Source of the DNA: Azolla caroliniana
Taxonomy: Eukaryota > Plantae > Polypodiophyta
NCBI GenBank assembly: GCA_043228905.1
Contig: JBHGNT010000005.1
Coordinates: 18,600,001 to 18,664,000 of the forward strand
Direction of reading: 5' to 3'
DNA length: 64,000 bases
The notes beneath the pieces are model-generated. The model was not told where the DNA came from. It saw only the letters and a program-made list of their open reading frames with translations, and made no database searches. The translations under genes were made by a program, and so were the position numbers. Positions 1-64,000 of the stretch are shown here, piece after piece (within the stretch, counting starts at the first letter, position 1; the number at the start of each line of letters is the position of its first letter).

Positions 1-1897
1 ACCATGGCATGATGCTTTGATGAGTACACAGAGACCTCAAGATTGGACACAAGGAAACTATAATGGAACTCTCACATATAATTGACCATGAGTAGAAACA
101 TGTGTAACGACACCCTTAGAAGCCAATGATGTTAGTCTCACATTCCTCGATGAGAGTAAAACTTTTGCATGGCTAATGGGTCGATATGACACCCCAAGGG
201 CATGATAATTGATCAATGCTTCACAATATACCATGTTGAGTATCCCCTTACATTTGTAATGCTAGATTGGTCAACCAAGTGGTGGATGATCGCCTATTAG
301 GACAACCTTTCTTTTGCATTAGCCGACTTGTGATAGACTTCAAGAATGATATCCTTTATGTGAGACGAGAGGAGAAGACTCCACATGTGATGGAATTTGG
401 GAAATGAGCTATGATTCCATCATGACGTGGGTGTATATTTTGCAAACGTAGATAGAATGCACCCAATTAGAAGCCAATATTGTGATGAGGATTATTGAAT
501 CCTTGATTGCTTTATGGCAGCCATGTCTTGTGTCAAATGTGAATCTTTAGATGATGGTACATCAAAACCAACATTGGGATATTAGTGTCACCATTGTCTT
601 GTATGAGCATTGGTTATGTCTAAGTTCACCACCTTTAGTAGAATGCAAAGATTAGTTCTTTGGCCTTGATGCGACCATTATATATTGTATATGGTTGCTT
701 GTTTATATTATGACTATTCACACTAGTACGGTTTATGTTGAAGCTCTAATCATGCATGCATGGACCTTTTTAGAGATCATGTAGCCTCAGAGAATATTTC
801 TATGAATCAAGCTAGGGCAAAACATAGTGAAACACTCAATTAAAATATTTATAACCATGAATGATCTTCAACCAAGACTCTTAGTCAGGGTCTTAACCTT
901 AGGCCTAACATTGTAATGGGGCATAAAGGTAATATCTAGAAATCTTTACCTCTTAAGTGTGGAAGGGAAGTACAAGTAGTATTGTTAAGGAGGAATTATA
1001 ATGGTGAAAGGAACATAATGTAATATTCCTACACAAACCTTGTCAAAATCGTGTATTATCAAAGAGAATTGGCATGAATCAAATAAATGTATCACGAAGT
1101 TGAATGCTCAATTAGTATACTTCCAACCATAACTTGTCTTTAGCCATAACCCTTGGTCCGGGCCATAATCTTGGGCCTAACATTGTAATTGGTATAAAAG
1201 GGATATCTCTAAACCTTTAGACCCTCTTAAGTGTGGATGGGACATGGATGTAGTATGGTTAAATAAGAACAAAGCATAAAGGTAAAATGGGTTCTCTAGA
1301 GCTAAAACTTAAAATAACGGTTGTATTACCACATGTGAACTACGGTTCGCACTACTTTTCATACATGTATAAAGGTTGGCTGATACAAAAACAAAATAAC
1401 TAGGTACGTTTTAATCTCTTGGCATTGTGTTAATCTCTCATCAAGATTGTTTCTAAGCATTATAAGACTTAATGAGACCTTTAAAGGTTTAGTTTCATGT
1501 TCAGTTGACCAACAAGTTGAGTGTTAATTCTTACCACTAACAAAATCCTTAAAAAATCACCTTTAAAGTTTCAAACTGAAGATGCCATTTTCCCGATGTA
1601 GGATTAGAAAAAAACATCCAAATATCAAGTTTATCTATTGGTTAATACTTTTCACAAAGATTAGATAGTGCAATAGCTTTTGGTACGTTTATTGAATAGC
1701 ATATTAGCATCGGTTGAATTTATTGTTTTTTATCACTGGTTGGCTCTCTAATAGCACGACACAAAATCTATGGTAGATTGATGACCCTTACTATGTGCGC
1801 GGTATCTTACACTCACCGACTATATATTCTTAGAGGTTACATAGACTAGACGGTCATTTGATGATATTCGACATTCAACCTACACGAATGGATATGT

Positions 1898-4800
1898 CTA
1901 AGCATCTTTATAAAGCTTGGGCTCTTCCAAAAAGGTCCCCCTACTTGTTTCATTCTTGCTAAGGATTGCTTGGTGCCAAAAGGCTGATAATCTTGGGTAT
2001 CTGTTCATGCTCTCATCTAGATAAAAGAGCCCAAATCGAACTTCGAGCCCAAGGAAGAACTCAAAGCCATCGATAAGCGACCAAGCAAAGACGCCTCGGA
2101 CGTCTCCTCCATCTCTGCGAAACATAGCAAATTGTTTTTTTAAAGACTTGCATGAGTGGCATTGTTAATTCAGAAGTGCTTGTTAATTCGGAAGAAACTT
2201 CAGATTGTCAAGAACTCTGCACCTTATGGTTTTGCTAATTGTTGAGTAGTAGGCGTGGAAATATTGGATTCGATCCGTGTCGTTCCTTGCCTCGTCAAAA
2301 CTGGATGTTGTGGAAATTCCCCACCCTACATAAATCTCTTCTCATTCTCTCCCTCCCTCATTCTCTCTCTCTCTCTCTCTCAGATAAGAATCATGGTTGT
2401 CACTTTGGGGTGATTGTCATTTAGTCTTTTGGAGACATTAATAGTACATGTCATTTCTCTCAAAACAAAAGAAGGCATATAACAAGGACAATGAATCGAT
2501 ACCAGTCTCAGTGATGTATATCGGTGGATTATTATACTTAATTTTCATATACTCAACAATCTTCTCTAGACACCATGGTACCGAGTATTCGATGTCACCC
2601 TGCAAGCACCATTGACAAGTGAGTATGATATGCACATACACCGACAATCCAATTTTTACGCGGCAAACTAATGGTTTTACCTCTCCGATTGCCACATCAT
2701 CTCTATATGCTGAAAAAGAGAAGCATCGGGGAAAATTCGTTAATGCAAAGCATGTCAGGAGAAACATAGAATAATTAACTAGCCAAACCTAAATGTTACA
2801 AGCATTTGTGTAACTATACCTTAATGAAGTCAATTAGGCCAAATAAGCCCATAAGCTTCCATACGGTATTATTATATGATATGCAAAAGCATTAAAGCTA
2901 TCGATATTAATATTATGCAGACGATCTCATGACATCTATTAATGTCAATGGTTTACTTGACCTAGGCTTCAAATGTGACCTCCATGGTATGCAAATCAAC
3001 CACTATAACTAATCCCATATTTATCATGACCAAGCTGCAATGTAGAGCTATGGTTGGATATTGAATTTACAAACAGATTGTACAACATCGTTCGCACCTG
3101 TCAAGGAAAATGCCATAACATCTAACTTCCCAATAATCTTACAACTTCGACAGTTGGATGGTGAATGCATACTACTTTTCAAAATTGATCTATTTTGTGA
3201 ATTTACTGCTACCATTTTCACTTGATCTTACAACATCATCTGCACCTGACATGGCAATGCGCATATCCTCGAAGTAGCCATAATCAGTTTCCTGAAGATC
3301 GGTTGCATTGTACACGTAAGTTGCCGTCACAGCATTGATACCTACAAAGTCTAATGATTGACGGAGATATGTTGCTTGCTCATCGGTAAAATCAGGCAAC
3401 CGAGGCCCCAGCATTGTGACCATGGTCTCTGGATATTTCCCAAAAATAAGTGGATCCATGAACCTAATGTCAAAGCACAAGACAAATATGTGTGTCTATT
3501 ATATATCTACGATGAAGTCCAAACAATAAAACACTACTTCAAACTTCTAAGTTGAATTGCTCACCATCCAAAGAAGAAATCTTGTGCTCGATGGGAGGCA
3601 AGTATGTCATCGGTATTTGAGACATTCTGAGGCTCATACCACTTGAACCATAATGCAATGCCAATGTAGCCTCCTTGATCAACCTAATGCCATTACAGAA
3701 CCACCAAATGTTCTATAGATAATCATTTGCAGAGGTATATAGCTCTCCCAATCTCACTGAATTCACTCGTTACTATTACACGCGCATTAAATACATTACT
3801 CAGTAAAGACTTATGAAGTTCTATATCTTATATCAAGAGTACGAACAATCGCAAAATGAAACGTGCAATTAAAGCTTGTAAACAGACCCATGAAAAGTGA
3901 CATTGTGAGATGCTTGCATATAAACTCACCTCAAAAGTTTTATCAAATTCATTGGAAATTGTCTGATAAAGCTACGTGCCAATCTTATAAAATGTTTTTG
4001 TTGCAACCGATGAATCAAACTAAATATTAGTAAAGACAACAGTAGAGATATGACTTTCCACAACTCATTATGAGAGACCACCATATTTGATCCAATGTTC
4101 CATACCATGGATGTTAAACAAAAAGCTTGGCATCTCAGGTTTGGTAGTGGCATCTCAAAGGAAGATTCATAACATTGTTTCTATAAGAGAGCTACAACGA
4201 GCTGTAGATGCTGTTAATAAGAAGAACTAACAAGGAAAAGGATGCATAATAGTGTAGCCAGCCCTTTATATACCAAGTCATCTTAGATCTATTCCCACAC
4301 CATAGACACCCATGACCAAGCAATCATCCACAAGCTAATGGGCCTATATATATATATATATATATATATAACTGACTCTGCTGATCCAAAGTTATGTGTA
4401 CACTCATGACATTCTGCCATGAAAAACTAATCATTTTAAAGAATAATGCTAGATTCATATTTACCTGATATTGAGTTTTATACAGCCTAGCAGCAGCCGC
4501 ATGTGCAAGCAAAACATGATGGCCAACCAAGTAAGGTTCAGTCGAGGAATTTCCTTGTGTACAATTCCCATGCTTAACCAAACCTGGTGTGCATCGTCCC
4601 GGAGGACTTTGTGAGGAGGCATATGCTAAGCTTGCCCAATCATTGGGTTCATCGAAAGTAATCCAGTACTTAACCCTATCCCCAAACTCCGTAAAACAGA
4701 CATTTGCATAGGCAACAAAATCATCTCTGGATACAGAAACAAAAACATCCTTTTAAACATTCAGCTTTAATATGCAGCCTTATTGACTAGTATCATACTA

Positions 4801-6485
4801 ATCGTCTCAAATTACTTACATGAAGAGAGGGCTCAATAAACCACCATATGCATCCTCCAATGCCTGGGGATGATCCTCGGACCAAAGTGTGACATGTGGT
4901 TCTATATCTGAAACGTTAAATCATCCAAAAATAAAGGTTGGAAAGGAATGCACTTGAGATTTCTGGCTTTAAGCATGTACTTGTTGCCAATGAAATCAAG
5001 GATATACCATTTTCTAATAGTAAGTCGATCACGTTGTTGTAATGGGCTATGGCATCAGCATTAGGGGACTCTGAGCCATCTGCATTGATGGAAAACGTAA
5101 AATTAAGGCATATACTGTGCCAAAAGTGCAGTAATTTTTCAGGTTTGTGTGTTTACTTGGAAATATCCGGGTCCATGCAATTGAAAACCGAAAAGCATCC
5201 ATTCCCATTTTGATCACTGCATCAATGTCCTCCTATAGGTAGAAACAAAACATGTTCTAATGAAAATACAGAGACTTGGAAGATTGGATTGACTTGTATG
5301 TAAATTCTTTCTGTAGAAAATGTAGTAGTACCGCATAGCGAATATATTCATCTGCGATATTTCCAGGAACGGTATCATCCATAACTACATCTGTCAATCA
5401 CATATTATCAAAAGTTAGTTGGTGAGATTTTACAAGTACCATAACAATAAGAAATATCCAAATGATGGTTCTGGCAATGGTTAGCATTACTTGAATGATA
5501 ATTGCAAGTATCTTCTAGTATGATGGTTTTCTAATATGGTACTGAGCAATTTCTGGCCTAACTTCATGAGCAAATATGATATAACTCATACCATCTTCCC
5601 GAGCATAGAAATCCCAAATGCTGTCTATTTTTCCATCAGAAGATCCTGCTCCCTCATGCTATAAAGTAGGAGAACAAAAATAATAATAACATAATTCAGC
5701 AAAAAGTGCATATATCTTCTCCATACTAAATCCTGAATCTGTATAATGCTAAATCAGAGTATCCACAAAATAAAATACACTTCGAGTCCAGGAATGTATA
5801 GGCAAAACCATGACCAGAACCATTGGTTCACATAATTGGACATTGTGCTCAGATGAAAAGCTGATGCCGGGAAGCTAACAAGTGTGACACCTGATTCTGC
5901 TGTGCATGTACTATTCATGTGAATATATTGAAGTGTATAATGTGGTATGTATGTGTAGCATGTAAATGTGCTGTTCTGTGGCTACTGTGTTGTGCCATGT
6001 GATTATGTGTGAGTGATGCCTCAAAGGCACAATCTGTGCAATGTGGTGAGTATATTGAAGCTACAATGTTGTGAAATGTGGCTATAACTTAAGTATGTGT
6101 AACACTGCATGCATCTTTCATATGAGATTAGTATCTATGTGGAGATATCGATGTTATTTATGCTTATGCCAACTTTGTGCCTATTGCATTGGCAACATAA
6201 CATGGTTATGCATATTCCAGAGTATATCAATGTGTCTTGATGCTACTATACGCACAATGTGATTACAATTCATGTGTGTGTGTGTGTGTGTTGCTTGAGG
6301 CCACTATGTGTACAATTGGCTATGACCTATGTGTTTGTTTGTATATGCATGTTTGTGTTGTAGCTAATGTAGAGTGATACATCAGAGAATAATTGCATGA
6401 ATGTATATGTCTGATGCAACCATGTGCTGTGTAATGTATGTACATACGTAGGCATGACTGCTGAAATGTATGCACATAAACACGC

Positions 6486-6542
<57 letters not shown>

Positions 6543-6940
6543 TGTTATGTGCATGTGTATGGTACTATGTAGTATACATGTCCATCTGTATGCTTGTTTC
6601 ACCTTGTCACAGTGAGAGAGATCTGAAGATGAAAAAAAGGAGGGAATGTATGTATGGTATGGTATGGTATGATTGATGGCAGAAGTTAACTTACCTTCAC
6701 TGCCATGGTGAGAGCTCCAAAGATGAAACCCGGGGGGAAGGAGCTGCGGTCGATGTATGTATTATTGGGGAAGTAGTCGAAGGGGAGAAGGTAATCAGTG
6801 TCCAAGCTGAGGGGCAAAGCGTGGACATTATTAGGAGGGTAGCCAATGAGCCCAAGAACAGAGAGGAGGAGCAGGATGAGGATGAGGAGGAAGTGGGGAG
6901 AGCTATGGTGATGAAGAGGGATGGGGAGGAAGGTTGCCAT
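1898..6940 (-). CDS. Glycoside hydrolase family 1 (beta-glucosidase-like) gene, 13 exons, 550 aa, probable N-terminal signal peptide
   Basis: Manually spliced GT-AG exons: 6940-6695, 5658-5592, 5390-5332, 5232-5157, 5079-5008, 4907-4820, 4726-4465, 3683-3565, 3463-3246, 2709-2681, 2599-2503, 2325-2223, 2114-1898 (1653 nt, open frame). GH1 motifs: [37 protein letters not shown] (acid/base Glu), IYITETG (nucleophile Glu), [12 protein letters not shown]. Hydrophobic N-terminus [17 protein letters not shown]. The 13-exon layout is typical of plant BGLU genes. Confidence 0.93.
4345..4370. repeat. (TA)n microsatellite, GH1 intron 7
   Basis: Direct reading of the TA run. Confidence 0.9.
6485..6540. 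repeat. (TACA)n/(TA)n microsatellite, GH1 intron 1
   Basis: Direct reading. Confidence 0.9.
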
Positions 6941-7029
6941 AAGCCCAAGAAGGGAGGTAGGCAAGAAGGGAGGTAGGTAATTGGGCTGAATTAAGGTTGG
7001 TTAGTAAATAGCAATTGTATGCATGTAGA

Positions 7030-7133
7030 GGAGGAAGAAGAAGAAGAAGAAGAAGAAGAAGAAGAAACAGAGGAGAGGGAGGGGGGGAAAGGACTGTAAG
7101 GGAAAACCTTAAAATGCCCTCCCTTTTTCTAGT

Positions 7134-7184
<51 letters not shown>

Positions 7185-7564
7185 TGAGGGAGAGAGAGTG
7201 TGTGAGAGTGAGTGTGAGAGAGAGAGTGAGAGTGTGAGAGAATGAGAGGTGTGCGTCACGCCTTGCACGAGCTCCATGGCCGCATACAAAGCGTGGGTAT
7301 ATATATATATATGTATATATACATGTATACATATACGTATGTATGTATGTATGTATGTATGTATGTATGTATGTATGTATATGTAATGTATGGTATATGT
7401 AATGTATGCACTGTGCAGTAGAGAGAGAACGGCAGAGCAATTCATTCCATGTCTATCTATCTCTCGAATCGCCCAAGCTTTTGCTTTTGCTTTTGCAGTG
7501 TATCTCTATCAAGAACCTCGTTGGTCTGAGCGATTGACATTCTTTCTCCCCCAATTCTCATATT

Positions 7565-7635
<71 letters not shown>
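7030..7635. repeat. Microsatellite cluster upstream of the GH1 start: (AGA)n, (AG)n, (TA)n, (TATG)n, (CT)n
   Basis: Runs at ~7034-7065, 7139-7178, 7298-7312, 7338-7382 and 7570-7632. Confidence 0.9.
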
Positions 7636-7637
<2 letters not shown>

Positions 7638-10600
7638 CTGTTTTTCGTAAATAATGGCTTTCCTTGCTATATAAAAAGGAACAAAAAGAAAGACCACCTT
7701 TTTCGTAAATAATGGCTCCCCTTACTAAAAAGGGGGCGGGGGGGGGAAACACCACCATGACCATGACTAACTTTACTACACAAAGTACATGTAGAAGAAC
7801 CCTTTGTAAGGATCTCAATACTACAAACTCAATGCCGCCACCCCCAACACACACACACCCATTCAAATGGCCGAATATGATTGATATCTCACCTTGCAAG
7901 AATTCTCCCTCTTCATCCTTGAGATTTCGTGATTTCTTTCGCATTGTCCATTGCCACGAAAAGAAGTCCTTTTTAACCTTTTTAGCATATATTTCTCACC
8001 CCAACCTGCGAATCAAAAGTGAAGGCATTCCACGTGTTCCCAATTCAACCATCGCCCCTGATACCCCAAGAACTCAGAAATCGTTTGGAAATGAGGCATC
8101 AGGTCATTGTTCTCTGCTCTGTTCCTCTCTCTTTCTTTCACTTTCTCTGCTCTGTTTTTCTCTCTATGTGTGACTCCACTAACTATGGGGGGTTGGGCCA
8201 CCCCTAACTAAGTATATTGTTGGGGGAGGGCAACTAGCATGTATGTATGTAGGGGGACAACTAACTAGCCTTTTCTTCTTGTCCACCCATTGTGACATAG
8301 CTTTGTGCATTTCCCGACCGACGAGGGCTTGTCGGCCAATCAACCTCCCCCTCCCCCCCCAACACGAACGGTGTACTCTTCATGCTCACACATTGCATGC
8401 CTCTGCCCATATATCCTCATTGATTTCCGGTCTAGTTCCAAATATAGACCAACCCCCTCCCCAAGTTTCCCCATATGGTTCTTATCCTAAGTTCTGGGTT
8501 CTTTGATAACCACCCCTTGCTATCCCCCCCTCCCCAATCTCCGTCGTTGGAGAATCAATGTTAGCTAGCATTTTCCTCGTGCAATGAATTGTACCATGGT
8601 CCTCATGGCAACTCCGCAACCCCCTTTAGGGCCACACAAGGCATTTGTCAAGTAGTCACAATGAAACTGAATAGTAATCTCTCCTCCTCCACTCCCCTCA
8701 AAAAAGATGTGTTTGGGGATTGTTTAGGTTACGTCAATCAATCAATTTGGACTTTGAGATCGAATACAAATACTTGAACAAACATTTACCATATTGATCT
8801 TACAAATCAACCATTTGCAATTCCAAGTGCAAACTTGTATAAAAGACAAATCATTTACTCTTGAGTTGTAAAAATAATAGCATGGACCCATTCCATTAGA
8901 TTGAAAGCAAAATCGAACACAAATTCCCACTTGGATTCTTTGAGTGAGAGAGGTTGAAATGTCACAATATATGAACATAAATATTCATGTTGTGGATGAG
9001 CGATGGTAATTATTATATGCATATTAATGAAGTATTGACATTGCAAGGCTACATGTGATAGTGTGTGTGTTGCCAAACAATCATTCAAGTTATTTTAACA
9101 ATATATGAACACATTCATATGAATTTAGATGCAATTGTTTTCGAGATGAGGAAAGTAAGATTGAAATGTGTCAATATGCCCATACCTTTGGTGTTCATGG
9201 AGAAAGGGCATATGCTAGCATGGTGAGGGTAAATTTAACATACAAATACTTTATTTGGAAGAGAATGGTGTATGGTATGTATAGTTAAATGAATTATAAG
9301 AGTGTTAGTAGGATTCATGATTGTATAAATTCGTTCGACTTTTGGTAAAATGGATTCATAGAATACATAAAATCATAAAAATAAAGTCCACACACACATA
9401 CATATAATCTCTATCTTCATAAAAGCACAATTATCCTTCTACAGAAGAACTGCCTTTTGTGCAAATGATTATGAAGTGGGGACTTTAGATCATGTGTCTT
9501 TCACTCTCTGCCATGTTTTTCTTTTTTAGACATGCTTTTCTCGTGGTCACATTTATACATGTACATAATATAATAAGTGGTGCGGTTATACACATTCTCA
9601 TGTAATAAATTGTTAGTTTATATGGCTTTAATATAGAAGGAAATATGATAGTTAGCTAGCTATATCCCATATCGAGGCATTACAAAGCAAACACAACATG
9701 CAATAGAGAGTGTACTTAGTCACATTCTACTGGAATGCCCCTCGAGAGAATATGGAATACTTTATTTTAAGCTCTAAAACCTTTTTTTTTTGTCAAACTA
9801 ACCCAATTTCTCCGTTCCCAAATTAATTGTCCCATAATTTAAATTTCTCAAATACCCCCCACTTTTTTGAAATTTTGAAACAATCCCTCTTTTATACATT
9901 TTCTTTACAACAATTTCTCCCACTTTTTCTCTCGATATTCAAGAGAAAGAGATTTTTTGCAAAGAAATAAAATACAATTTGAGATTTGCATCCTTTGTGT
10001 TCAAGGCACGTGATTACGTTGTTGTTCTAGACCACACGAGAATATGACCAAACCAAATTCAACTACCAACAATCCAATAAATACCCCCCCCCCCCCCCCC
10101 CCCAACCTTATGCCCTATCTTTTACCTTAGGTTTCCACGATTTGGCCCTTTGGACCTTTTTGTGCAAATATACGATTCTTATGTTCTATAGAAATGTTAG
10201 TATTTTCTACTTTAGTTTACTAACTTTCAGTTTGACACCCCAAAATTTCAACGTTTGGGTTATCTATATTACTCATTTTTTGGTTGAATGGAGCACGACA
10301 TTGGTTGCTATGTTATTTGTTGAATAGAACATATGAGTCAATGCTTTTGTTGTTTAATGCATTCTCAACTAAAGCCACAATACTAGTGATTTGTTTTGTT
10401 GAATGAAGCATATTGACAAAAGTTTTTTATTGATTGGAGGATATAATTTTTATGTATTGTTGAGTGAAGCATATTGATGGGTTTTTAATGTAAATCATTT
10501 ACATGGTATGTGATGGGTATTGCATATTGAGAGGGGCACACACATTTGCTTAAAGAACTTAGCATGTGTATGTGCAACAAAAGTAAACATCAAATGGGTA

Positions 10601-10815
10601 AAAAAACAATTGCTTTCATGAACCATATTTATTATGGAAATATAGAGAATACAACAATGATCATTTGGCAAAACATTGAGAAATTTAAATGATGATGATG
10701 ATTTGGTACATATATTGTATTCAAGTTATTTTCAAAATTAACATTGGTATTTGTTCAATACATATGTTGCCTTTTGACGGCTAACATTGCCTGTCATGAG
10801 AACGGTATTCCAAAA

Positions 10816-11490
10816 TTTTTGCTCGTCAAATGATGGTTTGTCAAAAAAATTGCCCTTTAAAAAATAAATACATCGAATATTCGTACTAAACAATATATTA
10901 TACCCTTCTATCCTTTGCATCTTTCCAATTTTCATATACACGATCCCATTGTATTTCTTAAATGTGTGGCCCATTCAATAAGACTCACATTAAATTATCT
11001 AAATGTTCTATATTCAATCAATTTCGTTTCATCTCTTTGATGAGATTTTGCTGAGAGAATCCTCTCTCACACGAAACTGTGCTAGATGGAATAACCAAAG
11101 TAGCATGCCATAATTTCATCAAATGAGGGAAACTATCTTGCCAATCCTTCATTTTTGCTCATCAAATGACAGTTTGTCAAAAAAATTGCCCTTTAAAAAA
11201 TAAATACATCGAATATTCGTACTAAACAATATATTATACCCTTCTATCCTTTGCATCTTTCCAATTTTCATATACACGATCCCATTGTATTTCTTCAATG
11301 TGTGGCCCATTCAATAAGACTCACATTAAATCATCTAAATGTTCTATATTCAATCGATTTCTTTTCATCTCTTTGATGAGATTTTGCTTAGAGAACCCTC
11401 TCTCACACGAAACTGTGTAGATGGAATAACCAAAGTAGCATGCCATAATTTCATCAAATGAGGGAAACTATCTTGCCAATCCTTCATTTT
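10816..11490. repeat. Tandem duplication, 2 x ~336 bp, highly similar copies
   Basis: TTTTTGCTC(G/A)TCAAATGA...CCAATCCTTCATTTT starts at 10816 and again at 11152. Confidence 0.9.
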
Positions 11491-11569
11491 GCAAAACATA
11501 TGCTAAGCTTCACGCATAATGGAGGCTTAAACATAGATCGGGGAATCTCCCTCCGATCAAGTTCAAGAA

Positions 11570-14500
11570 AATGAGACTAGTTACATCGCATTTCGGACTG
11601 ACTACTTAATGTAAGTACCTACAGCTAAAACGGTGCCCTTCAGTGATGGCTAGTACGAGACAACTCTTGGGGTTGGCATCGAAGGGAGGGTGGTAAGTGA
11701 GCCGGAAACAGCCAGCGTGGGGGCTGGTAGTTCCACCTCGGACCACTTCCTCCTTGTGTCACCATGGGCGTGTTCCGCCATTTCTACCAAAAGCGCAAAC
11801 GGGTAGTACCCACGTTAGTGGAATGGCTGCAAACCTCGTCCAATTGCCCTCGTAGGTAGCTAATAAGTGCAAACCATATGTCCATGATCACTTCCTCCAG
11901 GGGCCGCACCAGATCTTGGAAGACCTTTAGGCAACGCGCTTTCCATACATACCACAGGGTGAAGCCTACGATCAACATCCAAATGTCCGGGAACCTAGGG
12001 GATGCGGACTACAAGCCTCTCTCAAATAGAATCTTGGTGATTTTGCCTCTCATGCATACGTAGCACCAACTATCTGCATTGAAGGCATCCATCCACCTAT
12101 CAATGGAGTGGTCAAGCCATGCCGCAACACTCCACGATGCTGTTCCTTTCACTTCACATGCCACAAGGAGGCGAGCCACTCTATCCCATACCTTTTGAGC
12201 GTGAGGGCAAACCCACAGACAATGCCTCAGAGTCTCAATAGGTGAATGGCAAAGCGTTAGGCCGCCACGTTTACCTAGCCATTCGCCAACAGGAACCACA
12301 TTATGACTGATTTGCCACCAAAAAAACTTTATCTTTTCTGGCAAGTGGAGATGCTAGAGACCCTTCCAAAAGGTAATGAGCACCTCATCAAGGATGCCCA
12401 ATGTACGCTAACCATTGCGTAAGGGGTCATCTAGCTGTAGTTGAAAAGTTCGACCTAGTTTAGTGTTGTACTCGAAGAAATGGCGAAATCTGCCATCATG
12501 TTTCCACCTGAAATCCCTTGGGTCCTATTCTAGTTCGACGAGGGGACGACAACCATATACCCATAACTTCCAATGGGGTTCCACCTTAGCAACATCCGGG
12601 TCTGTCTTCCAGATGTTGCCAACCTGCGCCACCACGCGGATTGGGTGCCAAGAGCCCCTACTTTGACTCTCCCCAAAAATCCTATCTCTTCCCGATCCGC
12701 TCACGCCCTTCAACGCCTTAACCCTTCCAGCCGCATCAAAGAGACCGAACCAAGCATCTTCTCTCACCTCCCCCCATCGGAACCCTATCAACTGCCTCAA
12801 CTATCAATCTCCGCATTTTCATGGCTCCCTTGAGGGGAGGGAATGGGACCTCCTAGGCTCCTCCTAAAGCCACCGTGCATCTCCAATCATCTAAAGAGTG
12901 AAGCCCTGTTTGCGCCAGCTTTCCCCATGCTAGGCCCTTAAGCTGGCCTAACATCATGTCGTCACTTGTTCGCACCTGAGGGTTCCAAAATAATGGTTGT
13001 CTAGACCACTCGATTAGTGTCTCCGGCGTGTGCTTGACCAAATGATGTTGTACGTGACACCATGCCCGCAAGATGGAGTTCGTGACCCTCTCCTCCGGAA
13101 GACAAGCCATCTTGGGTGGGACTCCGCTCGTGCAACACCAATTCAAGGAGTTGGGCCAAGGCCTACCATACTTGGGAGTCCTTGCTTGCAACCTATTGCG
13201 AAGTAGAACCTTCCAACACCCCTTACCTGGCAGGAGGCAACGAACCACCATTTTGGCTAGCAATGCTCGACTTTGCATTAAGGGGTCTATGAGGCCAAAC
13301 CCCCCTTTGGCCCGCGGTTGTGTTAACCATGCCATGACACTTTGGCAGAAGCCATCGGGTTGTCCTTACATGACCATATAAACCCCCTGATGGTAGCCTT
13401 AATCGCGTGCAAGCCTGAAGGGTCCATAATCCAGCACGAGACTGAGTGCCACATGATGGTGAGCATCACTTGGTTCGCAATAAGAACCCTACCAGCGAAG
13501 GATAGTTTAGACCTGCTCCATTGGTTCAACTTCTTGCTTAGTTTGCCTTGCACATGGGACAATTGCGCTCCCTTGGGGATTGCCCTCCCCATTGTAAATC
13601 TGAGGTACTTGAATGTCGTCCCATTAGGGACCCATGCAAAATCAACATGGGGATGCCACCTTGGTTTCTCTTGTTCGATGAACCAGAGGCCTTGGGTTTT
13701 ATCCCAATTGATCTTGGCACCAACAGCCTGACAAAAGTCTTCAACAAGATGTTCAACTCACTGCAAATGTGCATCATCGCCCTGCAAGAAAAGGACCGTA
13801 TCGTCGGCATATTCAGATAATAGAAGATCCTCAGTCGCATTGGGGATGGGCAATCCCCTCAGCCGCTGCTTGGTGCTTGTAAGTAGGCTGAGAAAGCCTC
13901 AATTACAAATAGATAGAGATATGGGGCTAGGGGACAACCTTGCCTCACTGAGCGATGTAGTTGGAAGGCGGGGTCCCTAGCACCAGATACCAACACGCTA
14001 TTGGTAGCAGTCCGATAGAGTGCAAAAGTGCAATTCCCTCTCCATTGAGGGGGAAGGCCCATAACTCTCATCACTCTTTCCAAAAAGGGCCATAACACCC
14101 TATCGTAGGCCTTCTCAAAGTCTAACATCAGAATAGTCGAGCTCGATGCGGTGTGATCTGCCAATGCCATAACTTCCCAGAGAAGTAGCACATTATCAAA
14201 GATACACCTACCCCAGATAAACCCTGTTTGATTCTCATGTATGATGTCCGGTAGGAAGCTTGCTATCCGCCTAGCTAGGCCTTTTGCGAGTATCTTGTAT
14301 ATCGTGTTAAGGATCGTGATTGGACGCCATTGGCGTAGCTCGAGGCTTCGCCCTACCGCTTTAGGGATGAGATAGATCATCCCCTCCGCCAGGCCAGTTG
14401 GCATCGCTCTTGAGGACCAAATCTCCTCAATCCTGGCTTCCATTAACGGGATAACGGTTTCCCAATGAATCTCAAAAAAATCTCGTGAGAGATCATCAGG

Positions 14501-16070
14501 GCTGGGGCATGCTCCTCTCCGCAAATCCCTAAGTGCCTCCAAGAGTTCTAATTGAGAAATGGGGCTATCGAGCACAACTTCCATCTCATGGGTGACCTTG
14601 GGGTGAATGCATGCCATCACTCTCTCAGCCAGCTCCGTGTTTTGCCGCATATGCATAGGTGCGAGTAGGTCGTGATAGTATTGTGTTGCCATATGCAGAA
14701 TCTCATCCTTGTCCTTCATTATTGAGCTGTTTGGTTTGCGTAGCCCTTGTATATGTCCACCACCACCCTTGGGTGCCTTGGAGTGAAAGAAATGACGGTT
14801 TACCTTGTCATCTGTTCTAGCCCACCATGTTGCGGCCCTTCGAAATAACATGCAGTTCTTCTCCAACGTCCTTTCCCACAGCTTCAACTTTGCTTCCTCC
14901 AGCTTAGCTCTAGACCAATTGTAGCTAGGGTCTGCTTGTAGCAATCGTTGCGCGGCTGCAACGGACTTCCGTAATTTTGTTTCAATGGCTCTAGCCTGCT
15001 GGAGGCCCAGCTTGGTTTCCTGTTGTAAAAAGGAGGAGGAGAGGGCTAGTTTCTTTTGCAAATCCTCATTGGCCGATTCACTTACAATGATCTCCTACCA
15101 TATGCTCTGCAACCCTGCTTTCACCTTTGCACTCTTCATGATCTTTGTGGGGATTTTCACAATGAGACTCCCCTTGCTACCGCGGGGTGGGTTAAGGTCT
15201 AGCCTCATCGGCTGGTGATCCGAGAAGGTAAGACTTGCCAAGATAGCGAAGGAGCTCCCCAACTCTTCGAGGGATGAGCTGATGTATATGCGGTCTAGGC
15301 GCACAAGACTACCACCCCTAGCATTCATGGCAGCTTGAGAGAAGTGTAGCGAATGTGAGCATCTCCTAAGGGAAGAGCCCCATGTATCCTTCACCCTAAT
15401 TTTCCCAATTAGGAAAGCCCATGAGTTCAACTCCGCACCATGAAGCGGTCTTTGGGTTCCCCCTTTCCTATCTCCCAGATGCTCAGTCATGTTGAAATAT
15501 CCAGCCATTACCCACACCTCTGCATTAGGCAATGTTGTTGCTAACATCCTCCAAAAGATTGCTCTCTCGGGGGAAGAGTTAGGGGCATAAATGTTTAGCA
15601 CCCCAATTTGAAGGCGATTCCACTTCAACAACACATATAAGGCTCTACCCGCCACCAACGTGCCATGTGATGTTACTTCGTAACGGGCTTGATCGCTAAT
15701 CGAGATGCAGACCCCTCCTCTTCGGTGGAGGTCACCCTGTGCAGCCGACCACCACGTGCTCCATCCGCCCAACAAGGGGTTTACTAGGCTCTGAGTTCTC
15801 TCTTGAGAGAGGTAGTATTCCTACAAAAGCAATATGTCAATGTTGCCCCCTATATTAAGGGGATTCAACTCCTCCCAAAGTCTTTTGCACTCACATTGTT
15901 GCCAGCCTCCACCAAGGCCTTGCACATTCCACGTTAGGATCCTCATCTGAAGGCGGTGAGGTTGACGCTCATGTCGGGGCCGACCCCCATGTTAGGGGGC
16001 AAACTATAATGTACTTCTGGGGGTAGGGACTCCATAGTAGATTGGAGAGCCCCTAAGGGATTCCCAGCAT
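11570..16070 (-). mobile_element. Degenerate L1-type LINE ORF2 (endonuclease, RT, zf-RVT) with frameshifts and stops
   Basis: MRILTWNVQG at 15946; APE motifs NIYAPN, RLDRIY, SDH (15095-15775); RT motifs WRPITILN, LDFEKAYDRV, RQGCPLAP (13859-15061), EYADD at ~13801-13814; GGFGL; zf-RVT-like ETLRHCLWVC (12009-12344). Ends are approximate. Confidence 0.9.
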
Positions 16071-16074
16071 GTCA

Positions 16075-17150
16075 ATAGTTGGAGACTTATTCTCAATCTC
16101 CCAATTGACAATCAACTTCTCTTCCATGAAGACGACGTCTCAGCTCCTAATCACCTTTTTCTCGGCTAAGTCCCACAACCGAAAGACGAATTCATCTGAA
16201 TTGTTGTAGCCGAGAAATATGCACGACCGAGATTTTGGATCTAGCTTCCCCCTTTGGTCCTTTGCCACATGCACATAAGCATGACAACCGAACGCCCTCA
16301 GATGTCGGTATGAGACGTCTTTGCCGCTCCACACCCTTTGTGGAATATCACTGTCCAAGGGTACTGAGGGTGATCGGTTTATTACATATGTTGTCGTCAT
16401 CAATGCCTCAGGCCAGAACGTTTTGGGTAGCTTCACATGTGCAAGCATACTTCAGACCCTCTCCATTATGGTCTAGTTCATTCTCTTGGCCAACCCATTG
16501 AGCTCTAGCGTCTTCGGCACGGTATACTCGAGTCGGATTCCCTGCGCTCGGCAATATTCGTCGAATAGTCTGAGGTACTCTCTGCCATTATCCGCTTAGA
16601 CTGCTTTTAGTTTTCGGTTGGTTTCCCTCTTGCTCCTTGCTTGGAACTCTTTGAAGACGGATAACACATGATCCTTCGTCTTCAGCACGAAAGCCCACAA
16701 CTTCCAACTATAGTCCTCTATGAAGGTTAGGAAAGACTATGACCTAACATGAGACTTCGTGTCCACGTAGCATATGTTCGTATGCACGAGTTCCAACGTC
16801 ATTTTCTTCCTCATCGGGGGCCTCGATCGGAACGAGGTCTGATTTTGTTTTTTGGCCAGGCAATCAACACACTTATCCAGATGCACTTTCTTTACCTCCG
16901 GTAGGAGTTCCTTTTCGGCTAGCATTTGCATTCCCTTCTAGTTCATGTGGCATAACGTCTTGTGCCACAACTCACGGGCTGTGTTGGCTCCGATGTTTAC
17001 TTCCCCTTGGCATAATCGGGCATTCATTATGTACAGTGTGCTAGTTTTCCAGGCTTGAGCCACGATCAAGCTCCCCTTGCAGAACTTCATGAAGTCGTTC
17101 CGAATGCTATCCATGTAGCCTTCCTCATCCAGTGGACCGATTGATATCAA
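16075..17150 (-). mobile_element. Ty1/Copia fragment (GAG-pre-integrase and integrase)
   Basis: LWHKTLCHM, LELVHTNIC, LPKTFWPEA...INRSPS, FGCHAYVHV..RGKLDPKS. Confidence 0.85.
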
Positions 17151-17159
17151 GTTCAGTCA

Positions 17160-17428
17160 AACCTGTTTGTCCGTCAGTTTGTGGATACAACCAAATTCTG
17201 ATGCACCCGACGACCGGGAGAGGACAACCTTTGTCACGGAATGGGGCATTTTCACGGCAATCATCATGGCCTGAAAATGGAACCGATAACATTCTAGAGG
17301 ATCATCATGGAAATATTCAACGATTACCTCCCCCAACATTTATGCATGTATTTTTAGATGATTTCACTATATACGACCGACAACTTGAACTTCTAGAGCA
17401 CCTTCGCCTTTGCTTGGATTCCACTTAG
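17160..17428 (+). mobile_element. Ty3/Gypsy RT fragment
   Basis: GYNQILMHP, frameshifted DRERTTFVTEWG, and MHVFLDDF. Confidence 0.7.
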
Positions 17429-17429
17429 A

Positions 17430-17805
17430 CAAAGGAGAGCACTCTCTTGATACTCCAACAATATGTCTTATTGACTAATGAAGATGAGCCAGAATGCTAC
17501 GAAGAAGCCATGGCAGATGAGCACAAAGAGAAGTGGCAGAGTGCAATACAAGATGAAATGGACTCCTTGCATGAAAATTATACTTACGACTTGATAGAGG
17601 TACCGAAAGGTAAGAGAGCCCTGAGAAAAAAATGGGTCTTGAAGCTGAAAAATGGGGAAGATAGCAGCTCACCCAGATACAAGCCCCGAATTGTAGTAAA
17701 GGGATTTTAACAAAAAAAGGTGGTCGACTTTGATGAGATTTTTGCACCAGTCATAAAGATGACATGCATTCGAACAGTGTTAAGTATTGCTGCCAGTATG
17801 AATCT
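17430..17805 (+). mobile_element. Ty1/Copia RT fragment
   Basis: EPECYEEAM...WQSAIQDEMDSLHEN..RYKPRIVVKGF, then DFDEIFAPV. Confidence 0.85.
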
Positions 17806-17809
17806 AACG

Positions 17810-19359
17810 GAAACCTGACCGATTGGGACATAAAGCTACACATCACATTATGGGCGTATTAGATGACATACAAAACAAACATCCAAGCAACACCTTTCCA
17901 ACTGGCATTCCAACTGTCATGCTAATAGAAATACAGGTTCCAAGCTTGCGAGTGCAAGTACGTGAACGATTAAGCGAGCATGAGTCAGAATGTGTTCGGT
18001 TGGAGAAGCTGTGTGAGCTCGAGGAACACCGAATACTAAGTTTAATGCAGATGGAATTAGAACAACGTTAGAGGAAGGCATTCCTCGACCGACACGGGAA
18101 AGGTAACGAGAAGGAGTTCGGGATCGGAAAACCGGTTTTAGTATTCTAAACACGGATGGGGAGATGCTAGGAAAGCTCTGATTTTGATGGACAAGACCCT
18201 ATTGGAATTTAAGGGGTCATATCAGTTGGGCAATTTAGCAAGAGAGATCATGGAGAAGTGGGTGAACGGATTCTGGCTCAAACCATACAAAGGTCCAGTG
18301 CCGGTGAATCCATTCAAGATTCCGAAGCAACACGAAGAAAACCAAGTTACCAGGGACGCAAGCACCGGAGGCCAACCAGATGCTCTGACCGTCCAAAGAG
18401 ACGAGGCTACTAGACAAGAATCTGACAACACCGGAATCAGAGGCCCAACAAAACCGTTCGAGGTCAGAGAAATCAATGACACATGGAGACAAAAGGTAGA
18501 TTATGTCGTATTTCAGAAGTACGAGAGAGAGAGAGAGAGATGAAAAAAGAGAGATTTTAAATGGCAATGATGGAAAAGAGAGTGGAAAGACGTGATGTAA
18601 GAAAAATACTTAATGAACATCATGCGTTGTAATCATACCTTAATTATCCACAACGTGTGGACATGCTACCCAAGAATAGGCGGCGATGCGTTGACAGAGG
18701 ACTTGGAGAGAGATGGGCACATACAAGGTTACCGAAGCAAGAAGTAATCTCATTTAAAGAAAGAAAACTTCAGAAGTACGAGAGAGAGAGAGACTTAGAG
18801 TACCAGCAAAGCACAGAACCCATGGCACTCACATTAGAGTCAAAGGACTGGCTCCAGAAGAACGACGTTGAAGGATTTATCTGGGTAGCCGAAGCGCTAC
18901 CACTAAAGAACTGGAGAAGGTTGCTAAGACGATCGATGTGGAAGGTATCTCTGACATGACAGTGCAGGCGGCAATCGAGCTTCCATATGGGGGGACTTTA
19001 GTTGATTGAGAACCCATCCATAGAGATCCTGGATGATTATTTTGGAGAGTTCTCAATAGCAAGCAAAGCTTACCGGACATAGGAAGGAGAGAACGTCTTG
19101 TTCCGGGAGATAGCCAGAGTCCTGCTCAAGTATGGGTTTTGTGCATCCCCGACCACTGGCCATGCCGAAGAACAGAGCGGGCTTCATCATAGCATTTTTC
19201 GAAGGCTTGCGGGTGGACTGGCCGTTAGTCATAGTAGTTTCCCTCCAAACAACCATAGTGGCAATGAAAGATGGGAAGAAAGCATGGACCGGAGTTGCAT
19301 AGTGTCTAACAATCCTCGTGCCGCCACAACTCACCATCAAACCAAAGATGCGGGCACGG
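17810..19359 (+). mobile_element. Decayed Gypsy integrase C-terminus and downstream region with extra ORF remnants
   Basis: MLIEIQVPSLRV..., GSYQLGNL...WVNGFWLKPY resemble the integrase 3' (GPY/F) region. A reading frame continues across the solo LTR to 20392+ (AGT|GADDATT). Confidence 0.55.
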
Positions 19360-20391
19360 TGTCGTGAAGATTTTCGACAATGATGAGAAAATTGCATGGA
19401 ATGTACAAAATCGAGTGTGGTTCTTCACACACAACATAAAATAATAATAGTGAAGATACTATTTTATACTAGTTTAATATCTTGGTACAAAAAGATGGAG
19501 GTCTTCAAGAGCTTTCTAATACACTTTACCACATAAGAAACAGACAACTAAGTGGCAAGTTATGTGGGTATGAAGTTTGCGAAGAAGAAGAGAAAAAACA
19601 AAACTACGAGATATACCACATAGACAGGACAAATAAGGATCCTAGAGTATATAAGCAGGGCCAAAATCTATTACTTTATATCTATGAGTGGATCATAGAA
19701 TGTTCAAGGTGACTTGAGCTAAACTAACCGGATGAATGGGTGTGGCCTAACTACTTGTAAAGGTTATGGTTGATCGAGACCGAGATAGGATCAGATCGAA
19801 CCAGTCAGGACAGACGGATTGGTCGGTTGATCGTAGTGCATGGTGTTTTGAAGATTTTCAGTGTAAATACAAGACCAAAAGCCAAGTAGTATTTTGTGTT
19901 TCAAAAGGGATGTGAGCAAGCCTTGAACCTTGCACCTCCAAGTTGAAAGTCAATAGGCTTACCACTAAGCCAAGTCATATCTTCAAAAGTGTTACTTTGA
20001 TAATTTTACATGTAAATTCTCATACATGAGAGCTTAGATGATGACATGGCAAACATGCATTGCATGCATTACGTGCATATCTTGCACCCTCACATGCACC
20101 ATATGCATGGGGGCATCTATAAAAGAGTGGAGGAATCAAGCAAGAAGAAACTAATGAAAAATTTGGGAAAAATAAGAAACTTGTAATCTGATTGTTGATG
20201 TATCTTCTCTCTTAAATCTAAAAGTTAAAAGTTCAATCTTTATCTCAATATCTCTCTTTTGTCATATCAATCTCTCTGAATCTATCTTAAATACTTTCTC
20301 GCTAAAGTTAGTGCAAACTTCGAATCCTTCCGGTCCAGGACCCCGGTGGTTCCGCCTCACGATTCACACGTAGTGAAGGATCTTCACGACA
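19360..20391 (+). mobile_element. Solo LTR H1 (~1030 bp), same lineage as B/C/E/F
   Basis: Perfect 11-bp terminal inverted repeat TGTCGTGAAGA...TCTTCACGACA; flanks ACGG / ATGG (4-bp TSD with one CpG>TpG change); TATAAAA at ~20118; U5 motif shared with B, C, E and F. Confidence 0.8.
19903..19978 (-). ncRNA. tRNA-like Pol III module antisense within LTR H1
   Basis: Minus strand reads TGGCTTAGTGGTAAGCC (A box, D-arm stem GGCTT/AAGCC) ... TGGAGGTGCAAGGTTCAAGGCTTGC (B-box-like, stem GCAAG/CTTGC) ... TTTT. No proper acceptor or anticodon stem. Confidence 0.6.
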
Positions 20392-20898
20392 ATGGGTGCA
20401 GACGATGCCACAACCATCATCAAAATGACAAAAATTACTTGCAAAACACAACATCTGCCTCAACATACTACATTGGATTAGACAACAATCAAATAGGTAA
20501 CCTAACGCTAGTCACTCGCTTGTCGTAATAACTCGTAGTTGTCTGGCCTCCATGAACAACCCCCTTCTGTGCTTCATTTGGCTAGATGACATTTGGAAAG
20601 ATTAGCAGAATCTGTTCCTCTCATTGTCATAGTCACCTAAAGTAGGATCAGCCTAGATAATCGGCACATACTCTCTGTCGGAAATCTCAAAAATCGTCAT
20701 TCGAAATTGAATCGACATACTCGGGTCCAACTCACTGAAGCTAGTCAGCCATAGTCACTTCGGATCGAGACTCCCGAATTTCAAATTAGATTTAGCTTGT
20801 GTTCAAAATCGACTAGAACGAATTTGGGTGAGCCAGTCTACTGCACCCAACCATTGTTCGTAGCCAACCCCGAACAAAGCCTCCCAAATTTGACATAG

Positions 20899-23790
20899 AT
20901 GGCATCAACATCTGGTTCGTCAGAGATGAGTCTAAGGAAGTTCGATGGATCGAACTTCAACTTTTGGAAGGAGCAGATGCTAGAATATCTAATAGTCAAG
21001 GGGCAAATCAACCCCATCGAAAACGAAAATGCTGCAGAAGGATACAAGCCACTCGAATGGGAGAAAATTGACAGAATTGTCCGAGCCACCATTCAGATGC
21101 ACTTATCGAAGTCTGTGTACTTCACGGTGCAATCATGTTTGATTGCCTTCCAACTATGGAAGACACTCTCAGACACCTACGAAAAGAAGGTAGTCGCTAC
21201 GAAGATATATTTGATACGACACTTTTATAACCTTCGTATGCAAGAATCTGATTTGATCCAGGCACACCTCAACGAGTACGAAGTTTGAGCTCCCAAATTT
21301 CAGCTCAAGGGACAACTATCGAGGATGAACTAAGAGCAATGTTGCTTATGAGTAGTCTCCCCCCTTCGTGGGAAACTTTCGTCACAACAGTGTGCAACGC
21401 ATCGACTATGATCATTAAATACTCCTCAATCACGAGCGCAATTATGATTGAAGCAGCTCGGAGGAAATCATTTGCAAACGATTGGGCCAATAACGCATAT
21501 GTAGTACAAGGTTCGACCGACTGATCACACAGTTGAGGAAGAGGTTCTTCACGGCAGCTGAACAACCAACGAAGTCGGAGCTAGTCCCAGGATAATCAAG
21601 TTTGCAATTATTGCAAGAAACCTGGACACATAAAAGCCAATTTCCATGCACTCAAGGCCAAAAACGAGAAGGCTCAATGAGCGGATTAGAAGAGTGACCG
21701 GCATGAGGAGGTCAACTACGTCGGCTCCTCAGCCGAGGTATTGTCAAACGACCCGAACATACTATCCATTGAAATCCCAATCGAATCAAAAGTTCTACTT
21801 ATGATTGAAGAGTCAAGCACTTGACACTTGGCTTCATATCACGTAACTCCTCATCAATCACAATTTCGGCAATACTCAGTCTGACATTCAGAATCGGCAC
21901 AATAGAGCTCAACCTTCTGGGTGGCTCTACATTGGTACTACACAATGTCCGACACGTACCTGAGCTCTCAAGACCTTTGATCTTAGTCGGACAACTGGAT
22001 GAAGATGGCATCCGTGCCGGATTTTCATCAGGAGGGTGGACACTCCACACGGGGAACCTCTTGCTTGCTCGAGGACTGAAAGTAAACTCGTTGTACTTGT
22101 TATATGTCACACTCAAAGAGGGTGACATATAACGGGTACAACAAGTCATTCTTGTGTCATCACTTTGGTCGACATTCCCGTGTCATCACTTTGGCATGGA
22201 CGACTCAGACACCTCAGCAAGGCCGGCATCATGCATTTATCTAGAGCCGGTTACATCCCTAAACTCTCCTTCTCGGATCATCAATTCTACAAGCACTACA
22301 AGTATGACAAAAAAATCGCAATCTCACACCCGACATAAGCATCAAGAGAATCGAGTCCACTCGATTTGGTCCACTCAATTTGGTCCACTCAAACGTCTGT
22401 GGCCCCATGCCATTTCAGTCTCTTGGCGGTGCCTTGTATTTCATCAGCTTCATTGAGGACTCTACTTGGAATGTGTGCGCGTATCCGATAAAGACCAAAG
22501 ATCGAGTGTTCTCGATTTTCTTCGATTGGCTCACTATGGTTGAGAATCAGTCTGGCCGAAAACTGAAATGCTTTTAGACCGATAATGGAGGAGAGTTCAA
22601 ATCTGAAGAATTCGTCAAATTTTTTCGACAACGTAGCATACGACGTGAATATACGACACCCCATAGTTCGGAGCAAAACGGAATTGCCAAGCGGATGAAT
22701 TAGAAAATTCAAGAAAGGATTGTTTCCATGCTTCAACACTCCGGACTATTGGATGGCTTCTGAGCAGAGGCAGTACTTATGGCAGTACACATAATCATTA
22801 TGTCGCCTAGTAGGACTTTAGATACCTCAAGAACTATGGAACGACAACAAGCCGAATTAGGAGAACTTGAGGATTTTCAGGTGCGAGGCATACACCCTCA
22901 TACTGAAAGATGATCGCCGCAAACTTGCACCAAGGTCTAGAAAAAGCATTTTCCTCGGTTATGAACCAGATGGCGAAATCGGCCACCGACTCTGGAACCT
23001 CGAGCATTGACAGATCGTCCAAAGTTCGGACATAGTGTTCAATGAGTTAGCCATGCATCAATCGACTGAAAACCCGATCGAAGTCCGAAGGGTAATTTTT
23101 TCGGATGTGCCAACCCTTCACGAAGGCCCAACCCACAACACAAGATTGGCATCACGGGTAGCCGAAACCTCTAGTACTGACTCGACAACATCCGACTCAG
23201 CACAACTGAATGTTTTGGCTTCTGACCATCTGACTTCAACACCCGATGCGACTAGTCCAATCATACCTCGAAGATCCTAGAGACTGTCGCAGCCCCCGGA
23301 GAGATACTCTCCTGGAATCTTCTTACGGACGCTGGAGAACTGACGTCATACGAAGAAGCATCGGCATCTGCCGATTCGGCCACCTGGCATTTGACCATGG
23401 AGTCCGAAATGAACTCCATTCGAGCAAACCAAACTTGGGACTTGGTCGAACTACCGAAGAAATCGACGTGCTCTTTCGTGCTAATGGGTCTATAGAATTA
23501 AAGAGACGTTTGATTCAGCCACCGCACAATTCAAGACTAGATTAGTTGCGACGGGGTTTCGACAGGAATATGGTGTCGATTTCGATGAAATATTTTCACC
23601 AATGGTGAAAATGACAACCCTCCGCTTTATGCTCGGCATCGTGGCAGTCAAGAATTTGGATCTGATTTAGCAAGATGTCAAAACGACATTCCTCCATGGT
23701 GATCTAGACGAGGAAGTTTATTTGGAGTAGCCGAAAGGCTTCGTCGCACCTGACCAAGAACATCTAGTCTGCCAACTCAGGAAGAGTCTT
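20899..23790 (+). mobile_element. Degenerate Ty1/Copia element A (gag, zinc knuckle, PR, IN, partial RT), interrupted in RT
   Basis: KFDGSNFNFWK, LLMSSLPPSWE, CNYCKKPGH, LHNVRHVPEL, VHSNVCGP, DNGGEF, DFDEIFSP, DVKTTFLHGDL; stops abruptly at LVCQLRKSL|TGT (23790). Confidence 0.88.
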
Positions 23791-24279
23791 TGTTACTCCT
23801 GGACCGGACTTGCCTCTAACACAAGGTGTCCTTTCAAATCACTTCACCAAAGGGTGGTTACGGTAAGGGATTCAACAATAACAACTATAACTGGTTATCT
23901 TCCGGTTCAGTATCCGGATTCACAACACTCATCGATTACACGCGTAAGATCCATACATTGAGCGCAGAACGGAATAGAAACATAAAGATGAACAAGATAA
24001 CAATAACAAAACACTCTTATATTAATATTCCATCCCTTTAATACATCGATGCCCAGATCCTTTTATAGGCCTCCGGTTCTGTGTTACAAAACGATGCTTA
24101 ACCGGCAACCGGCTACGAACCGGTTCGGATCCGGATCGGTATACCTTTTCTGGATCCATCCGTTCCTATAATAATAATAATAATAATTATATTATTATCA
24201 TATCCGGAAACTGGCTCGTCCCTTTTCGTATTACATACTTTGGCCGCCACTAGCCAACACATGGCACGCCCATGGGACA
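23791..24279 (-). mobile_element. LTR-like segment of element G inserted in Copia A RT
   Basis: Starts with TGT exactly where the Copia RT stops; TATAAAAGG on the minus strand at ~24060-24068; possible other end at ...ATGGGACA 24279 (uncertain). No clear PPT. Confidence 0.5.
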
Positions 24280-24299
24280 ATACATTGTTCGTTGAACCC

Positions 24300-26190
24300 A
24301 CGGGTTAGCTCCACTACTCTTCATCCAATATGTCCAAAAAACTTTGGTCCAAGGGTTCGAGGGGTTCCTCGCTTTGGTGCTCCTGCTCCGGCTGTTGGTG
24401 CTGTGGTTGCTCATTCTCGGTTCAGGTGTTCTCGTCTCCCCCGGCTACATCCGTTCTCAACTCCTCTCTAGCTCCTTTTGGCTACTCCCGTCCGGCTCCT
24501 GTTGGTTGCTCCGATCCGGCTTCGGTTTTATTCGGAGGCTGATCCGCAGATTGTTCTTCATCACTGATGTTAATCGCCGCCTTCATTCGTGCCACCTTCT
24601 TTCGTCGATGCTCCCGTTCGAATCGCTCAAACTGGAGTTGGGTGCTGATCTGGTCATCGTCTAATCATTCCAACAGCCTTCAGACAACAACCAATTGCTC
24701 TCCAGCCAAGGACAGAAAGTCATCTGACAACTCTTCCCGAATGGTGACAATGCTTTCTGCATCCATCTTATAGAAGAGGTCGTCATCTTTTCTCCAGTTC
24801 TCGACGTCCGCTCGTAGGGTCCACTTTGTCCACCATTGCACAGAGCTTTCGTCAATCATCCTCTTCGTCCGTTCTTTCCATGCCAACAAAATGTCCCGGA
24901 TCTGGTTTAGCCCTAACTTGGACTTGTCCTCTGCGGCCTGCTTTTCCTCCTTCAATTTCCTTATCAGAGCCACGGTTGCCTAGGCCTGCACCCCATATTC
25001 CAGCAATTGGGTCTGATAGGTTGTTTGAACCCTATCTAGAGCCATTTTTGCTCGTTCAAACTCCTCGTAATGCTACAGGGTGAGCACCGTCCTTTCTCTT
25101 GCCGCCTACTCTAGTAGCTTCACCGACTCGACCGCCTTTGTCCGTTCCTCTGTCAGCGCATCCACTTTCTTTGCTACATCAGCCCAGAGTTCTTTGATCT
25201 TCTCTTGCTGCCGGTCACACGCTGTGATTAACTTCTTATGCTCTACATCAAGTTGTTTGTGATCTCGGTGCAGCTTCTCAAAATCATCTATTTTTTGTTT
25301 TAACTTCCGGTGTATTTGCCCTCGTGCGCGGTCCTCCCTGTTCTTTTGTTGCCGAGCTCCTCCTTGAGTCTTTCCATTTCCGTTTCAGCACTATGCCAGA
25401 GTTTCTCCTTTTCCTGAAGCAGTTTTTCTCTTTCTTCTTTGAGCCGGTCGTTGTTAGCTTGACTTTTTCGAAGGGTCTCGTCAATCCTCTGCTTCTCCTC
25501 CTCGGTTGTCTTCTTTTGCTCCCTTTCTCTGCCTTGTAGGGCCTCTTGAGCCGACAATTCCTCTTTCACGGTGGCTATTTCTTGTTCAAGCTCGTAATTA
25601 TTTATCGGTGCTGTGCTAGCCCCTGGTTCTTTGCTTGTTTGTGTATTACTCGGTGCCACCGACTCTGTGGTTGTATTTGGCCCTGTCTGGGTCGTATCAG
25701 CCGCTTGTTTCTTGGCCTTCTCCAACTCTTCTTCTAAGCTCTGGATCCGTGTCCGGGCCTTTTCTAATTCTTCGGTCGTGGCTAGCAACCGATCCATTTG
25801 CATCCTTTCTTCTTGCTCCATCCGGTTCACAAATCCCGACACCTGCTCCCCCAACCATCTCAACCATTGCCTGCAGGTTCCGTGTTGTATTGGGAGAACG
25901 AATGGCTGTTCGTGCTCTAGTCTTGGTTCAGGCTCTGTTCTAAACCATTGGGTCAGTGGCACCAATGTCTGCTTTGGACGATGTCCCTCATGCTGTTGTT
26001 CTTGAAGGCCCAGTGAGGTCCGATTCTCTGTACCCGGTTCCTACTGATCCGTGGTCACCGCTTTTGGCCTTATTTTCGATTTTGCCTCCGTCCGGGTTCT
26101 ACCACCACTGAGCAGGTCGTTGGGGCGTTGTCCAACATTGGACCTGATCCTTCCCCTTGTTGATATGTATCGCGCTTGCCTGGTCGACAT
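24300..26190 (-). pseudogene. Decayed coiled-coil-rich ORF of element G; continues at 56876-57225
   Basis: E/K/Q-rich ORF pieces at 25300-25965 and 24680-24973. The frame is open across the 26190/56876 junction (...EEDPTETLQR|RPGKRDTYQQGEGSG). Confidence 0.55.
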
Positions 26191-26663
26191 TGTCGTGAAG
26201 ATCCATCACTATGTGCGGATCGTGAGGCAGAACCGCCGGGGTTCGGGACCGGAAGAACTCGAAGTACGCACAAGCTTTAGCAAGAAAGTATTTAAGATAG
26301 ATTGAGAGAGAGAAATTGAGATTAAATGCTTGACTTTAGATTGAGAGAGATTGAAATGGAGAGAGAGATTAAGATTGAACTTTTAACTTTTAGATTTAAG
26401 AAACAAGATATATCATCAATTGGATGACGAATTTTCTTCTTATTAAATTCTTTAATAGTACATCAATACCCTTTTGATCTTTTTCATCCACCCTTTTATA
26501 GATGCTCCCATTCATATGATGCACGTGAGGGTACAAGACATGCATACAATGCATGGAATGCATGTGAGCCATTTGGCGCTCATGCATCACATGTCACTCA
26601 ATCAAGCTCTAATATGAGAATTTACATGTAAAAGTATAATGATAGGAAATATAATTTCTAAAG

Positions 26664-26740
26664 AAATGATTTGGCTTAATGGTAAGCCTATTGTTTCCTA
26701 TCTTGGAGGTGCAAAGTTCGAGTCTTGCTTACATCTTTTT
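26664..26740 (+). ncRNA. tRNA-like Pol III module antisense within LTR H2
   Basis: TGGCTTAATGGTAAGCC ... TGGAGGTGCAAAGTTCGAGTCTTGC ... TTTTT. Confidence 0.62.
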
Positions 26741-29700
26741 CGTTTATGCACAAAAACTATTAGGCTTTTGGACCAAATATCTTTAAGACATCATGCACGG
26801 CAATCAACCGACCCGACCAATCCGTCCGATTTGCATCCGTTGTCGTGGAGAAAACCGTCCCTAGGCGGAAACCGGGTATAACGTGTGTAAACCGTCCCTT
26901 ACACATGGGCATGATTTTTGTTGTACAGTACATAGATAGGTACAGCTAAGGTGAAATACTAGGTAGCACGCATTCCTTAGGGAGAAAATCGAGGCATATC
27001 CTTGTCCGAAAGGACAGGGAATAAACATGATGTAATGGATGGTAACGGCCTCCCTCCTTGGGCTATAAAAGAGAGGGAGAGGTATTGTGAAAGGGGATCA
27101 CGTTTTTGTGAAGGACGAAGTGCTGCCGGACTGGAATCGAGCTCTTCTCCTCTGTCTTCTCCATAGTCGTTCTGTGCAGGTTTTCGGGAGGTTGACTCTG
27201 CTCCGTGGAATGCCCGAGTGCTTCCAGTAGAGTCTCCATCTCGCGTTCTGTGCGTGTGCGTGTGTGTGTGCAGGCGTCGGAGCCTATCACTCGCCGGCTT
27301 GCCGGTTGTAACTCCTTGATATATATATATACATATACATTCGTTCTGTCTCCATTGTTCAGAGTCAGTTGCAACTCCTGCGAATTTGTGTGTCTATGCG
27401 CGTGTGAAGTACATCGGTAGTTTCTGTAAAAAGTAACGTGCAGAAGCAAGTATGAAAACCGAATAGAAGGAAGAAAACTCAGGTTTAATGGAGAGCTTGA
27501 GCTTACACAGTATATACAGGAGAGAGAAAACACAAGAACTATCTTTTTTTAAAAGATCTCGATTCACTACCATATACATATGTGTGTTCCATGAACACTT
27601 TTATACAAGTCTTCGAAGGACTGAGCGAAGTACTGACCGTACTTCAATGCTCTTTAAGAGCTCCTACGCTAACTCCCAAATATATTCCTCACGTAATATC
27701 TTTCCTAACGGCCTCCCGGTTTACGCACTCGGCCTAACCGATCGGTCCCAACCGATCCGGTCCTCGGCTTCTTCAGCCGATTCGGTCAATGTTGAGCTTG
27801 TCTCTCAACACTCCCCCTCAAGCTCAACTCGAGGCTCTTCGGGATCCTTGGGCTCACAGCTCCGGTTCCTCCTGGCTTCACGCCTCGCTCGCGCTCCTCG
27901 ACCTGTTCGACTCCACGCGCTTCGACCCTTCCGGTCGGCTTGTCTGCTCATGCGGCCCTTATTAGCTCTTCTGCTGTTGTGGTGTTGACGCTTCTCTTGC
28001 TGCCTTTTCTTCCGCTTGGGCCTCGATTGATTCAGCGTATCTGAATCAAACATCCGAACCGACTCGGCTACCTCCGATCGGTTTTCGCTCCCGTCCGAGT
28101 TGGCTGTCTCCAGCTCGTCTTCGGTCTTCTCGCCCTTGGTGGCGTCATCTTCACCATGCGTGGTTGGCTTCGGCTCTCTCCTTCGGCTGCTCCCCTTCTG
28201 TCCGCTTTCGGATTTTTCCGCGGGTCCGCCCTTGGCTTCTTCAGCCGATCCGAAGTCGAACTCGACAACTGAGTCAACAACCGAGTCAACCGACTTGGTG
28301 TCGCAGCCTCCGCTCCTTTCCTGCTGCTTTGCTTGGTCGTTCGGGACTGTTCTCCCCCTCAAGTTTGGCATGTCGAGGTGACGCAATCCGAGCGCACCGA
28401 AGAATTGCCGCAACTTGTCCAGACCAAGGGGCTTAGTGAAGATGTCGGCAGTCTGCCGATCCGTCAGAACGCACTGAAGTTCGACTTCACCGGAAAGGGC
28501 ATGCTCACAGACGAAATGGTAGTGCACCTCAATGTGCTTGGTCCGTGCGTGGAAAATGGGATTTTTCGCGAGCTGGATGCTGCTGAGGTTGTCGCAGTAG
28601 ATCGTCGTCGGATCTGACACCTCCTCTTGCAGGTCCTTAAGTAGCCGCTTCAACCATATGGCTTCGCATGTCGCGACAGCCGCTCCTCGGTACTCAGCTT
28701 CGGTGCTTGATAGTGCAACCGTCGGCTGCTTCTTACTGCTCCACGCGATCACGGCACTCCCGAGGGAGAACGCGTATCCGGACGTGGATCGGCGATCGGT
28801 GGCGTTGCCAGCCCAATTAGCATCAGTGTAGCCGACTAACTGCGCGGCTGCACCGGTCCGATATAGCAGTCCCCGGTCCTTAGTGCCGTTGACATACCGA
28901 AGTATGCGTTGCGCACACTGAAGGTGCTCCTCGGTAGGTCGCGCCATGAACTGACTAATCACTCCGACCGGATAACTGAGGTTGGGTCGGGTGATGGTCA
29001 AGTATATGAGGCTTCCGACAATTTGTCGGAACCTCGTCGGGTCGCATACCGTTCCCGTATCGGGACGAAGCTTGACGGTTCTGTCCAGAGGAGTCGAGAC
29101 TGACTTATAGTCGGCCATCCCGAATTTGAAGAGCATACTTAGCACGTAGTGACGTTGGCTGATCAATATGCCTTCGGGGGTACGGATCACTTCGATCCCA
29201 AGGAAGTAATGAAGGTCCCCCAGATCCTTCATGTCAAACGATGCCGCAAGTTGGAGCTTCACGCGGTCGATTTCACGTAGGTCGGCGCCGGTGATGACCA
29301 AGTCATCAACATATAGTAAAATACTAACCGGTCTGAGTCGACCTTTCCGGATGAACAGGGAAGAGTCCGATTTTGACGTGACGAAGCCCATCCAATGCAG
29401 TTGTTGCGTGATCTTCGCGTTCCAGACACGCGGGGCTTGCTTTAGTCCGTAAAGGGACTTCTTCAGTCGGCATACTGCCGAGGAGTTCGTTCCAGAATGA
29501 AATCCAGGGGGCTGTACCATGTACACCTGTTCCTCAAGGTCACCTTGAAGGAATGCATTCTTTACATCCATCTGATGTAAGTGCCACCCCTTCACCGCAG
29601 CTATTGCGAGCAAAACACGGACGATCGTCATTTTCACGACTGGCGCAAACGTCTCATCGTAGTCGATGCCGTGTTTTTGCGCGTAGCCCTTTGCCATTAG

Positions 29701-31504
29701 CCGAGCCTTGTACCGGTTGACCGAGCCATCGGTGTTGTACTTGACCTTGTACACCCACCTACACCCGATCGGTTTTACCCCTCTTGGTGCGTCAACCACC
29801 TAGGTCTCGTTCTCCGCCAATGCGTGCATCTCTTCCTCCATCGCGGCACGCCAATTCGCATCTTTAGCCGCTTTTGCGTAGCTCTCCGGCTCACGCACTT
29901 CCGCTACACGAGTCATGTACGCATAATGATGCGCCATGTACTCGTTGTATCCGAACCGCAAGACAGGATTCTTCTGGCGGGTAGATCGGCGTAATCTCAC
30001 ATTAGCCGATGTCGAGGCCTTCTTGGTCGACGCGGTCTTCACCTTTAAAGACCCGTCACCGGTTCCCTCGGAGTCGGACTCGCGTTGGTCTGACTCGTTC
30101 CTATCTGTGCCGGAATCCGACACCTTCTTCTTCCCTTTCTCTTTGCGTGTAAGCCGTCTCCTCGGCTTCCTGCGCGGGGAATGCACGATCGAGTCTCCAC
30201 TACTCGCCAGCTCTTCATCGGACTGGTCGTACCGACTCAATCGTCCAATCGGTCCACTTAAACGGAGTGAAATCGGACTCTCTTCGCGGGCCTCGATTTC
30301 GGGCTCATCTGGAGGCATCTCGGCCTTGCTGACCTCATCGTCAGAGCTCGGATTGGAGTCGGGGTTCGGAGTCGGGGGCTGGTACCAGGACGCGGACTCG
30401 TCAAACACAACGTCACGGCTAACACGCGCTTGTTTGGTGCGAGGGTTATAACACTTATAACCCTTCTGCTCGTCCGAGTAACCGACCAAGATGCATTTCT
30501 CGGCCTTTGCGTCCAACTTCCTCATTTTCTCCTTCGATACATGCACATACGCAATGCTACTGAACACCCTCAAGTGTCGCAAGTTCGGCTTCGTTCCGAA
30601 ATACAGCTCGTGCGCCGACACTTTGTCTCCGATCCGGTTCTGGATGTATACCGCAGTCCTTACTGCCTCGGCCCAGTAGAACTTGGGCAAGCTCTTCTCC
30701 TCCAACATTGCCCGTGCCGCTTCCACAACTGACCAATTCTTCCTCTCGGCCATGCCGTTCTGCTCTGGCGTGTATCTACAACTGAATTCGCACCGAATTC
30801 CCATTTGTTGTAGATAACCGTTGAATTGACCAGAAAAGTACTCTTTCCCGCGATCCGACCGCAGGCACTTGATCTTTCGTCCCGTTTCCGTTTCCACGAA
30901 CCCTTTGAGGTCCCGGAAACAGTCGAAGACTTCGGTCTTCCTCTCAATGAGGTAGATCCACGTGTGCCGCTGTCGTGCCTTTCGGCTCCGGATCGTTGCG
31001 TGAGTCGGGTGGGAACCGCCGAGGTTTTGGACTAGGAGGAAGAGGAATACAACTTAAGGCTAGCTATGAATAGTAGAAAGAGAAGTAAGATAGCAATCTC
31101 GTGAATCCCACGAGTTTAGTGTATTTAAAACAATATTTAGATTATAAGAGTAATTTAGATGGCAAAATTCGTGAATCCCATGAATATATTAGATTGATCA
31201 ATCCTTGTATATTAATCAACAACCTTATACATATTTCTCTCCTCCTTATATAAAGATGGAAGAGGCTAAGCATGGCTTCATGCCTTTTTCACCAAAAGTG
31301 TCCATGCACACTAAATGTGCATGTGATGCTTTGTCATTTCCTAAATATAGGGCTCATGCATGCTAGATGTGCATGAGTCACTTTTAATGTCACGTGTAAA
31401 TAAAATATTCACACCTTAAAGAATACATGATTTTTACCTTTTAATAAAGGTATGTGTAAATAAAGGTCTTATACGTATTAAATCTATATGTATAACACTA
31501 AAGA

Positions 31505-31585
31505 TACGTTATTACAATGGTAAAGTTGAGGTTTATCTATGTGGAGGTGCAAGGTTCGAATCCTACTCTATGCACATGATAAATA
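31505..31585 (+). ncRNA. tRNA-like/B-box module antisense in the 3' LTR of E (second copy at ~44988-45068)
   Basis: ...CAATGGTAAAG...TGGAGGTGCAAGGTTCGAATCCT. Perfect B box GGTTCGAATCC at 31553-31563 and 45036-45046; A box degenerate. Confidence 0.55.
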
Positions 31586-33534
31586 TTTTGATATATTATT
31601 TATTTATTTATATGTATCTAAAATCGGATATATTATTCTATGGTTTTCACGTAGTGTGTGGAATACACTACGACACTCGCCCCTTCCGAACCCGCACATC
31701 CTCCGGTATGTGCCGAAGTTCTCGATTCCTCATATCCGTCTTCACCTAAAGCTTCCTCCGATTCTCCCCTTATGTCGACTATGAGTTGTAATTCACTTTC
31801 TTCGCTTCCCGCATCACTGTGGTCTTCGTCCGATTGCTCCTCGTTGTCGGCCTTGGCTTGGATCACATAGGGTTTGTCGTCGGTCCGCTTCTTGAAAATC
31901 TTCACCTGCTTCCCGGCTATAGGCACTCGTAGTATTGTTCCATCCAACTCGGACAGTCGGTACGTTCCGTTGTCGAAGACTTTCCGAACCTCGTATGGCC
32001 CGAACCACCTTTTCGCGAATTTCCGCATCGTTGTATGTTGATGGTCCAAACTACTGTCATAGACGATCACCCAATCTCCTTCTTCAATCCTCCTCGGTCG
32101 TAGTCGGTGCTTTGTGTCGAACCGGCTTTTGTTCCGGAATCGTGCTTCTTGTTGTCGGCGTATTGCTTCTGCTATGTCTGCCGGTCTTCCCTCTAGTTGT
32201 CGTATCTGGACCGCTAATAGTTCTTCCCGGCTCATCTCTTCCTTCCACGGTAGCACTGTCCATGTTGCGATCGCGGTTTCCGTCGGCATTACCGGTGCTT
32301 GTCCGGTCATGAGTTCTGCCGGCATGTAACCGGTTACGGAGCTATGCGTCGTCCGATCCGCCCATAGCGCATATGGAAGCATCTGCAGCCAGTCCTTCAC
32401 CTTTCCATCGCATGCCTTCGCAAGTGCTTTCACGATCGGACTATGTCCTCGTTCGATTTTCCCGTTGGCCTCCGGATTGTATGCCGTTGTCAGCGTTAAC
32501 CGAACTCCGTGTTTGGCGAAGAATCCCCTAGCTTTGTCCGAGTCGAGTTCTCCCCGGTCCGCAATTACTTGTCCTACGCACCCGTACCTGCAAAATACTT
32601 CCTCCAAAAGAAATTGGCATACTACGGAACACGTTTTCCTCTGAAGCGCTCGACCTTCTACTTGATTCGTGAGATCTTCCCGAGCTAATACCAAGTATTT
32701 CTTTTGTCCGATCCCGGTCGACATGGCCACTATGTCGACCATCCACTTGAAGTTGATTGTCGGTGAGAATGTCGGATGTAACTCATCTCGATGTCGTACC
32801 CCAGAGTAGACTTGACATTTCTCGCAGCTTTCCGTGAACTCCGCTGTCGTGAAGAAAACCGCCCACAAGGGGAATCGGAGGAACAAGGCGTGGGGAAACG
32901 GCTCTACACGCACACGCGCGCCAAGAAGTACCTAAGGACGAAGTAGGTACATACGAGGATCCTAGGTGGGTAGATTCGGTTGGTGTGCAGTTAATGCCAA
33001 ACGGTCTCTGGACGGGATATAAAAGGAAGAGGAAGAATAGAAGTGGGGATCTCGCGCGGAGGGGACGAAGTGCTGCCGAACCGATTTCGAAGCTCCTCTC
33101 TCACTCCTGCTTTCTCTGTCTTCTGCTACATCGCGTACCTGTGCAGGTTTCGAGGAGGCTTGCGCTATTCCGTGGAACGCCCCGAGTGCGTCCTGCAGCA
33201 CCTCCGACCTGTTTCCCCCTTTCTGTGCGTCGCGTCATACAGGGGTCGGCATCTGATCGCCGCCCTGTTCGTTTTCGTTAGTATCTATTCCGTGCCCCAC
33301 CGTGGGTTGTAATACTTTAGTCTGTTATTTTCTTGCATTCATAAGTACATATCTTTCGTTGTTGCGTCCATCTGCGTCGGCGTTTATTTGTGATCTCTGT
33401 TTGTTGGGCCGTGTCCCTGTGCAATCTTCGGTTCTGTGTAATCGGTTCTCTCTCTCTCTCTCTTGCTCTTCGGTCCAAGACCCCCGTGGTCCCTCCTCCT
33501 TTCTGCACGCAAGGGCGTAGCAACCCCGACATCT

Positions 33535-33552
33535 TGGTGAACCCGACGTGAA
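33535..33552 (+). promoter_or_regulatory. Primer binding site complementary to the 3' end of tRNA-Trp
   Basis: TGGTGAACCCGACGTGAA is the reverse complement of ...TTCACGTCGGGTTCACCA, the plant cytosolic tRNA-Trp(CCA) 3' end (recalled, not searched). Confidence 0.8.
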
Positions 33553-33574
33553 AGAGGCGGCAGAAGAGCAGGAA

Positions 33575-35701
33575 ATGAGGGGGTCGGATCTCGCAGAGGC
33601 CATGGCTTCGGCCGTGGTTCGGATTGTAAACGCGCGCGAGAGCACCGGTGCCCTCGACAGAGCTATTGAGGCGGTCGTCGGCACGATCGGCCGGTTCGAT
33701 GGCAAGGATGCCACGAAGTATTTGGCGTCCTACGGTGCAGAGATGCTGATGCGGGACATTCCGGAAGAAAGGCGTCTTGCCGGATTTCCCCGAGTAGCGA
33801 TGCCGAGCATCCATGCGGAGGTGCTCGAGGTGCGGACGGAGAGCCGTACCTGGGAGGAGTTCGAAGGTCGGCTCCTAGAGAAATACGGGCTGGACGACGC
33901 GCTCCGGCTTTCGAAGCGAAGGTTCATGGAATGGGTGGAGTCCCCGGGGAAGGGAAGAAACGCGTCGGCGCTCCTCCGGGAGTTCGAGGAAAACTTTGCG
34001 CGCCTTTCGGCGCTTGACCGAACCATCCTGGACACGAGCCGGGTCTTGCTGTTTGTCAAGTCGGTCGACGAGCGGGATCGGGAGCAAGTGGGCTTCTTGC
34101 TGGAAACCGAAGACGGGCTCACTACCGACTGGGCGGCTGTCAGGAAGGTCTGTGGCCGTTTCGACAAACGGCGAGAATGGGCGGATAACGGGGCGGCCGG
34201 GTCGGGCTCGGTCGCAGCAAGGAAGCTCGAACCAGCGCCACAGGTGCGCAAGGAAGAGACCCGGGAGTGGTTGGAAACCGGTTCGGCTTCGACCGGCGTA
34301 GTCAGAGGCTCAACCGGAGGAGAGGCGCTGGAGGAATTGACGAAGGCGATAAAGGACCTCCAAATCGCGCAGGCCCGAAGGGAAGGAGGCGAACCGGCTC
34401 GTGACCGACGGCCGGCGGCAGGAAACAGGTGCATGTGGTGCGATGAGGTCGGCCACATTCGGAAGGACTGCGGCGACTTCGCGGAGGCGCTGAGGAACAG
34501 GGTGGTGTACCTGTGGGAAGGACGGGTGCATGCCAGCGACACCCGAAGGGCCCTGAGCCGAAACGACGGAAAAGGCGGTATGAAAAGGGTGATGGAAGAG
34601 GCGGCGGCCCGACACGCGGAAACCGTCCACTACTCGGCGTCGGCCGGCATTCGAGTCGGGGGCGGCGAGGCCCGGAGGGAAAGCAAAGCCGGATTCTGGC
34701 CGACGGTGCTGGAAGGCCTTGCCGATGCGAGGATGAAGAGGGAGGAATCGGACCGTGCGGAGAAACGGGTACGGGAGATGACCGGGTGGAGCGACCCGGT
34801 CGAGGAAAGGACGGGCTTCGTGGAAGCTGCTTGCCAGAACTACGAGGCTCTGGTAGAAGAGAAGCGGGTGGGGAGACCCGGGACGACCGGGCCCTCACAA
34901 CGATACGAGACCCGGTCCGGGCCACGACGGGACGAAGCCGGCGGGGCCGGTACGCAAGATAAACCCCAGAAGGGCGGGTACCGTCTGGGGACGGAGATAG
35001 AAAGGACCACGGACTTACGAAAGGTCCTGGAGGAACGGATCCTCGACAGCAAGGTGGAGCTGTCGTTACGAGAGGTGCTGGGAATCGCCAAGAAGGAGTT
35101 CCACGACTCCATCATGGACTTGGTGAAACGGAAGAGGCTGTCGACGGAGACAGAACCGGAAAGACCGGTGGAAGTGCGGACGACGCACCTAGACGACATG
35201 GCGCTGGGAGACGAGTGGGCGGAAAGCCACTATTCGAGACCACACTGGGCCCGAGCGACCACGGAAACCCCGGTGAAGATCGGCGATGTCCGGGAACCGG
35301 TGATAGCTTTGGTGGACCACGGATCGGAGATCAATTTGATGTCCATGGACTTCTATAAGAAGGGCAAATGGCCGATCAACACCAAGCACGGGTGGAAAAT
35401 AAGGGCAGCCACGCGCGCCACTGAGGAACTGCACGGGGCCTGTCCGAATGTGCGGGTCAAGATTGGCGACGTCGAGATTGACCAGCACTTCTTCGTGCAG
35501 GAGACGTCTTCGCATCCGGTCATTCTGGGAGAACCGTACATTACGGCGGCGCGGATGGAGACCAAAGTGTTGGACAATGGTTCGGCCTACGCGAGGGTCA
35601 AAAGCCAAGACGGGCGCCATTCGGTCCAGTTTCTGACGGTAAGGCCGAACCACGAACGTAACCGCGATTCCCTCGGTTCCGAAACCCGAGAGGATTTTTA
35701 G
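33575..35701 (+). CDS. gag: Gag-protease polyprotein of element C
   Basis: First in-frame ATG at 33575; zinc knuckle CMWCDEVGHIRKDC; aspartic-protease-like ALVDHGSEIN...VILGEPY. Confidence 0.9.
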   Translation: MRGSDLAEAMASAVVRIVNARESTGALDRAIEAVVGTIGRFDGKDATKYLASYGAEMLMRDIPEERRLAGFPRVAMPSIHAEVLEVRTESRTWEEFEGRLLEKYGLDDALRLSKRRFMEWVESPGKGRNASALLREFEENFARLSALDRTILDTSRVLLFVKSVDERDREQVGFLLETEDGLTTDWAAVRKVCGRFDKRREWADNGAAGSGSVAARKLEPAPQVRKEETREWLETGSASTGVVRGSTGGEALEELTKAIKDLQIAQARREGGEPARDRRPAAGNRCMWCDEVGHIRKDCGDFAEALRNRVVYLWEGRVHASDTRRALSRNDGKGGMKRVMEEAAARHAETVHYSASAGIRVGGGEARRESKAGFWPTVLEGLADARMKREESDRAEKRVREMTGWSDPVEERTGFVEAACQNYEALVEEKRVGRPGTTGPSQRYETRSGPRRDEAGGAGTQDKPQKGGYRLGTEIERTTDLRKVLEERILDSKVELSLREVLGIAKKEFHDSIMDLVKRKRLSTETEPERPVEVRTTHLDDMALGDEWAESHYSRPHWARATTETPVKIGDVREPVIALVDHGSEINLMSMDFYKKGKWPINTKHGWKIRAATRATEELHGACPNVRVKIGDVEIDQHFFVQETSSHPVILGEPYITAARMETKVLDNGSAYARVKSQDGRHSVQFLTVRPNHERNRDSLGSETREDF

Positions 35702-38700
35702 AGAGGACTGCCAAGGCGTGGGGCCGCGACAGTCCGGACACCCCGGGAAAACCCCACACCTGTACGATAAAACCGAAGAAACCTTGTACCATAGGTAGGG
35801 AATTTTTGTTCTCCGACAGCGGAGCGTGTACGATAGTCGGCATCGGCGGCCGAGAGAAGAGAAAGGCGGAGGGGAGACTTCGAGCGTGCGGAGTTCTCGG
35901 CCCTGACGAGGAAATCAACGGAGCCGTGGAGGCGGTCTCATTCGACGACACCTTGGGAATGCTGGGAAAGGTAGTCGAAGAAGGCCTTAACGAAGACCGG
36001 ACGATACCGGTGTGTTCCGAGGAGATGTACGAAGCCATCGCGGACTTCGGTCGAGGGCTCGAGTCAGTTCGGACGGCCCACGTAAGCACCAAGTACAAGA
36101 CTGTGGACCGGAAGGTAAGGCCAGTCGCGGCACCCTTACCGGAGGACAGCGCGTCGAGAATCAAAGGGGTTGCATCGGACCCTAGTCTACGAGATCCGGC
36201 CTGCATAGGACACACCTTCACCGACGAGACGCTCCGACAGCTCACAATCGGTGGGGGCGGGTTCCTACTGCCGGCGGAGGAAGACCGGTTTCAGAGAATG
36301 CTCGGAAGGCACGGGAAAGCCTTCGCATTCTCGCCGGAGGAAATCGGGTGCGTTAACCCGACGATCGTGGAGCCGATGGTGATATTCACGGTACCGCATG
36401 TACCATGGAATCTCAAGCCAATCCCGGTTCCGAGAGCTCACATCCCGAAGTTGATGGAGCTGCTGAGGCAGAAAGTTGATATGGGAATTCTCGAGCCGTC
36501 GAGCGCCCCGTATTCGAATCGATGGTTTACCGTACCGAAGAAAAACGGTTCGTTGCGCTTCATCCAGGACCTGCAGCCGGTCAATCGAGTGACGATTCGG
36601 AACGCAGGGATCGGACCGACCATAGACGAGTTCGCGGAGGCCTTCGCCGGAAGGTCAATTTACTCGGTCGGGGATCTATACTCAGGGTACGACCAGTTCC
36701 AGCTAGCCGTGGAGAGCAGAGACATTACGACGATGCGAACTCCCCTCGGCCTAGTTCGGATGTGTACACTGCCGCAAGGAGGGACCAACTCGGTGGCCCA
36801 CATGGTGAATGCGATGAACAAGGTTCTGAGGGACTGTATCCCGGACATCACCATGCCGTTTCTGGACGACATCCCGATCAAGGGATGCCCGGTGGAAGAA
36901 AAGGACGAGACGATCGGCCCGGACGGATGCCGGCGATTCGTGGTAACGCACATCGACGACTGCGAGAAGGTGCTGCAAAGGTTAGAGGATGCGAGACTCA
37001 CCTTCTCCGGGGAGAAGTCGGCCTTCGGGCAGTCAGAAATCATGGTGGTCGGACACCTGTGCGGACCATATGGCCGGAAGCCGTCTCCGGCAAAGGTAGA
37101 AGCCATCTCCGCGATGAAGCCCGACTGCAGCTCGGTCACGGAAGTACGGAGATTTCTGGGGGCATGCGCGTTCTACCACATATGGATCCCGCATTACGCA
37201 CACGTCGCGGAGCCACTGTACGGGTTGCTGAAAAGGGGGCGAAGGTTCGAATGGCTAGGCGAGCACGCGGAATCGGTCCGGAAGCTGAAAGAGGCTCTTG
37301 CAGCGGCACCGGCACTTCGGAAGGCGGTATACGGGAAGGGTACCCCGGTATTCATAACGGTGGATACCAGTCCGACCGGGATCGGATGGGTCGTGAACCA
37401 GGAAGACGAGGACGGCAATCGGTTTCCGATCCGATTCGGCGCGAAAGTCCTCAGTGAACGGCAGCGAGGATACGCCCAGGTTAAACGCGAACTCTGGGGT
37501 ATTGTTTCGGCGGTTAAGGCCGACAAAGACTACCTGATAGGGACAGAAGTGATCATCGAGACGGATTGCCTGCCGATTCTCGGTATGGTTTCCGGATGCG
37601 CGACTCCGGACCTGGCGATGCTCAGGTGGATAGCGTACATCAAGTCCCTGGACCCGGAAATACGACACATTTCCGGGAAAGACAACGCCATGGCCGACAT
37701 GCTTTCGAGAGCGAGGTTCGACGACGAGGGCGGCATGGTTTCGGAAGACGAAGAAGTCGGCGTGGATTTCTTCGAGGCGGCATACATGACGACCGACGGG
37801 ATGAGCACTCCGGCGCTTAACGAGTTCGACGCGAGCAAGTACGACGGGGAGTGGCTGCAGATCGGCGGGTTTTTGAAGACAATGACGCCTGATGCGTCAT
37901 GGACGAAGGACGAGGCCAACCGGATCCGGAAGAAAGCATATCGATTCCTTCTCCGAGATGGGCATTTGTGGAAGCACCCGAAGAAGAGGAACGGCGTCCC
38001 GCTCCGGGTGGTGGCGATGAAGGAAGAACAGGAGGAGCTACTGGCGGCCTACCACGGCAGCCCTTGGGCTGGACACCGTGGAACGTGGGCGACATTTGAG
38101 AAGCTGAAGGGGAAGTACTGGTGGCCGGGATTGTACCGGGACGTGCATCGGTTCGTGTCAACTTGCGAGAGTTGTCAGATGCACTCGATAGTCCGACACC
38201 GGGACGGGCTTCGCCCTACGTACCCTCCGACTATCCACTTCAAATGGATGGTAGATCTAGTGACGATGCCGATGGGGGTAGGACAGATGCGGTATCTGGT
38301 CCTAGCGCGGGAAGACCTGACGAACCAGGTGGAAGGCCGAGCCCTTCAGAATAAGACGACCGCGGCCGTGTGTCGGTTCCTGATCGAGGACGTGATATGC
38401 CGGTACGGGTGCGTCGGGAAGATCGTGGCTGACCGAGGGGAGTTGGACACCGAGGAAGCCGCGGAGCTGTTTGATCGGCTGGGAGTCAAACTCTCGCTCA
38501 CCAGTGCGTACAACCCGGAGGCGAATGGAAAGGTGGAGCGCGGACACGGGCCGATCGTTAAAGCGCTGGTTCGGGCATGCGGGGGCCAAATCGGTAACTG
38601 GCCGCGACTTCTACCTTATGCTTTGTGGGCCGACCGGACTACGCACAGTTCGGTAACCGGGTACATGCCGACGGAGCTCATGTTCGGCCAGAAGCCGATC

Positions 38701-39189
38701 ATGCCAATGGAACGGATGATCCCCTCATGGGCAACGGTCGATTGGAGGGACGAGATGAGCCGGGAGGAGTTGTTGGCCGCGCGTATACGACAACTCGAGC
38801 GGAGACCGGAGGACGTGGAACTGGCTACGGAGAGGCTCCGGGCGGCGAGGGCAAAGAACAAAGCCAGGTTCGACCGAACGCACCGGCTCCGACCGAAGAA
38901 AATCGAAGAAGGTGACTGGGTGCTCGTCTACGACAGCAGCCTCGACAACCAGCACCGAGCCGCACGGAAGTTCGCACGTAGGTGGTTCGGGCCTTACGTG
39001 GTACGGAGCGCCAACGACAACGGGACGTATCATCTGGCGGAACTCGACGGTACGAGAATAGCGATACCCGTGGCCGGGAAGAGGATCAAAGCTTTCAAGA
39101 AGCGGCACGACGACGAACCCGACCCGATTCTCCTGGACAGCAGCGACGACCGATCCGAGGCCGAGGAAGGGCCGGTAGGCGAAGAGTAA
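35692..39189 (+). CDS. pol: RT-RNase H-integrase ORF of element C, in the -1 frame relative to gag-PR
   Basis: Frame is open from the G GAT TTT heptamer at 35692; RT LPQGGTNS/PFLDD, RH VDTSPTGIG, IN H..H..CESC with D,D,E residues, WFGPY; no chromodomain seen. Confidence 0.92.
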   Translation, partial: GFLERTAKAWGRDSPDTPGKPHTCTIKPKKPCTIGREFLFSDSGACTIVGIGGREKRKAEGRLRACGVLGPDEEINGAVEAVSFDDTLGMLGKVVEEGLNEDRTIPVCSEEMYEAIADFGRGLESVRTAHVSTKYKTVDRKVRPVAAPLPEDSASRIKGVASDPSLRDPACIGHTFTDETLRQLTIGGGGFLLPAEEDRFQRMLGRHGKAFAFSPEEIGCVNPTIVEPMVIFTVPHVPWNLKPIPVPRAHIPKLMELLRQKVDMGILEPSSAPYSNRWFTVPKKNGSLRFIQDLQPVNRVTIRNAGIGPTIDEFAEAFAGRSIYSVGDLYSGYDQFQLAVESRDITTMRTPLGLVRMCTLPQGGTNSVAHMVNAMNKVLRDCIPDITMPFLDDIPIKGCPVEEKDETIGPDGCRRFVVTHIDDCEKVLQRLEDARLTFSGEKSAFGQSEIMVVGHLCGPYGRKPSPAKVEAISAMKPDCSSVTEVRRFLGACAFYHIWIPHYAHVAEPLYGLLKRGRRFEWLGEHAESVRKLKEALAAAPALRKAVYGKGTPVFITVDTSPTGIGWVVNQEDEDGNRFPIRFGAKVLSERQRGYAQVKRELWGIVSAVKADKDYLIGTEVIIETDCLPILGMVSGCATPDLAMLRWIAYIKSLDPEIRHISGKDNAMADMLSRARFDDEGGMVSEDEEVGVDFFEAAYMTTDGMSTPALNEFDASKYDGEWLQIGGFLKTMTPDASWTKDEANRIRKKAYRFLLRDGHLWKHPKKRNGVPLRVVAMKEEQEELLAAYHGSPWAGHRGTWATFEKLKGKYWWPGLYRDVHRFVSTCESCQMHSIVRHRDGLRPTYPPTIHFKWMVDLVTMPMGVGQMRYLVLAREDLTNQVEGRALQNKTTAAVCRFLIEDVICRYGCVGKIVADRGELDTEEAAELFDRLGVKLSLTSAYNPEANGKVERGHGPIVKALVRACGGQIGNWPRLLPYALWADRTTHSSVTGYMPTELMFGQKPIMPMERMIPSWATVDWRDEMSREELLAARIRQLERRPEDVELATERLRAARAKNKARFDRTHRLRPKKIEEGDWVLVYDSSLDNQHRAARKFARRWFGPYVVRSANDNGTYHLAELDGTRIAIPVAGKRIKAFKKRHDDEPDPILLDSSDDRSEAEEGPVGEE

Positions 39190-42100
39190 AGGCGGGCCGG
39201 TTTTCTCCGTGCCAACTTAATTTGGCGCATGCCGGTGGATGCGCGGTTAGGTGGGGGCGGATGTCGTGAAGAAAACCGCCCACAAGGGGAATCGGAGGAA
39301 CAAGGCGTGGGGAAACGGCTCTACACGCACACGCGCGCCAAGAAGTACCTAAGGACGAAGTAGGTACATACGAGGATCCTAGGTGGGTAGATTCGGTTGG
39401 TGTGCAGTTAATGCCAAACGGTCTCTGGACGGGATATAAAAGGAAGAGGAAGAATAGAAGTGGGGATCTCGCGCGGAGGGGACGAAGTGCTGCCGAACCG
39501 ATTTCGAAGCTCCTCTCTCACTCCTGCTTTCTCTGTCTTCTGCTACATCGCGTACCTGTGCAGGTTTCGAGGAGGCTTGCGCTGTTCCGTGGAACGCCCC
39601 GAGTGCGTCCTGCAGCACCTCCGACCTGTTTCCCCCTTTCTGTGCGTCGCGTCATACAGGGGTCGGCATCTGATCGCCGCCCTGTTCGTTTTCGTTAGTA
39701 TCTATTCCGTGCCCCACCGTGGGTTGTAATACTTTAGTCTGTTATTTTCTTGCATTCATAAGTACATATCTTTCGTTGTTGCGTCCATCTGCGTTGGCGT
39801 TTATTTGTGATCTCTGTTTGTTGGGCCGTGTCCCTGTGCAATCTTCGGTTCTGTGTAATCGGTTCTCTCTCTCTCTCTCTTGCTCTTCGGTCCAAGACCC
39901 CCGTGGTCCCTCCTCCTTTCTGCACGCAAGGGCGTAGCAACCCCGACACCGCGACATCTTTGTACATTTTCTTCCACCAATATTTTTGCTTGATCTTCAC
40001 AAATGTTGCCCATGTTCCTCGATGTCCAGCCAATCGGATTCGTGAAACTCGGACATTATCCGGTTTTGTTGCTCTTTTGTCCCGACTACTCGAAGTGGTA
40101 TACCATCCGGTCTTTTCGGCGCCCTCCATATTAATCCATTTTCCAAGAAGAACTTTTGGACTTGCCTCTTCTTCCTTCGGATCTCGGCTCTTCTTCCTTT
40201 ATCGTTTGTTGAATCCTCGGCCTCTTGTAACATCTTTCCGATCATCAAGCTTTCTCCCTCGTATTATTCTTCCTGGAATTCTCGGATTACGTTCACTCGG
40301 CATATGTGCTCCGACGCGAAGTAGTCTTCGGAAACTTCTTCATTATCCGATTTGGTTATGTCGTCTCCGAACCGAGCCCTTGATAACATATCCGCTACCG
40401 CGTTGTCCTTCCCCGAGATGTGTCGAACCTCCGGATTAAGCGACTTGACATATGCAACCCACCTTAGCATAGCTACATCCGGTATCGTACAACACCGCAT
40501 CATCCCGAGTATTGGAAGACAATCCGTCTCGATCACCACATCGGCTCTGATCAAATAATCCCGATCCGATTTTATCGCCGACACGACTCCCCACAGTTCT
40601 CTTTTGACTTGTGCATATCCACGTTGCCTTTCGTTGAGAACCTTTGCTCCGAATCGGATCGGATACCGCGAACCATCCGAGTCGGCTTGATTGATGACCC
40701 ACCCGATACCGGTTGGACTTGTATAAACCGTTACTATGATCGGTCGGTCGTAGCTCGGCTTCTTAAGTGCTTCCGCCCTCCGAAGTTTCTTCTTCAATTT
40801 CTTCATGGCTTTGGTGTGTTCCGGTTTCCATTCGAATTTCTTACCTTTCCGCAACAAGTGGTAGAGCGGGTCCACTATATGTGCATAGTGTGGAATCCAT
40901 ATGTGATAGAATGCACATGCACCGAGAAACCTTCGGACTTCGGATGTTGACTCGCATACTTCCTCCATAGCTTGAATCGCATCGATCTTTGTTGGTGACG
41001 GTCTTCGGCCGTAGGGCCCCCATAGATATCCGACCACCAATATTTCTTCTTGCCCGAATGCCGATTTCTCCCTGGAAAGTGTTAGGTGCACATCTTCTAG
41101 CTTTCGCAACACTTTCTCACAATCATGAATATGGTCGACCACGAACTTTCGGCATCCCCGATCATCCATAGTCTCATCTTTTTCTTCTACCGTGCATCCT
41201 TTCATCGGAATGTCATCGAGGAACGACATCGTTATCTCCGAAATGCAGTCTCGAAGCACCTTGTTCATCGCGTTCATCATATGAGCAACCGAGTTTGTCG
41301 CTCCTTGTGGTAGTGTGCACATTCGGACTAATCCTATCGATGTTCGCATGGTTGTGATGTCTCGGCTCTCCACGGCTAGTTGGAATTGGTCATACCCCGA
41401 GTATAGGTCTCCGATGGAGTATATCGCACGACCGGCAAAAGCTTCCGCAAATTCGTCCACTATCGGACCGACTCCCGAGTTCCGGATCGTGACCTTATTC
41501 ACCGGTTGCAAGTCTTGGATAAATCGGAGTGACCCATTCTTCTTCGGAACCGTAAACCATCGATTTGAGTACGGAGCAGTTGATGGCTCTAGAATCCCCA
41601 TCGCCACCTTCTCCTTGAGTAAGTCAATGACTTTCGGAATATGCGCTCGTGGCACCAGAATCGGCTTCAGGTTCCACGGTACATGGTCAATCGTGAAGAT
41701 CACCATCGGCTCCACTATTCTCGGATCGACGCACCCTATCTCCCCTGATGTAAATGCAAACGATTTGCCGTGTTGCTCCAACATCTCGCGAAACCGTTCT
41801 TCTTCTTTTTGTAATAGGAACCCACCTCCACTGATCTGAAGTTTCTTCCGGGTCTCATCCGTGAAGGCATGTCCGATATCCACAGACTTCCGAAGTGTCG
41901 GATCTCCCGAGACTTCTTTCCTCTTTTGTTCGCTATCGGCGGGTAGTGGTCCCGCGGCCGGTTTCACCTTCTTCTCCACGGTCTTGTATTTCGTACTTAC
42001 CATTGCTTCTTCTTTGCGGAGTGTATCCGGCTTCATTTTCGCAATGATCTCGTACATCTCGACCAATTCCACCGGGACTACCCGGTTCCCTTGGCTTTTA

Positions 42101-45100
42101 TCTTCCGCAAGCTCTTCAAGTCGTTGTAGCGTGCTCCCATAGAACACTTCTTCGACTATCCCCATGATTTCTTCATCTTCTTTTATTATTGATGCCGACC
42201 GCAACTTATCCTCCACTTGTCGGTATCCTTTCTTCAATCCTCCGGTTACGGTCGTGTACGTAGATGCCCCATCCGGACCGATTCGTACATGTTTTGCTCC
42301 GAGAGTTTTCTTCCTGTGTGGGGTATCAGGGCTTCTCGGACTATCACTTCCCCACTCCGCAACAGTCTGCTTTAAAAATCCATTCTCACTTGGGACAAGA
42401 GTTCCCTCTTGTTCCTTTCGTGATTTGCCGGCACCGTTAGGAATTGGACGGATTTCCCACCATTTTGGCTCCGAATTCGCGCAAAAGCCGCACCGCTATC
42501 GAGCACCTTCATCTCCATCCGTGATGCCGTGATAAAAGGTTGGCCGAGGATGACGGAATGTGAAACCTCATCTTGCACGAAGAAATTTTGGTCGATCTCA
42601 ACATCCCCGATCTTCACCGTCACATCCGGACAAGCCGCAAATAGATCTTCCATTGCTTTGGTGACCGCCCGAATCTTCCATCCATGGTTGGTGTTAATAG
42701 GCCACTTCCCCTTCCGGTAGAACTCCTTGGACATCAAGTTGATCTCCAATCCGTGATCAATCAATGCTAGCACGGGTTCTTTGATGTTGCCGATTCGGAC
42801 CAGAGTCTCCGTAGTCGCGCGTGCCCAATGTGGCCTTGTATAGTGGGAGTTCGGAATTTTGTCCTCCACTTCGGTGTCGTTCATTAAAACGGTGTTCGCA
42901 TTCACCCTTGGAGCATTTTCCTCCATACTTTGTCTTTTTCACTTCACGAGATCCACGAGAAGATCGTGGAACTACTTCTTTGCTATCCCGAGTAGCTCCT
43001 GAAGCGAGAAATCTACCCGGCTATCCAAGATTCTTTCCTCGAACACTCTTTTCAAGTCGGTTTGTTGTTCTATGTCCGAGGCGAGCTTGAATGCCGGAGT
43101 CGCCTTTTCTTTTCCCTTACCTCCGGAGTTCCAGCTTTCCGGTATCTTCGATGGCCCGGCCGCATCCTCCATGCATCGTCGTTTCTCGTCCACATACACC
43201 TCATGCAATTGACACAGGGCATATACGCTATTCTTGTCGACAGGGGACTCCCATCCCGTAGCTTCCCGGACGCTTTCCGCGGTGCTTCGGATCTCGTTGG
43301 AGTCGGTTTTCTCGGTGTTTTCTAGAACTTCTGGCCAAAAAGACGTCTTTGCTCTCGATGACTCCCCGACACATATTCCCGTGGTTGTCGCATAGTCGCT
43401 TCTTGCCGCCAATTCCTCCTTGAGCACCTTCTTCATGCCGCCTTTCCGGAAGTTCGGTCGGAATGGCTTCTAAGAGTCCATCGAATGAATCCGGTTTCCC
43501 TCGTAGTAGATGAGATCCCGCCGTAGCGCCTCCTTATGCTCGTCGCAATCCCTCCGATCGTGTTCGGCACTATCGCACCATATGCACCGTCGGTCCGTAT
43601 ACTTGGAGCTTGTGGGGCGGTCATCTGACTTCTTCACCATCGCAATCTTCAGATTCTCCATCCCCTTCAATAGTTGCTCCACCGTAGATGCATCAATCCC
43701 CTTCTCGGTTGTAGTCTCCCGAGCCCTCGGTTGATGGTCTTCCAATCCGGTTCTCGGTTTCGGAATCGGGTCCGAAACCCTCTTTTCCTCGTTGGCAAGC
43801 CATTGCCCCCTCTTCGTGTATTGCACGATGATATCCCGCACGCTTTCCCATGTTTCGGTGAGGCCACTCTCCGTGGTCGTGTCCTCCAAGAGCACTCCGA
43901 GATCTTTCTGGTCCCGAACGTCCACGGCTCGCAAGAACATGATCACCTTGTCCGGTATGAGGATAGCTTGATCTCTCGCGGACAACCTCCCGAACCGGCT
44001 TTCGAGTGCCGAAAACACATCAATGACCTTCAATCCCTTGTCCGGCGTCTCCACCCAATCTTCGAATCCCCTTCGCGTCGCCTTGGAGGAATCCTCGATG
44101 GCGAACTTCCTCTTTAGCTCTTCTTCAAACGCCTCCCATGTCGGATTTTGCTGTCGTAGCCCTTGGATGCTTGCTTGAAGCCCGTCGGTCGCCACCCAGT
44201 TGAAGGACGTCACTTGCAGTCCTTCTGATATTCCGCACCGTAGCATCTCCGCCTTGTAGTCCCGAAGATACCGCGACACGTCTTTCCCGTTGAATTGCCC
44301 GTTTCGTTGCACGAGCCGTTCCACTGATGCCGCTATCTCCGACACCGCGCGTTGTTCTTGTAGCATGCGCTCGAACATCATCATCATGTTGCTAGCCTCC
44401 GATTGATTTTGCATCTCCTTGCCACCCGGTCTTCACGTCAGGTTCACCAACTGTGTCGTGCCTTTCGGCTTCGGATCGTTGCGTGAGTCGGGTGGGAACC
44501 GCCGAGGTTTTGGACTAGGAGGAAGAGGAATACAACTTAAGGCTAGCTATGAATAGTAGAAAGAGAAGTAAGATAGCAATCTCGTGAATCCCACGAGTTT
44601 AGTGTATTTAAAACAATATTTAGATTATAAGAGTAATTTAGATGGCAAAATTCGTGAATCCCACGAATATATTAGATTGATCAATCCTTGTATATTAATC
44701 AACAACCTTATACATATTTCTCTCCTCCTTATATAAAGATGGAAGAGGCTAAGCATGGCTTCATGCCTTTTTCACCAAAAGTGTCCATGCACACTAAATG
44801 TGCATGTGATGCTTTGTCATTTCCTAAATATAGGGCTCATGCACGCTAGATGTGCATGAGTCACTTTTAATGTCACGTGTAAATAAAATATTCACACCCT
44901 AAAGAATACATGATTTTTACCTTTTAATAAAGGTATGTGTAAATAAAGGTCTTATACGTATTAAATCTATATGTATAACACTAAAGATACGTTATTACAA
45001 TGGTAAAGTTGAGGTTTATCTACGTGGAGGTGCAAGGTTCGAATCCTACTCTATGCACGTGATAAATATTTTGATATATTATTTATTTATTTATATGTAT

Positions 45101-48100
45101 CTAAAATCGGATATATTATTCTATGGTTTTCACGTAGTGTGTGGAATACACTACGACACCGCGTGTGGTCGTCGATGAAGGAGACGAAATATCGGCTCCC
45201 GCCAAGACTAACGTTTTGTGCCGGCCCCCATACATCGGAGTGTATAAGGTCGAGCTTATTCCGGCTTTGGTTTTTCTCGTTGGGGAAAGGAAGTCGGTGT
45301 TGCTTCCCGAGCTGGCAGGCTTCACAAATTTGTGCCTTTCGGCCGCTAAATTTGGGCAATCCGAACACTACCTGTTTTGAATGCAGATCTTGAAGCCGTT
45401 GGTAGTTGACGTGGCCTATCCGCTTATGCCACAAGTCGATGTTCGACTCGGTTTTTCTTCCCTTCGCGAACATTGCGGTGCCGCCGTCAGTGGAGTCGAG
45501 GATGAACATCCTCCCGTCTCTGCGCCCTTGCACAATCACACGACCTTCTTCCTCAATGAAGCACCCGAGGTGTGTAAACCGAACCTCCATCCCTTGGTCG
45601 ACGATCTGTCCGACTGAGACCAAGTTCTTCGCGATTGTCGGAACGTGCAACACGTTCATGAGTTTCCCTTTCTGCCCGACATGGCTAAGGGGAACTTCTC
45701 CGACATTCGCGATCGGATGTGGAGTGTCGTCTCCAGTTGTGACTACTCCAGGTTGTATCGGTTTTTCAAGGTACGAGAACCACTCCTTATGGCTCGTCAT
45801 GTGGTTTGACGCGCCGGAGTCTACGTACCACACCTCGTTCGATCTCGGGGTGATCCGTTTCATTGACTTTGCTTCGTGTCTCGTCAGGAAGGCAGACCCT
45901 TCTCTGGTTCTCCCGGAGTCTTCGGCGTAGTGTGATCGCTGCCGATTTCCCTTGTAGGTATGTCCGGAGCCGTTTCTGGAACCGGTTCTCTCCGAATCGG
46001 CGCGCTTCTTCCAACACTCACTTTCCCTGTGGCCTTTCTTGCCACAGTACTAGCACTCCGCGATGGCCTTCCCTTGCCGGTTCTCATCGCTTCGACTCCC
46101 CCAGTTTCCGGAGTGTCCGAAGTTGCTGTCGTCATCACTTCGGTGCCTTCTTCCTAGATCTCGTCGGCCGCCTCCATTGCGCGCCGGCTCGCCTCGTTCT
46201 CCACGTCCACGGGGCCTATCTCCCTCAGTGTACAACATTTTGCTGTCGGTGTGCGTGCTTGTAGACGCACCCGCGTGGTTCTCCTCTACCAGGAGCATTG
46301 ACTGTAAGTCGAAAAAGGACGGCGTATTCTCCCGGGTACACACAACCGTCCGGAACGCTTCGAACTTCGACGCCAAACCTCCGAGACAGATCTGGACCAT
46401 CTCGCTCTCCTCGATGTTCACCTCTATGGAGGCGAGGGAGTCGCAGATATCCTTGATCTTCGAGGTATAGTCCGCCATCGACAAGTCGCGTTGTCGTAGG
46501 TTGCTCAACTCCTGTCGGAGCTGAAGCTTCCTGGCTGTGGTGCTCGCGGCGAAGATCTTCTTCAGATTTTCCCACGCACCCTTCGGCGTCTTTGCATCCC
46601 GAACATAGCTCAATAGCTGTTCGCCCACACACGACGCGAAGCAGTATAATACCCTACTCGCCGATTGCTCCCACGACGGGAAGTCTCTGTGTGTCGATTC
46701 GGGTGCTGCGTCATTAGCTCCTTCGACATAACTCCAGTAGCCGTGCCCGAGCAGGTACTGGTGCATCTTGTAAGACCAAGACGCGTAGTTGGTTCTGTCG
46801 AGCTTCTCTGCTGGAAGCGAGCTCGCCATGCCTCTATCCATCGTTCTTCTTGTTCTTCTTCGTCAAGCTGTGTTGGCTGCAGAGAGGTTCTCAACCCTCG
46901 CGCTCTAATACCATGTAAAAAGTAACGTGCGGAAGCAAATATGAAGACCGAACAGAAGGAAGAAAACTCAGGTTTAATGGAGAGCTTGAGCTTACGCAGT
47001 ATACACAGGAGAGAGAAAACACAAGAACTATCTTTTTTGAAAAGATCTCGATTCACTACCATATACATATGTGTGTTCCATGAACACTTTTATACAAGTC
47101 TTCGAAGGACTGACCGAAGTACTGACCGTACTTCAATGCTCTTTAAGAGCTCCTACACTAACTCCCAAATATATTCCTCACGTAATATCTTTCCTAACGG
47201 CCTCCCGGTTTACGCACTCGGCCTAACCGATCGGTCCCAACCGATCCGGTCCTCGGCTTCTTCAGCCGATCCATCCGATGTTGAGCTTGTCTCTCAACAG
47301 TTTCCTTCCCCTGTTCTCATTCGGTTATTTCTCGGTCCAAGGCCCCCGTGGTCCCGCCTCGTTCTCCACGCACGTGCGTAACAACGCGACATATTTGGTG
47401 AACCTGACGTGAACAGGCAGCAGAGGAATAGAAAGATGAGAGGGTTGGATCTTGCATAAGCCATGGCTTCGGTTGTGGATCGGATAGTGAGTGTGCGCGA
47501 AGGCACAGGCACCCTCGATAGGGCTATTGAAGCAGTCGTCGGCACGATAGGCCGGTTCGGTGGGAAGGACGCCACGAGCTATTTGGAGGCTTACTGAGCC
47601 GAAATGGTGATGAGGGACATCCCGGAGGACAGGTGACTGGCAGGATTCCCTTGGGTGGCGATGCCGGGCATGCACGCGGAGGTGCTTGAGGTACGGGCTG
47701 AGAGTCAGACCTGGGAAGAGTTTGAAGGTCGGCTCCTTGAAAAATACGGGCTTGATAACGCGCTTCGGCTCTCAAAGCGGGACTTCATGGAATCGGTGGA
47801 GACCCCCGAAAAGGGGAGAAACGCGTCGGTGCTCCTTCGGGAGTTTGAAGAACACTTCGCACGTCTTTCGGCACTGGACCGGACCGTACTGGACACAAGT
47901 CGTGTCCTATTGTTCGTTAAATTGGTGGACGTAAGGGACCTGGAGCAAGTGGGCTTCCTGTTAGAGACTGATGACGGCCTAACAACCGACTGGGCCATGG
48001 TAAAGAGGGTCTGCGGCCGTTTTGACAAATGGCGTGAATGGGTTGATAAAGGCTTGACGGGGGCAGGTTCTATTGTGACAAGGAAGGTTGAGGTACCCCC

Positions 48101-51100
48101 ACCGGCGCGAAGGGAAGAGAACCGAGACTGGCTCGAGACCAGCTCGACCTCGATCAACATGGTCAAGGGCTCGTCCGGAGGAGCGGCTCTAGAGGAGCTG
48201 ACTCAGATGGTGAGGGACCTCCAGATTGCACAAGCACGGAGGGACGACGGCAAATAAGTCTGTGACCGAAGGCCTCCGACTGGGAACCAGTGCTTGTGGT
48301 GCGACGCGGTCGGCCATGCTCGAAAGGACTGCGGGGACTTCGCCGAAGCGATAAGAGCTAACGTGGTGTACCTATGGAACGGTCAGGTGCACGCTAGCGA
48401 GACTCGAAGGGCCCTGAATCTGAATGTCGGAGAGCGGGTATGAAACGGCTGATGGAAGAAGCGGCAACTTGCCACGCGGAGACCGTCCACTACTCGGCGT
48501 CAGCTGGAATTTGGGTCAGAAGTGATGAAGTCTGGAAGACGAAGGAAGCCAGATTCTATCCGTTGATGTTGGAAGGCCTTGTCGGCGTACGACTGAAGAA
48601 AGAGGAAGCGGACCACGCGGAAAGACGGGTCCGGGAGGCAATTGGGTGGAGTGACCCGGTCGAAGAGAAGATGGGCTTCGTTGAAGCCGCTTGCCAAAGC
48701 TACGAGGTTCTGGTGGAGGACAAGCGTGCGGGTAAGACCGGAGGGGTCGGACCCTCACAATGGTATGAGACCCGGGTTGGGCAAAGGCAGAATGATGCCG
48801 GTGCGACCGACGCACTGGATAAAGCCAAGAGGGCCGCGTACCGATTGAGCACGGAGATCGAGAGGACCACGAACGTATCCTCGATAGCAAAGTGGAGCTG
48901 TCACTAAGGGAAGTGCTCGGAATCGCCATTGTGAACTTGGTGAAGCGGAAAAGGCTTTCGATAGAGCCAGAGCTGGAGAAGCTGGTGGAGGTGCGAACGC
49001 CGCACCTAGAAGACATGGCTCTAGAAGACGAGTTGGCGGAGAGCCACTATTCAAGGCCACATTGGGCCAGAGCAACCACGGAGACCCCCATTAAGATCGT
49101 AGATGTTCAGGAGCCGGTGGTGGCGTTGGTGGACCACGGCTTAGAAATCAAATTGATGTCCATGGACTTCTAGAAGAAGGGGAAGTGGCCAATCAACACC
49201 AAGCACGGGTGGAAAATATGCGTCACGGAAGAGCTGCATGGAGCCTGCCCGAATGTACAAGTGAAAATCGGTGATGTTGAGATCGATCAACACTTCTTCG
49301 TGCAGGAGATGTCCTCGCTCACAGCTGGTTATACTCGGGGAACCGTAAATCACACAGCACGGATGGAGACAAAGGTGCTAGACAACGGTTCGGCATATGC
49401 ACGAGTCAAGAGCCAGGATGGGCGTCACTCGGTCCAGTTCCTGACAGTGCGACTGAACCATGAGCGTAACCACGAGACCCTCAGTGGCGAAAACCGAGGG
49501 GATTTTTAGAGAGGGCTACGATAGTCCAAACACCTTGGAAAAACCCTATAGATGTACTATAGGCAAAAAGACCTGCACCATAGGTAGGAAATTTTGGTTC
49601 TCCGATAGTGGAGGTTGTACGATAGCCGGCGTAGTTGGCCAGGAAAAGAAGCGGGTGGAGGAGTGACTTCGGGCATGCGGAGTCCTCGGCCCTGAAGAGG
49701 ATATCAATAGAGCCGTGGGGGCGGTCTCTTTCAATGACACCTTAGGGAAGTTATGGGAGGTGTTCGGAGAAGGCCTTAATGAGGACCGGACGATTCCGGT
49801 ATGTTCGGAAAGGATGTACGAAGTCATCGCCTACTTCGGTAATGGACTCGAGTCGGATCGGACAGCCCAAGTGGATACAAAGTACAAGACTGTGGACTGG
49901 AAGGTGAGGCCAGTTGCGACACCCTTGCCGGAGGGTAGCGAGTTACGGATAAAGGGGGTCGCGTCGGACCCAAGTTTATGAGATCTGGCCAGCATAGGAC
50001 ACACGTTCACTGACATAACGCTACAGGAGCTCAAGATTGGTGGGGGTGGCTTTCTACAACCGGAGGAAGAGGACTGGTTTCGGAGAATGCTCAGGAGGCA
50101 CGGGAAGGCGTTCGCATTCTCACCGGACGAGATCGGGTGCGTAGACCTGACGGTTGTGGAACCAATGGTGATCTTCACGGTACCACATGTGCCGTAGAAT
50201 CTCAAACCGATTTCGGTACCCAGAGCTCATATCCCAAAGCTGATGGAGCTGCTGAAATAGAAGGTGCAGATGGGCATCCTCGAACCATCAAGTGCCCCAT
50301 ACTCGAATCGGTGGTTTACCATGCCAAAGAAGAACGGCACGTTGCGCTTTATTCAAGACCTGCAACCGGTCAAGTGACCATTCGGAACGCAGGAATCAGA
50401 CCGACCATAGACGAATTCACGGAGGCCTTCGCCGGAAGGTCGATTTACTCAATCAGTGATTTGTACTCGGGGTACGATCAGTTCCAACTAGCCGTGGAGA
50501 GCAGGGACATTACGACGATGCAGACTCCTCTCAGCCTAGTGCGGATGTGTACCCTCCTGCAAGGAGGGATGAACTCGGTAGCCCACATGGTGAACGCAAT
50601 GAACAAAGTGCTGAGGGATCGTATCCCTGGCATCACCATGCCGTTCTTAGACGACATCCCAATCAAAGGATGCCTGGTGGAGGAAAAGGACGAGACAATC
50701 AGACCAGACGGATGTCGGAAATTCGTGGCGGCTCACGTCAATGACTGCGAGAAGGTATTGCAAAGACTAGAAGGTGCGAGGCTCACCTTCTCCGGGGAAA
50801 AATCGGCCTTCGGGCAGTCGGAGATCATGGTTGTCTGACACCTATGCGGGCCATACGGTCGGAAACCGTCTCCGGCCAAGGTGGAGGCCATCTCCGCGAT
50901 GAAGCAAGACTGCAATTCGGTTATGGAGGTTCGGAGATTCCAGGGAGCATGTGCGTTCTACCATATCTGGATCCCGCATTACGGCCACGTCGCGGAGCCG
51001 TTCTATGGGTTGTTGAAGAAAGGGCGAAAATTTGAGTGGAGAGATGAGCATACAAAGTCGGTCCGGAAGATGAAAGAAGCACTTGCCGCGGCACCGACGC

Positions 51101-53599
51101 TTCGAAAGGCTATCTACGGCAAAGACACTCTGATTTACGTGACTGTAGACACGAGTCTGACCAGGATTGGATGGGTGATCAACCAAGAGGATGACGATGG
51201 TGCGAGGTTCCCCATCCGGTTCGGCGCGAAAGTCCTCAGTGAGTGACAACGAGGATACGCCCAGGTTAAACGTTAACTCTAGGGTATTGTTTCGGCGGTC
51301 AAGGCCGATAAAGACTACCTGATCGGGACAAAGGTGATAATCGAGACGGACTGCTTGCCGATTCTCAGCATGGTTTCCGGATGCGCGATGCCGGACCTGG
51401 TAATGCTCAGGTGGATAGCGTACATCAAGTCCCTGAATCTGGAAATACGACACATTTCCGAAAAAGACAGTGCCATGGTTGACATGCTTTCGAGAGCGAG
51501 GTTCGATGACGAGGACGGCATGGTTTCGGAGGACGAGGAAGTCGGCATGGACTTCTTCGAGGCGGCTTACGTAACAACAAGAAAGGGGAGCACTCCGGCG
51601 CTTAACGAATTCGACGAGAGCAAGTACGACGGGGAGTGGCTCCAGATCGGCGGGTTCCTAAGGACAATGACACCGGATGCGGCGTGGACGAAGGATGAGA
51701 CCAACTGGATTTGGAAGAAAGCATACCGATTCTTCCTACGGGACGGGAGCATATGGAAGCACCCAAAGAAGAGAAATGACATCCGGCTCCGAGTGGTGGC
51801 GAAGAAAGAGGAACAGGGAGAATTGTTGACGGCATACCACGAGAGTCCCTGGGCCGGACATCGCGGGACGTGGGCCACATTCGAGAAGCTAAAGGGGAAG
51901 TACTGGTGGCCGGTACTATACTGGGACGTGCATCGGTTCGTGACGACTTGTGAAAGCTATCAGGTGCACTCCATAGTCCGACATCGGGATGAGCTTCACC
52001 CGACCTACTCTCCGACCGTCCACTTCAAGTGGATGGTGGATCTGGTAACGATGCCAATGGGGATAGGGCAGATGTGGTATCTGGTGCTGGCTCGGGAGGA
52101 CTTGACGAACCAGGTGGAAGGCCGAGCGTTGCAGAACAAAACGACTGCGGCCGTGTGCCAATTTCTGATCGAAGAAGTGGTATGCCGATACGGGTGCGTA
52201 GGTAAGATCTTGGTCGACCGTGGAGAATTGGACGCGCAAGAGGCGGAAGAGCTGTTTGACCGGCTAGGGATTAAACTCTCGCTCACCACAACGTACAATC
52301 CGGAGGCTAACGGGAAGGTGGAACACAAACACGGGCCGATCGTCAAAGCGTTAGTATGGGCGTGTGGGGGCCAAGTCGGGAACTGGCCGTGGCTCTTACC
52401 CTATGCGTTGTGGGTGGACCGAACTACGCATAGTTCGGTAACCGGGTTCATGCCGACAGAGCTAATGTATGGGCAGAAGCCGAAGATGCCAACGGAGCAG
52501 ACAATCTCCTCATGGGCCACGGTGGACTGGAAAGACGAGATGAGCCGGGAGGAGCTGTTAGCGGCATGGATTCGGCAGATGGAGTGAAGACCGGAGGACG
52601 TGGACCAAGCCGCGGAGAAGCTACGGGTGGCGAGGGTAAAGAAGAAAGGACGGTTCGACCGGACTCACCGACTGAGAACGAAGAAGATCGAGGAAGGCAA
52701 CTGGGTTCTAGTGTATGACAGCAACCTCGACAACCAACATAGGGCAACGCGGAAGTTTGCAAGAAGGTGGTTTGGGCCTTATGTGGTGACAAGTGCCAAC
52801 GACAATGGGACCTACCATCTTGCGGAGCTCAACGGGACAAGGATGGCGGTACCGGTGGCGGGAAAAAGGATAAAAGCATTCAAAAAGCGGCACGAGGCTG
52901 GATCGGACCTGCACGACCTGGATAGCGACAATGACCGGCTCGGAACGGATGTCGATCCGGAAGACGAAGGATAAGCGTGGGCCGGTCTTCTCCGGCAAGA
53001 GTCTAATATTGGCGCATACCGGTAGATGCACGGTTAGGTGGGGGCGGATGTCGTGGAGAAAATCATCCCTATGCAGAAACCGGGTATAACGTGCGTAAAC
53101 CGGCCCTTACACGTGGGCACAAGTTTTGTTGTACAGTACGTAGATAGGTACAAGTCGGTTGAGGTGAAATCCTAGGTAGCACGCATTACTTAGGGAGAAA
53201 ATCGAGGCGTTTCAGATAGGGAATAAACAAGATGTAACGGGTGGTAACAGCCTCCCTCCTTGGGCTATAAAAGAGAAGGAGAGGTATTGTAAAAGGGGAT
53301 CGCGTTTTTGTGAAGGACGAAGTGCTGCCGGATTGGAACCAAGCTCTTCTCCTCTGTCTTCTCCATAGTCGTTCTGTGCAGGTATTCGGGAGGCTGACTC
53401 TGCTCCGTGGAACGCCCGAGTGCTTCCAATAGAGTCTCCATCTCGCGTTCTGTGCGTGTGCGTGTGTGTGTGCAGGCGTCAGAGCCTATCACTCGCCGGC
53501 TTGCCGGTTGTAACTCCTTGATATATATATACATATACATTCGTTCTGTCTCCATTGTTCAGAGTCAGTTGCAACTCCTGCGAATTTGTGTGTCTATGC

Positions 53600-55962
53600 G
53601 CGCGTCTTCCATTCATTTCCCGGTCGGATCCACACGAGGTTATACGCTCCTCGTAGATCGATTTTGGTAAAAAACTTGGCACCATTAACTCGCTCCAAAA
53701 GACTTGATATAAGAGGAAGTGCATACCTATTCCGGATGGTGACCTTATTCAATCCGTGGTAATCAACGACGAGACGAAGTGAGCCATCTTTCTTCTTGAC
53801 AAAGAAGATGGGTGCACCGGCCGGAGATTTCGTATGACGGATGAACCCGCTTGCCAAGTTCTCCTCTATGTAGGCTCGAAGGACTTCTAACTCGGTGGGT
53901 GACAAGTTGTAAATTGGTCCCCATGGTGGCTCGGTTCCTGGTTGTAAATCGATGGGACAGTCATAGGGACGGTGATGAGGAAGGGTACCGGCTTTTACCT
54001 TGTCAAATACATCGGCATAAGGATGATATTTTGCCGGAAGTTTGTATTGAGGAGTCCTTCTTAATAGTGCTGGAAGGATGTACTGATATTGCAAATAGGA
54101 ACATTGCCTCCTTGTGTCCTTCTTCGCGTAATTGATGGAGTGAAATGGTCGAAACTTGGTGAGTAGATTCTTGGGGTGGTCGATAGCGGACTTCTCTTGT
54201 TCTCCAATCTATGGCTGGATTATGTAATTCAAACCAAGGTAATCCTAGGACAATGGGATGCTATGGACTACTAATTATATTAAATGATATTACACACACA
54301 AAACTACCTAGGACAAGTTGAATGGGTTCTGATTCTTCTACAATATTCCCGGAAGCAATGGGACGACCATCAATGACTACTACAGATGCGGGACAAGGAA
54401 GTTTTCTTAGGGATATCTGAGAAGCTTGGGCAAAATTTCGATCCATGAAACGGGAATTAGCTCCAGAATCTAAGAGTGCTAGGACGGGTACTGGGGGAGT
54501 ACTTTTAGTACTAACAATGACTTGGGCTAGGAACACATTGCTACCTTTCTTGGAAGGAATGGAACCACTAAGCTGTACAGATCTAGGGCTGCTGTCCAAC
54601 CAAACGGCTCCTACTTTGGCTGGACTCAATCGTTTAACTCTTCATCTAATTGACTAAGGATTTCAAATTTGTTTGAGATACTTGGGCTATTAGTAGTATG
54701 AATACTATCTGACACTCTATTAGTTTTATTAATACTATCAGACACTCTGAAGGGAAGAATTGACTCAGGTTTAATATAGGCGACGATTTGATTTACCTGT
54801 CTTCTTGGCCTATGGGGACAATTGATGGCGATATGCCCTGGTCCACCGCAATAAAGGCATAATCGATTGGCACGTCCTCGTTGCTTTTCTTCTTCCGATA
54901 ACGGGCCGTGTCGACGCATGGTGTCGATCTCCATCGGTGTCGGAATATTGGCTTGAGGTACATCGCGTGCAAACGGTTTAGCCGTGACTGAGGCGTATGT
55001 GCGTTCCGGCCGAGAGCGTGGTATTTGTAACTGACGCTCCGAACGTCGTTCGAAAAGGCGGTTGTCGCATCGGACCGCTCGACTGATTGCCTCCCTAAGA
55101 GACTTTGGTTCTTCGGGGAAGGTTAAAAAGCAGATCTTTGACATCATTGCGCAAGCCGTAGCGAAACTGCTCCATGATGGCCTGATCATCCCAGGGAATA
55201 TCTGAGGCGAGTAGACAGAAATCCGCCACGTAGGCAGAGGCTGGATGATCGCCTTGACGCAATCTTCGGATCTTGTTGATCGCCGTCCTGATGCTGTCGG
55301 TATCTCCAAAGCAGGCTTTAAACTCACCAATAAAATCTTCAAAGTTATTAAGCAAGGGGGATTGTTTTTCTAGAAGCGGAGCGAACCATGCCAAGGCTGA
55401 GCCGCTAAGTAACGTGCCTATTAGGCCGACTCGAGATGCATCAGTGGGATATCGGGAAGGATGCATCTGGATGACTAAGCGTACCTGATTAAGGAATCCC
55501 CGGAATTGCGATCGCGTTCCATCAAATTTCACAGGAAGTCCAATCTTGGGCTCTTTTTGAAATCCTTGGGGACTTGATCCTTGTTGTTGCGACGCTGCTT
55601 CGAGTTGTTGTACCCGTAATGCTAACTCCCCATGTTGTTGTTGCGTTTGTTATTTTTCGAGAGAGATTTGTTGCAGATCCCCTATCAACCGTTGGTTTTC
55701 TTGTTCCAGGGCAACAAACTTTTCTTTTAGGCACTGTAACTCGGAGAAAACGGATTGATATTCTTGGGCGCTAACAGTAGCCATAGTATAAGGAAAAGGG
55801 TAGGAGGATGAGGGAGAACGACAAGTAGGCTGGAGGAAAGGAAAAATTGGTTCAAACTGTCAGGAATAGTACTAAAGCAGAGATGGAATTAATACACAGA
55901 AGAGCAGTACTATTAGTACTAAGAGAACGGGACTGCGTAAAATTCCCGAGAGAGGAAGTCAG

Positions 55963-56007
<45 letters not shown>

Positions 56008-56326
56008 GAGGATGAGAGAGAGAGAAAGAGGATGTCAGCAGCTAATATATTATGTGAAAAGATAAGTACAAAGCGGCTGAGAGGCTTAAGACTGGTGTTG
56101 AACCAATTTGGTTCAACATAATGCCTAGTGCCTTCTTTTATAGTGTTGTCAGGAGTAATCCTGAAACTTCTAGAATGTTCCAGAGAAATCTGGAATATAC
56201 ATTACTTTCTTATAATAAAACATAAATGAAAATAATATCTTATGAATTACAATAGATGGTGTGATGGTTAAGAGCTCGACCCATATACCATAAGGTCATG
56301 GGTTCGAGTCTTGCCATCTCATGACA
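53600..56326 (-). mobile_element. 5' half of Tf1/sushi/Tcn1-like Gypsy element D (LTR 55858-56326, gag, PR, start of RT)
   Basis: LTR termini TGTCATGA...TCCTGACA; gag KFDGTRSQFRGF..LSGSALAW, CLYCGGPGHIAINC; PR LLDSGA; RT SPAGAPIFFVKKKDGSLRLVVDY..KIDLRGAY; truncated at EWKT. Confidence 0.88.
56254..56320 (+). ncRNA. tRNA-like module antisense at the outer end of the D LTR
   Basis: AGATGGTGTGATGGTTAAG...GGTCATGGGTTCGAGTCTTGCCATCT: A box TGGTGTGATGG, B box GGTTCGAGTC, closing stem AGATGG/CCATCT. Confidence 0.55.
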
Positions 56327-57225
56327 GTCACCGGTTCCGTCGTCGGATGCCGTCACTAGTTCCATCGCTAGATGCCATTCGCCGGTCGCCGGTTCCGTCA
56401 CCGTCGCCGTCCAGTCACCGATTGTTGGCTCCATCCAGTTGCCGATTATGTCATCGACTGGTTTGAGTTTTTTCACCGGCCGCTTCGAGCACTTAGCCAC
56501 ATATGTCCATCTAGAAAAAAGTGACTTAAGTCCAACTATTTTTTATGTGCTCTTAACACATAGATGAAATATGATGGATCTCAATCTAGTTATATAGTTG
56601 GAGCCTAAACTTTTCCTATCTATGTGGGATATTTCACAATTTTATTTTTCTCTTTTTCTTTTGCAAAACTTTATATCCACATAACTTGATACTTAGATGT
56701 CTATTTCTTATGTAGTAAAGTGCATTCGAAAGCTCTTCATGACCTCCATCTTTTTGTACCAAGACATTTAAACTTTTTCAAATCAGTATCTTTACTATTA
56801 TTGTTTTATGCGATTCATACTCGATTTCGTATGTTTTATGCAATTTTCACACCATTGCCGAAAATGTTCGCGACAACGTTGGAGGGTTTCGGTTGGGTCT
56901 TCTTCTACCTGTTCCTCCGTGGTTTCATGGTGCACCCTCTGGACCAGATTGTCCGTTTCCTTGTCCTATCGACACAACTTGATTTTGAACGCCTTGGTTG
57001 ACTTTTCCACCAGCATCACTGTCTCCGTTTGTTGCTCCAGCCTCGGCTACTCCTTTTTTATCTTCGTTGAACCCCTTGTCTGTTTTGTTTCCTTCTGCGT
57101 CGAACCTCCCTTTGTCCATCAGGGGCTATGCTTGGCCAAGATTTGTTGCCGTTTGGGTGGCTTGTTCGACGTTGTTTTTGCCTGTTGAGCATGCTTCTTT
57201 GCCTTAATGGTCAGCACTGGGGGTA

Positions 57226-57865
57226 TGTGAAGAGAAAAGCGCGGAATATAGCACGACCACAACTGAGGAATGAATCACTTCAATTAGAATCAAGCGCAAA
57301 AATTGGAAATGGGGAGAGAACGAACGTACACACACAAATAATAGAGAGTACACAGGATGTTTATGTGGAAAACCCTAATCGGGAAAAATGATGGGAGCCC
57401 ACGGGCTCTGAACTATCACTATATGAGAGGGCATACAAAGTGGAAACAGAGAGGCAACGACCTTGTGCTCACGATCTTTGCTAGACGGCGGTTACAACAG
57501 AGAGTGCTCGTAGCTACTCTCTCACTCTCTCGCTCTCTCTATCACTATATAACAGTTATACACATACAACGATATGACAACAACCATTTTAAAGTGATTG
57601 CCCTAAGTCATATTTATACTTATATGAACTTAGGGCTATTTACAAATATAGCCTCAATAGGCCTATTCAAAACATATTTACAAATATGTCTTCTCTTCCA
57701 GTTCTCACCAGGTCCATCTGATCCGGTTTCCGGATCTCTTCCGGTTCTCAACGGGTTCTCTTCATCCATAACCGGATCCCATCCGGAGGAACCGATTTCC
57801 CAACAATCTCCCCCTTCACTCTGGCATGGGATGTCTCGCAAGCCTGATCCGCTTTCAGCACGCGT
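57226..57865 (-). mobile_element. 3' LTR (57226-57805), PPT and pol tail of another Copia element, interrupted by F
   Basis: TGT...AACA termini; PPT TGAAGGGGGAGAT at 57806-57818; Copia-LTR-like GTGGAAAACCC...GGGAAAAA. Confidence 0.65.
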
Positions 57866-60800
57866 TGTCGAGGTATTCCTCGCGGATGCGTGGAATGAGG
57901 CGGAACCTCGGGGGTCCTGTACCAAAGAGCAAGAGAGGAAGGAGAAGAGACCCCCTACGTGTGAGCATAGATCCACAGGGACACGGCCCTTCGACGCAAA
58001 GACGCAAGCGGGACAGCGACACAGAAAGACACGAATGTATGTATGTATTAACAAAGACAAACAACAAGAACAAGAAGACAACAAAACACGAAGTCGGTTA
58101 CAATCGAGCAGGCCGGCGGACAGATGTCGATACCCGCTCGTAAACGCACAGAGAGGAAGGAGTAGGTTGGAGGTGCTGCCGGAAGCACTCGGGCATTCCT
58201 CAGAGCAGCGCGAGCCTCCCGAAACCTGCACAGAAGGAAGCTATGGTGTTTGCAAACCAGAGAGAGAGAGAGAAGCCTTCGCGCGCAAACCGACAGCACT
58301 TCGTCCTCGACTCTCCGCGATGTTTCGCCCCTCCTCGTCTCCCTCCTTTTATAGGCAAGGAAGGAGCCGTTTCCCCCTTTACTTCCTACCTACCGAATTC
58401 CTAGGATCTCCTATGTACAACATAAGGCGCCCGTGCATGAAGAGTCGGTTTCTACGCTCCAGTGCACCGATTCCGCTTGTGGACGGTTTTCTTCACGACA
58501 TTCACCCCCACCGAACTGCGCATCCACCGGCATGCGCCAAATTGTGTTGGGACGGAGAAAACCAGTCCAGCCTTCATTCTCTGCCCGTCGGTTCTTCCTC
58601 GGTTTCGGATTGCTCGTCGTCGCGGTCCAAGTCAACCGGATCCGGCTCGTTGTCGTGACGCTTCTTGAATGCTTTGATCCGCTTCCCAGCTACCGGTATC
58701 ACCATTCTCGTACCGTCGAGTTCCGCCAGATGGTACGTCCCGTTGTCGTTGGCGCTTTGTACCACGTAAGGCCCGAACCACCTTCTTGCGAACTTCCGTG
58801 TCGCTCGGTGCTGGTTGTCGAGGCTGCTGTCGTAGACTAGCACCCAGTCGCCTTCCTCGATCCTCTTCGGTCTGAGCCAGTGCGTTCGGTCGAACCGGGC
58901 TTTGTTCCTCGTCCTTGCCGCTCGAAGCTTTCCCGCGGCCTGCTCCACATCCTCCGGTCTTCGCTCGAGCTGTCGTATGCGCGCCGCCAACAGTTCCTCC
59001 CGGCTCATCTTGTCTCTCCAGTCCACGGTTGCCCATGAGGAGATCGTACGTTCCATTGGCATGATCGGCTTCTGCCCAAACATCAGCTCTGCTGGCATGA
59101 ATCCGGTTACCGAACTGTGCGTAGTTCGGTCCGCCCACAACGCGTAAGGCAACAGCCGCGGCCAGTTGCCGACTTGACCTCCACATGCCCGAACCAACAC
59201 CTTGACGATCGGTCCGTGTCCGCGCTCCACCTTCCCATTCGCCTCCGGATTGTATGCAGTGGTAATCGAGAGCTTGACTCCTAGCCGGTCGAACAGCTCC
59301 TCGGCCTCTTCGGCGTTCAACTCCCCGCGATCAGCCACGATCTTCCCGATGCACCCATACCGGCATATCACGTCCTCAATCAAGAACCGACATACGGCCG
59401 CGGTCGTTTTGTTTTGAAGGGCTCGGCCTTCTACCTGGTTCGTCAGATCTTCCCGAGCCAGGACCAGGTACCGCATCTGTCCTACTCCCATCGGCATCGT
59501 CACCAGATCTACCATCCATTTGAAGTGGATGGTCGGCGGGTACGTAGGGTGAAGGTCGTCCCGATGTCGGACTACGGAGTGCATCTGACAACTCTCACAA
59601 GTTGTCACGAACCGATGCACGTCCCGATACAGTCCCGGCCACCAGTACTTCCCCTTTATCTTCTCGAACGTGGCCCACGTTCCACGGTGTCCAGCCCAAG
59701 GGCTGTCGTGCTAGGCCGTCAGCAGCTCCTCCTGTTCTTCCTTCATCGCCACCACCCGGAGCGGGACGCCGTTCCTCTTCTTCGGGTGCTTCCATAAGTA
59801 TCCGTCCCGGAGAAAGAATCGGTAAGCTTTCTTCCGGACCCGGTTGGCCTCGTCCTTCGTCCATGACACATCCGGTGTCATTGTCCTCAAAAATCCACCG
59901 ATCTGTAGCCACTCGCCGTCGTACTTGCTCTCGTCGAAGCCGTTAAGTGCCGGAGTGCTCGCCCCGTCGGTCGTCACGTATGCCGCCTCGAAGAAGTCCA
60001 CGCCGACTTCTTCGTCCTCCGAAACCATGCCGCCCTCGTCATCAAACCTCGCCCTCGAAAGCATGTCGGCCATGGCGTTGTCTTTTCCGAAAATGTGTGG
60101 TATTTCCGGGTCCAGGGACTTGATGTACGCTATCCACCTGAGCATCGCCAGGTCCGGTGTTGCGCATCCGGAAACCATGCCGAGAATTGGCAGGCAATCC
60201 GTCTCGATAATCGCTTCTGCCCCGATCAGGTAGTCTTTGTCGGCCTTTACTGCCGAAACGATACCCCAGAGTTCGCGTTTAACGTGGGCGTACCCTCGCT
60301 GTCGCTCACTGAGGACCTTCGCGCCGAATAGGATCGGGAACCGAATGCCGTCCTCGTCTTCTTGGTTGACGACCCATCCGATCCCAGTCGGACTCGTATC
60401 CACCGTTATGTATACCGGGGTACCCTTCCCGTAGACAGCCTTCCGGAGCGCCGGTGCTGCCGCAAGAGCTTCCTTCAACTTCCGGACCGACTCCGTGTGC
60501 TCATCTCGCCATTCGAATTTTTGCCCATTCTTCAGCAACCCGTATAGCGGCTCCGCAACGTGGGCGTAATGCGGGATCCATATGTGGTAGAATGCGCATG
60601 CCCCCAGGAACCTCTGAACTTCCGTAACCGAGCTACAGTCGGTCTTCATCGCGGAGATGGCTTCTACCTTTGCCGGAGACGGCTTCCGACCATATGGCCC
60701 ACATAGGTGTCTGACTACCAGGATTTCCGATTGCCCGAAGGCCGATTTCTCCCCGGAGAAGGTGAGCCTCGCATCCTCTAGCCTTTGTAGCACCTTCTCG

Positions 60801-63800
60801 CAGTCGTCGATGTGTTTCGCCACGAATCGCCGGCATTCGTCTGGCCCGACTGTCTCGTCCTTCTCCTCCACCGGGCACCCCTTGATCGGGATGTCGTCTA
60901 GAAACGGCATGGTGATGTCCGGGATGCAATCCCTCAGTACCTTGTTCATTGCATTCACCATGTGGGCTACCGAGTTGGTTCCTCCTTATGGCAGGGTACA
61001 CATTCGCACTAGGCCAAGGGGAGTTCGTATCGTCGTAATGTCTCTGCTCTCCACGGCTAGCTGGAACTGGTCGTACCCCGAGTACAGATCACCGGCCGAG
61101 TAAATCGACCTTCCGGCGAAGGCCTCCGCGAACTCGTCTATGGTCGGTCCGATTCCTGCGTTCCGAATGGTCACTCTGTTGACCGGCTGCAGGTCTTGAA
61201 TGAAGCGCATCGTTCCGTTTTTCTTTGGTACGGTAAACCATCGGTTCGAGTATGGGGCACTCGACGGTTCGAGAATGCCCATATCTACTTTCTGCCTCAA
61301 TAGCTCCATCAACTTCAGGATGTGAGCTCTCGGTACCGGAATCGGCTTGAGATTCCACGGCACATGCGGTACCGTGAATATCACCATCGGCTCCACGATC
61401 GTCGGGTCTGCGCACCCGATCTCGTCCGGTGAGAATGCGAAGGCTTTCCCGTGCCTTCCGAGCATTCTCCGAAACCGGTCTTCCTCCGCCGGCAGTAGGA
61501 ACCCGCCCCCACCAATCTTGAGCTCCCGGAGCGTCCCGTCGGTGAAGGTGTGTCCTATGCAGGCCGGATCTCGTAAACTGGGATCCGACGCAACCCCTCT
61601 GATTCGGGACTCGCTGCCCTCCGGTAAGGGTGCCGCGACTGGCCTTACCTTCCGGTCCACAGTCTTGTACTTCGTGCTAACTTGGGCTGTCCGATCCGAC
61701 CCGAGCCCCTGACTGAAGTTCGCGATGATTCCGTACATCTCTTCGGAACATACCGGTATCGTCCGGTCTTCATTAAGGTCTTCTCCGGCTACCTCCCCCA
61801 GCATTCCCAACGTGTCGTCGAAGGAGACCGCCTCCACGGCTCCGCTGATTTCCTCGTCCGGGCCGAGAACTCCGCACGCTCGAAGTCGCACTTCCACCCT
61901 TGTCTTTTCCCGGCCGGCGATGCCGATTATCATACACCCTCCGTTGTTGGAGAAGCAGAATTTCCTACTTATCGTACAGTCGTGGGGTCCTTTCCGAGTG
62001 TCTGGGCTGTCTCGGCCCCACGCCTTGGCAGCCCTCTCTAAAAATCCTCCCGGTTCTCGCCACCGAGGGATTCGCGGTTTCTCTCGTGGTTCGGCCGCAC
62101 CGTCAGAAATTGGACCGAATGGCGCCCGTCCTGGCTTTTGACCCTCGCGTAGGCCGACCCGTTGTCTAGCACTTTGGTCTCCATCCGCGCCGCCGTGATG
62201 TATGGTTCACCTAATATGACCGGGTGCGAGGACGTCTCCTGTACGAAGAAGTGCTGGTCAATCTCGACGTCGCCGATCTTGACTCGCACGTTCGGGCAGG
62301 CCCCATGCAGTTCCTCGGTGGCGCGCGTCGCCGCCCGTATCTTCCACCCGTGCTTGGTGTTGATCGGCCACTTCCCCTTCTTATAGAAGTCCATGGACAT
62401 CAGGTTTATTTCCGAACCGTGGTCCACCAATGCCACCACCGGTTCCTGAACATCTCCGATCTTTACCGGGGTCTCCATGGTCGCTCGGGCCCAGTGTGGC
62501 TTCGAATAGTGGCTCTCCGCCCACTCATCTGCCAGCGCCGAGTCGTCGATGTGCGTCGTCCGCACCTCTACCGGTCTTTCCGGTTCCGTCTCCGTCGACA
62601 GCCTCTTCCGTTTCACCAAGTCTACAATGGAGTCGTGGAACTCCTTCTTGGCGATCCCTAGCACCTCCCGCAATGACAGCTCCACTTTGCGGTCGAGGAT
62701 CTGTTCTTCTAGGACCTTTTGTAGGTTCGTAGTCCTTTCTATTTCCGTCCCCAATCGGTATCCGCCCTTCCTGGGGTTATCTTGCGAGCTGGACCCGCCG
62801 GCATCGTTCCGTCGTTGCCCGAATCGGGTCTCGTACCGTTGTGAGGGCCCGGCCGCTCCGGCTTTCCCCACTAGTTTGTCTTCTACCAGAGCCTCGTAGT
62901 TCCGGCAGGCGGCTTCTACGAAGCCCGTCTTCTCCTTGACCGGATCGCTCCACCCGGTTATTTCCCGGATCCGTCTCTCAGCGTGGTCTGTTTCATCTTT
63001 CCTTAGCCGTGCGCCGGCAAGACCTCCCAACATTGCCGACCAGAATCCGTCTTTGCCCTCTGTTCGGGCCTTGCTGCCCCCGACCCGAATTCCGGCCGAC
63101 GCCGAGTAGTGGATGACCTCTACGTGTCGGGCCACTGCCTCTTCCATCAGTCTCTTCATACCTCCTCGCCCGTCGTTTCGGTTCAGGGCCCTCCTGGTGT
63201 CGCCGACGTGCACCCGGCCTTCCCACAGGTACACCACCCGGTTCCTCAACGCCTCTGCGAAATCGCCGCAGTCCTTCCGAATGTGGCCGACCTCGTCACA
63301 CCACATGCAGCTGTTCCCCGCTGCCGGCCGTCGGTCACGAGCCGGTTCGCCGCCTTCCCTTCGAGTCTGGGCGATCTTGAGATCATTTATCGCCCGCGTC
63401 AACTCCTCCAGCGCTGCTCCTCCGGACGAGCCATTGACCATGCCGGTCGAAGCCGGACCGGTTTCGAGCCATTCCCGGGTTTCTTCCCTTCGTACTTGCC
63501 GTGTTGGTTCAAGCCTCCTTGCTGTGACAAACCCCGCACCGGCCGCCCCGTTGTCAGCCCATTCCCGCCGTTTATCGAAACGGCCACAAACTCTCTTAAC
63601 CGCAGCCCAGTCGGTTGTCAGCCCGTCCTCGGTTTCCAGCAAGGAGCCGACTTGGTCCCGGTCCAGCTCGTCCACCGACTTGACGAACAATAGGACCCGG
63701 CTCTTATCCAGAACAGTTCGGTCAAGCGCCGAAAGGCGCGCAAAGCGTTCTTCAAACTCCCGGAGGAGTGCCGACGCGTTTCTTCCCTTGCCGGGGGACT

Positions 63801-64000
63801 CCACCCATTCCATGAAGTCCCGTTTCGAAAGCCGGAGCACGTCGTCCAGCCTGTATTTTTCTAGGAGTCGGCCTTCAAACTCCTCCCAGGTACGGCTCTC
63901 CGCCCGCACCTCGAGCACCTCCGCATGGATGCTCGGCATCGCCACTCGAGGAAACCCGGCAAGACGCCTCTCTTCCGGAATGTCCCGCATCAGCATTTCT
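57866..64000 (-). mobile_element. Ty3/Gypsy element F (close relative of C), runs off the window
   Basis: 3' LTR 57866-58500 (TGTCGTGAAGAAAACC on the minus strand); IN 59620-58574; RT/RH with stops at 59711 and 60986; gag-PR 63996-62038; left flank GCGT. Confidence 0.93.

What the first reader, a model, noticed from the sequence alone, without database searches (positions are those of the whole stretch)
1898..6940. Intact GH1 with both catalytic glutamates but a remodelled sugar-binding pocket
Seen: an open 550-aa spliced frame with canonical splice sites. Against the GH1 consensus: T(A/S)AYQxEG > TMAVKHEG (Gln>Lys), TLxHWD > TLWSED (His>Ser), TxNEP > TFDEP (Asn>Asp), NYYT > NAVT (the Tyr that pairs with the nucleophile is lost), ITENG > ITETG, DNFEW > DGFEF (Trp>Phe). 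Established: this Gln, His, Asn, Tyr and Trp bind the glycone or support the nucleophile in beta-glucosidases. Inference: this many coordinated changes without frame damage point to a secreted enzyme with a non-glucose substrate or a different reaction, or to a non-catalytic binding protein, rather than random decay.
Basis: partly seen in the sequence, partly recalled or inferred. Interest (0 to 1): 0.7.

Follow-up and report, generated by a model that had tools for sequence, protein, structure and literature searches.

The report
Fern glycosidase family with rebuilt pocket
This intact, spliced plant gene belongs to a branch of the beta-glucosidase family, found here only in ferns, whose sugar-binding pocket was rebuilt and kept, and most of whose members lack a normally essential catalytic residue; it is predicted, not shown, to act on amino sugars such as chitin or chitosan fragments instead of glucose.

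Summary
Observation confirmed: a 13-exon, 550-aa GH1 gene on the minus strand. All 12 introns are GT-AG and are spliced out in contigs of 4 of 4 runs. dN/dS against a near orthologue is 0.30. The substitutions are not private to this gene. They define a monophyletic subfamily of 40 database proteins (all 33 named ones from leptosporangiate ferns) plus 8 genes of this genome.

Near-invariant in the subfamily: Lys for the O3/O4 Gln (37/37), Asp/Glu-Glu-x-Asn-Asp at the acid/base (40/40), a new Trp (39/39). His and the nucleophile-helping Tyr are lost in 40/40. The nucleophile Glu survives in only 12 of 40 (Gln 22, Ala 6) and in 1 of 8 genes here, this one. So 'both glutamates intact' holds for one subclade only.

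Best reading (about 0.33): amino-sugar glycosidases, GlmA-like in this subclade and GH20-like (substrate-assisted) in the nucleophile-free ones. Rivals: non-catalytic binding protein, transglycosidase, non-glycoside reaction. No activity was tested.

The parts
6695..6940 (-). Exon 1: start codon, hydrophobic leader (aa 17-33), beta1; ends in Lys82 (6697-6695), which replaces the O3/O4-binding Gln
5592..5658 (-). Exon 2 (His83-Glu84 of K-H-E-G)
5332..5390 (-). Exon 3
5157..5232 (-). Exon 4 (conserved Arg139)
5008..5079 (-). Exon 5
4820..4907 (-). Exon 6: TLWSED, His>Ser183 (4881-4879), Trp>Glu184
4465..4726 (-). Exon 7: Asp228 (4653-4651), acid/base Glu229 (4650-4648), clade-invariant Asp232 (4641-4639)
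   Evidence: (PF00232, E 1e-17)
3565..3683 (-). Exon 8: clade-invariant Trp302 (3650-3648), Lys/Arg304
3246..3463 (-). Exon 9: Asn373 kept, Tyr>Val375 (3330-3328)
2681..2709 (-). Exon 10 (29 nt)
2503..2599 (-). Exon 11: Glu/Asp416, nucleophile position Glu443 (2509-2507), Asn>Thr444
2223..2325 (-). Exon 12
1898..2114 (-). Exon 13: stacking Trp490 and O4/O6 Glu497 kept; Asn>Gly495, Trp>Phe498; stop codon
6941..7021 (-). Transcribed 5' leader: contigs of all four runs cover this stretch (pieces listed to 7021)
1700..1897 (-). Transcribed 3' untranslated region; contigs of three runs reach or run past 1700, the end of the stretch laid

Best explanation
This gene is an intact, spliced member of a fern GH1 subfamily with a rebuilt and conserved pocket, and it is predicted to be a secreted glycosidase for beta-linked amino sugars (glucosamine or N-acetylglucosamine ends, as in chitosan or chitin fragments) instead of glucose. 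Shown: the O4/O6 side of the pocket (Glu497, stacking Trp490), the acid/base Glu229 and its anchor Asn373 are kept, while residues that face O2/O3 and the nucleophile are replaced clade-wide. Inferred: Asp228, next to the acid/base, binds the C2 nitrogen, and Lys82 binds O3/O4. In this gene's subclade (A), Glu443 would still act as nucleophile on glucosamine ends, as in archaeal GlmA. In the subclades with Gln, Ala or Ser there (B, C, D), the substrate's own N-acetyl group would act as nucleophile in the space freed by loss of His, Tyr and Glu, as in GH20. The subclades together would trim partly acetylated chitin. The biological role (fungal or insect chitin, or the plant's own amino-sugar glycans) is untested.
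For: Clade: 47 rows monophyletic (SH 100); subclades A, B and C each contain genes of this genome and of Pteridaceae/Pteridium, so they are old. Residue counts in 40 relatives against 111 canonical GH1: K82 37/37 vs 1; D/E228 40/40 vs 0; D232 40/40 vs 0; Tyr 0/40 vs 109; His 0/40 vs 109; nucleophile E12/Q22/A6 vs E108. W302 39/39 and D/E416 39/39. Precedent 1: in GlmA an Asp-Glu motif replaces Asn-Glu and the Asp binds the C2 amine; D178N is inactive (PMC6566704, passages). Precedent 2: GH20 uses an Asp-Glu pair with no enzyme nucleophile, and a Lys or Arg contacts O3/O4 (PMC11308363 and PMC6429369, passages). The pocket is more acidic (mean 5.1-6.8 acids per subclade vs 3.8) and core pI is 4.3-4.7 in 41 of 41 vs median 6.07 in 127 canonical proteins, which suits a cationic ligand. 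The fold is intact: AF2 of orthologue P0005 has pLDDT 87.7 and TM 0.95, rmsd 1.5-1.6 to Os3BGlu6.
Against: No activity, ligand or side-chain geometry was obtained; the model's coordinates could not be inspected. Asp before the acid/base is not diagnostic. Six plant-type metagenome GH1s that group with cluster-6 enzymes carry T-x-D-E but keep Gln, Tyr, Glu and Asn where covered, the rice consensus admits Asp there (PMC1781453), and non-catalytic Klotho-type domains also show Asp and D-G-F. The GlmA review says an N-acetyl group would clash with that Asp, which argues against the GH20-like step. GlmA keeps a Trp that hydrogen-bonds its nucleophile; this protein has Val. GH20's aromatic cage is at most partly matched. 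The pocket also gains basic residues (1.9-2.1 vs 0.5), awkward for a cation. The acidity contrast shrinks inside this genome: partial clade sequences pI 4.2-4.85 (7), canonical 4.67-7.89 (6 loci). The genome already has a GH20 locus.
Confidence: 0.33

Rival explanations
1. Non-catalytic binding proteins (pseudoenzymes or lectins): the pocket is conserved because it binds a specific small ligand, glycan or peptide, and Glu443 in this subclade is a binding residue or a relic.
For: The nucleophile is absent in 28 of 40 relatives and 7 of 8 genes here. Tyr is lost in 40 of 40, and Tyr loss cripples GH1 hydrolysis (PMC12595480, PMC4803828, passages). The N>D and DN>DG changes recur in Klotho-type inactive domains.
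Against: The acid/base Glu (40/40), its anchoring Asn (39/40) and Arg139 (R in 37 of 40) are kept, whereas the Klotho-type domains seen here replace the acid/base. Glu443 is kept in 12 of 13 subclade A relatives and in the near orthologue.
Confidence: 0.26
2. Retaining transglycosidase, or glycosidase for another modified sugar (uronate, sulfate or O-methyl at O2/O3), with Lys82 binding an anionic group.
For: Engineered changes at the Trp after His, the Asn before the acid/base, the Tyr and the Phe of subsite -1 raise transglycosylation in GH1 (W120C, N163A, Y284F, F401S; PMC4803828 passages). The first three positions are changed clade-wide and the Phe in subclade B. Gln>Lys and His>small would make room for a charged O3 group (inference).
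Against: A double-displacement mechanism needs the nucleophile, which most members lack. The surrounding pocket is strongly acidic. The tree does not place the clade inside the cluster holding the known transglucosidase-type proteins (link support 22).
Confidence: 0.17
3. A different reaction on a non-sugar substrate, as in soybean hydroxyisourate hydrolase; fern thiaminase I is one candidate.
For: Precedent: a plant GH1 that lost glucose-binding residues hydrolyses a purine-ring bond (PMC1781453 passages). New invariant Lys82, Asp232 and Trp302 could form new chemistry. No fern thiaminase gene turned up.
Against: Glu497 and Trp490, which bind a pyranose, are kept in 38 of 38 and 39 of 39. Thiaminase activity was found in only 2 of 12 ferns (PMC3968017), whereas the clade is multi-copy in every fern sampled. 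Cys422 is in 27 of 40 only (a Cys nucleophile in thiaminases is recalled).
Confidence: 0.15
4. An ordinary but divergent beta-glucosidase.
For: Both glutamates, Arg139, Asn373, Trp490, Glu497 and Phe506 are kept in this gene; the fold and the 13-exon pattern are canonical.
Against: Four of the seven conserved GH1 residues listed for Os3BGlu6 (Q, H, N, W) and the Tyr are changed together.
Confidence: 0.07
5. Decay of a dispensable copy.
For: The gene lies beside a long run of retroelement remnants. In one related run exon differences (5.5%) were not far below intron differences (7.2%).
Against: It is spliced, dN/dS is 0.30, 10 of 16 listed coding differences are synonymous against 22% expected, and it is 61-75% identical to orthologues in other ferns with the same residues.
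Confidence: 0.02

Closest known systems
Plant GH1 beta-glucosidases (rice Os3BGlu6, PDB 3GNO; Os3BGlu7, 2RGL; Os4BGlu12)
   Same: Pfam PF00232, (beta/alpha)8 fold (TM 0.95-0.96), 42-44% identity for orthologue P0005, 13-exon gene, acid/base Glu, nucleophile Glu in this gene, O4/O6 Glu and stacking Trp.
   Different: Gln>Lys, His>Ser, Trp>Glu, Asn>Asp, Tyr>Val, Asn>Thr, Trp>Phe; new Asp232 and Trp302; the loop Trp that stacks the aglycone (role recalled) is lost; nucleophile absent in most relatives.
Archaeal exo-beta-glucosaminidase GlmA (GH35, clan GH-A)
   Same: Asp-Glu in place of Asn-Glu at beta4, with a beta7 Glu nucleophile.
   Different: Other family; GlmA keeps a Trp hydrogen-bonded to the nucleophile; no relatives without a nucleophile were seen in the passages read.
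GH20 beta-hexosaminidases (Trichuris HEX-2, Stackebrandtia SnHex)
   Same: Adjacent Asp-Glu pair, a Lys or Arg at O3/O4, no enzyme nucleophile (as in subclades B-D).
   Different: The fern proteins are GH1 by sequence, so any likeness would be convergent; the aromatic cage is not clearly matched; this gene keeps Glu443.
Klotho KL1 and Aplysia 8IN1 domain 1 (GH1-fold domains without a full catalytic pair)
   Same: Asp at the Asn site and D-G-F in the last motif.
   Different: They replace the acid/base Glu, which the fern clade keeps in 40 of 40; the fern clade adds its own invariant residues.
Soybean hydroxyisourate hydrolase
   Same: A plant GH1 that lost glucose-binding residues.
   Different: It has a HENG motif and sits in another cluster; the fern clade keeps the O4/O6 Glu and the stacking Trp.

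Membership tests
GH1 (sequence and fold family) | Pfam Glyco_hydro_1 match and (beta/alpha)8 GH1 fold | tested here: met
   3 of 5 exon pieces pass the curated cut-off; orthologue model TM 0.95 to Os3BGlu6, Z 54.7 to Os7BGlu26
GH1 (sequence and fold family) | Plant 13-exon, 12-intron organisation | tested here: met
   ancestral pattern per PMC1781453
Canonical GH1 beta-glucosidase | Acid/base Glu at beta4 and nucleophile Glu at beta7 | tested here: met
   E229 and E443 in this gene; nucleophile missing in 28 of 40 relatives
Canonical GH1 beta-glucosidase | Glycone-binding Gln, His, Asn, Trp | tested here: not met
   K82, S183, D228, F498
Canonical GH1 beta-glucosidase | Tyr hydrogen-bonded to the nucleophile | tested here: not met
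   V375; 0 of 40 relatives keep Tyr
Canonical GH1 beta-glucosidase | Hydrolysis of beta-glucosides | not testable with these tools
   needs an assay
GlmA-type exo-beta-glucosaminidase (works-like test) | Asp directly before the acid/base Glu, with a beta7 nucleophile | tested here: met
   D228-E229 and E443; the motif also occurs in GH1s with no known link to amino sugars
GlmA-type exo-beta-glucosaminidase (works-like test) | Aromatic residue that orients the nucleophile | tested here: not met
   Val at the GH1 Tyr site; a substitute elsewhere could not be checked without coordinates
GlmA-type exo-beta-glucosaminidase (works-like test) | Release of glucosamine from chitosan oligomers | not testable with these tools
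   needs an assay
GH20-type substrate-assisted hexosaminidase (works-like test) | Asp-Glu pair and a basic residue at O3/O4 | tested here: met
   D/E-E in 40 of 40 and Lys in 37 of 37, by alignment position only
GH20-type substrate-assisted hexosaminidase (works-like test) | No enzyme nucleophile | tested here: not met
   this gene keeps E443; met in 28 of 40 relatives and in the 7 other genes of this genome
GH20-type substrate-assisted hexosaminidase (works-like test) | Aromatic cage around the acetamido group | tested here: inconclusive
   W302 and W490 invariant, W/Y/F446 in 37 of 40, but the beta6 Tyr is lost; no geometry available
Klotho-type inactive GH1 domain | Loss of the acid/base and/or nucleophile Glu | tested here: not met
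   both present in this gene; nucleophile alone lost in subclades B-D
Acyl-glucose transglucosidase cluster (Os9BGlu31-like; cluster name recalled) | Phylogenetic placement in that cluster | tested here: inconclusive
   the fern clade lies outside it; its sister group is unresolved
Hydroxyisourate hydrolase | HENG nucleophile motif | tested here: not met
   TETG here

The most novel reading that the evidence does not exclude
Ferns converted a GH1 beta-glucosidase into a family of amino-sugar enzymes that converged on the GH20 catalytic layout (Lys at O3/O4, Asp-Glu pair, substrate-assisted attack). Most members would then work without the beta7 nucleophile that defines clan GH-A, while this gene's subclade kept it: a natural switch of mechanism inside one plant gene family.
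Probability: 0.2. Interest if true: 0.88.

Novelty: new variant of a known kind. Interest (0 to 1): 0.66.

Why it matters
GH1 catalysis is textbook: two glutamates and a fixed set of glucose-binding residues. Here a subfamily that makes up 8 of the 14 intact-looking GH1 loci detected in this genome has fixed a different set and tolerates loss of the nucleophile. Several of its members are labelled 'Beta-glucosidase' in UniRef. Whether it is an enzyme with a new mechanism, a natural synthase or a binding protein, it is a fern biochemical innovation that three recombinant proteins and a small substrate panel could resolve, and it has orthologues in the model fern Ceratopteris.

Tried and rejected
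Run search: no holder was on record as RNA; the splice evidence comes from the contigs themselves. Contig depth was not used to rank expression.

Range: a profile search added no new clade member among the 120 listed. Of 145 new 50%-cluster representatives, none carried the clade motif set; 5 were flagged by a loose pattern and were Klotho-like or other proteins. The best Selaginella, Diphasiastrum and gymnosperm hits are canonical. Of 80 metagenome loci, 1 (L093) is a clade member. Horsetails, marattioid and osmundaceous ferns were not seen among the named hits, so the clade's age is a lower bound.

Uninformative: the ESM Atlas returned only generic GH1 clusters. The wide fold search listed GH1 and other clan GH-A barrels in its top 50 and no GH20, which is not evidence against a shared mechanism. 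The maximum-likelihood tree did not finish, so trees are FastTree, and the order of subclades is unresolved (support 81-86, open). Whether Glu was kept or regained in subclade A is therefore unknown.

Literature: ten searches; those aimed at the clade listed no description of it. In one search the Ceratopteris gene names were my conversion from NCBI locus tags (naming rule recalled). Subscription papers and supplements of fern genome papers were not seen and may mention these genes. The primary hydroxyisourate hydrolase paper was not held.

Thiaminase I was considered and is kept at about 0.03. No complex prediction was run, as no binding claim is made. The earlier-findings tool gave nothing on this clade and one unrelated bacterial note.
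Full report
OBSERVATION. The feature is a minus-strand gene of 13 exons from 6940 to 1898. Joining them gives 550 residues and a stop, with 12 of 12 GT-AG introns. Contigs of four runs from four studies show all 12 joints, and three further runs with 80-95% alike sequence show most of them. Through orthologue P0005 aligned to rice Os3BGlu6 the changes are Q31>K82, H132>S183, W133>E184, N177>D228, D249>W302, M251>K304, Y321>V375, N395>T444 and W452>F498, with E178, E394, W444 and E451 kept. No further GH1 copy lies in the window; the long frames scanned in 12.8-64 kb are retroelement remnants.

SELECTION. A metagenome contig (L093) holds 7 exons of a near orthologue with intact splice sites. 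Over 294 codons dN is 0.039 and dS 0.129, ratio 0.30, Fisher p 1e-4; of the pocket residues covered only S183A changes, with T442A beside the nucleophile. Of 16 coding differences listed for related runs (the table showed 40 of 317 rows), 10 are synonymous against 22% expected. Against this, 4 of the 6 coding differences are non-synonymous, and in run X7 exons differ by 5.5% and introns by 7.2%. Selection is purifying but not extreme.

IT IS A FAMILY. Exon 7 finds 17 places in the genome: this gene, 7 further loci with the same remodelled motifs, 6 canonical GH1 loci and 3 copies with stops. Database searches give 40 related proteins. The 33 named ones come from Ceratopteris richardii (9), Adiantum nelumboides (13), A. 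capillus-veneris (6) and Pteridium aquilinum (5); 7 are unnamed. With the window gene and 6 of the 7 paralogues (L023, a near copy of L022, was left out) they form one clade of 47 rows, SH 100, against 41 other rows chosen from the hits. Subclade A (14 rows, with this gene), B (22) and C (9) each hold genes of this genome and of the named ferns; D has 2 rows. Lycophyte, gymnosperm and angiosperm hits are canonical. The window's organism is inferred to be a fern from these relatives.

WHAT IS FIXED AND WHAT IS LOST. In 40 relatives against 111 canonical proteins: Lys82 37 of 37, Asp or Glu228 40 of 40, Glu229, Asn231 and Asp232 40 of 40, Gly495 and Glu497 38 of 38, Trp490 39 of 39; His183 and Tyr375 0 of 40. 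Trp302, Lys/Arg304 and Asp/Glu416 are 39 of 39. The nucleophile position is Glu in 12, Gln in 22 and Ala in 6. In this genome it is Glu in this gene, Gln in four and Ser in three. Subclades differ consistently: A has Glu184 and Glu443, B has Gln184 and Gln443 (18 of 18), and C and D put a Glu at the old His site (9 of 9). Changes concentrate in the pocket (with a recalled pocket list). Most full-length members have an N-terminal hydrophobic stretch, sequons average 7.2 against 4.2, and core pI is 4.3-4.7 in 41 of 41 against a median of 6.07; the same-genome control narrows that gap. An AF2 model of P0005 is a normal GH1 barrel; the window's own spliced protein was not folded.

MECHANISM. The pattern is asymmetric. 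Residues for O4/O6 and ring stacking stay, those for O2/O3 and for supporting the nucleophile go (roles from PMC12595480 and PMC8571087 passages; assignment to individual hydroxyls is recalled). That points to a pyranose altered at C2/C3. Two precedents fit a nitrogen at C2. GlmA replaces Asn-Glu by Asp-Glu, and the Asp binds the glucosamine amine (PMC6566704). GH20 uses an Asp-Glu pair, a Lys or Arg at O3/O4 and the substrate's acetamido group as nucleophile (PMC11308363, PMC6429369). I therefore commit, at 0.33, to amino-sugar glycosidases: subclade A retaining with Glu443, subclades B-D substrate-assisted. Each catalytic step is inferred. The main counter-evidence: Asp at that site also occurs in otherwise canonical plant-type GH1s and in Klotho-type inactive domains; the GlmA review expects a clash with N-acetyl; the pocket also gains basic residues; and the genome has its own GH20. 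A non-catalytic binding role (0.26), a transglycosidase or other-sugar enzyme (0.17; PMC4803828) and a non-glycoside reaction like hydroxyisourate hydrolase (0.15; PMC1781453) stay open.

COMPARISON AND NOVELTY. It is GH1 by sequence, fold and gene structure. It fails the glycone-residue and Tyr tests for a canonical beta-glucosidase and is not filed as one. It is not a member of GH35 or GH20; those are works-like comparisons. Rice GH1s all keep the nucleophile, and two replace the acid/base; the fern clade shows the reverse. My searches listed no description of it, within an open-access library. Papers were seen as passages only; the rest as search listings. No supplements were read.

VERDICT. 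Real, transcribed and spliced, conserved, and part of an apparently undescribed fern GH1 subfamily with a rebuilt active site and a dispensable nucleophile. New variant of a known kind; interest 0.66.

Noticed in passing
G000 loci L018-L021 (C19, C4, C2 tandem pair) and L022-L024 (C21): Seven paralogues of the same clade with Gln (four) or Ser (three) at the nucleophile position; all key motifs read without stops. Full gene models were not built.
   Followed up: partly
L014 (C4:21012373), L016, L017 (C21), and C21:8615446: Clade-type copies with stop codons, and an extra last-exon match near the C21 cluster: local birth and decay of copies.
   Followed up: no
window 3246-3353: Runs X3 and X8 hold a second contig with four differences (three non-synonymous: Y391D, L386I, T384S), and X1, X3 and X8 show a second form at the exon 10/11 joint: a second allele or homoeologue in those samples.
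   Followed up: no
window 5233-5592: In run X7 one contig joins exon 2 to exon 4 with the letters between not known: exon 3 is skipped or too divergent to lay.
   Followed up: no
L040, L041, L044, L051, L055, L058: Plant-type GH1 transcripts in metagenomes with T-x-D-E at the acid/base but otherwise canonical; a separate origin of the Asp.
   Followed up: partly
P0078 (Adiantum nelumboides L7F22_006517): A subclade A member with Gln at the nucleophile position, on a contig of the same length as P0077, which keeps Glu: an independent loss.
   Followed up: no
P0080, P0081: Two subclade C members have Glu-Glu instead of Asp-Glu at the acid/base site.
   Followed up: no
window 12853-64000: Nested retroelement remnants: LINE-type RT at 13859-15094, Copia-type at 27805-31053 and 45087-46862, Gypsy-type pol at 35662-39189 and further copies. 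Described only.
   Followed up: partly
window 2341-2375, 4345-4370, 6486-6537, 7034-7632: Microsatellites (GA, TA, GAA, GTAT) in introns and upstream of the start.
   Followed up: no
G000:C10:20231127-20234435: One GH20 hexosaminidase locus over the Pfam cut-off.
   Followed up: no

What the first reader, a model, noticed from the sequence alone, without database searches (positions are those of the whole stretch)
19356..57865. Gypsy lineage making 4-bp TSDs centred on CpG
Seen: TSD CCGC for C (32841/39949) and for E (30967/45159), both confirmed because the host reading frame is restored with one copy; ACGG/ATGG for H1; ACAT/ACGT for H2; single flanks CCGT (B) and GCGT (F). All six fit N-CG-N once CpG decay is allowed. 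Copia M has an ordinary 5-bp TSD (GTTTC). Established: most plant LTR elements make 5-bp TSDs with weak sequence preference. Inference: this integrase targets CpG, possibly depending on methylation, which steers insertions into CpG-rich young retroelements and away from CpG-poor genic DNA, explaining the deep nesting.
Basis: partly seen in the sequence, partly recalled or inferred. Interest (0 to 1): 0.75.

Follow-up and report, generated by a model that had tools for sequence, protein, structure and literature searches.

The report
Fern retrotransposons that insert at CpG
Jumping genes in what is likely a fern genome land almost only on a CG pair and duplicate four bases there, a habit already published for their likely moss relatives (the Phygy group); their integrase likely reads the CG directly, and whether methylation matters is untested.

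Summary
All six window TSDs or flanks and copia M's 5-bp TSD check out. Genome-wide, 99 of 109 independent sites from five LTR families have a central CG and the other 10 have TG or CA, as expected from decay. CG is 4% of background dinucleotides. All 18 of 18 youngest LTR pairs carry CG in both copies. Neumann et al. 2019 already list a 4-bp NCGN TSD and a tRNA-Trp primer for the moss Phygy clade. These elements match on TSD, primer and lack of extra domains; placement against Phygy reference sequences could not be tested. Added here: a likely fern host and a tighter motif, V-CG-B, a strict case of the foamy-virus VYRB consensus. Flanks are no CpG-richer than those of random CpGs, so CpG availability explains most of the nesting. 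Methylation dependence is neither shown nor excluded.

The parts
19356..19359 (+). H1 left TSD copy ACGG
19360..20391 (+). H1 solo LTR (TGTCG...CGACA), family H
20392..20395 (+). H1 right TSD copy ATGG (C>T at the CG)
26187..26190 (+). H2 TSD copy ACAT
26191..26826 (-). H2 LTR, 3' part (matches H1 19813-20394); B is inserted next to it
26837..26840 (+). B single flank CCGT
26841..53605 (+). Gypsy element B; 5' LTR split by copia M (26841-27424 and 47305-47391), Trp-type PBS at 47396, 3' LTR 53049-53605 cut short
27420..27424 (+). Copia M 5-bp TSD copy GTTTC (other copy 47300-47304)
27425..47299 (-). Copia element M (control lineage); LTRs 27425-27810 and 46914-47299
30967..30970 (+). E TSD copy CCGC
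30971..45158 (-). Gypsy element E; LTRs 30971-31675 and 44454-45158; Trp-type PBS near 44441
32841..32844 (+). C TSD copy CCGC
32845..39948 (+). Gypsy element C, 7104 bp; LTRs 32845-33531 and 39262-39948
33535..33550 (+). PBS of C, complementary to the 3' end of host tRNA-Trp(CCA), 3 nt after the LTR
33521..35701 (+). C gag-protease frame (DUF4100 hit)
35662..39189 (+). C pol frame, RT-RNase H-integrase, overlapping gag in the -1 frame; integrase from about 37972; no chromodomain hit
39250..39261 (+). Polypurine tract of C
39949..39952 (+). C TSD copy CCGC
45159..45162 (+). E TSD copy CCGC
56611..56875 (-). H2 LTR, 5' part
56876..56879 (+). H2 TSD copy ACGT
57862..57865 (+). F TSD copy GCGT (other copy ACGT just beyond the window, locus L062)
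57866..64000 (-). Gypsy element F; 3' LTR 57866-58500; runs past the window end

Best explanation
These are short Ty3/gypsy retrotransposons, likely of the Phygy clade and likely in a fern, that insert with a 4-bp duplication at V-CG-B sites, and their integrase likely selects the central CG itself by direct base reading. Shown: 4-bp TSD, central CG, T avoided at position 1 and A at position 4, tRNA-Trp PBS, no chromodomain or methyl-reader hit in Pfam. From published foamy-virus structures: a 4-bp stagger bends the target sharply and unstacks a central pyrimidine-purine step, and T is avoided at the joining base. Inferred: this lineage narrowed that loose VYRB preference to CG through base contacts, most likely from the conserved C-terminal loop (Q1097, H1098, K1103, R1107, W1108 of Pol) and Glu927 at the Ala188 position. 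Inferred: methylated CG is tolerated but not needed; later C-to-T decay gives the TG/CA copies; and nesting follows because about 78% of the genome's CpGs lie in repeats.
For: Target: 99 of 109 sites have CG, 10 have TG/CA only, none anything else; all 165 TSD copies have CG (139), TG (14) or CA (12). 18 of 18 LTR pairs under 1% divergence have CG in both copies, although TA and TG+CA are 6.2% and 13.6% of background dinucleotides, so flexibility alone does not explain it. T1 or A4 occurs in 4 of 99 sites against 54% expected; ACGT is 5.4-fold enriched. Control: copia M has exact 5-bp TSDs in 8 of 8 two-flank sites and a CG in 1 of 21. Literature: Phygy row with 4 bp, NCGN and Trp PBS; PFV consensus VYRB, unstacked central YR, Ala188/Arg329 contacts and T avoidance (passages); ZAM integrase binds CGCGCg in vitro. 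Protein: best PDB matches by sequence and fold are PFV and Ty3 integrases; E927 is Glu in 69 of 74 rows, Q1097 in 66, H1098 in 63, K1103 in 73. Flank CpG density is not above the random-CpG null.
Against: No biochemistry or complex structure. The loop's match to PFV Arg329 rests on predicted secondary structure and my recall of the PFV C-terminal domain, not on a printed alignment (one search covers only residues 14-246 of the query). Repeat-like flanks are somewhat above the CpG null (87% vs 78%, P 0.034), and none of the 13 no-hit sites showed a host-gene domain in Pfam; a methylation or chromatin bias would also give this. No P. patens Phygy sequence was available, and C (7104 bp) is below the moss size range of 7656-9968 bp. 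One solo LTR (L046) has GTGT on both sides, which could be a true TG target. One dropped row (L107) would read CCTA if only its last LTR base had mutated. Sites are the top-scoring 30 LTR matches per family, not a random draw.
Confidence: 0.75

Rival explanations
1. The integrase requires or strongly prefers 5-methyl-CpG, so it reads a silencing mark and homes into methylated repeats.
For: 87% of flanks are repeat-like against 78% for random CpGs (P 0.034). No host-gene domain was found near the 13 no-hit sites, and 4 of them had TE domains. Repeats here are likely methylated: LTR pairs show transitions at CG (0.0195 per site) and CHG (0.0247) four to five times the CHH rate (0.005). A retrotransposon with a captured MBD exists in arthropods (PMC6673714, search listing only).
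Against: No MBD, SRA or chromodomain hit in gag or pol. Selection against insertions in genes predicts the same small excess, and copia M shows 16 of 21 against a 60% positional null (P 0.11). ZAM integrase binds CGCGCg on synthetic oligonucleotides and PCR products. Methyl-reading proteins often also accept TpG (recalled), yet 0 of 18 young pairs have TG or CA.
Confidence: 0.12
2. CG is chosen by shape rather than base contacts: the CG step, methylated or not, is the one that best takes the sharp central bend in this intasome.
For: 4-bp-stagger integrases favour flexible central YR steps (PMC4422553 abstract and passages). The outer-base rule (no T at position 1) matches the general retroviral rule.
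Against: TA and CA/TG are also YR steps and together are five times commoner than CG, yet they are absent from the 18 youngest pairs. The PFV YR bias is described as weak.
Confidence: 0.1
3. A host CpG-binding protein tethers the integration complex to CG sites.
For: Tethering explains region choice in other elements, such as Ty3 at TFIIIB-bound tRNA genes (PDB title).
Against: Tethering gives a window of sites, not exact centring of CG within a 4-bp TSD. There is no motif beyond positions -1/+1 and no CpG-density excess over the null.
Confidence: 0.03

Closest known systems
Phygy clade, non-chromovirus Ty3/gypsy of Physcomitrium patens (Neumann et al. 2019, PMC6317226; passages, section 9 and supplement 5 read)
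   Same: 4-bp TSD with NCGN preference (100% of 186 elements), tRNA-Trp PBS (81%), short element with coding sequence filling the interior, no chromodomain, aRH or extra ORF.
   Different: Host is likely a fern, not a moss. C is 7104 bp (moss range 7656-9968). The motif resolves here to V-CG-B with a mild C at -1 / G at +1. Coding layout here is gag-protease with an overlapping -1 pol (listed as ND for Phygy). Phylogenetic identity was not testable.
Prototype foamy virus integrase (consensus KWK-VYRB-MWM, 4-bp TSD; PMC4422553 abstract and passages; PMC4005685 abstract)
   Same: 4-bp stagger, V..B outer bases, T avoided at the joining base, central YR step; best sequence and fold match in the PDB.
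   Different: PFV's preference is weak and accepts any YR; here CG is near-absolute. Glu stands at the Ala188 position.
ZAM of Drosophila (PMC2527525 abstract and passages; 4-bp TSD in PMC3276498 passages)
   Same: Gypsy element with a 4-bp TSD and an integrase that binds a CG-containing target (CGCGCg) directly in vitro.
   Different: Insect lineage with a longer target and a second binding site; kinship to these elements was not tested.
Selgy and TatI clades (PMC6317226 supplement 5)
   Same: Non-seed-plant non-chromovirus gypsy with 4-bp TSDs; TatI also uses tRNA-Trp.
   Different: Selgy uses tRNA-Ala, is about 5 kb and has no listed TSD motif; TatI carries aRH, which was not seen here.

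Membership tests
Phygy | Ty3/gypsy domain order GAG-PROT-RT-RH-INT | tested here: met
   Pfam order RVT_1, RT_RNaseH, Integrase_H2C2, rve in C pol; protease motif at the end of the gag frame
Phygy | 4-bp TSD with NCGN motif | tested here: met
   99 of 109 sites CG, 10 TG/CA; 54 of 56 two-flank sites within one mismatch at 4 bp, 0 exact at 5 bp
Phygy | PBS for tRNA-Trp | tested here: met
   PBS complements the 3' end of host genes; 6 of 6 loci checked were called tRNA-Trp(CCA) by ARAGORN
Phygy | No chromodomain, aRH or extra ORF; coding region spans nearly the whole interior | tested here: met
   No such Pfam hit; gag and pol cover 33521-39189 of an interior 33532-39261; fold matches are integrases only among the rows shown
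Phygy | Element length 7656-9968 bp (described, but called insignificant for classification by the authors) | tested here: inconclusive
   C is 7104 bp, about 550 bp under the moss range
Phygy | RT, RH and INT group with P. patens Phygy reference sequences (the primary criterion) | not testable with these tools
   REXdb files (supplements 1 and 3) were too large to read; no homolog named P. patens among the 120 listed in each. RT tree: C and E sit in a 97/96 clade with Riccia and Adiantum elements
Selgy | tRNA-Ala PBS, about 5 kb | tested here: not met
   Trp PBS, 7.1 kb
TatI | Additional archaeal-type RNase H domain | tested here: not met
   Only one RNase H region, between RT and integrase, in the Pfam scan; REXdb aRH model not available
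Chromovirus (Tcn1, Galadriel and others) | Chromodomain at the end of integrase | tested here: not met
   No Chromo hit; pol ends in a short acidic tail

The most novel reading that the evidence does not exclude
The Phygy-type integrase is a methyl-CpG-reading integrase without any MBD or chromodomain: it centres its 4-bp cut on 5mCpG, so the element reads the host's silencing mark at base resolution and hides in methylated repeats across mosses, liverworts and ferns.
Probability: 0.12. Interest if true: 0.75.

Novelty: new member of a known kind. Interest (0 to 1): 0.22.

Why it matters
The trait is known. What this adds is small but usable: a large, young population of NCGN-targeting elements in a likely fern (5 of 13 family-C pairs have LTRs with 0% divergence), a sharper motif (V-CG-B), and a link to the foamy-virus VYRB rule that names candidate residues. 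Plant LTR integrases rarely read sequence, so this lineage is a tractable model of how an integrase gains a strict dinucleotide target. If it turned out to need methyl-CpG, it would be an integrase that reads an epigenetic mark directly; nothing here shows that.

Tried and rejected
(1) A 5-bp or 2-bp TSD reading: rejected; 0 of 56 exact 5-mers, and the variable outer bases match in both copies. (2) CG enrichment from CpG-rich flanks: rejected; flank CG is about 4.9%. (3) Extra targeting of CpG-rich young elements: not found. (4) A longer palindromic motif: only C at -1 / G at +1 (39% vs 21%). (5) Looking for insertions in genes as unmethylated targets: Pfam on 47 frames around the 13 no-hit sites gave TE domains at 4 sites and no host gene; uninformative. 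(6) Single-sequence fold: unusable, pLDDT 35; the alignment-based model (pLDDT 83) was used. (7) Metagenome relatives: 40 of 80 loci have the Trp-type PBS, but collapsed LTRs left only six usable host junctions, five CG (L270, L271, L273 twice, L302) and one TG (L310); the L289/L290 hit lies inside the LTR and was dropped. Weak evidence. (8) tRNA scan of 30 background stretches found none. (9) Passages of papers on M. graminicola, Yarrowia Ylt1 and P. patens RLG families gave no CG-TSD data. (10) My first guess of a bryophyte host was dropped.
Full report
1. Observation. The window holds a nest: a split LTR H2 contains gypsy B, whose 5' LTR contains copia M, which contains gypsy E, which contains gypsy C. 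Solo LTR H1 and gypsy F lie outside the nest. With one TSD copy, the host frames read through at both the C and E junctions. F's second LTR lies just past the window; the pair reads ACGT/ACGC. B's 3' end was not found in 53001-57900. H2's halves match H1, but part of the middle is missing.

2. Genome-wide test. I searched the own genome with the LTRs of C, E, F, H1, B and copia M and took the best 30 loci of the 40-51 listed per search; first-look candidates numbered 1581-4148 each. TSDs played no part in the choice. Of the 180 loci, one search dropped 11 with no clean host junction and 6 duplicates. In one search I joined L027 with L028 as one element, removed L176 (its flank looks like a decayed PBS) and restored L081 and L140 (false PBS calls). 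That left 109 gypsy sites (C 16, E 23, F 19, B 24, H 27; five are the window's own) and 21 copia sites. 99 of 109 have a central CG in at least one copy, 10 have only TG or CA, and none has anything else. Of 56 two-flank sites, 33 match exactly at 4 bp, 21 have one mismatch, and one each has two and three; none matches at 5 bp. 16 of the 26 mismatches are C/T at position 2 or A/G at position 3. Background: 80 stretches of 10 kb at round coordinates on C1-C22, GC 43.5%, CG 3.95%. All 18 pairs under 1% LTR divergence have CG in both copies. Copia M has exact 5-bp TSDs in 8 of 8 two-flank sites and a CG in 1 of 21. Against the reading: L046 has GTGT on both sides, and dropped row L107 could read CCTA.

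3. Motif. It is tighter than NCGN. T at position 1 or A at position 4 occurs in 4 of 99 sites against 54% of genomic NCGN tetramers; ACGT is 5.4-fold enriched; TCGA, CCGA and GCGA classes are absent; C at -1 / G at +1 is mildly favoured. So the motif is V-CG-B. C-to-T decay cannot create a lack of T at position 1.

4. What the elements are. C is 7104 bp with 687-bp LTRs, a gag-protease frame, and a pol frame (RT, RNase H, integrase) overlapping it in the -1 frame; Pfam finds no chromodomain. The PBS complements host tRNA-Trp(CCA). Named homologs come from Riccia liverworts and the fern Adiantum nelumboides, and an RT tree of 36 rows puts C and E in a 97/96 clade with them (P0121 left out as too short). 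A host gene, RRS1, has its best named matches in ferns (Ceratopteris and Adiantum 71%; Sphagnum 61%, Riccia 59%), so the host is likely a fern (one gene). The fern lead came from earlier scan notes.

5. What is known. Neumann et al. [quoted passage not shown] Their supplements 1 and 3, which hold the element table and sequences, were too large to read, so the phylogenetic test could not be run, and they may already show the outer-base bias. Jedlicka et al. (PMC6911290, passages) report 4-bp TSDs with GC-rich centres and Phygy nested in Tcn1. Phygy domains are reported in a liverwort (PMC12885004, passages). A search for 'NCGN' with 'retrotransposon' gave 3 papers, only Neumann relevant by title; 'fern genome' with 'LTR retrotransposon' and 'Phygy' gave 0; a search on methylated CpG and integrase target selection listed nothing on this lineage among the 20 shown of 86. 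The library lacks most subscription papers.

6. Nesting and methylation. CpG per 300 bp of flank: gypsy sites 14.7 (95% 13.6-15.8), random positions 11.8 (10.5-13.1), random CpGs 16.6 (15.4-17.6). Repeat-like flanks: 95 of 109 (87%), against 78% of 1200 random CpGs, 60% of 1200 random positions and 16 of 21 copia sites. The repeat library was only the 800-kb sample plus window elements, so all shares are undercounts. The excess over the CpG null is modest (block-bootstrap P 0.034) and lies in unclassified repeats, not in gypsy-like or copia-like DNA. So most of the shift into repeats follows from where CpGs are; the rest fits selection against genic insertions or a mild chromatin or methylation bias, which I cannot separate. 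In 26 LTR pairs, transitions at CG and CHG run four to five times the CHH rate, which indicates methylated repeats. Since most targets lie in repeats, the integrase likely tolerates methyl-CG (inference). Need for methylation is untested.

7. Mechanism. For prototype foamy virus, whose integrase is the best PDB match by sequence and fold, the consensus TSD is VYRB, the target is sharply bent with the central YR unstacked, Ala188 and Arg329 touch bases, and T is avoided at the joining base through a methyl clash (PMC4422553 passages; PMC4005685 abstract). V-CG-B is a strict case of that rule, so the TSD length and outer bases need no new mechanism. The lineage-specific step is CG over TA and CA/TG, which are five times commoner; this points to base-specific reading (inference). 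Candidates are Glu927, aligned to Ala188 and kept in 69 of 74 rows, and the conserved C-terminal loop between strands 316-320 and 338-347 of the model; its match to the Arg329 loop is recalled, not aligned here. ZAM shows that a gypsy integrase can bind a CG target directly (PMC2527525 abstract and passages; 4-bp TSD in PMC3276498 passages).

8. Verdict. Real, strong and known in kind. Most likely Phygy-type elements in a fern, with direct CG reading by the integrase (0.75). Methyl-CpG dependence is the open novel reading (0.12). Interest 0.22.

Noticed in passing
window 33532-33534, 44450-44453, 47392-47395; L099, L102, L108; L261-L340: The spacer between the LTR's CA end and the PBS is long and family-specific: 3 nt (C, F), 4 nt (E, B), 8 nt (H), and about 1-8 nt in metagenome relatives. 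Integrase would have to trim a variable overhang at the U5 end.
   Followed up: no
L051, L063, L086, L109: LTRs with a PPT on the left and a PBS on the right, i.e. tandem elements sharing one LTR, in 4 of 150 gypsy loci.
   Followed up: no
window 35690-35701: GGATTTT followed by TAG at the gag/pol overlap of C, a likely -1 frameshift site (slippery-site role recalled). Neumann lists the Phygy coding layout as ND.
   Followed up: partly
G000:C8:17796786-17823371 and G000:C16:4989495-5105657: Clusters of tRNA-Trp-like 3' ends, about 1.2 kb apart on C8 (16 matches) and 19 matches on C16; these clusters were not among the six loci checked with ARAGORN.
   Followed up: no
window 53606-56600: Sequence that cuts B's 3' LTR has RT and zinc-knuckle hits on the minus strand; possibly a LINE-like insertion with a deletion.
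   Followed up: no
window 13859-15820: A separate decayed RT-encoding element on the minus strand, left of the nest.
   Followed up: no
L172/L173 (G000:C15:4159465-4165711): Two family-B LTRs 6.2 kb apart share the same left flank, which suggests gene conversion or a local duplication.
   Followed up: no
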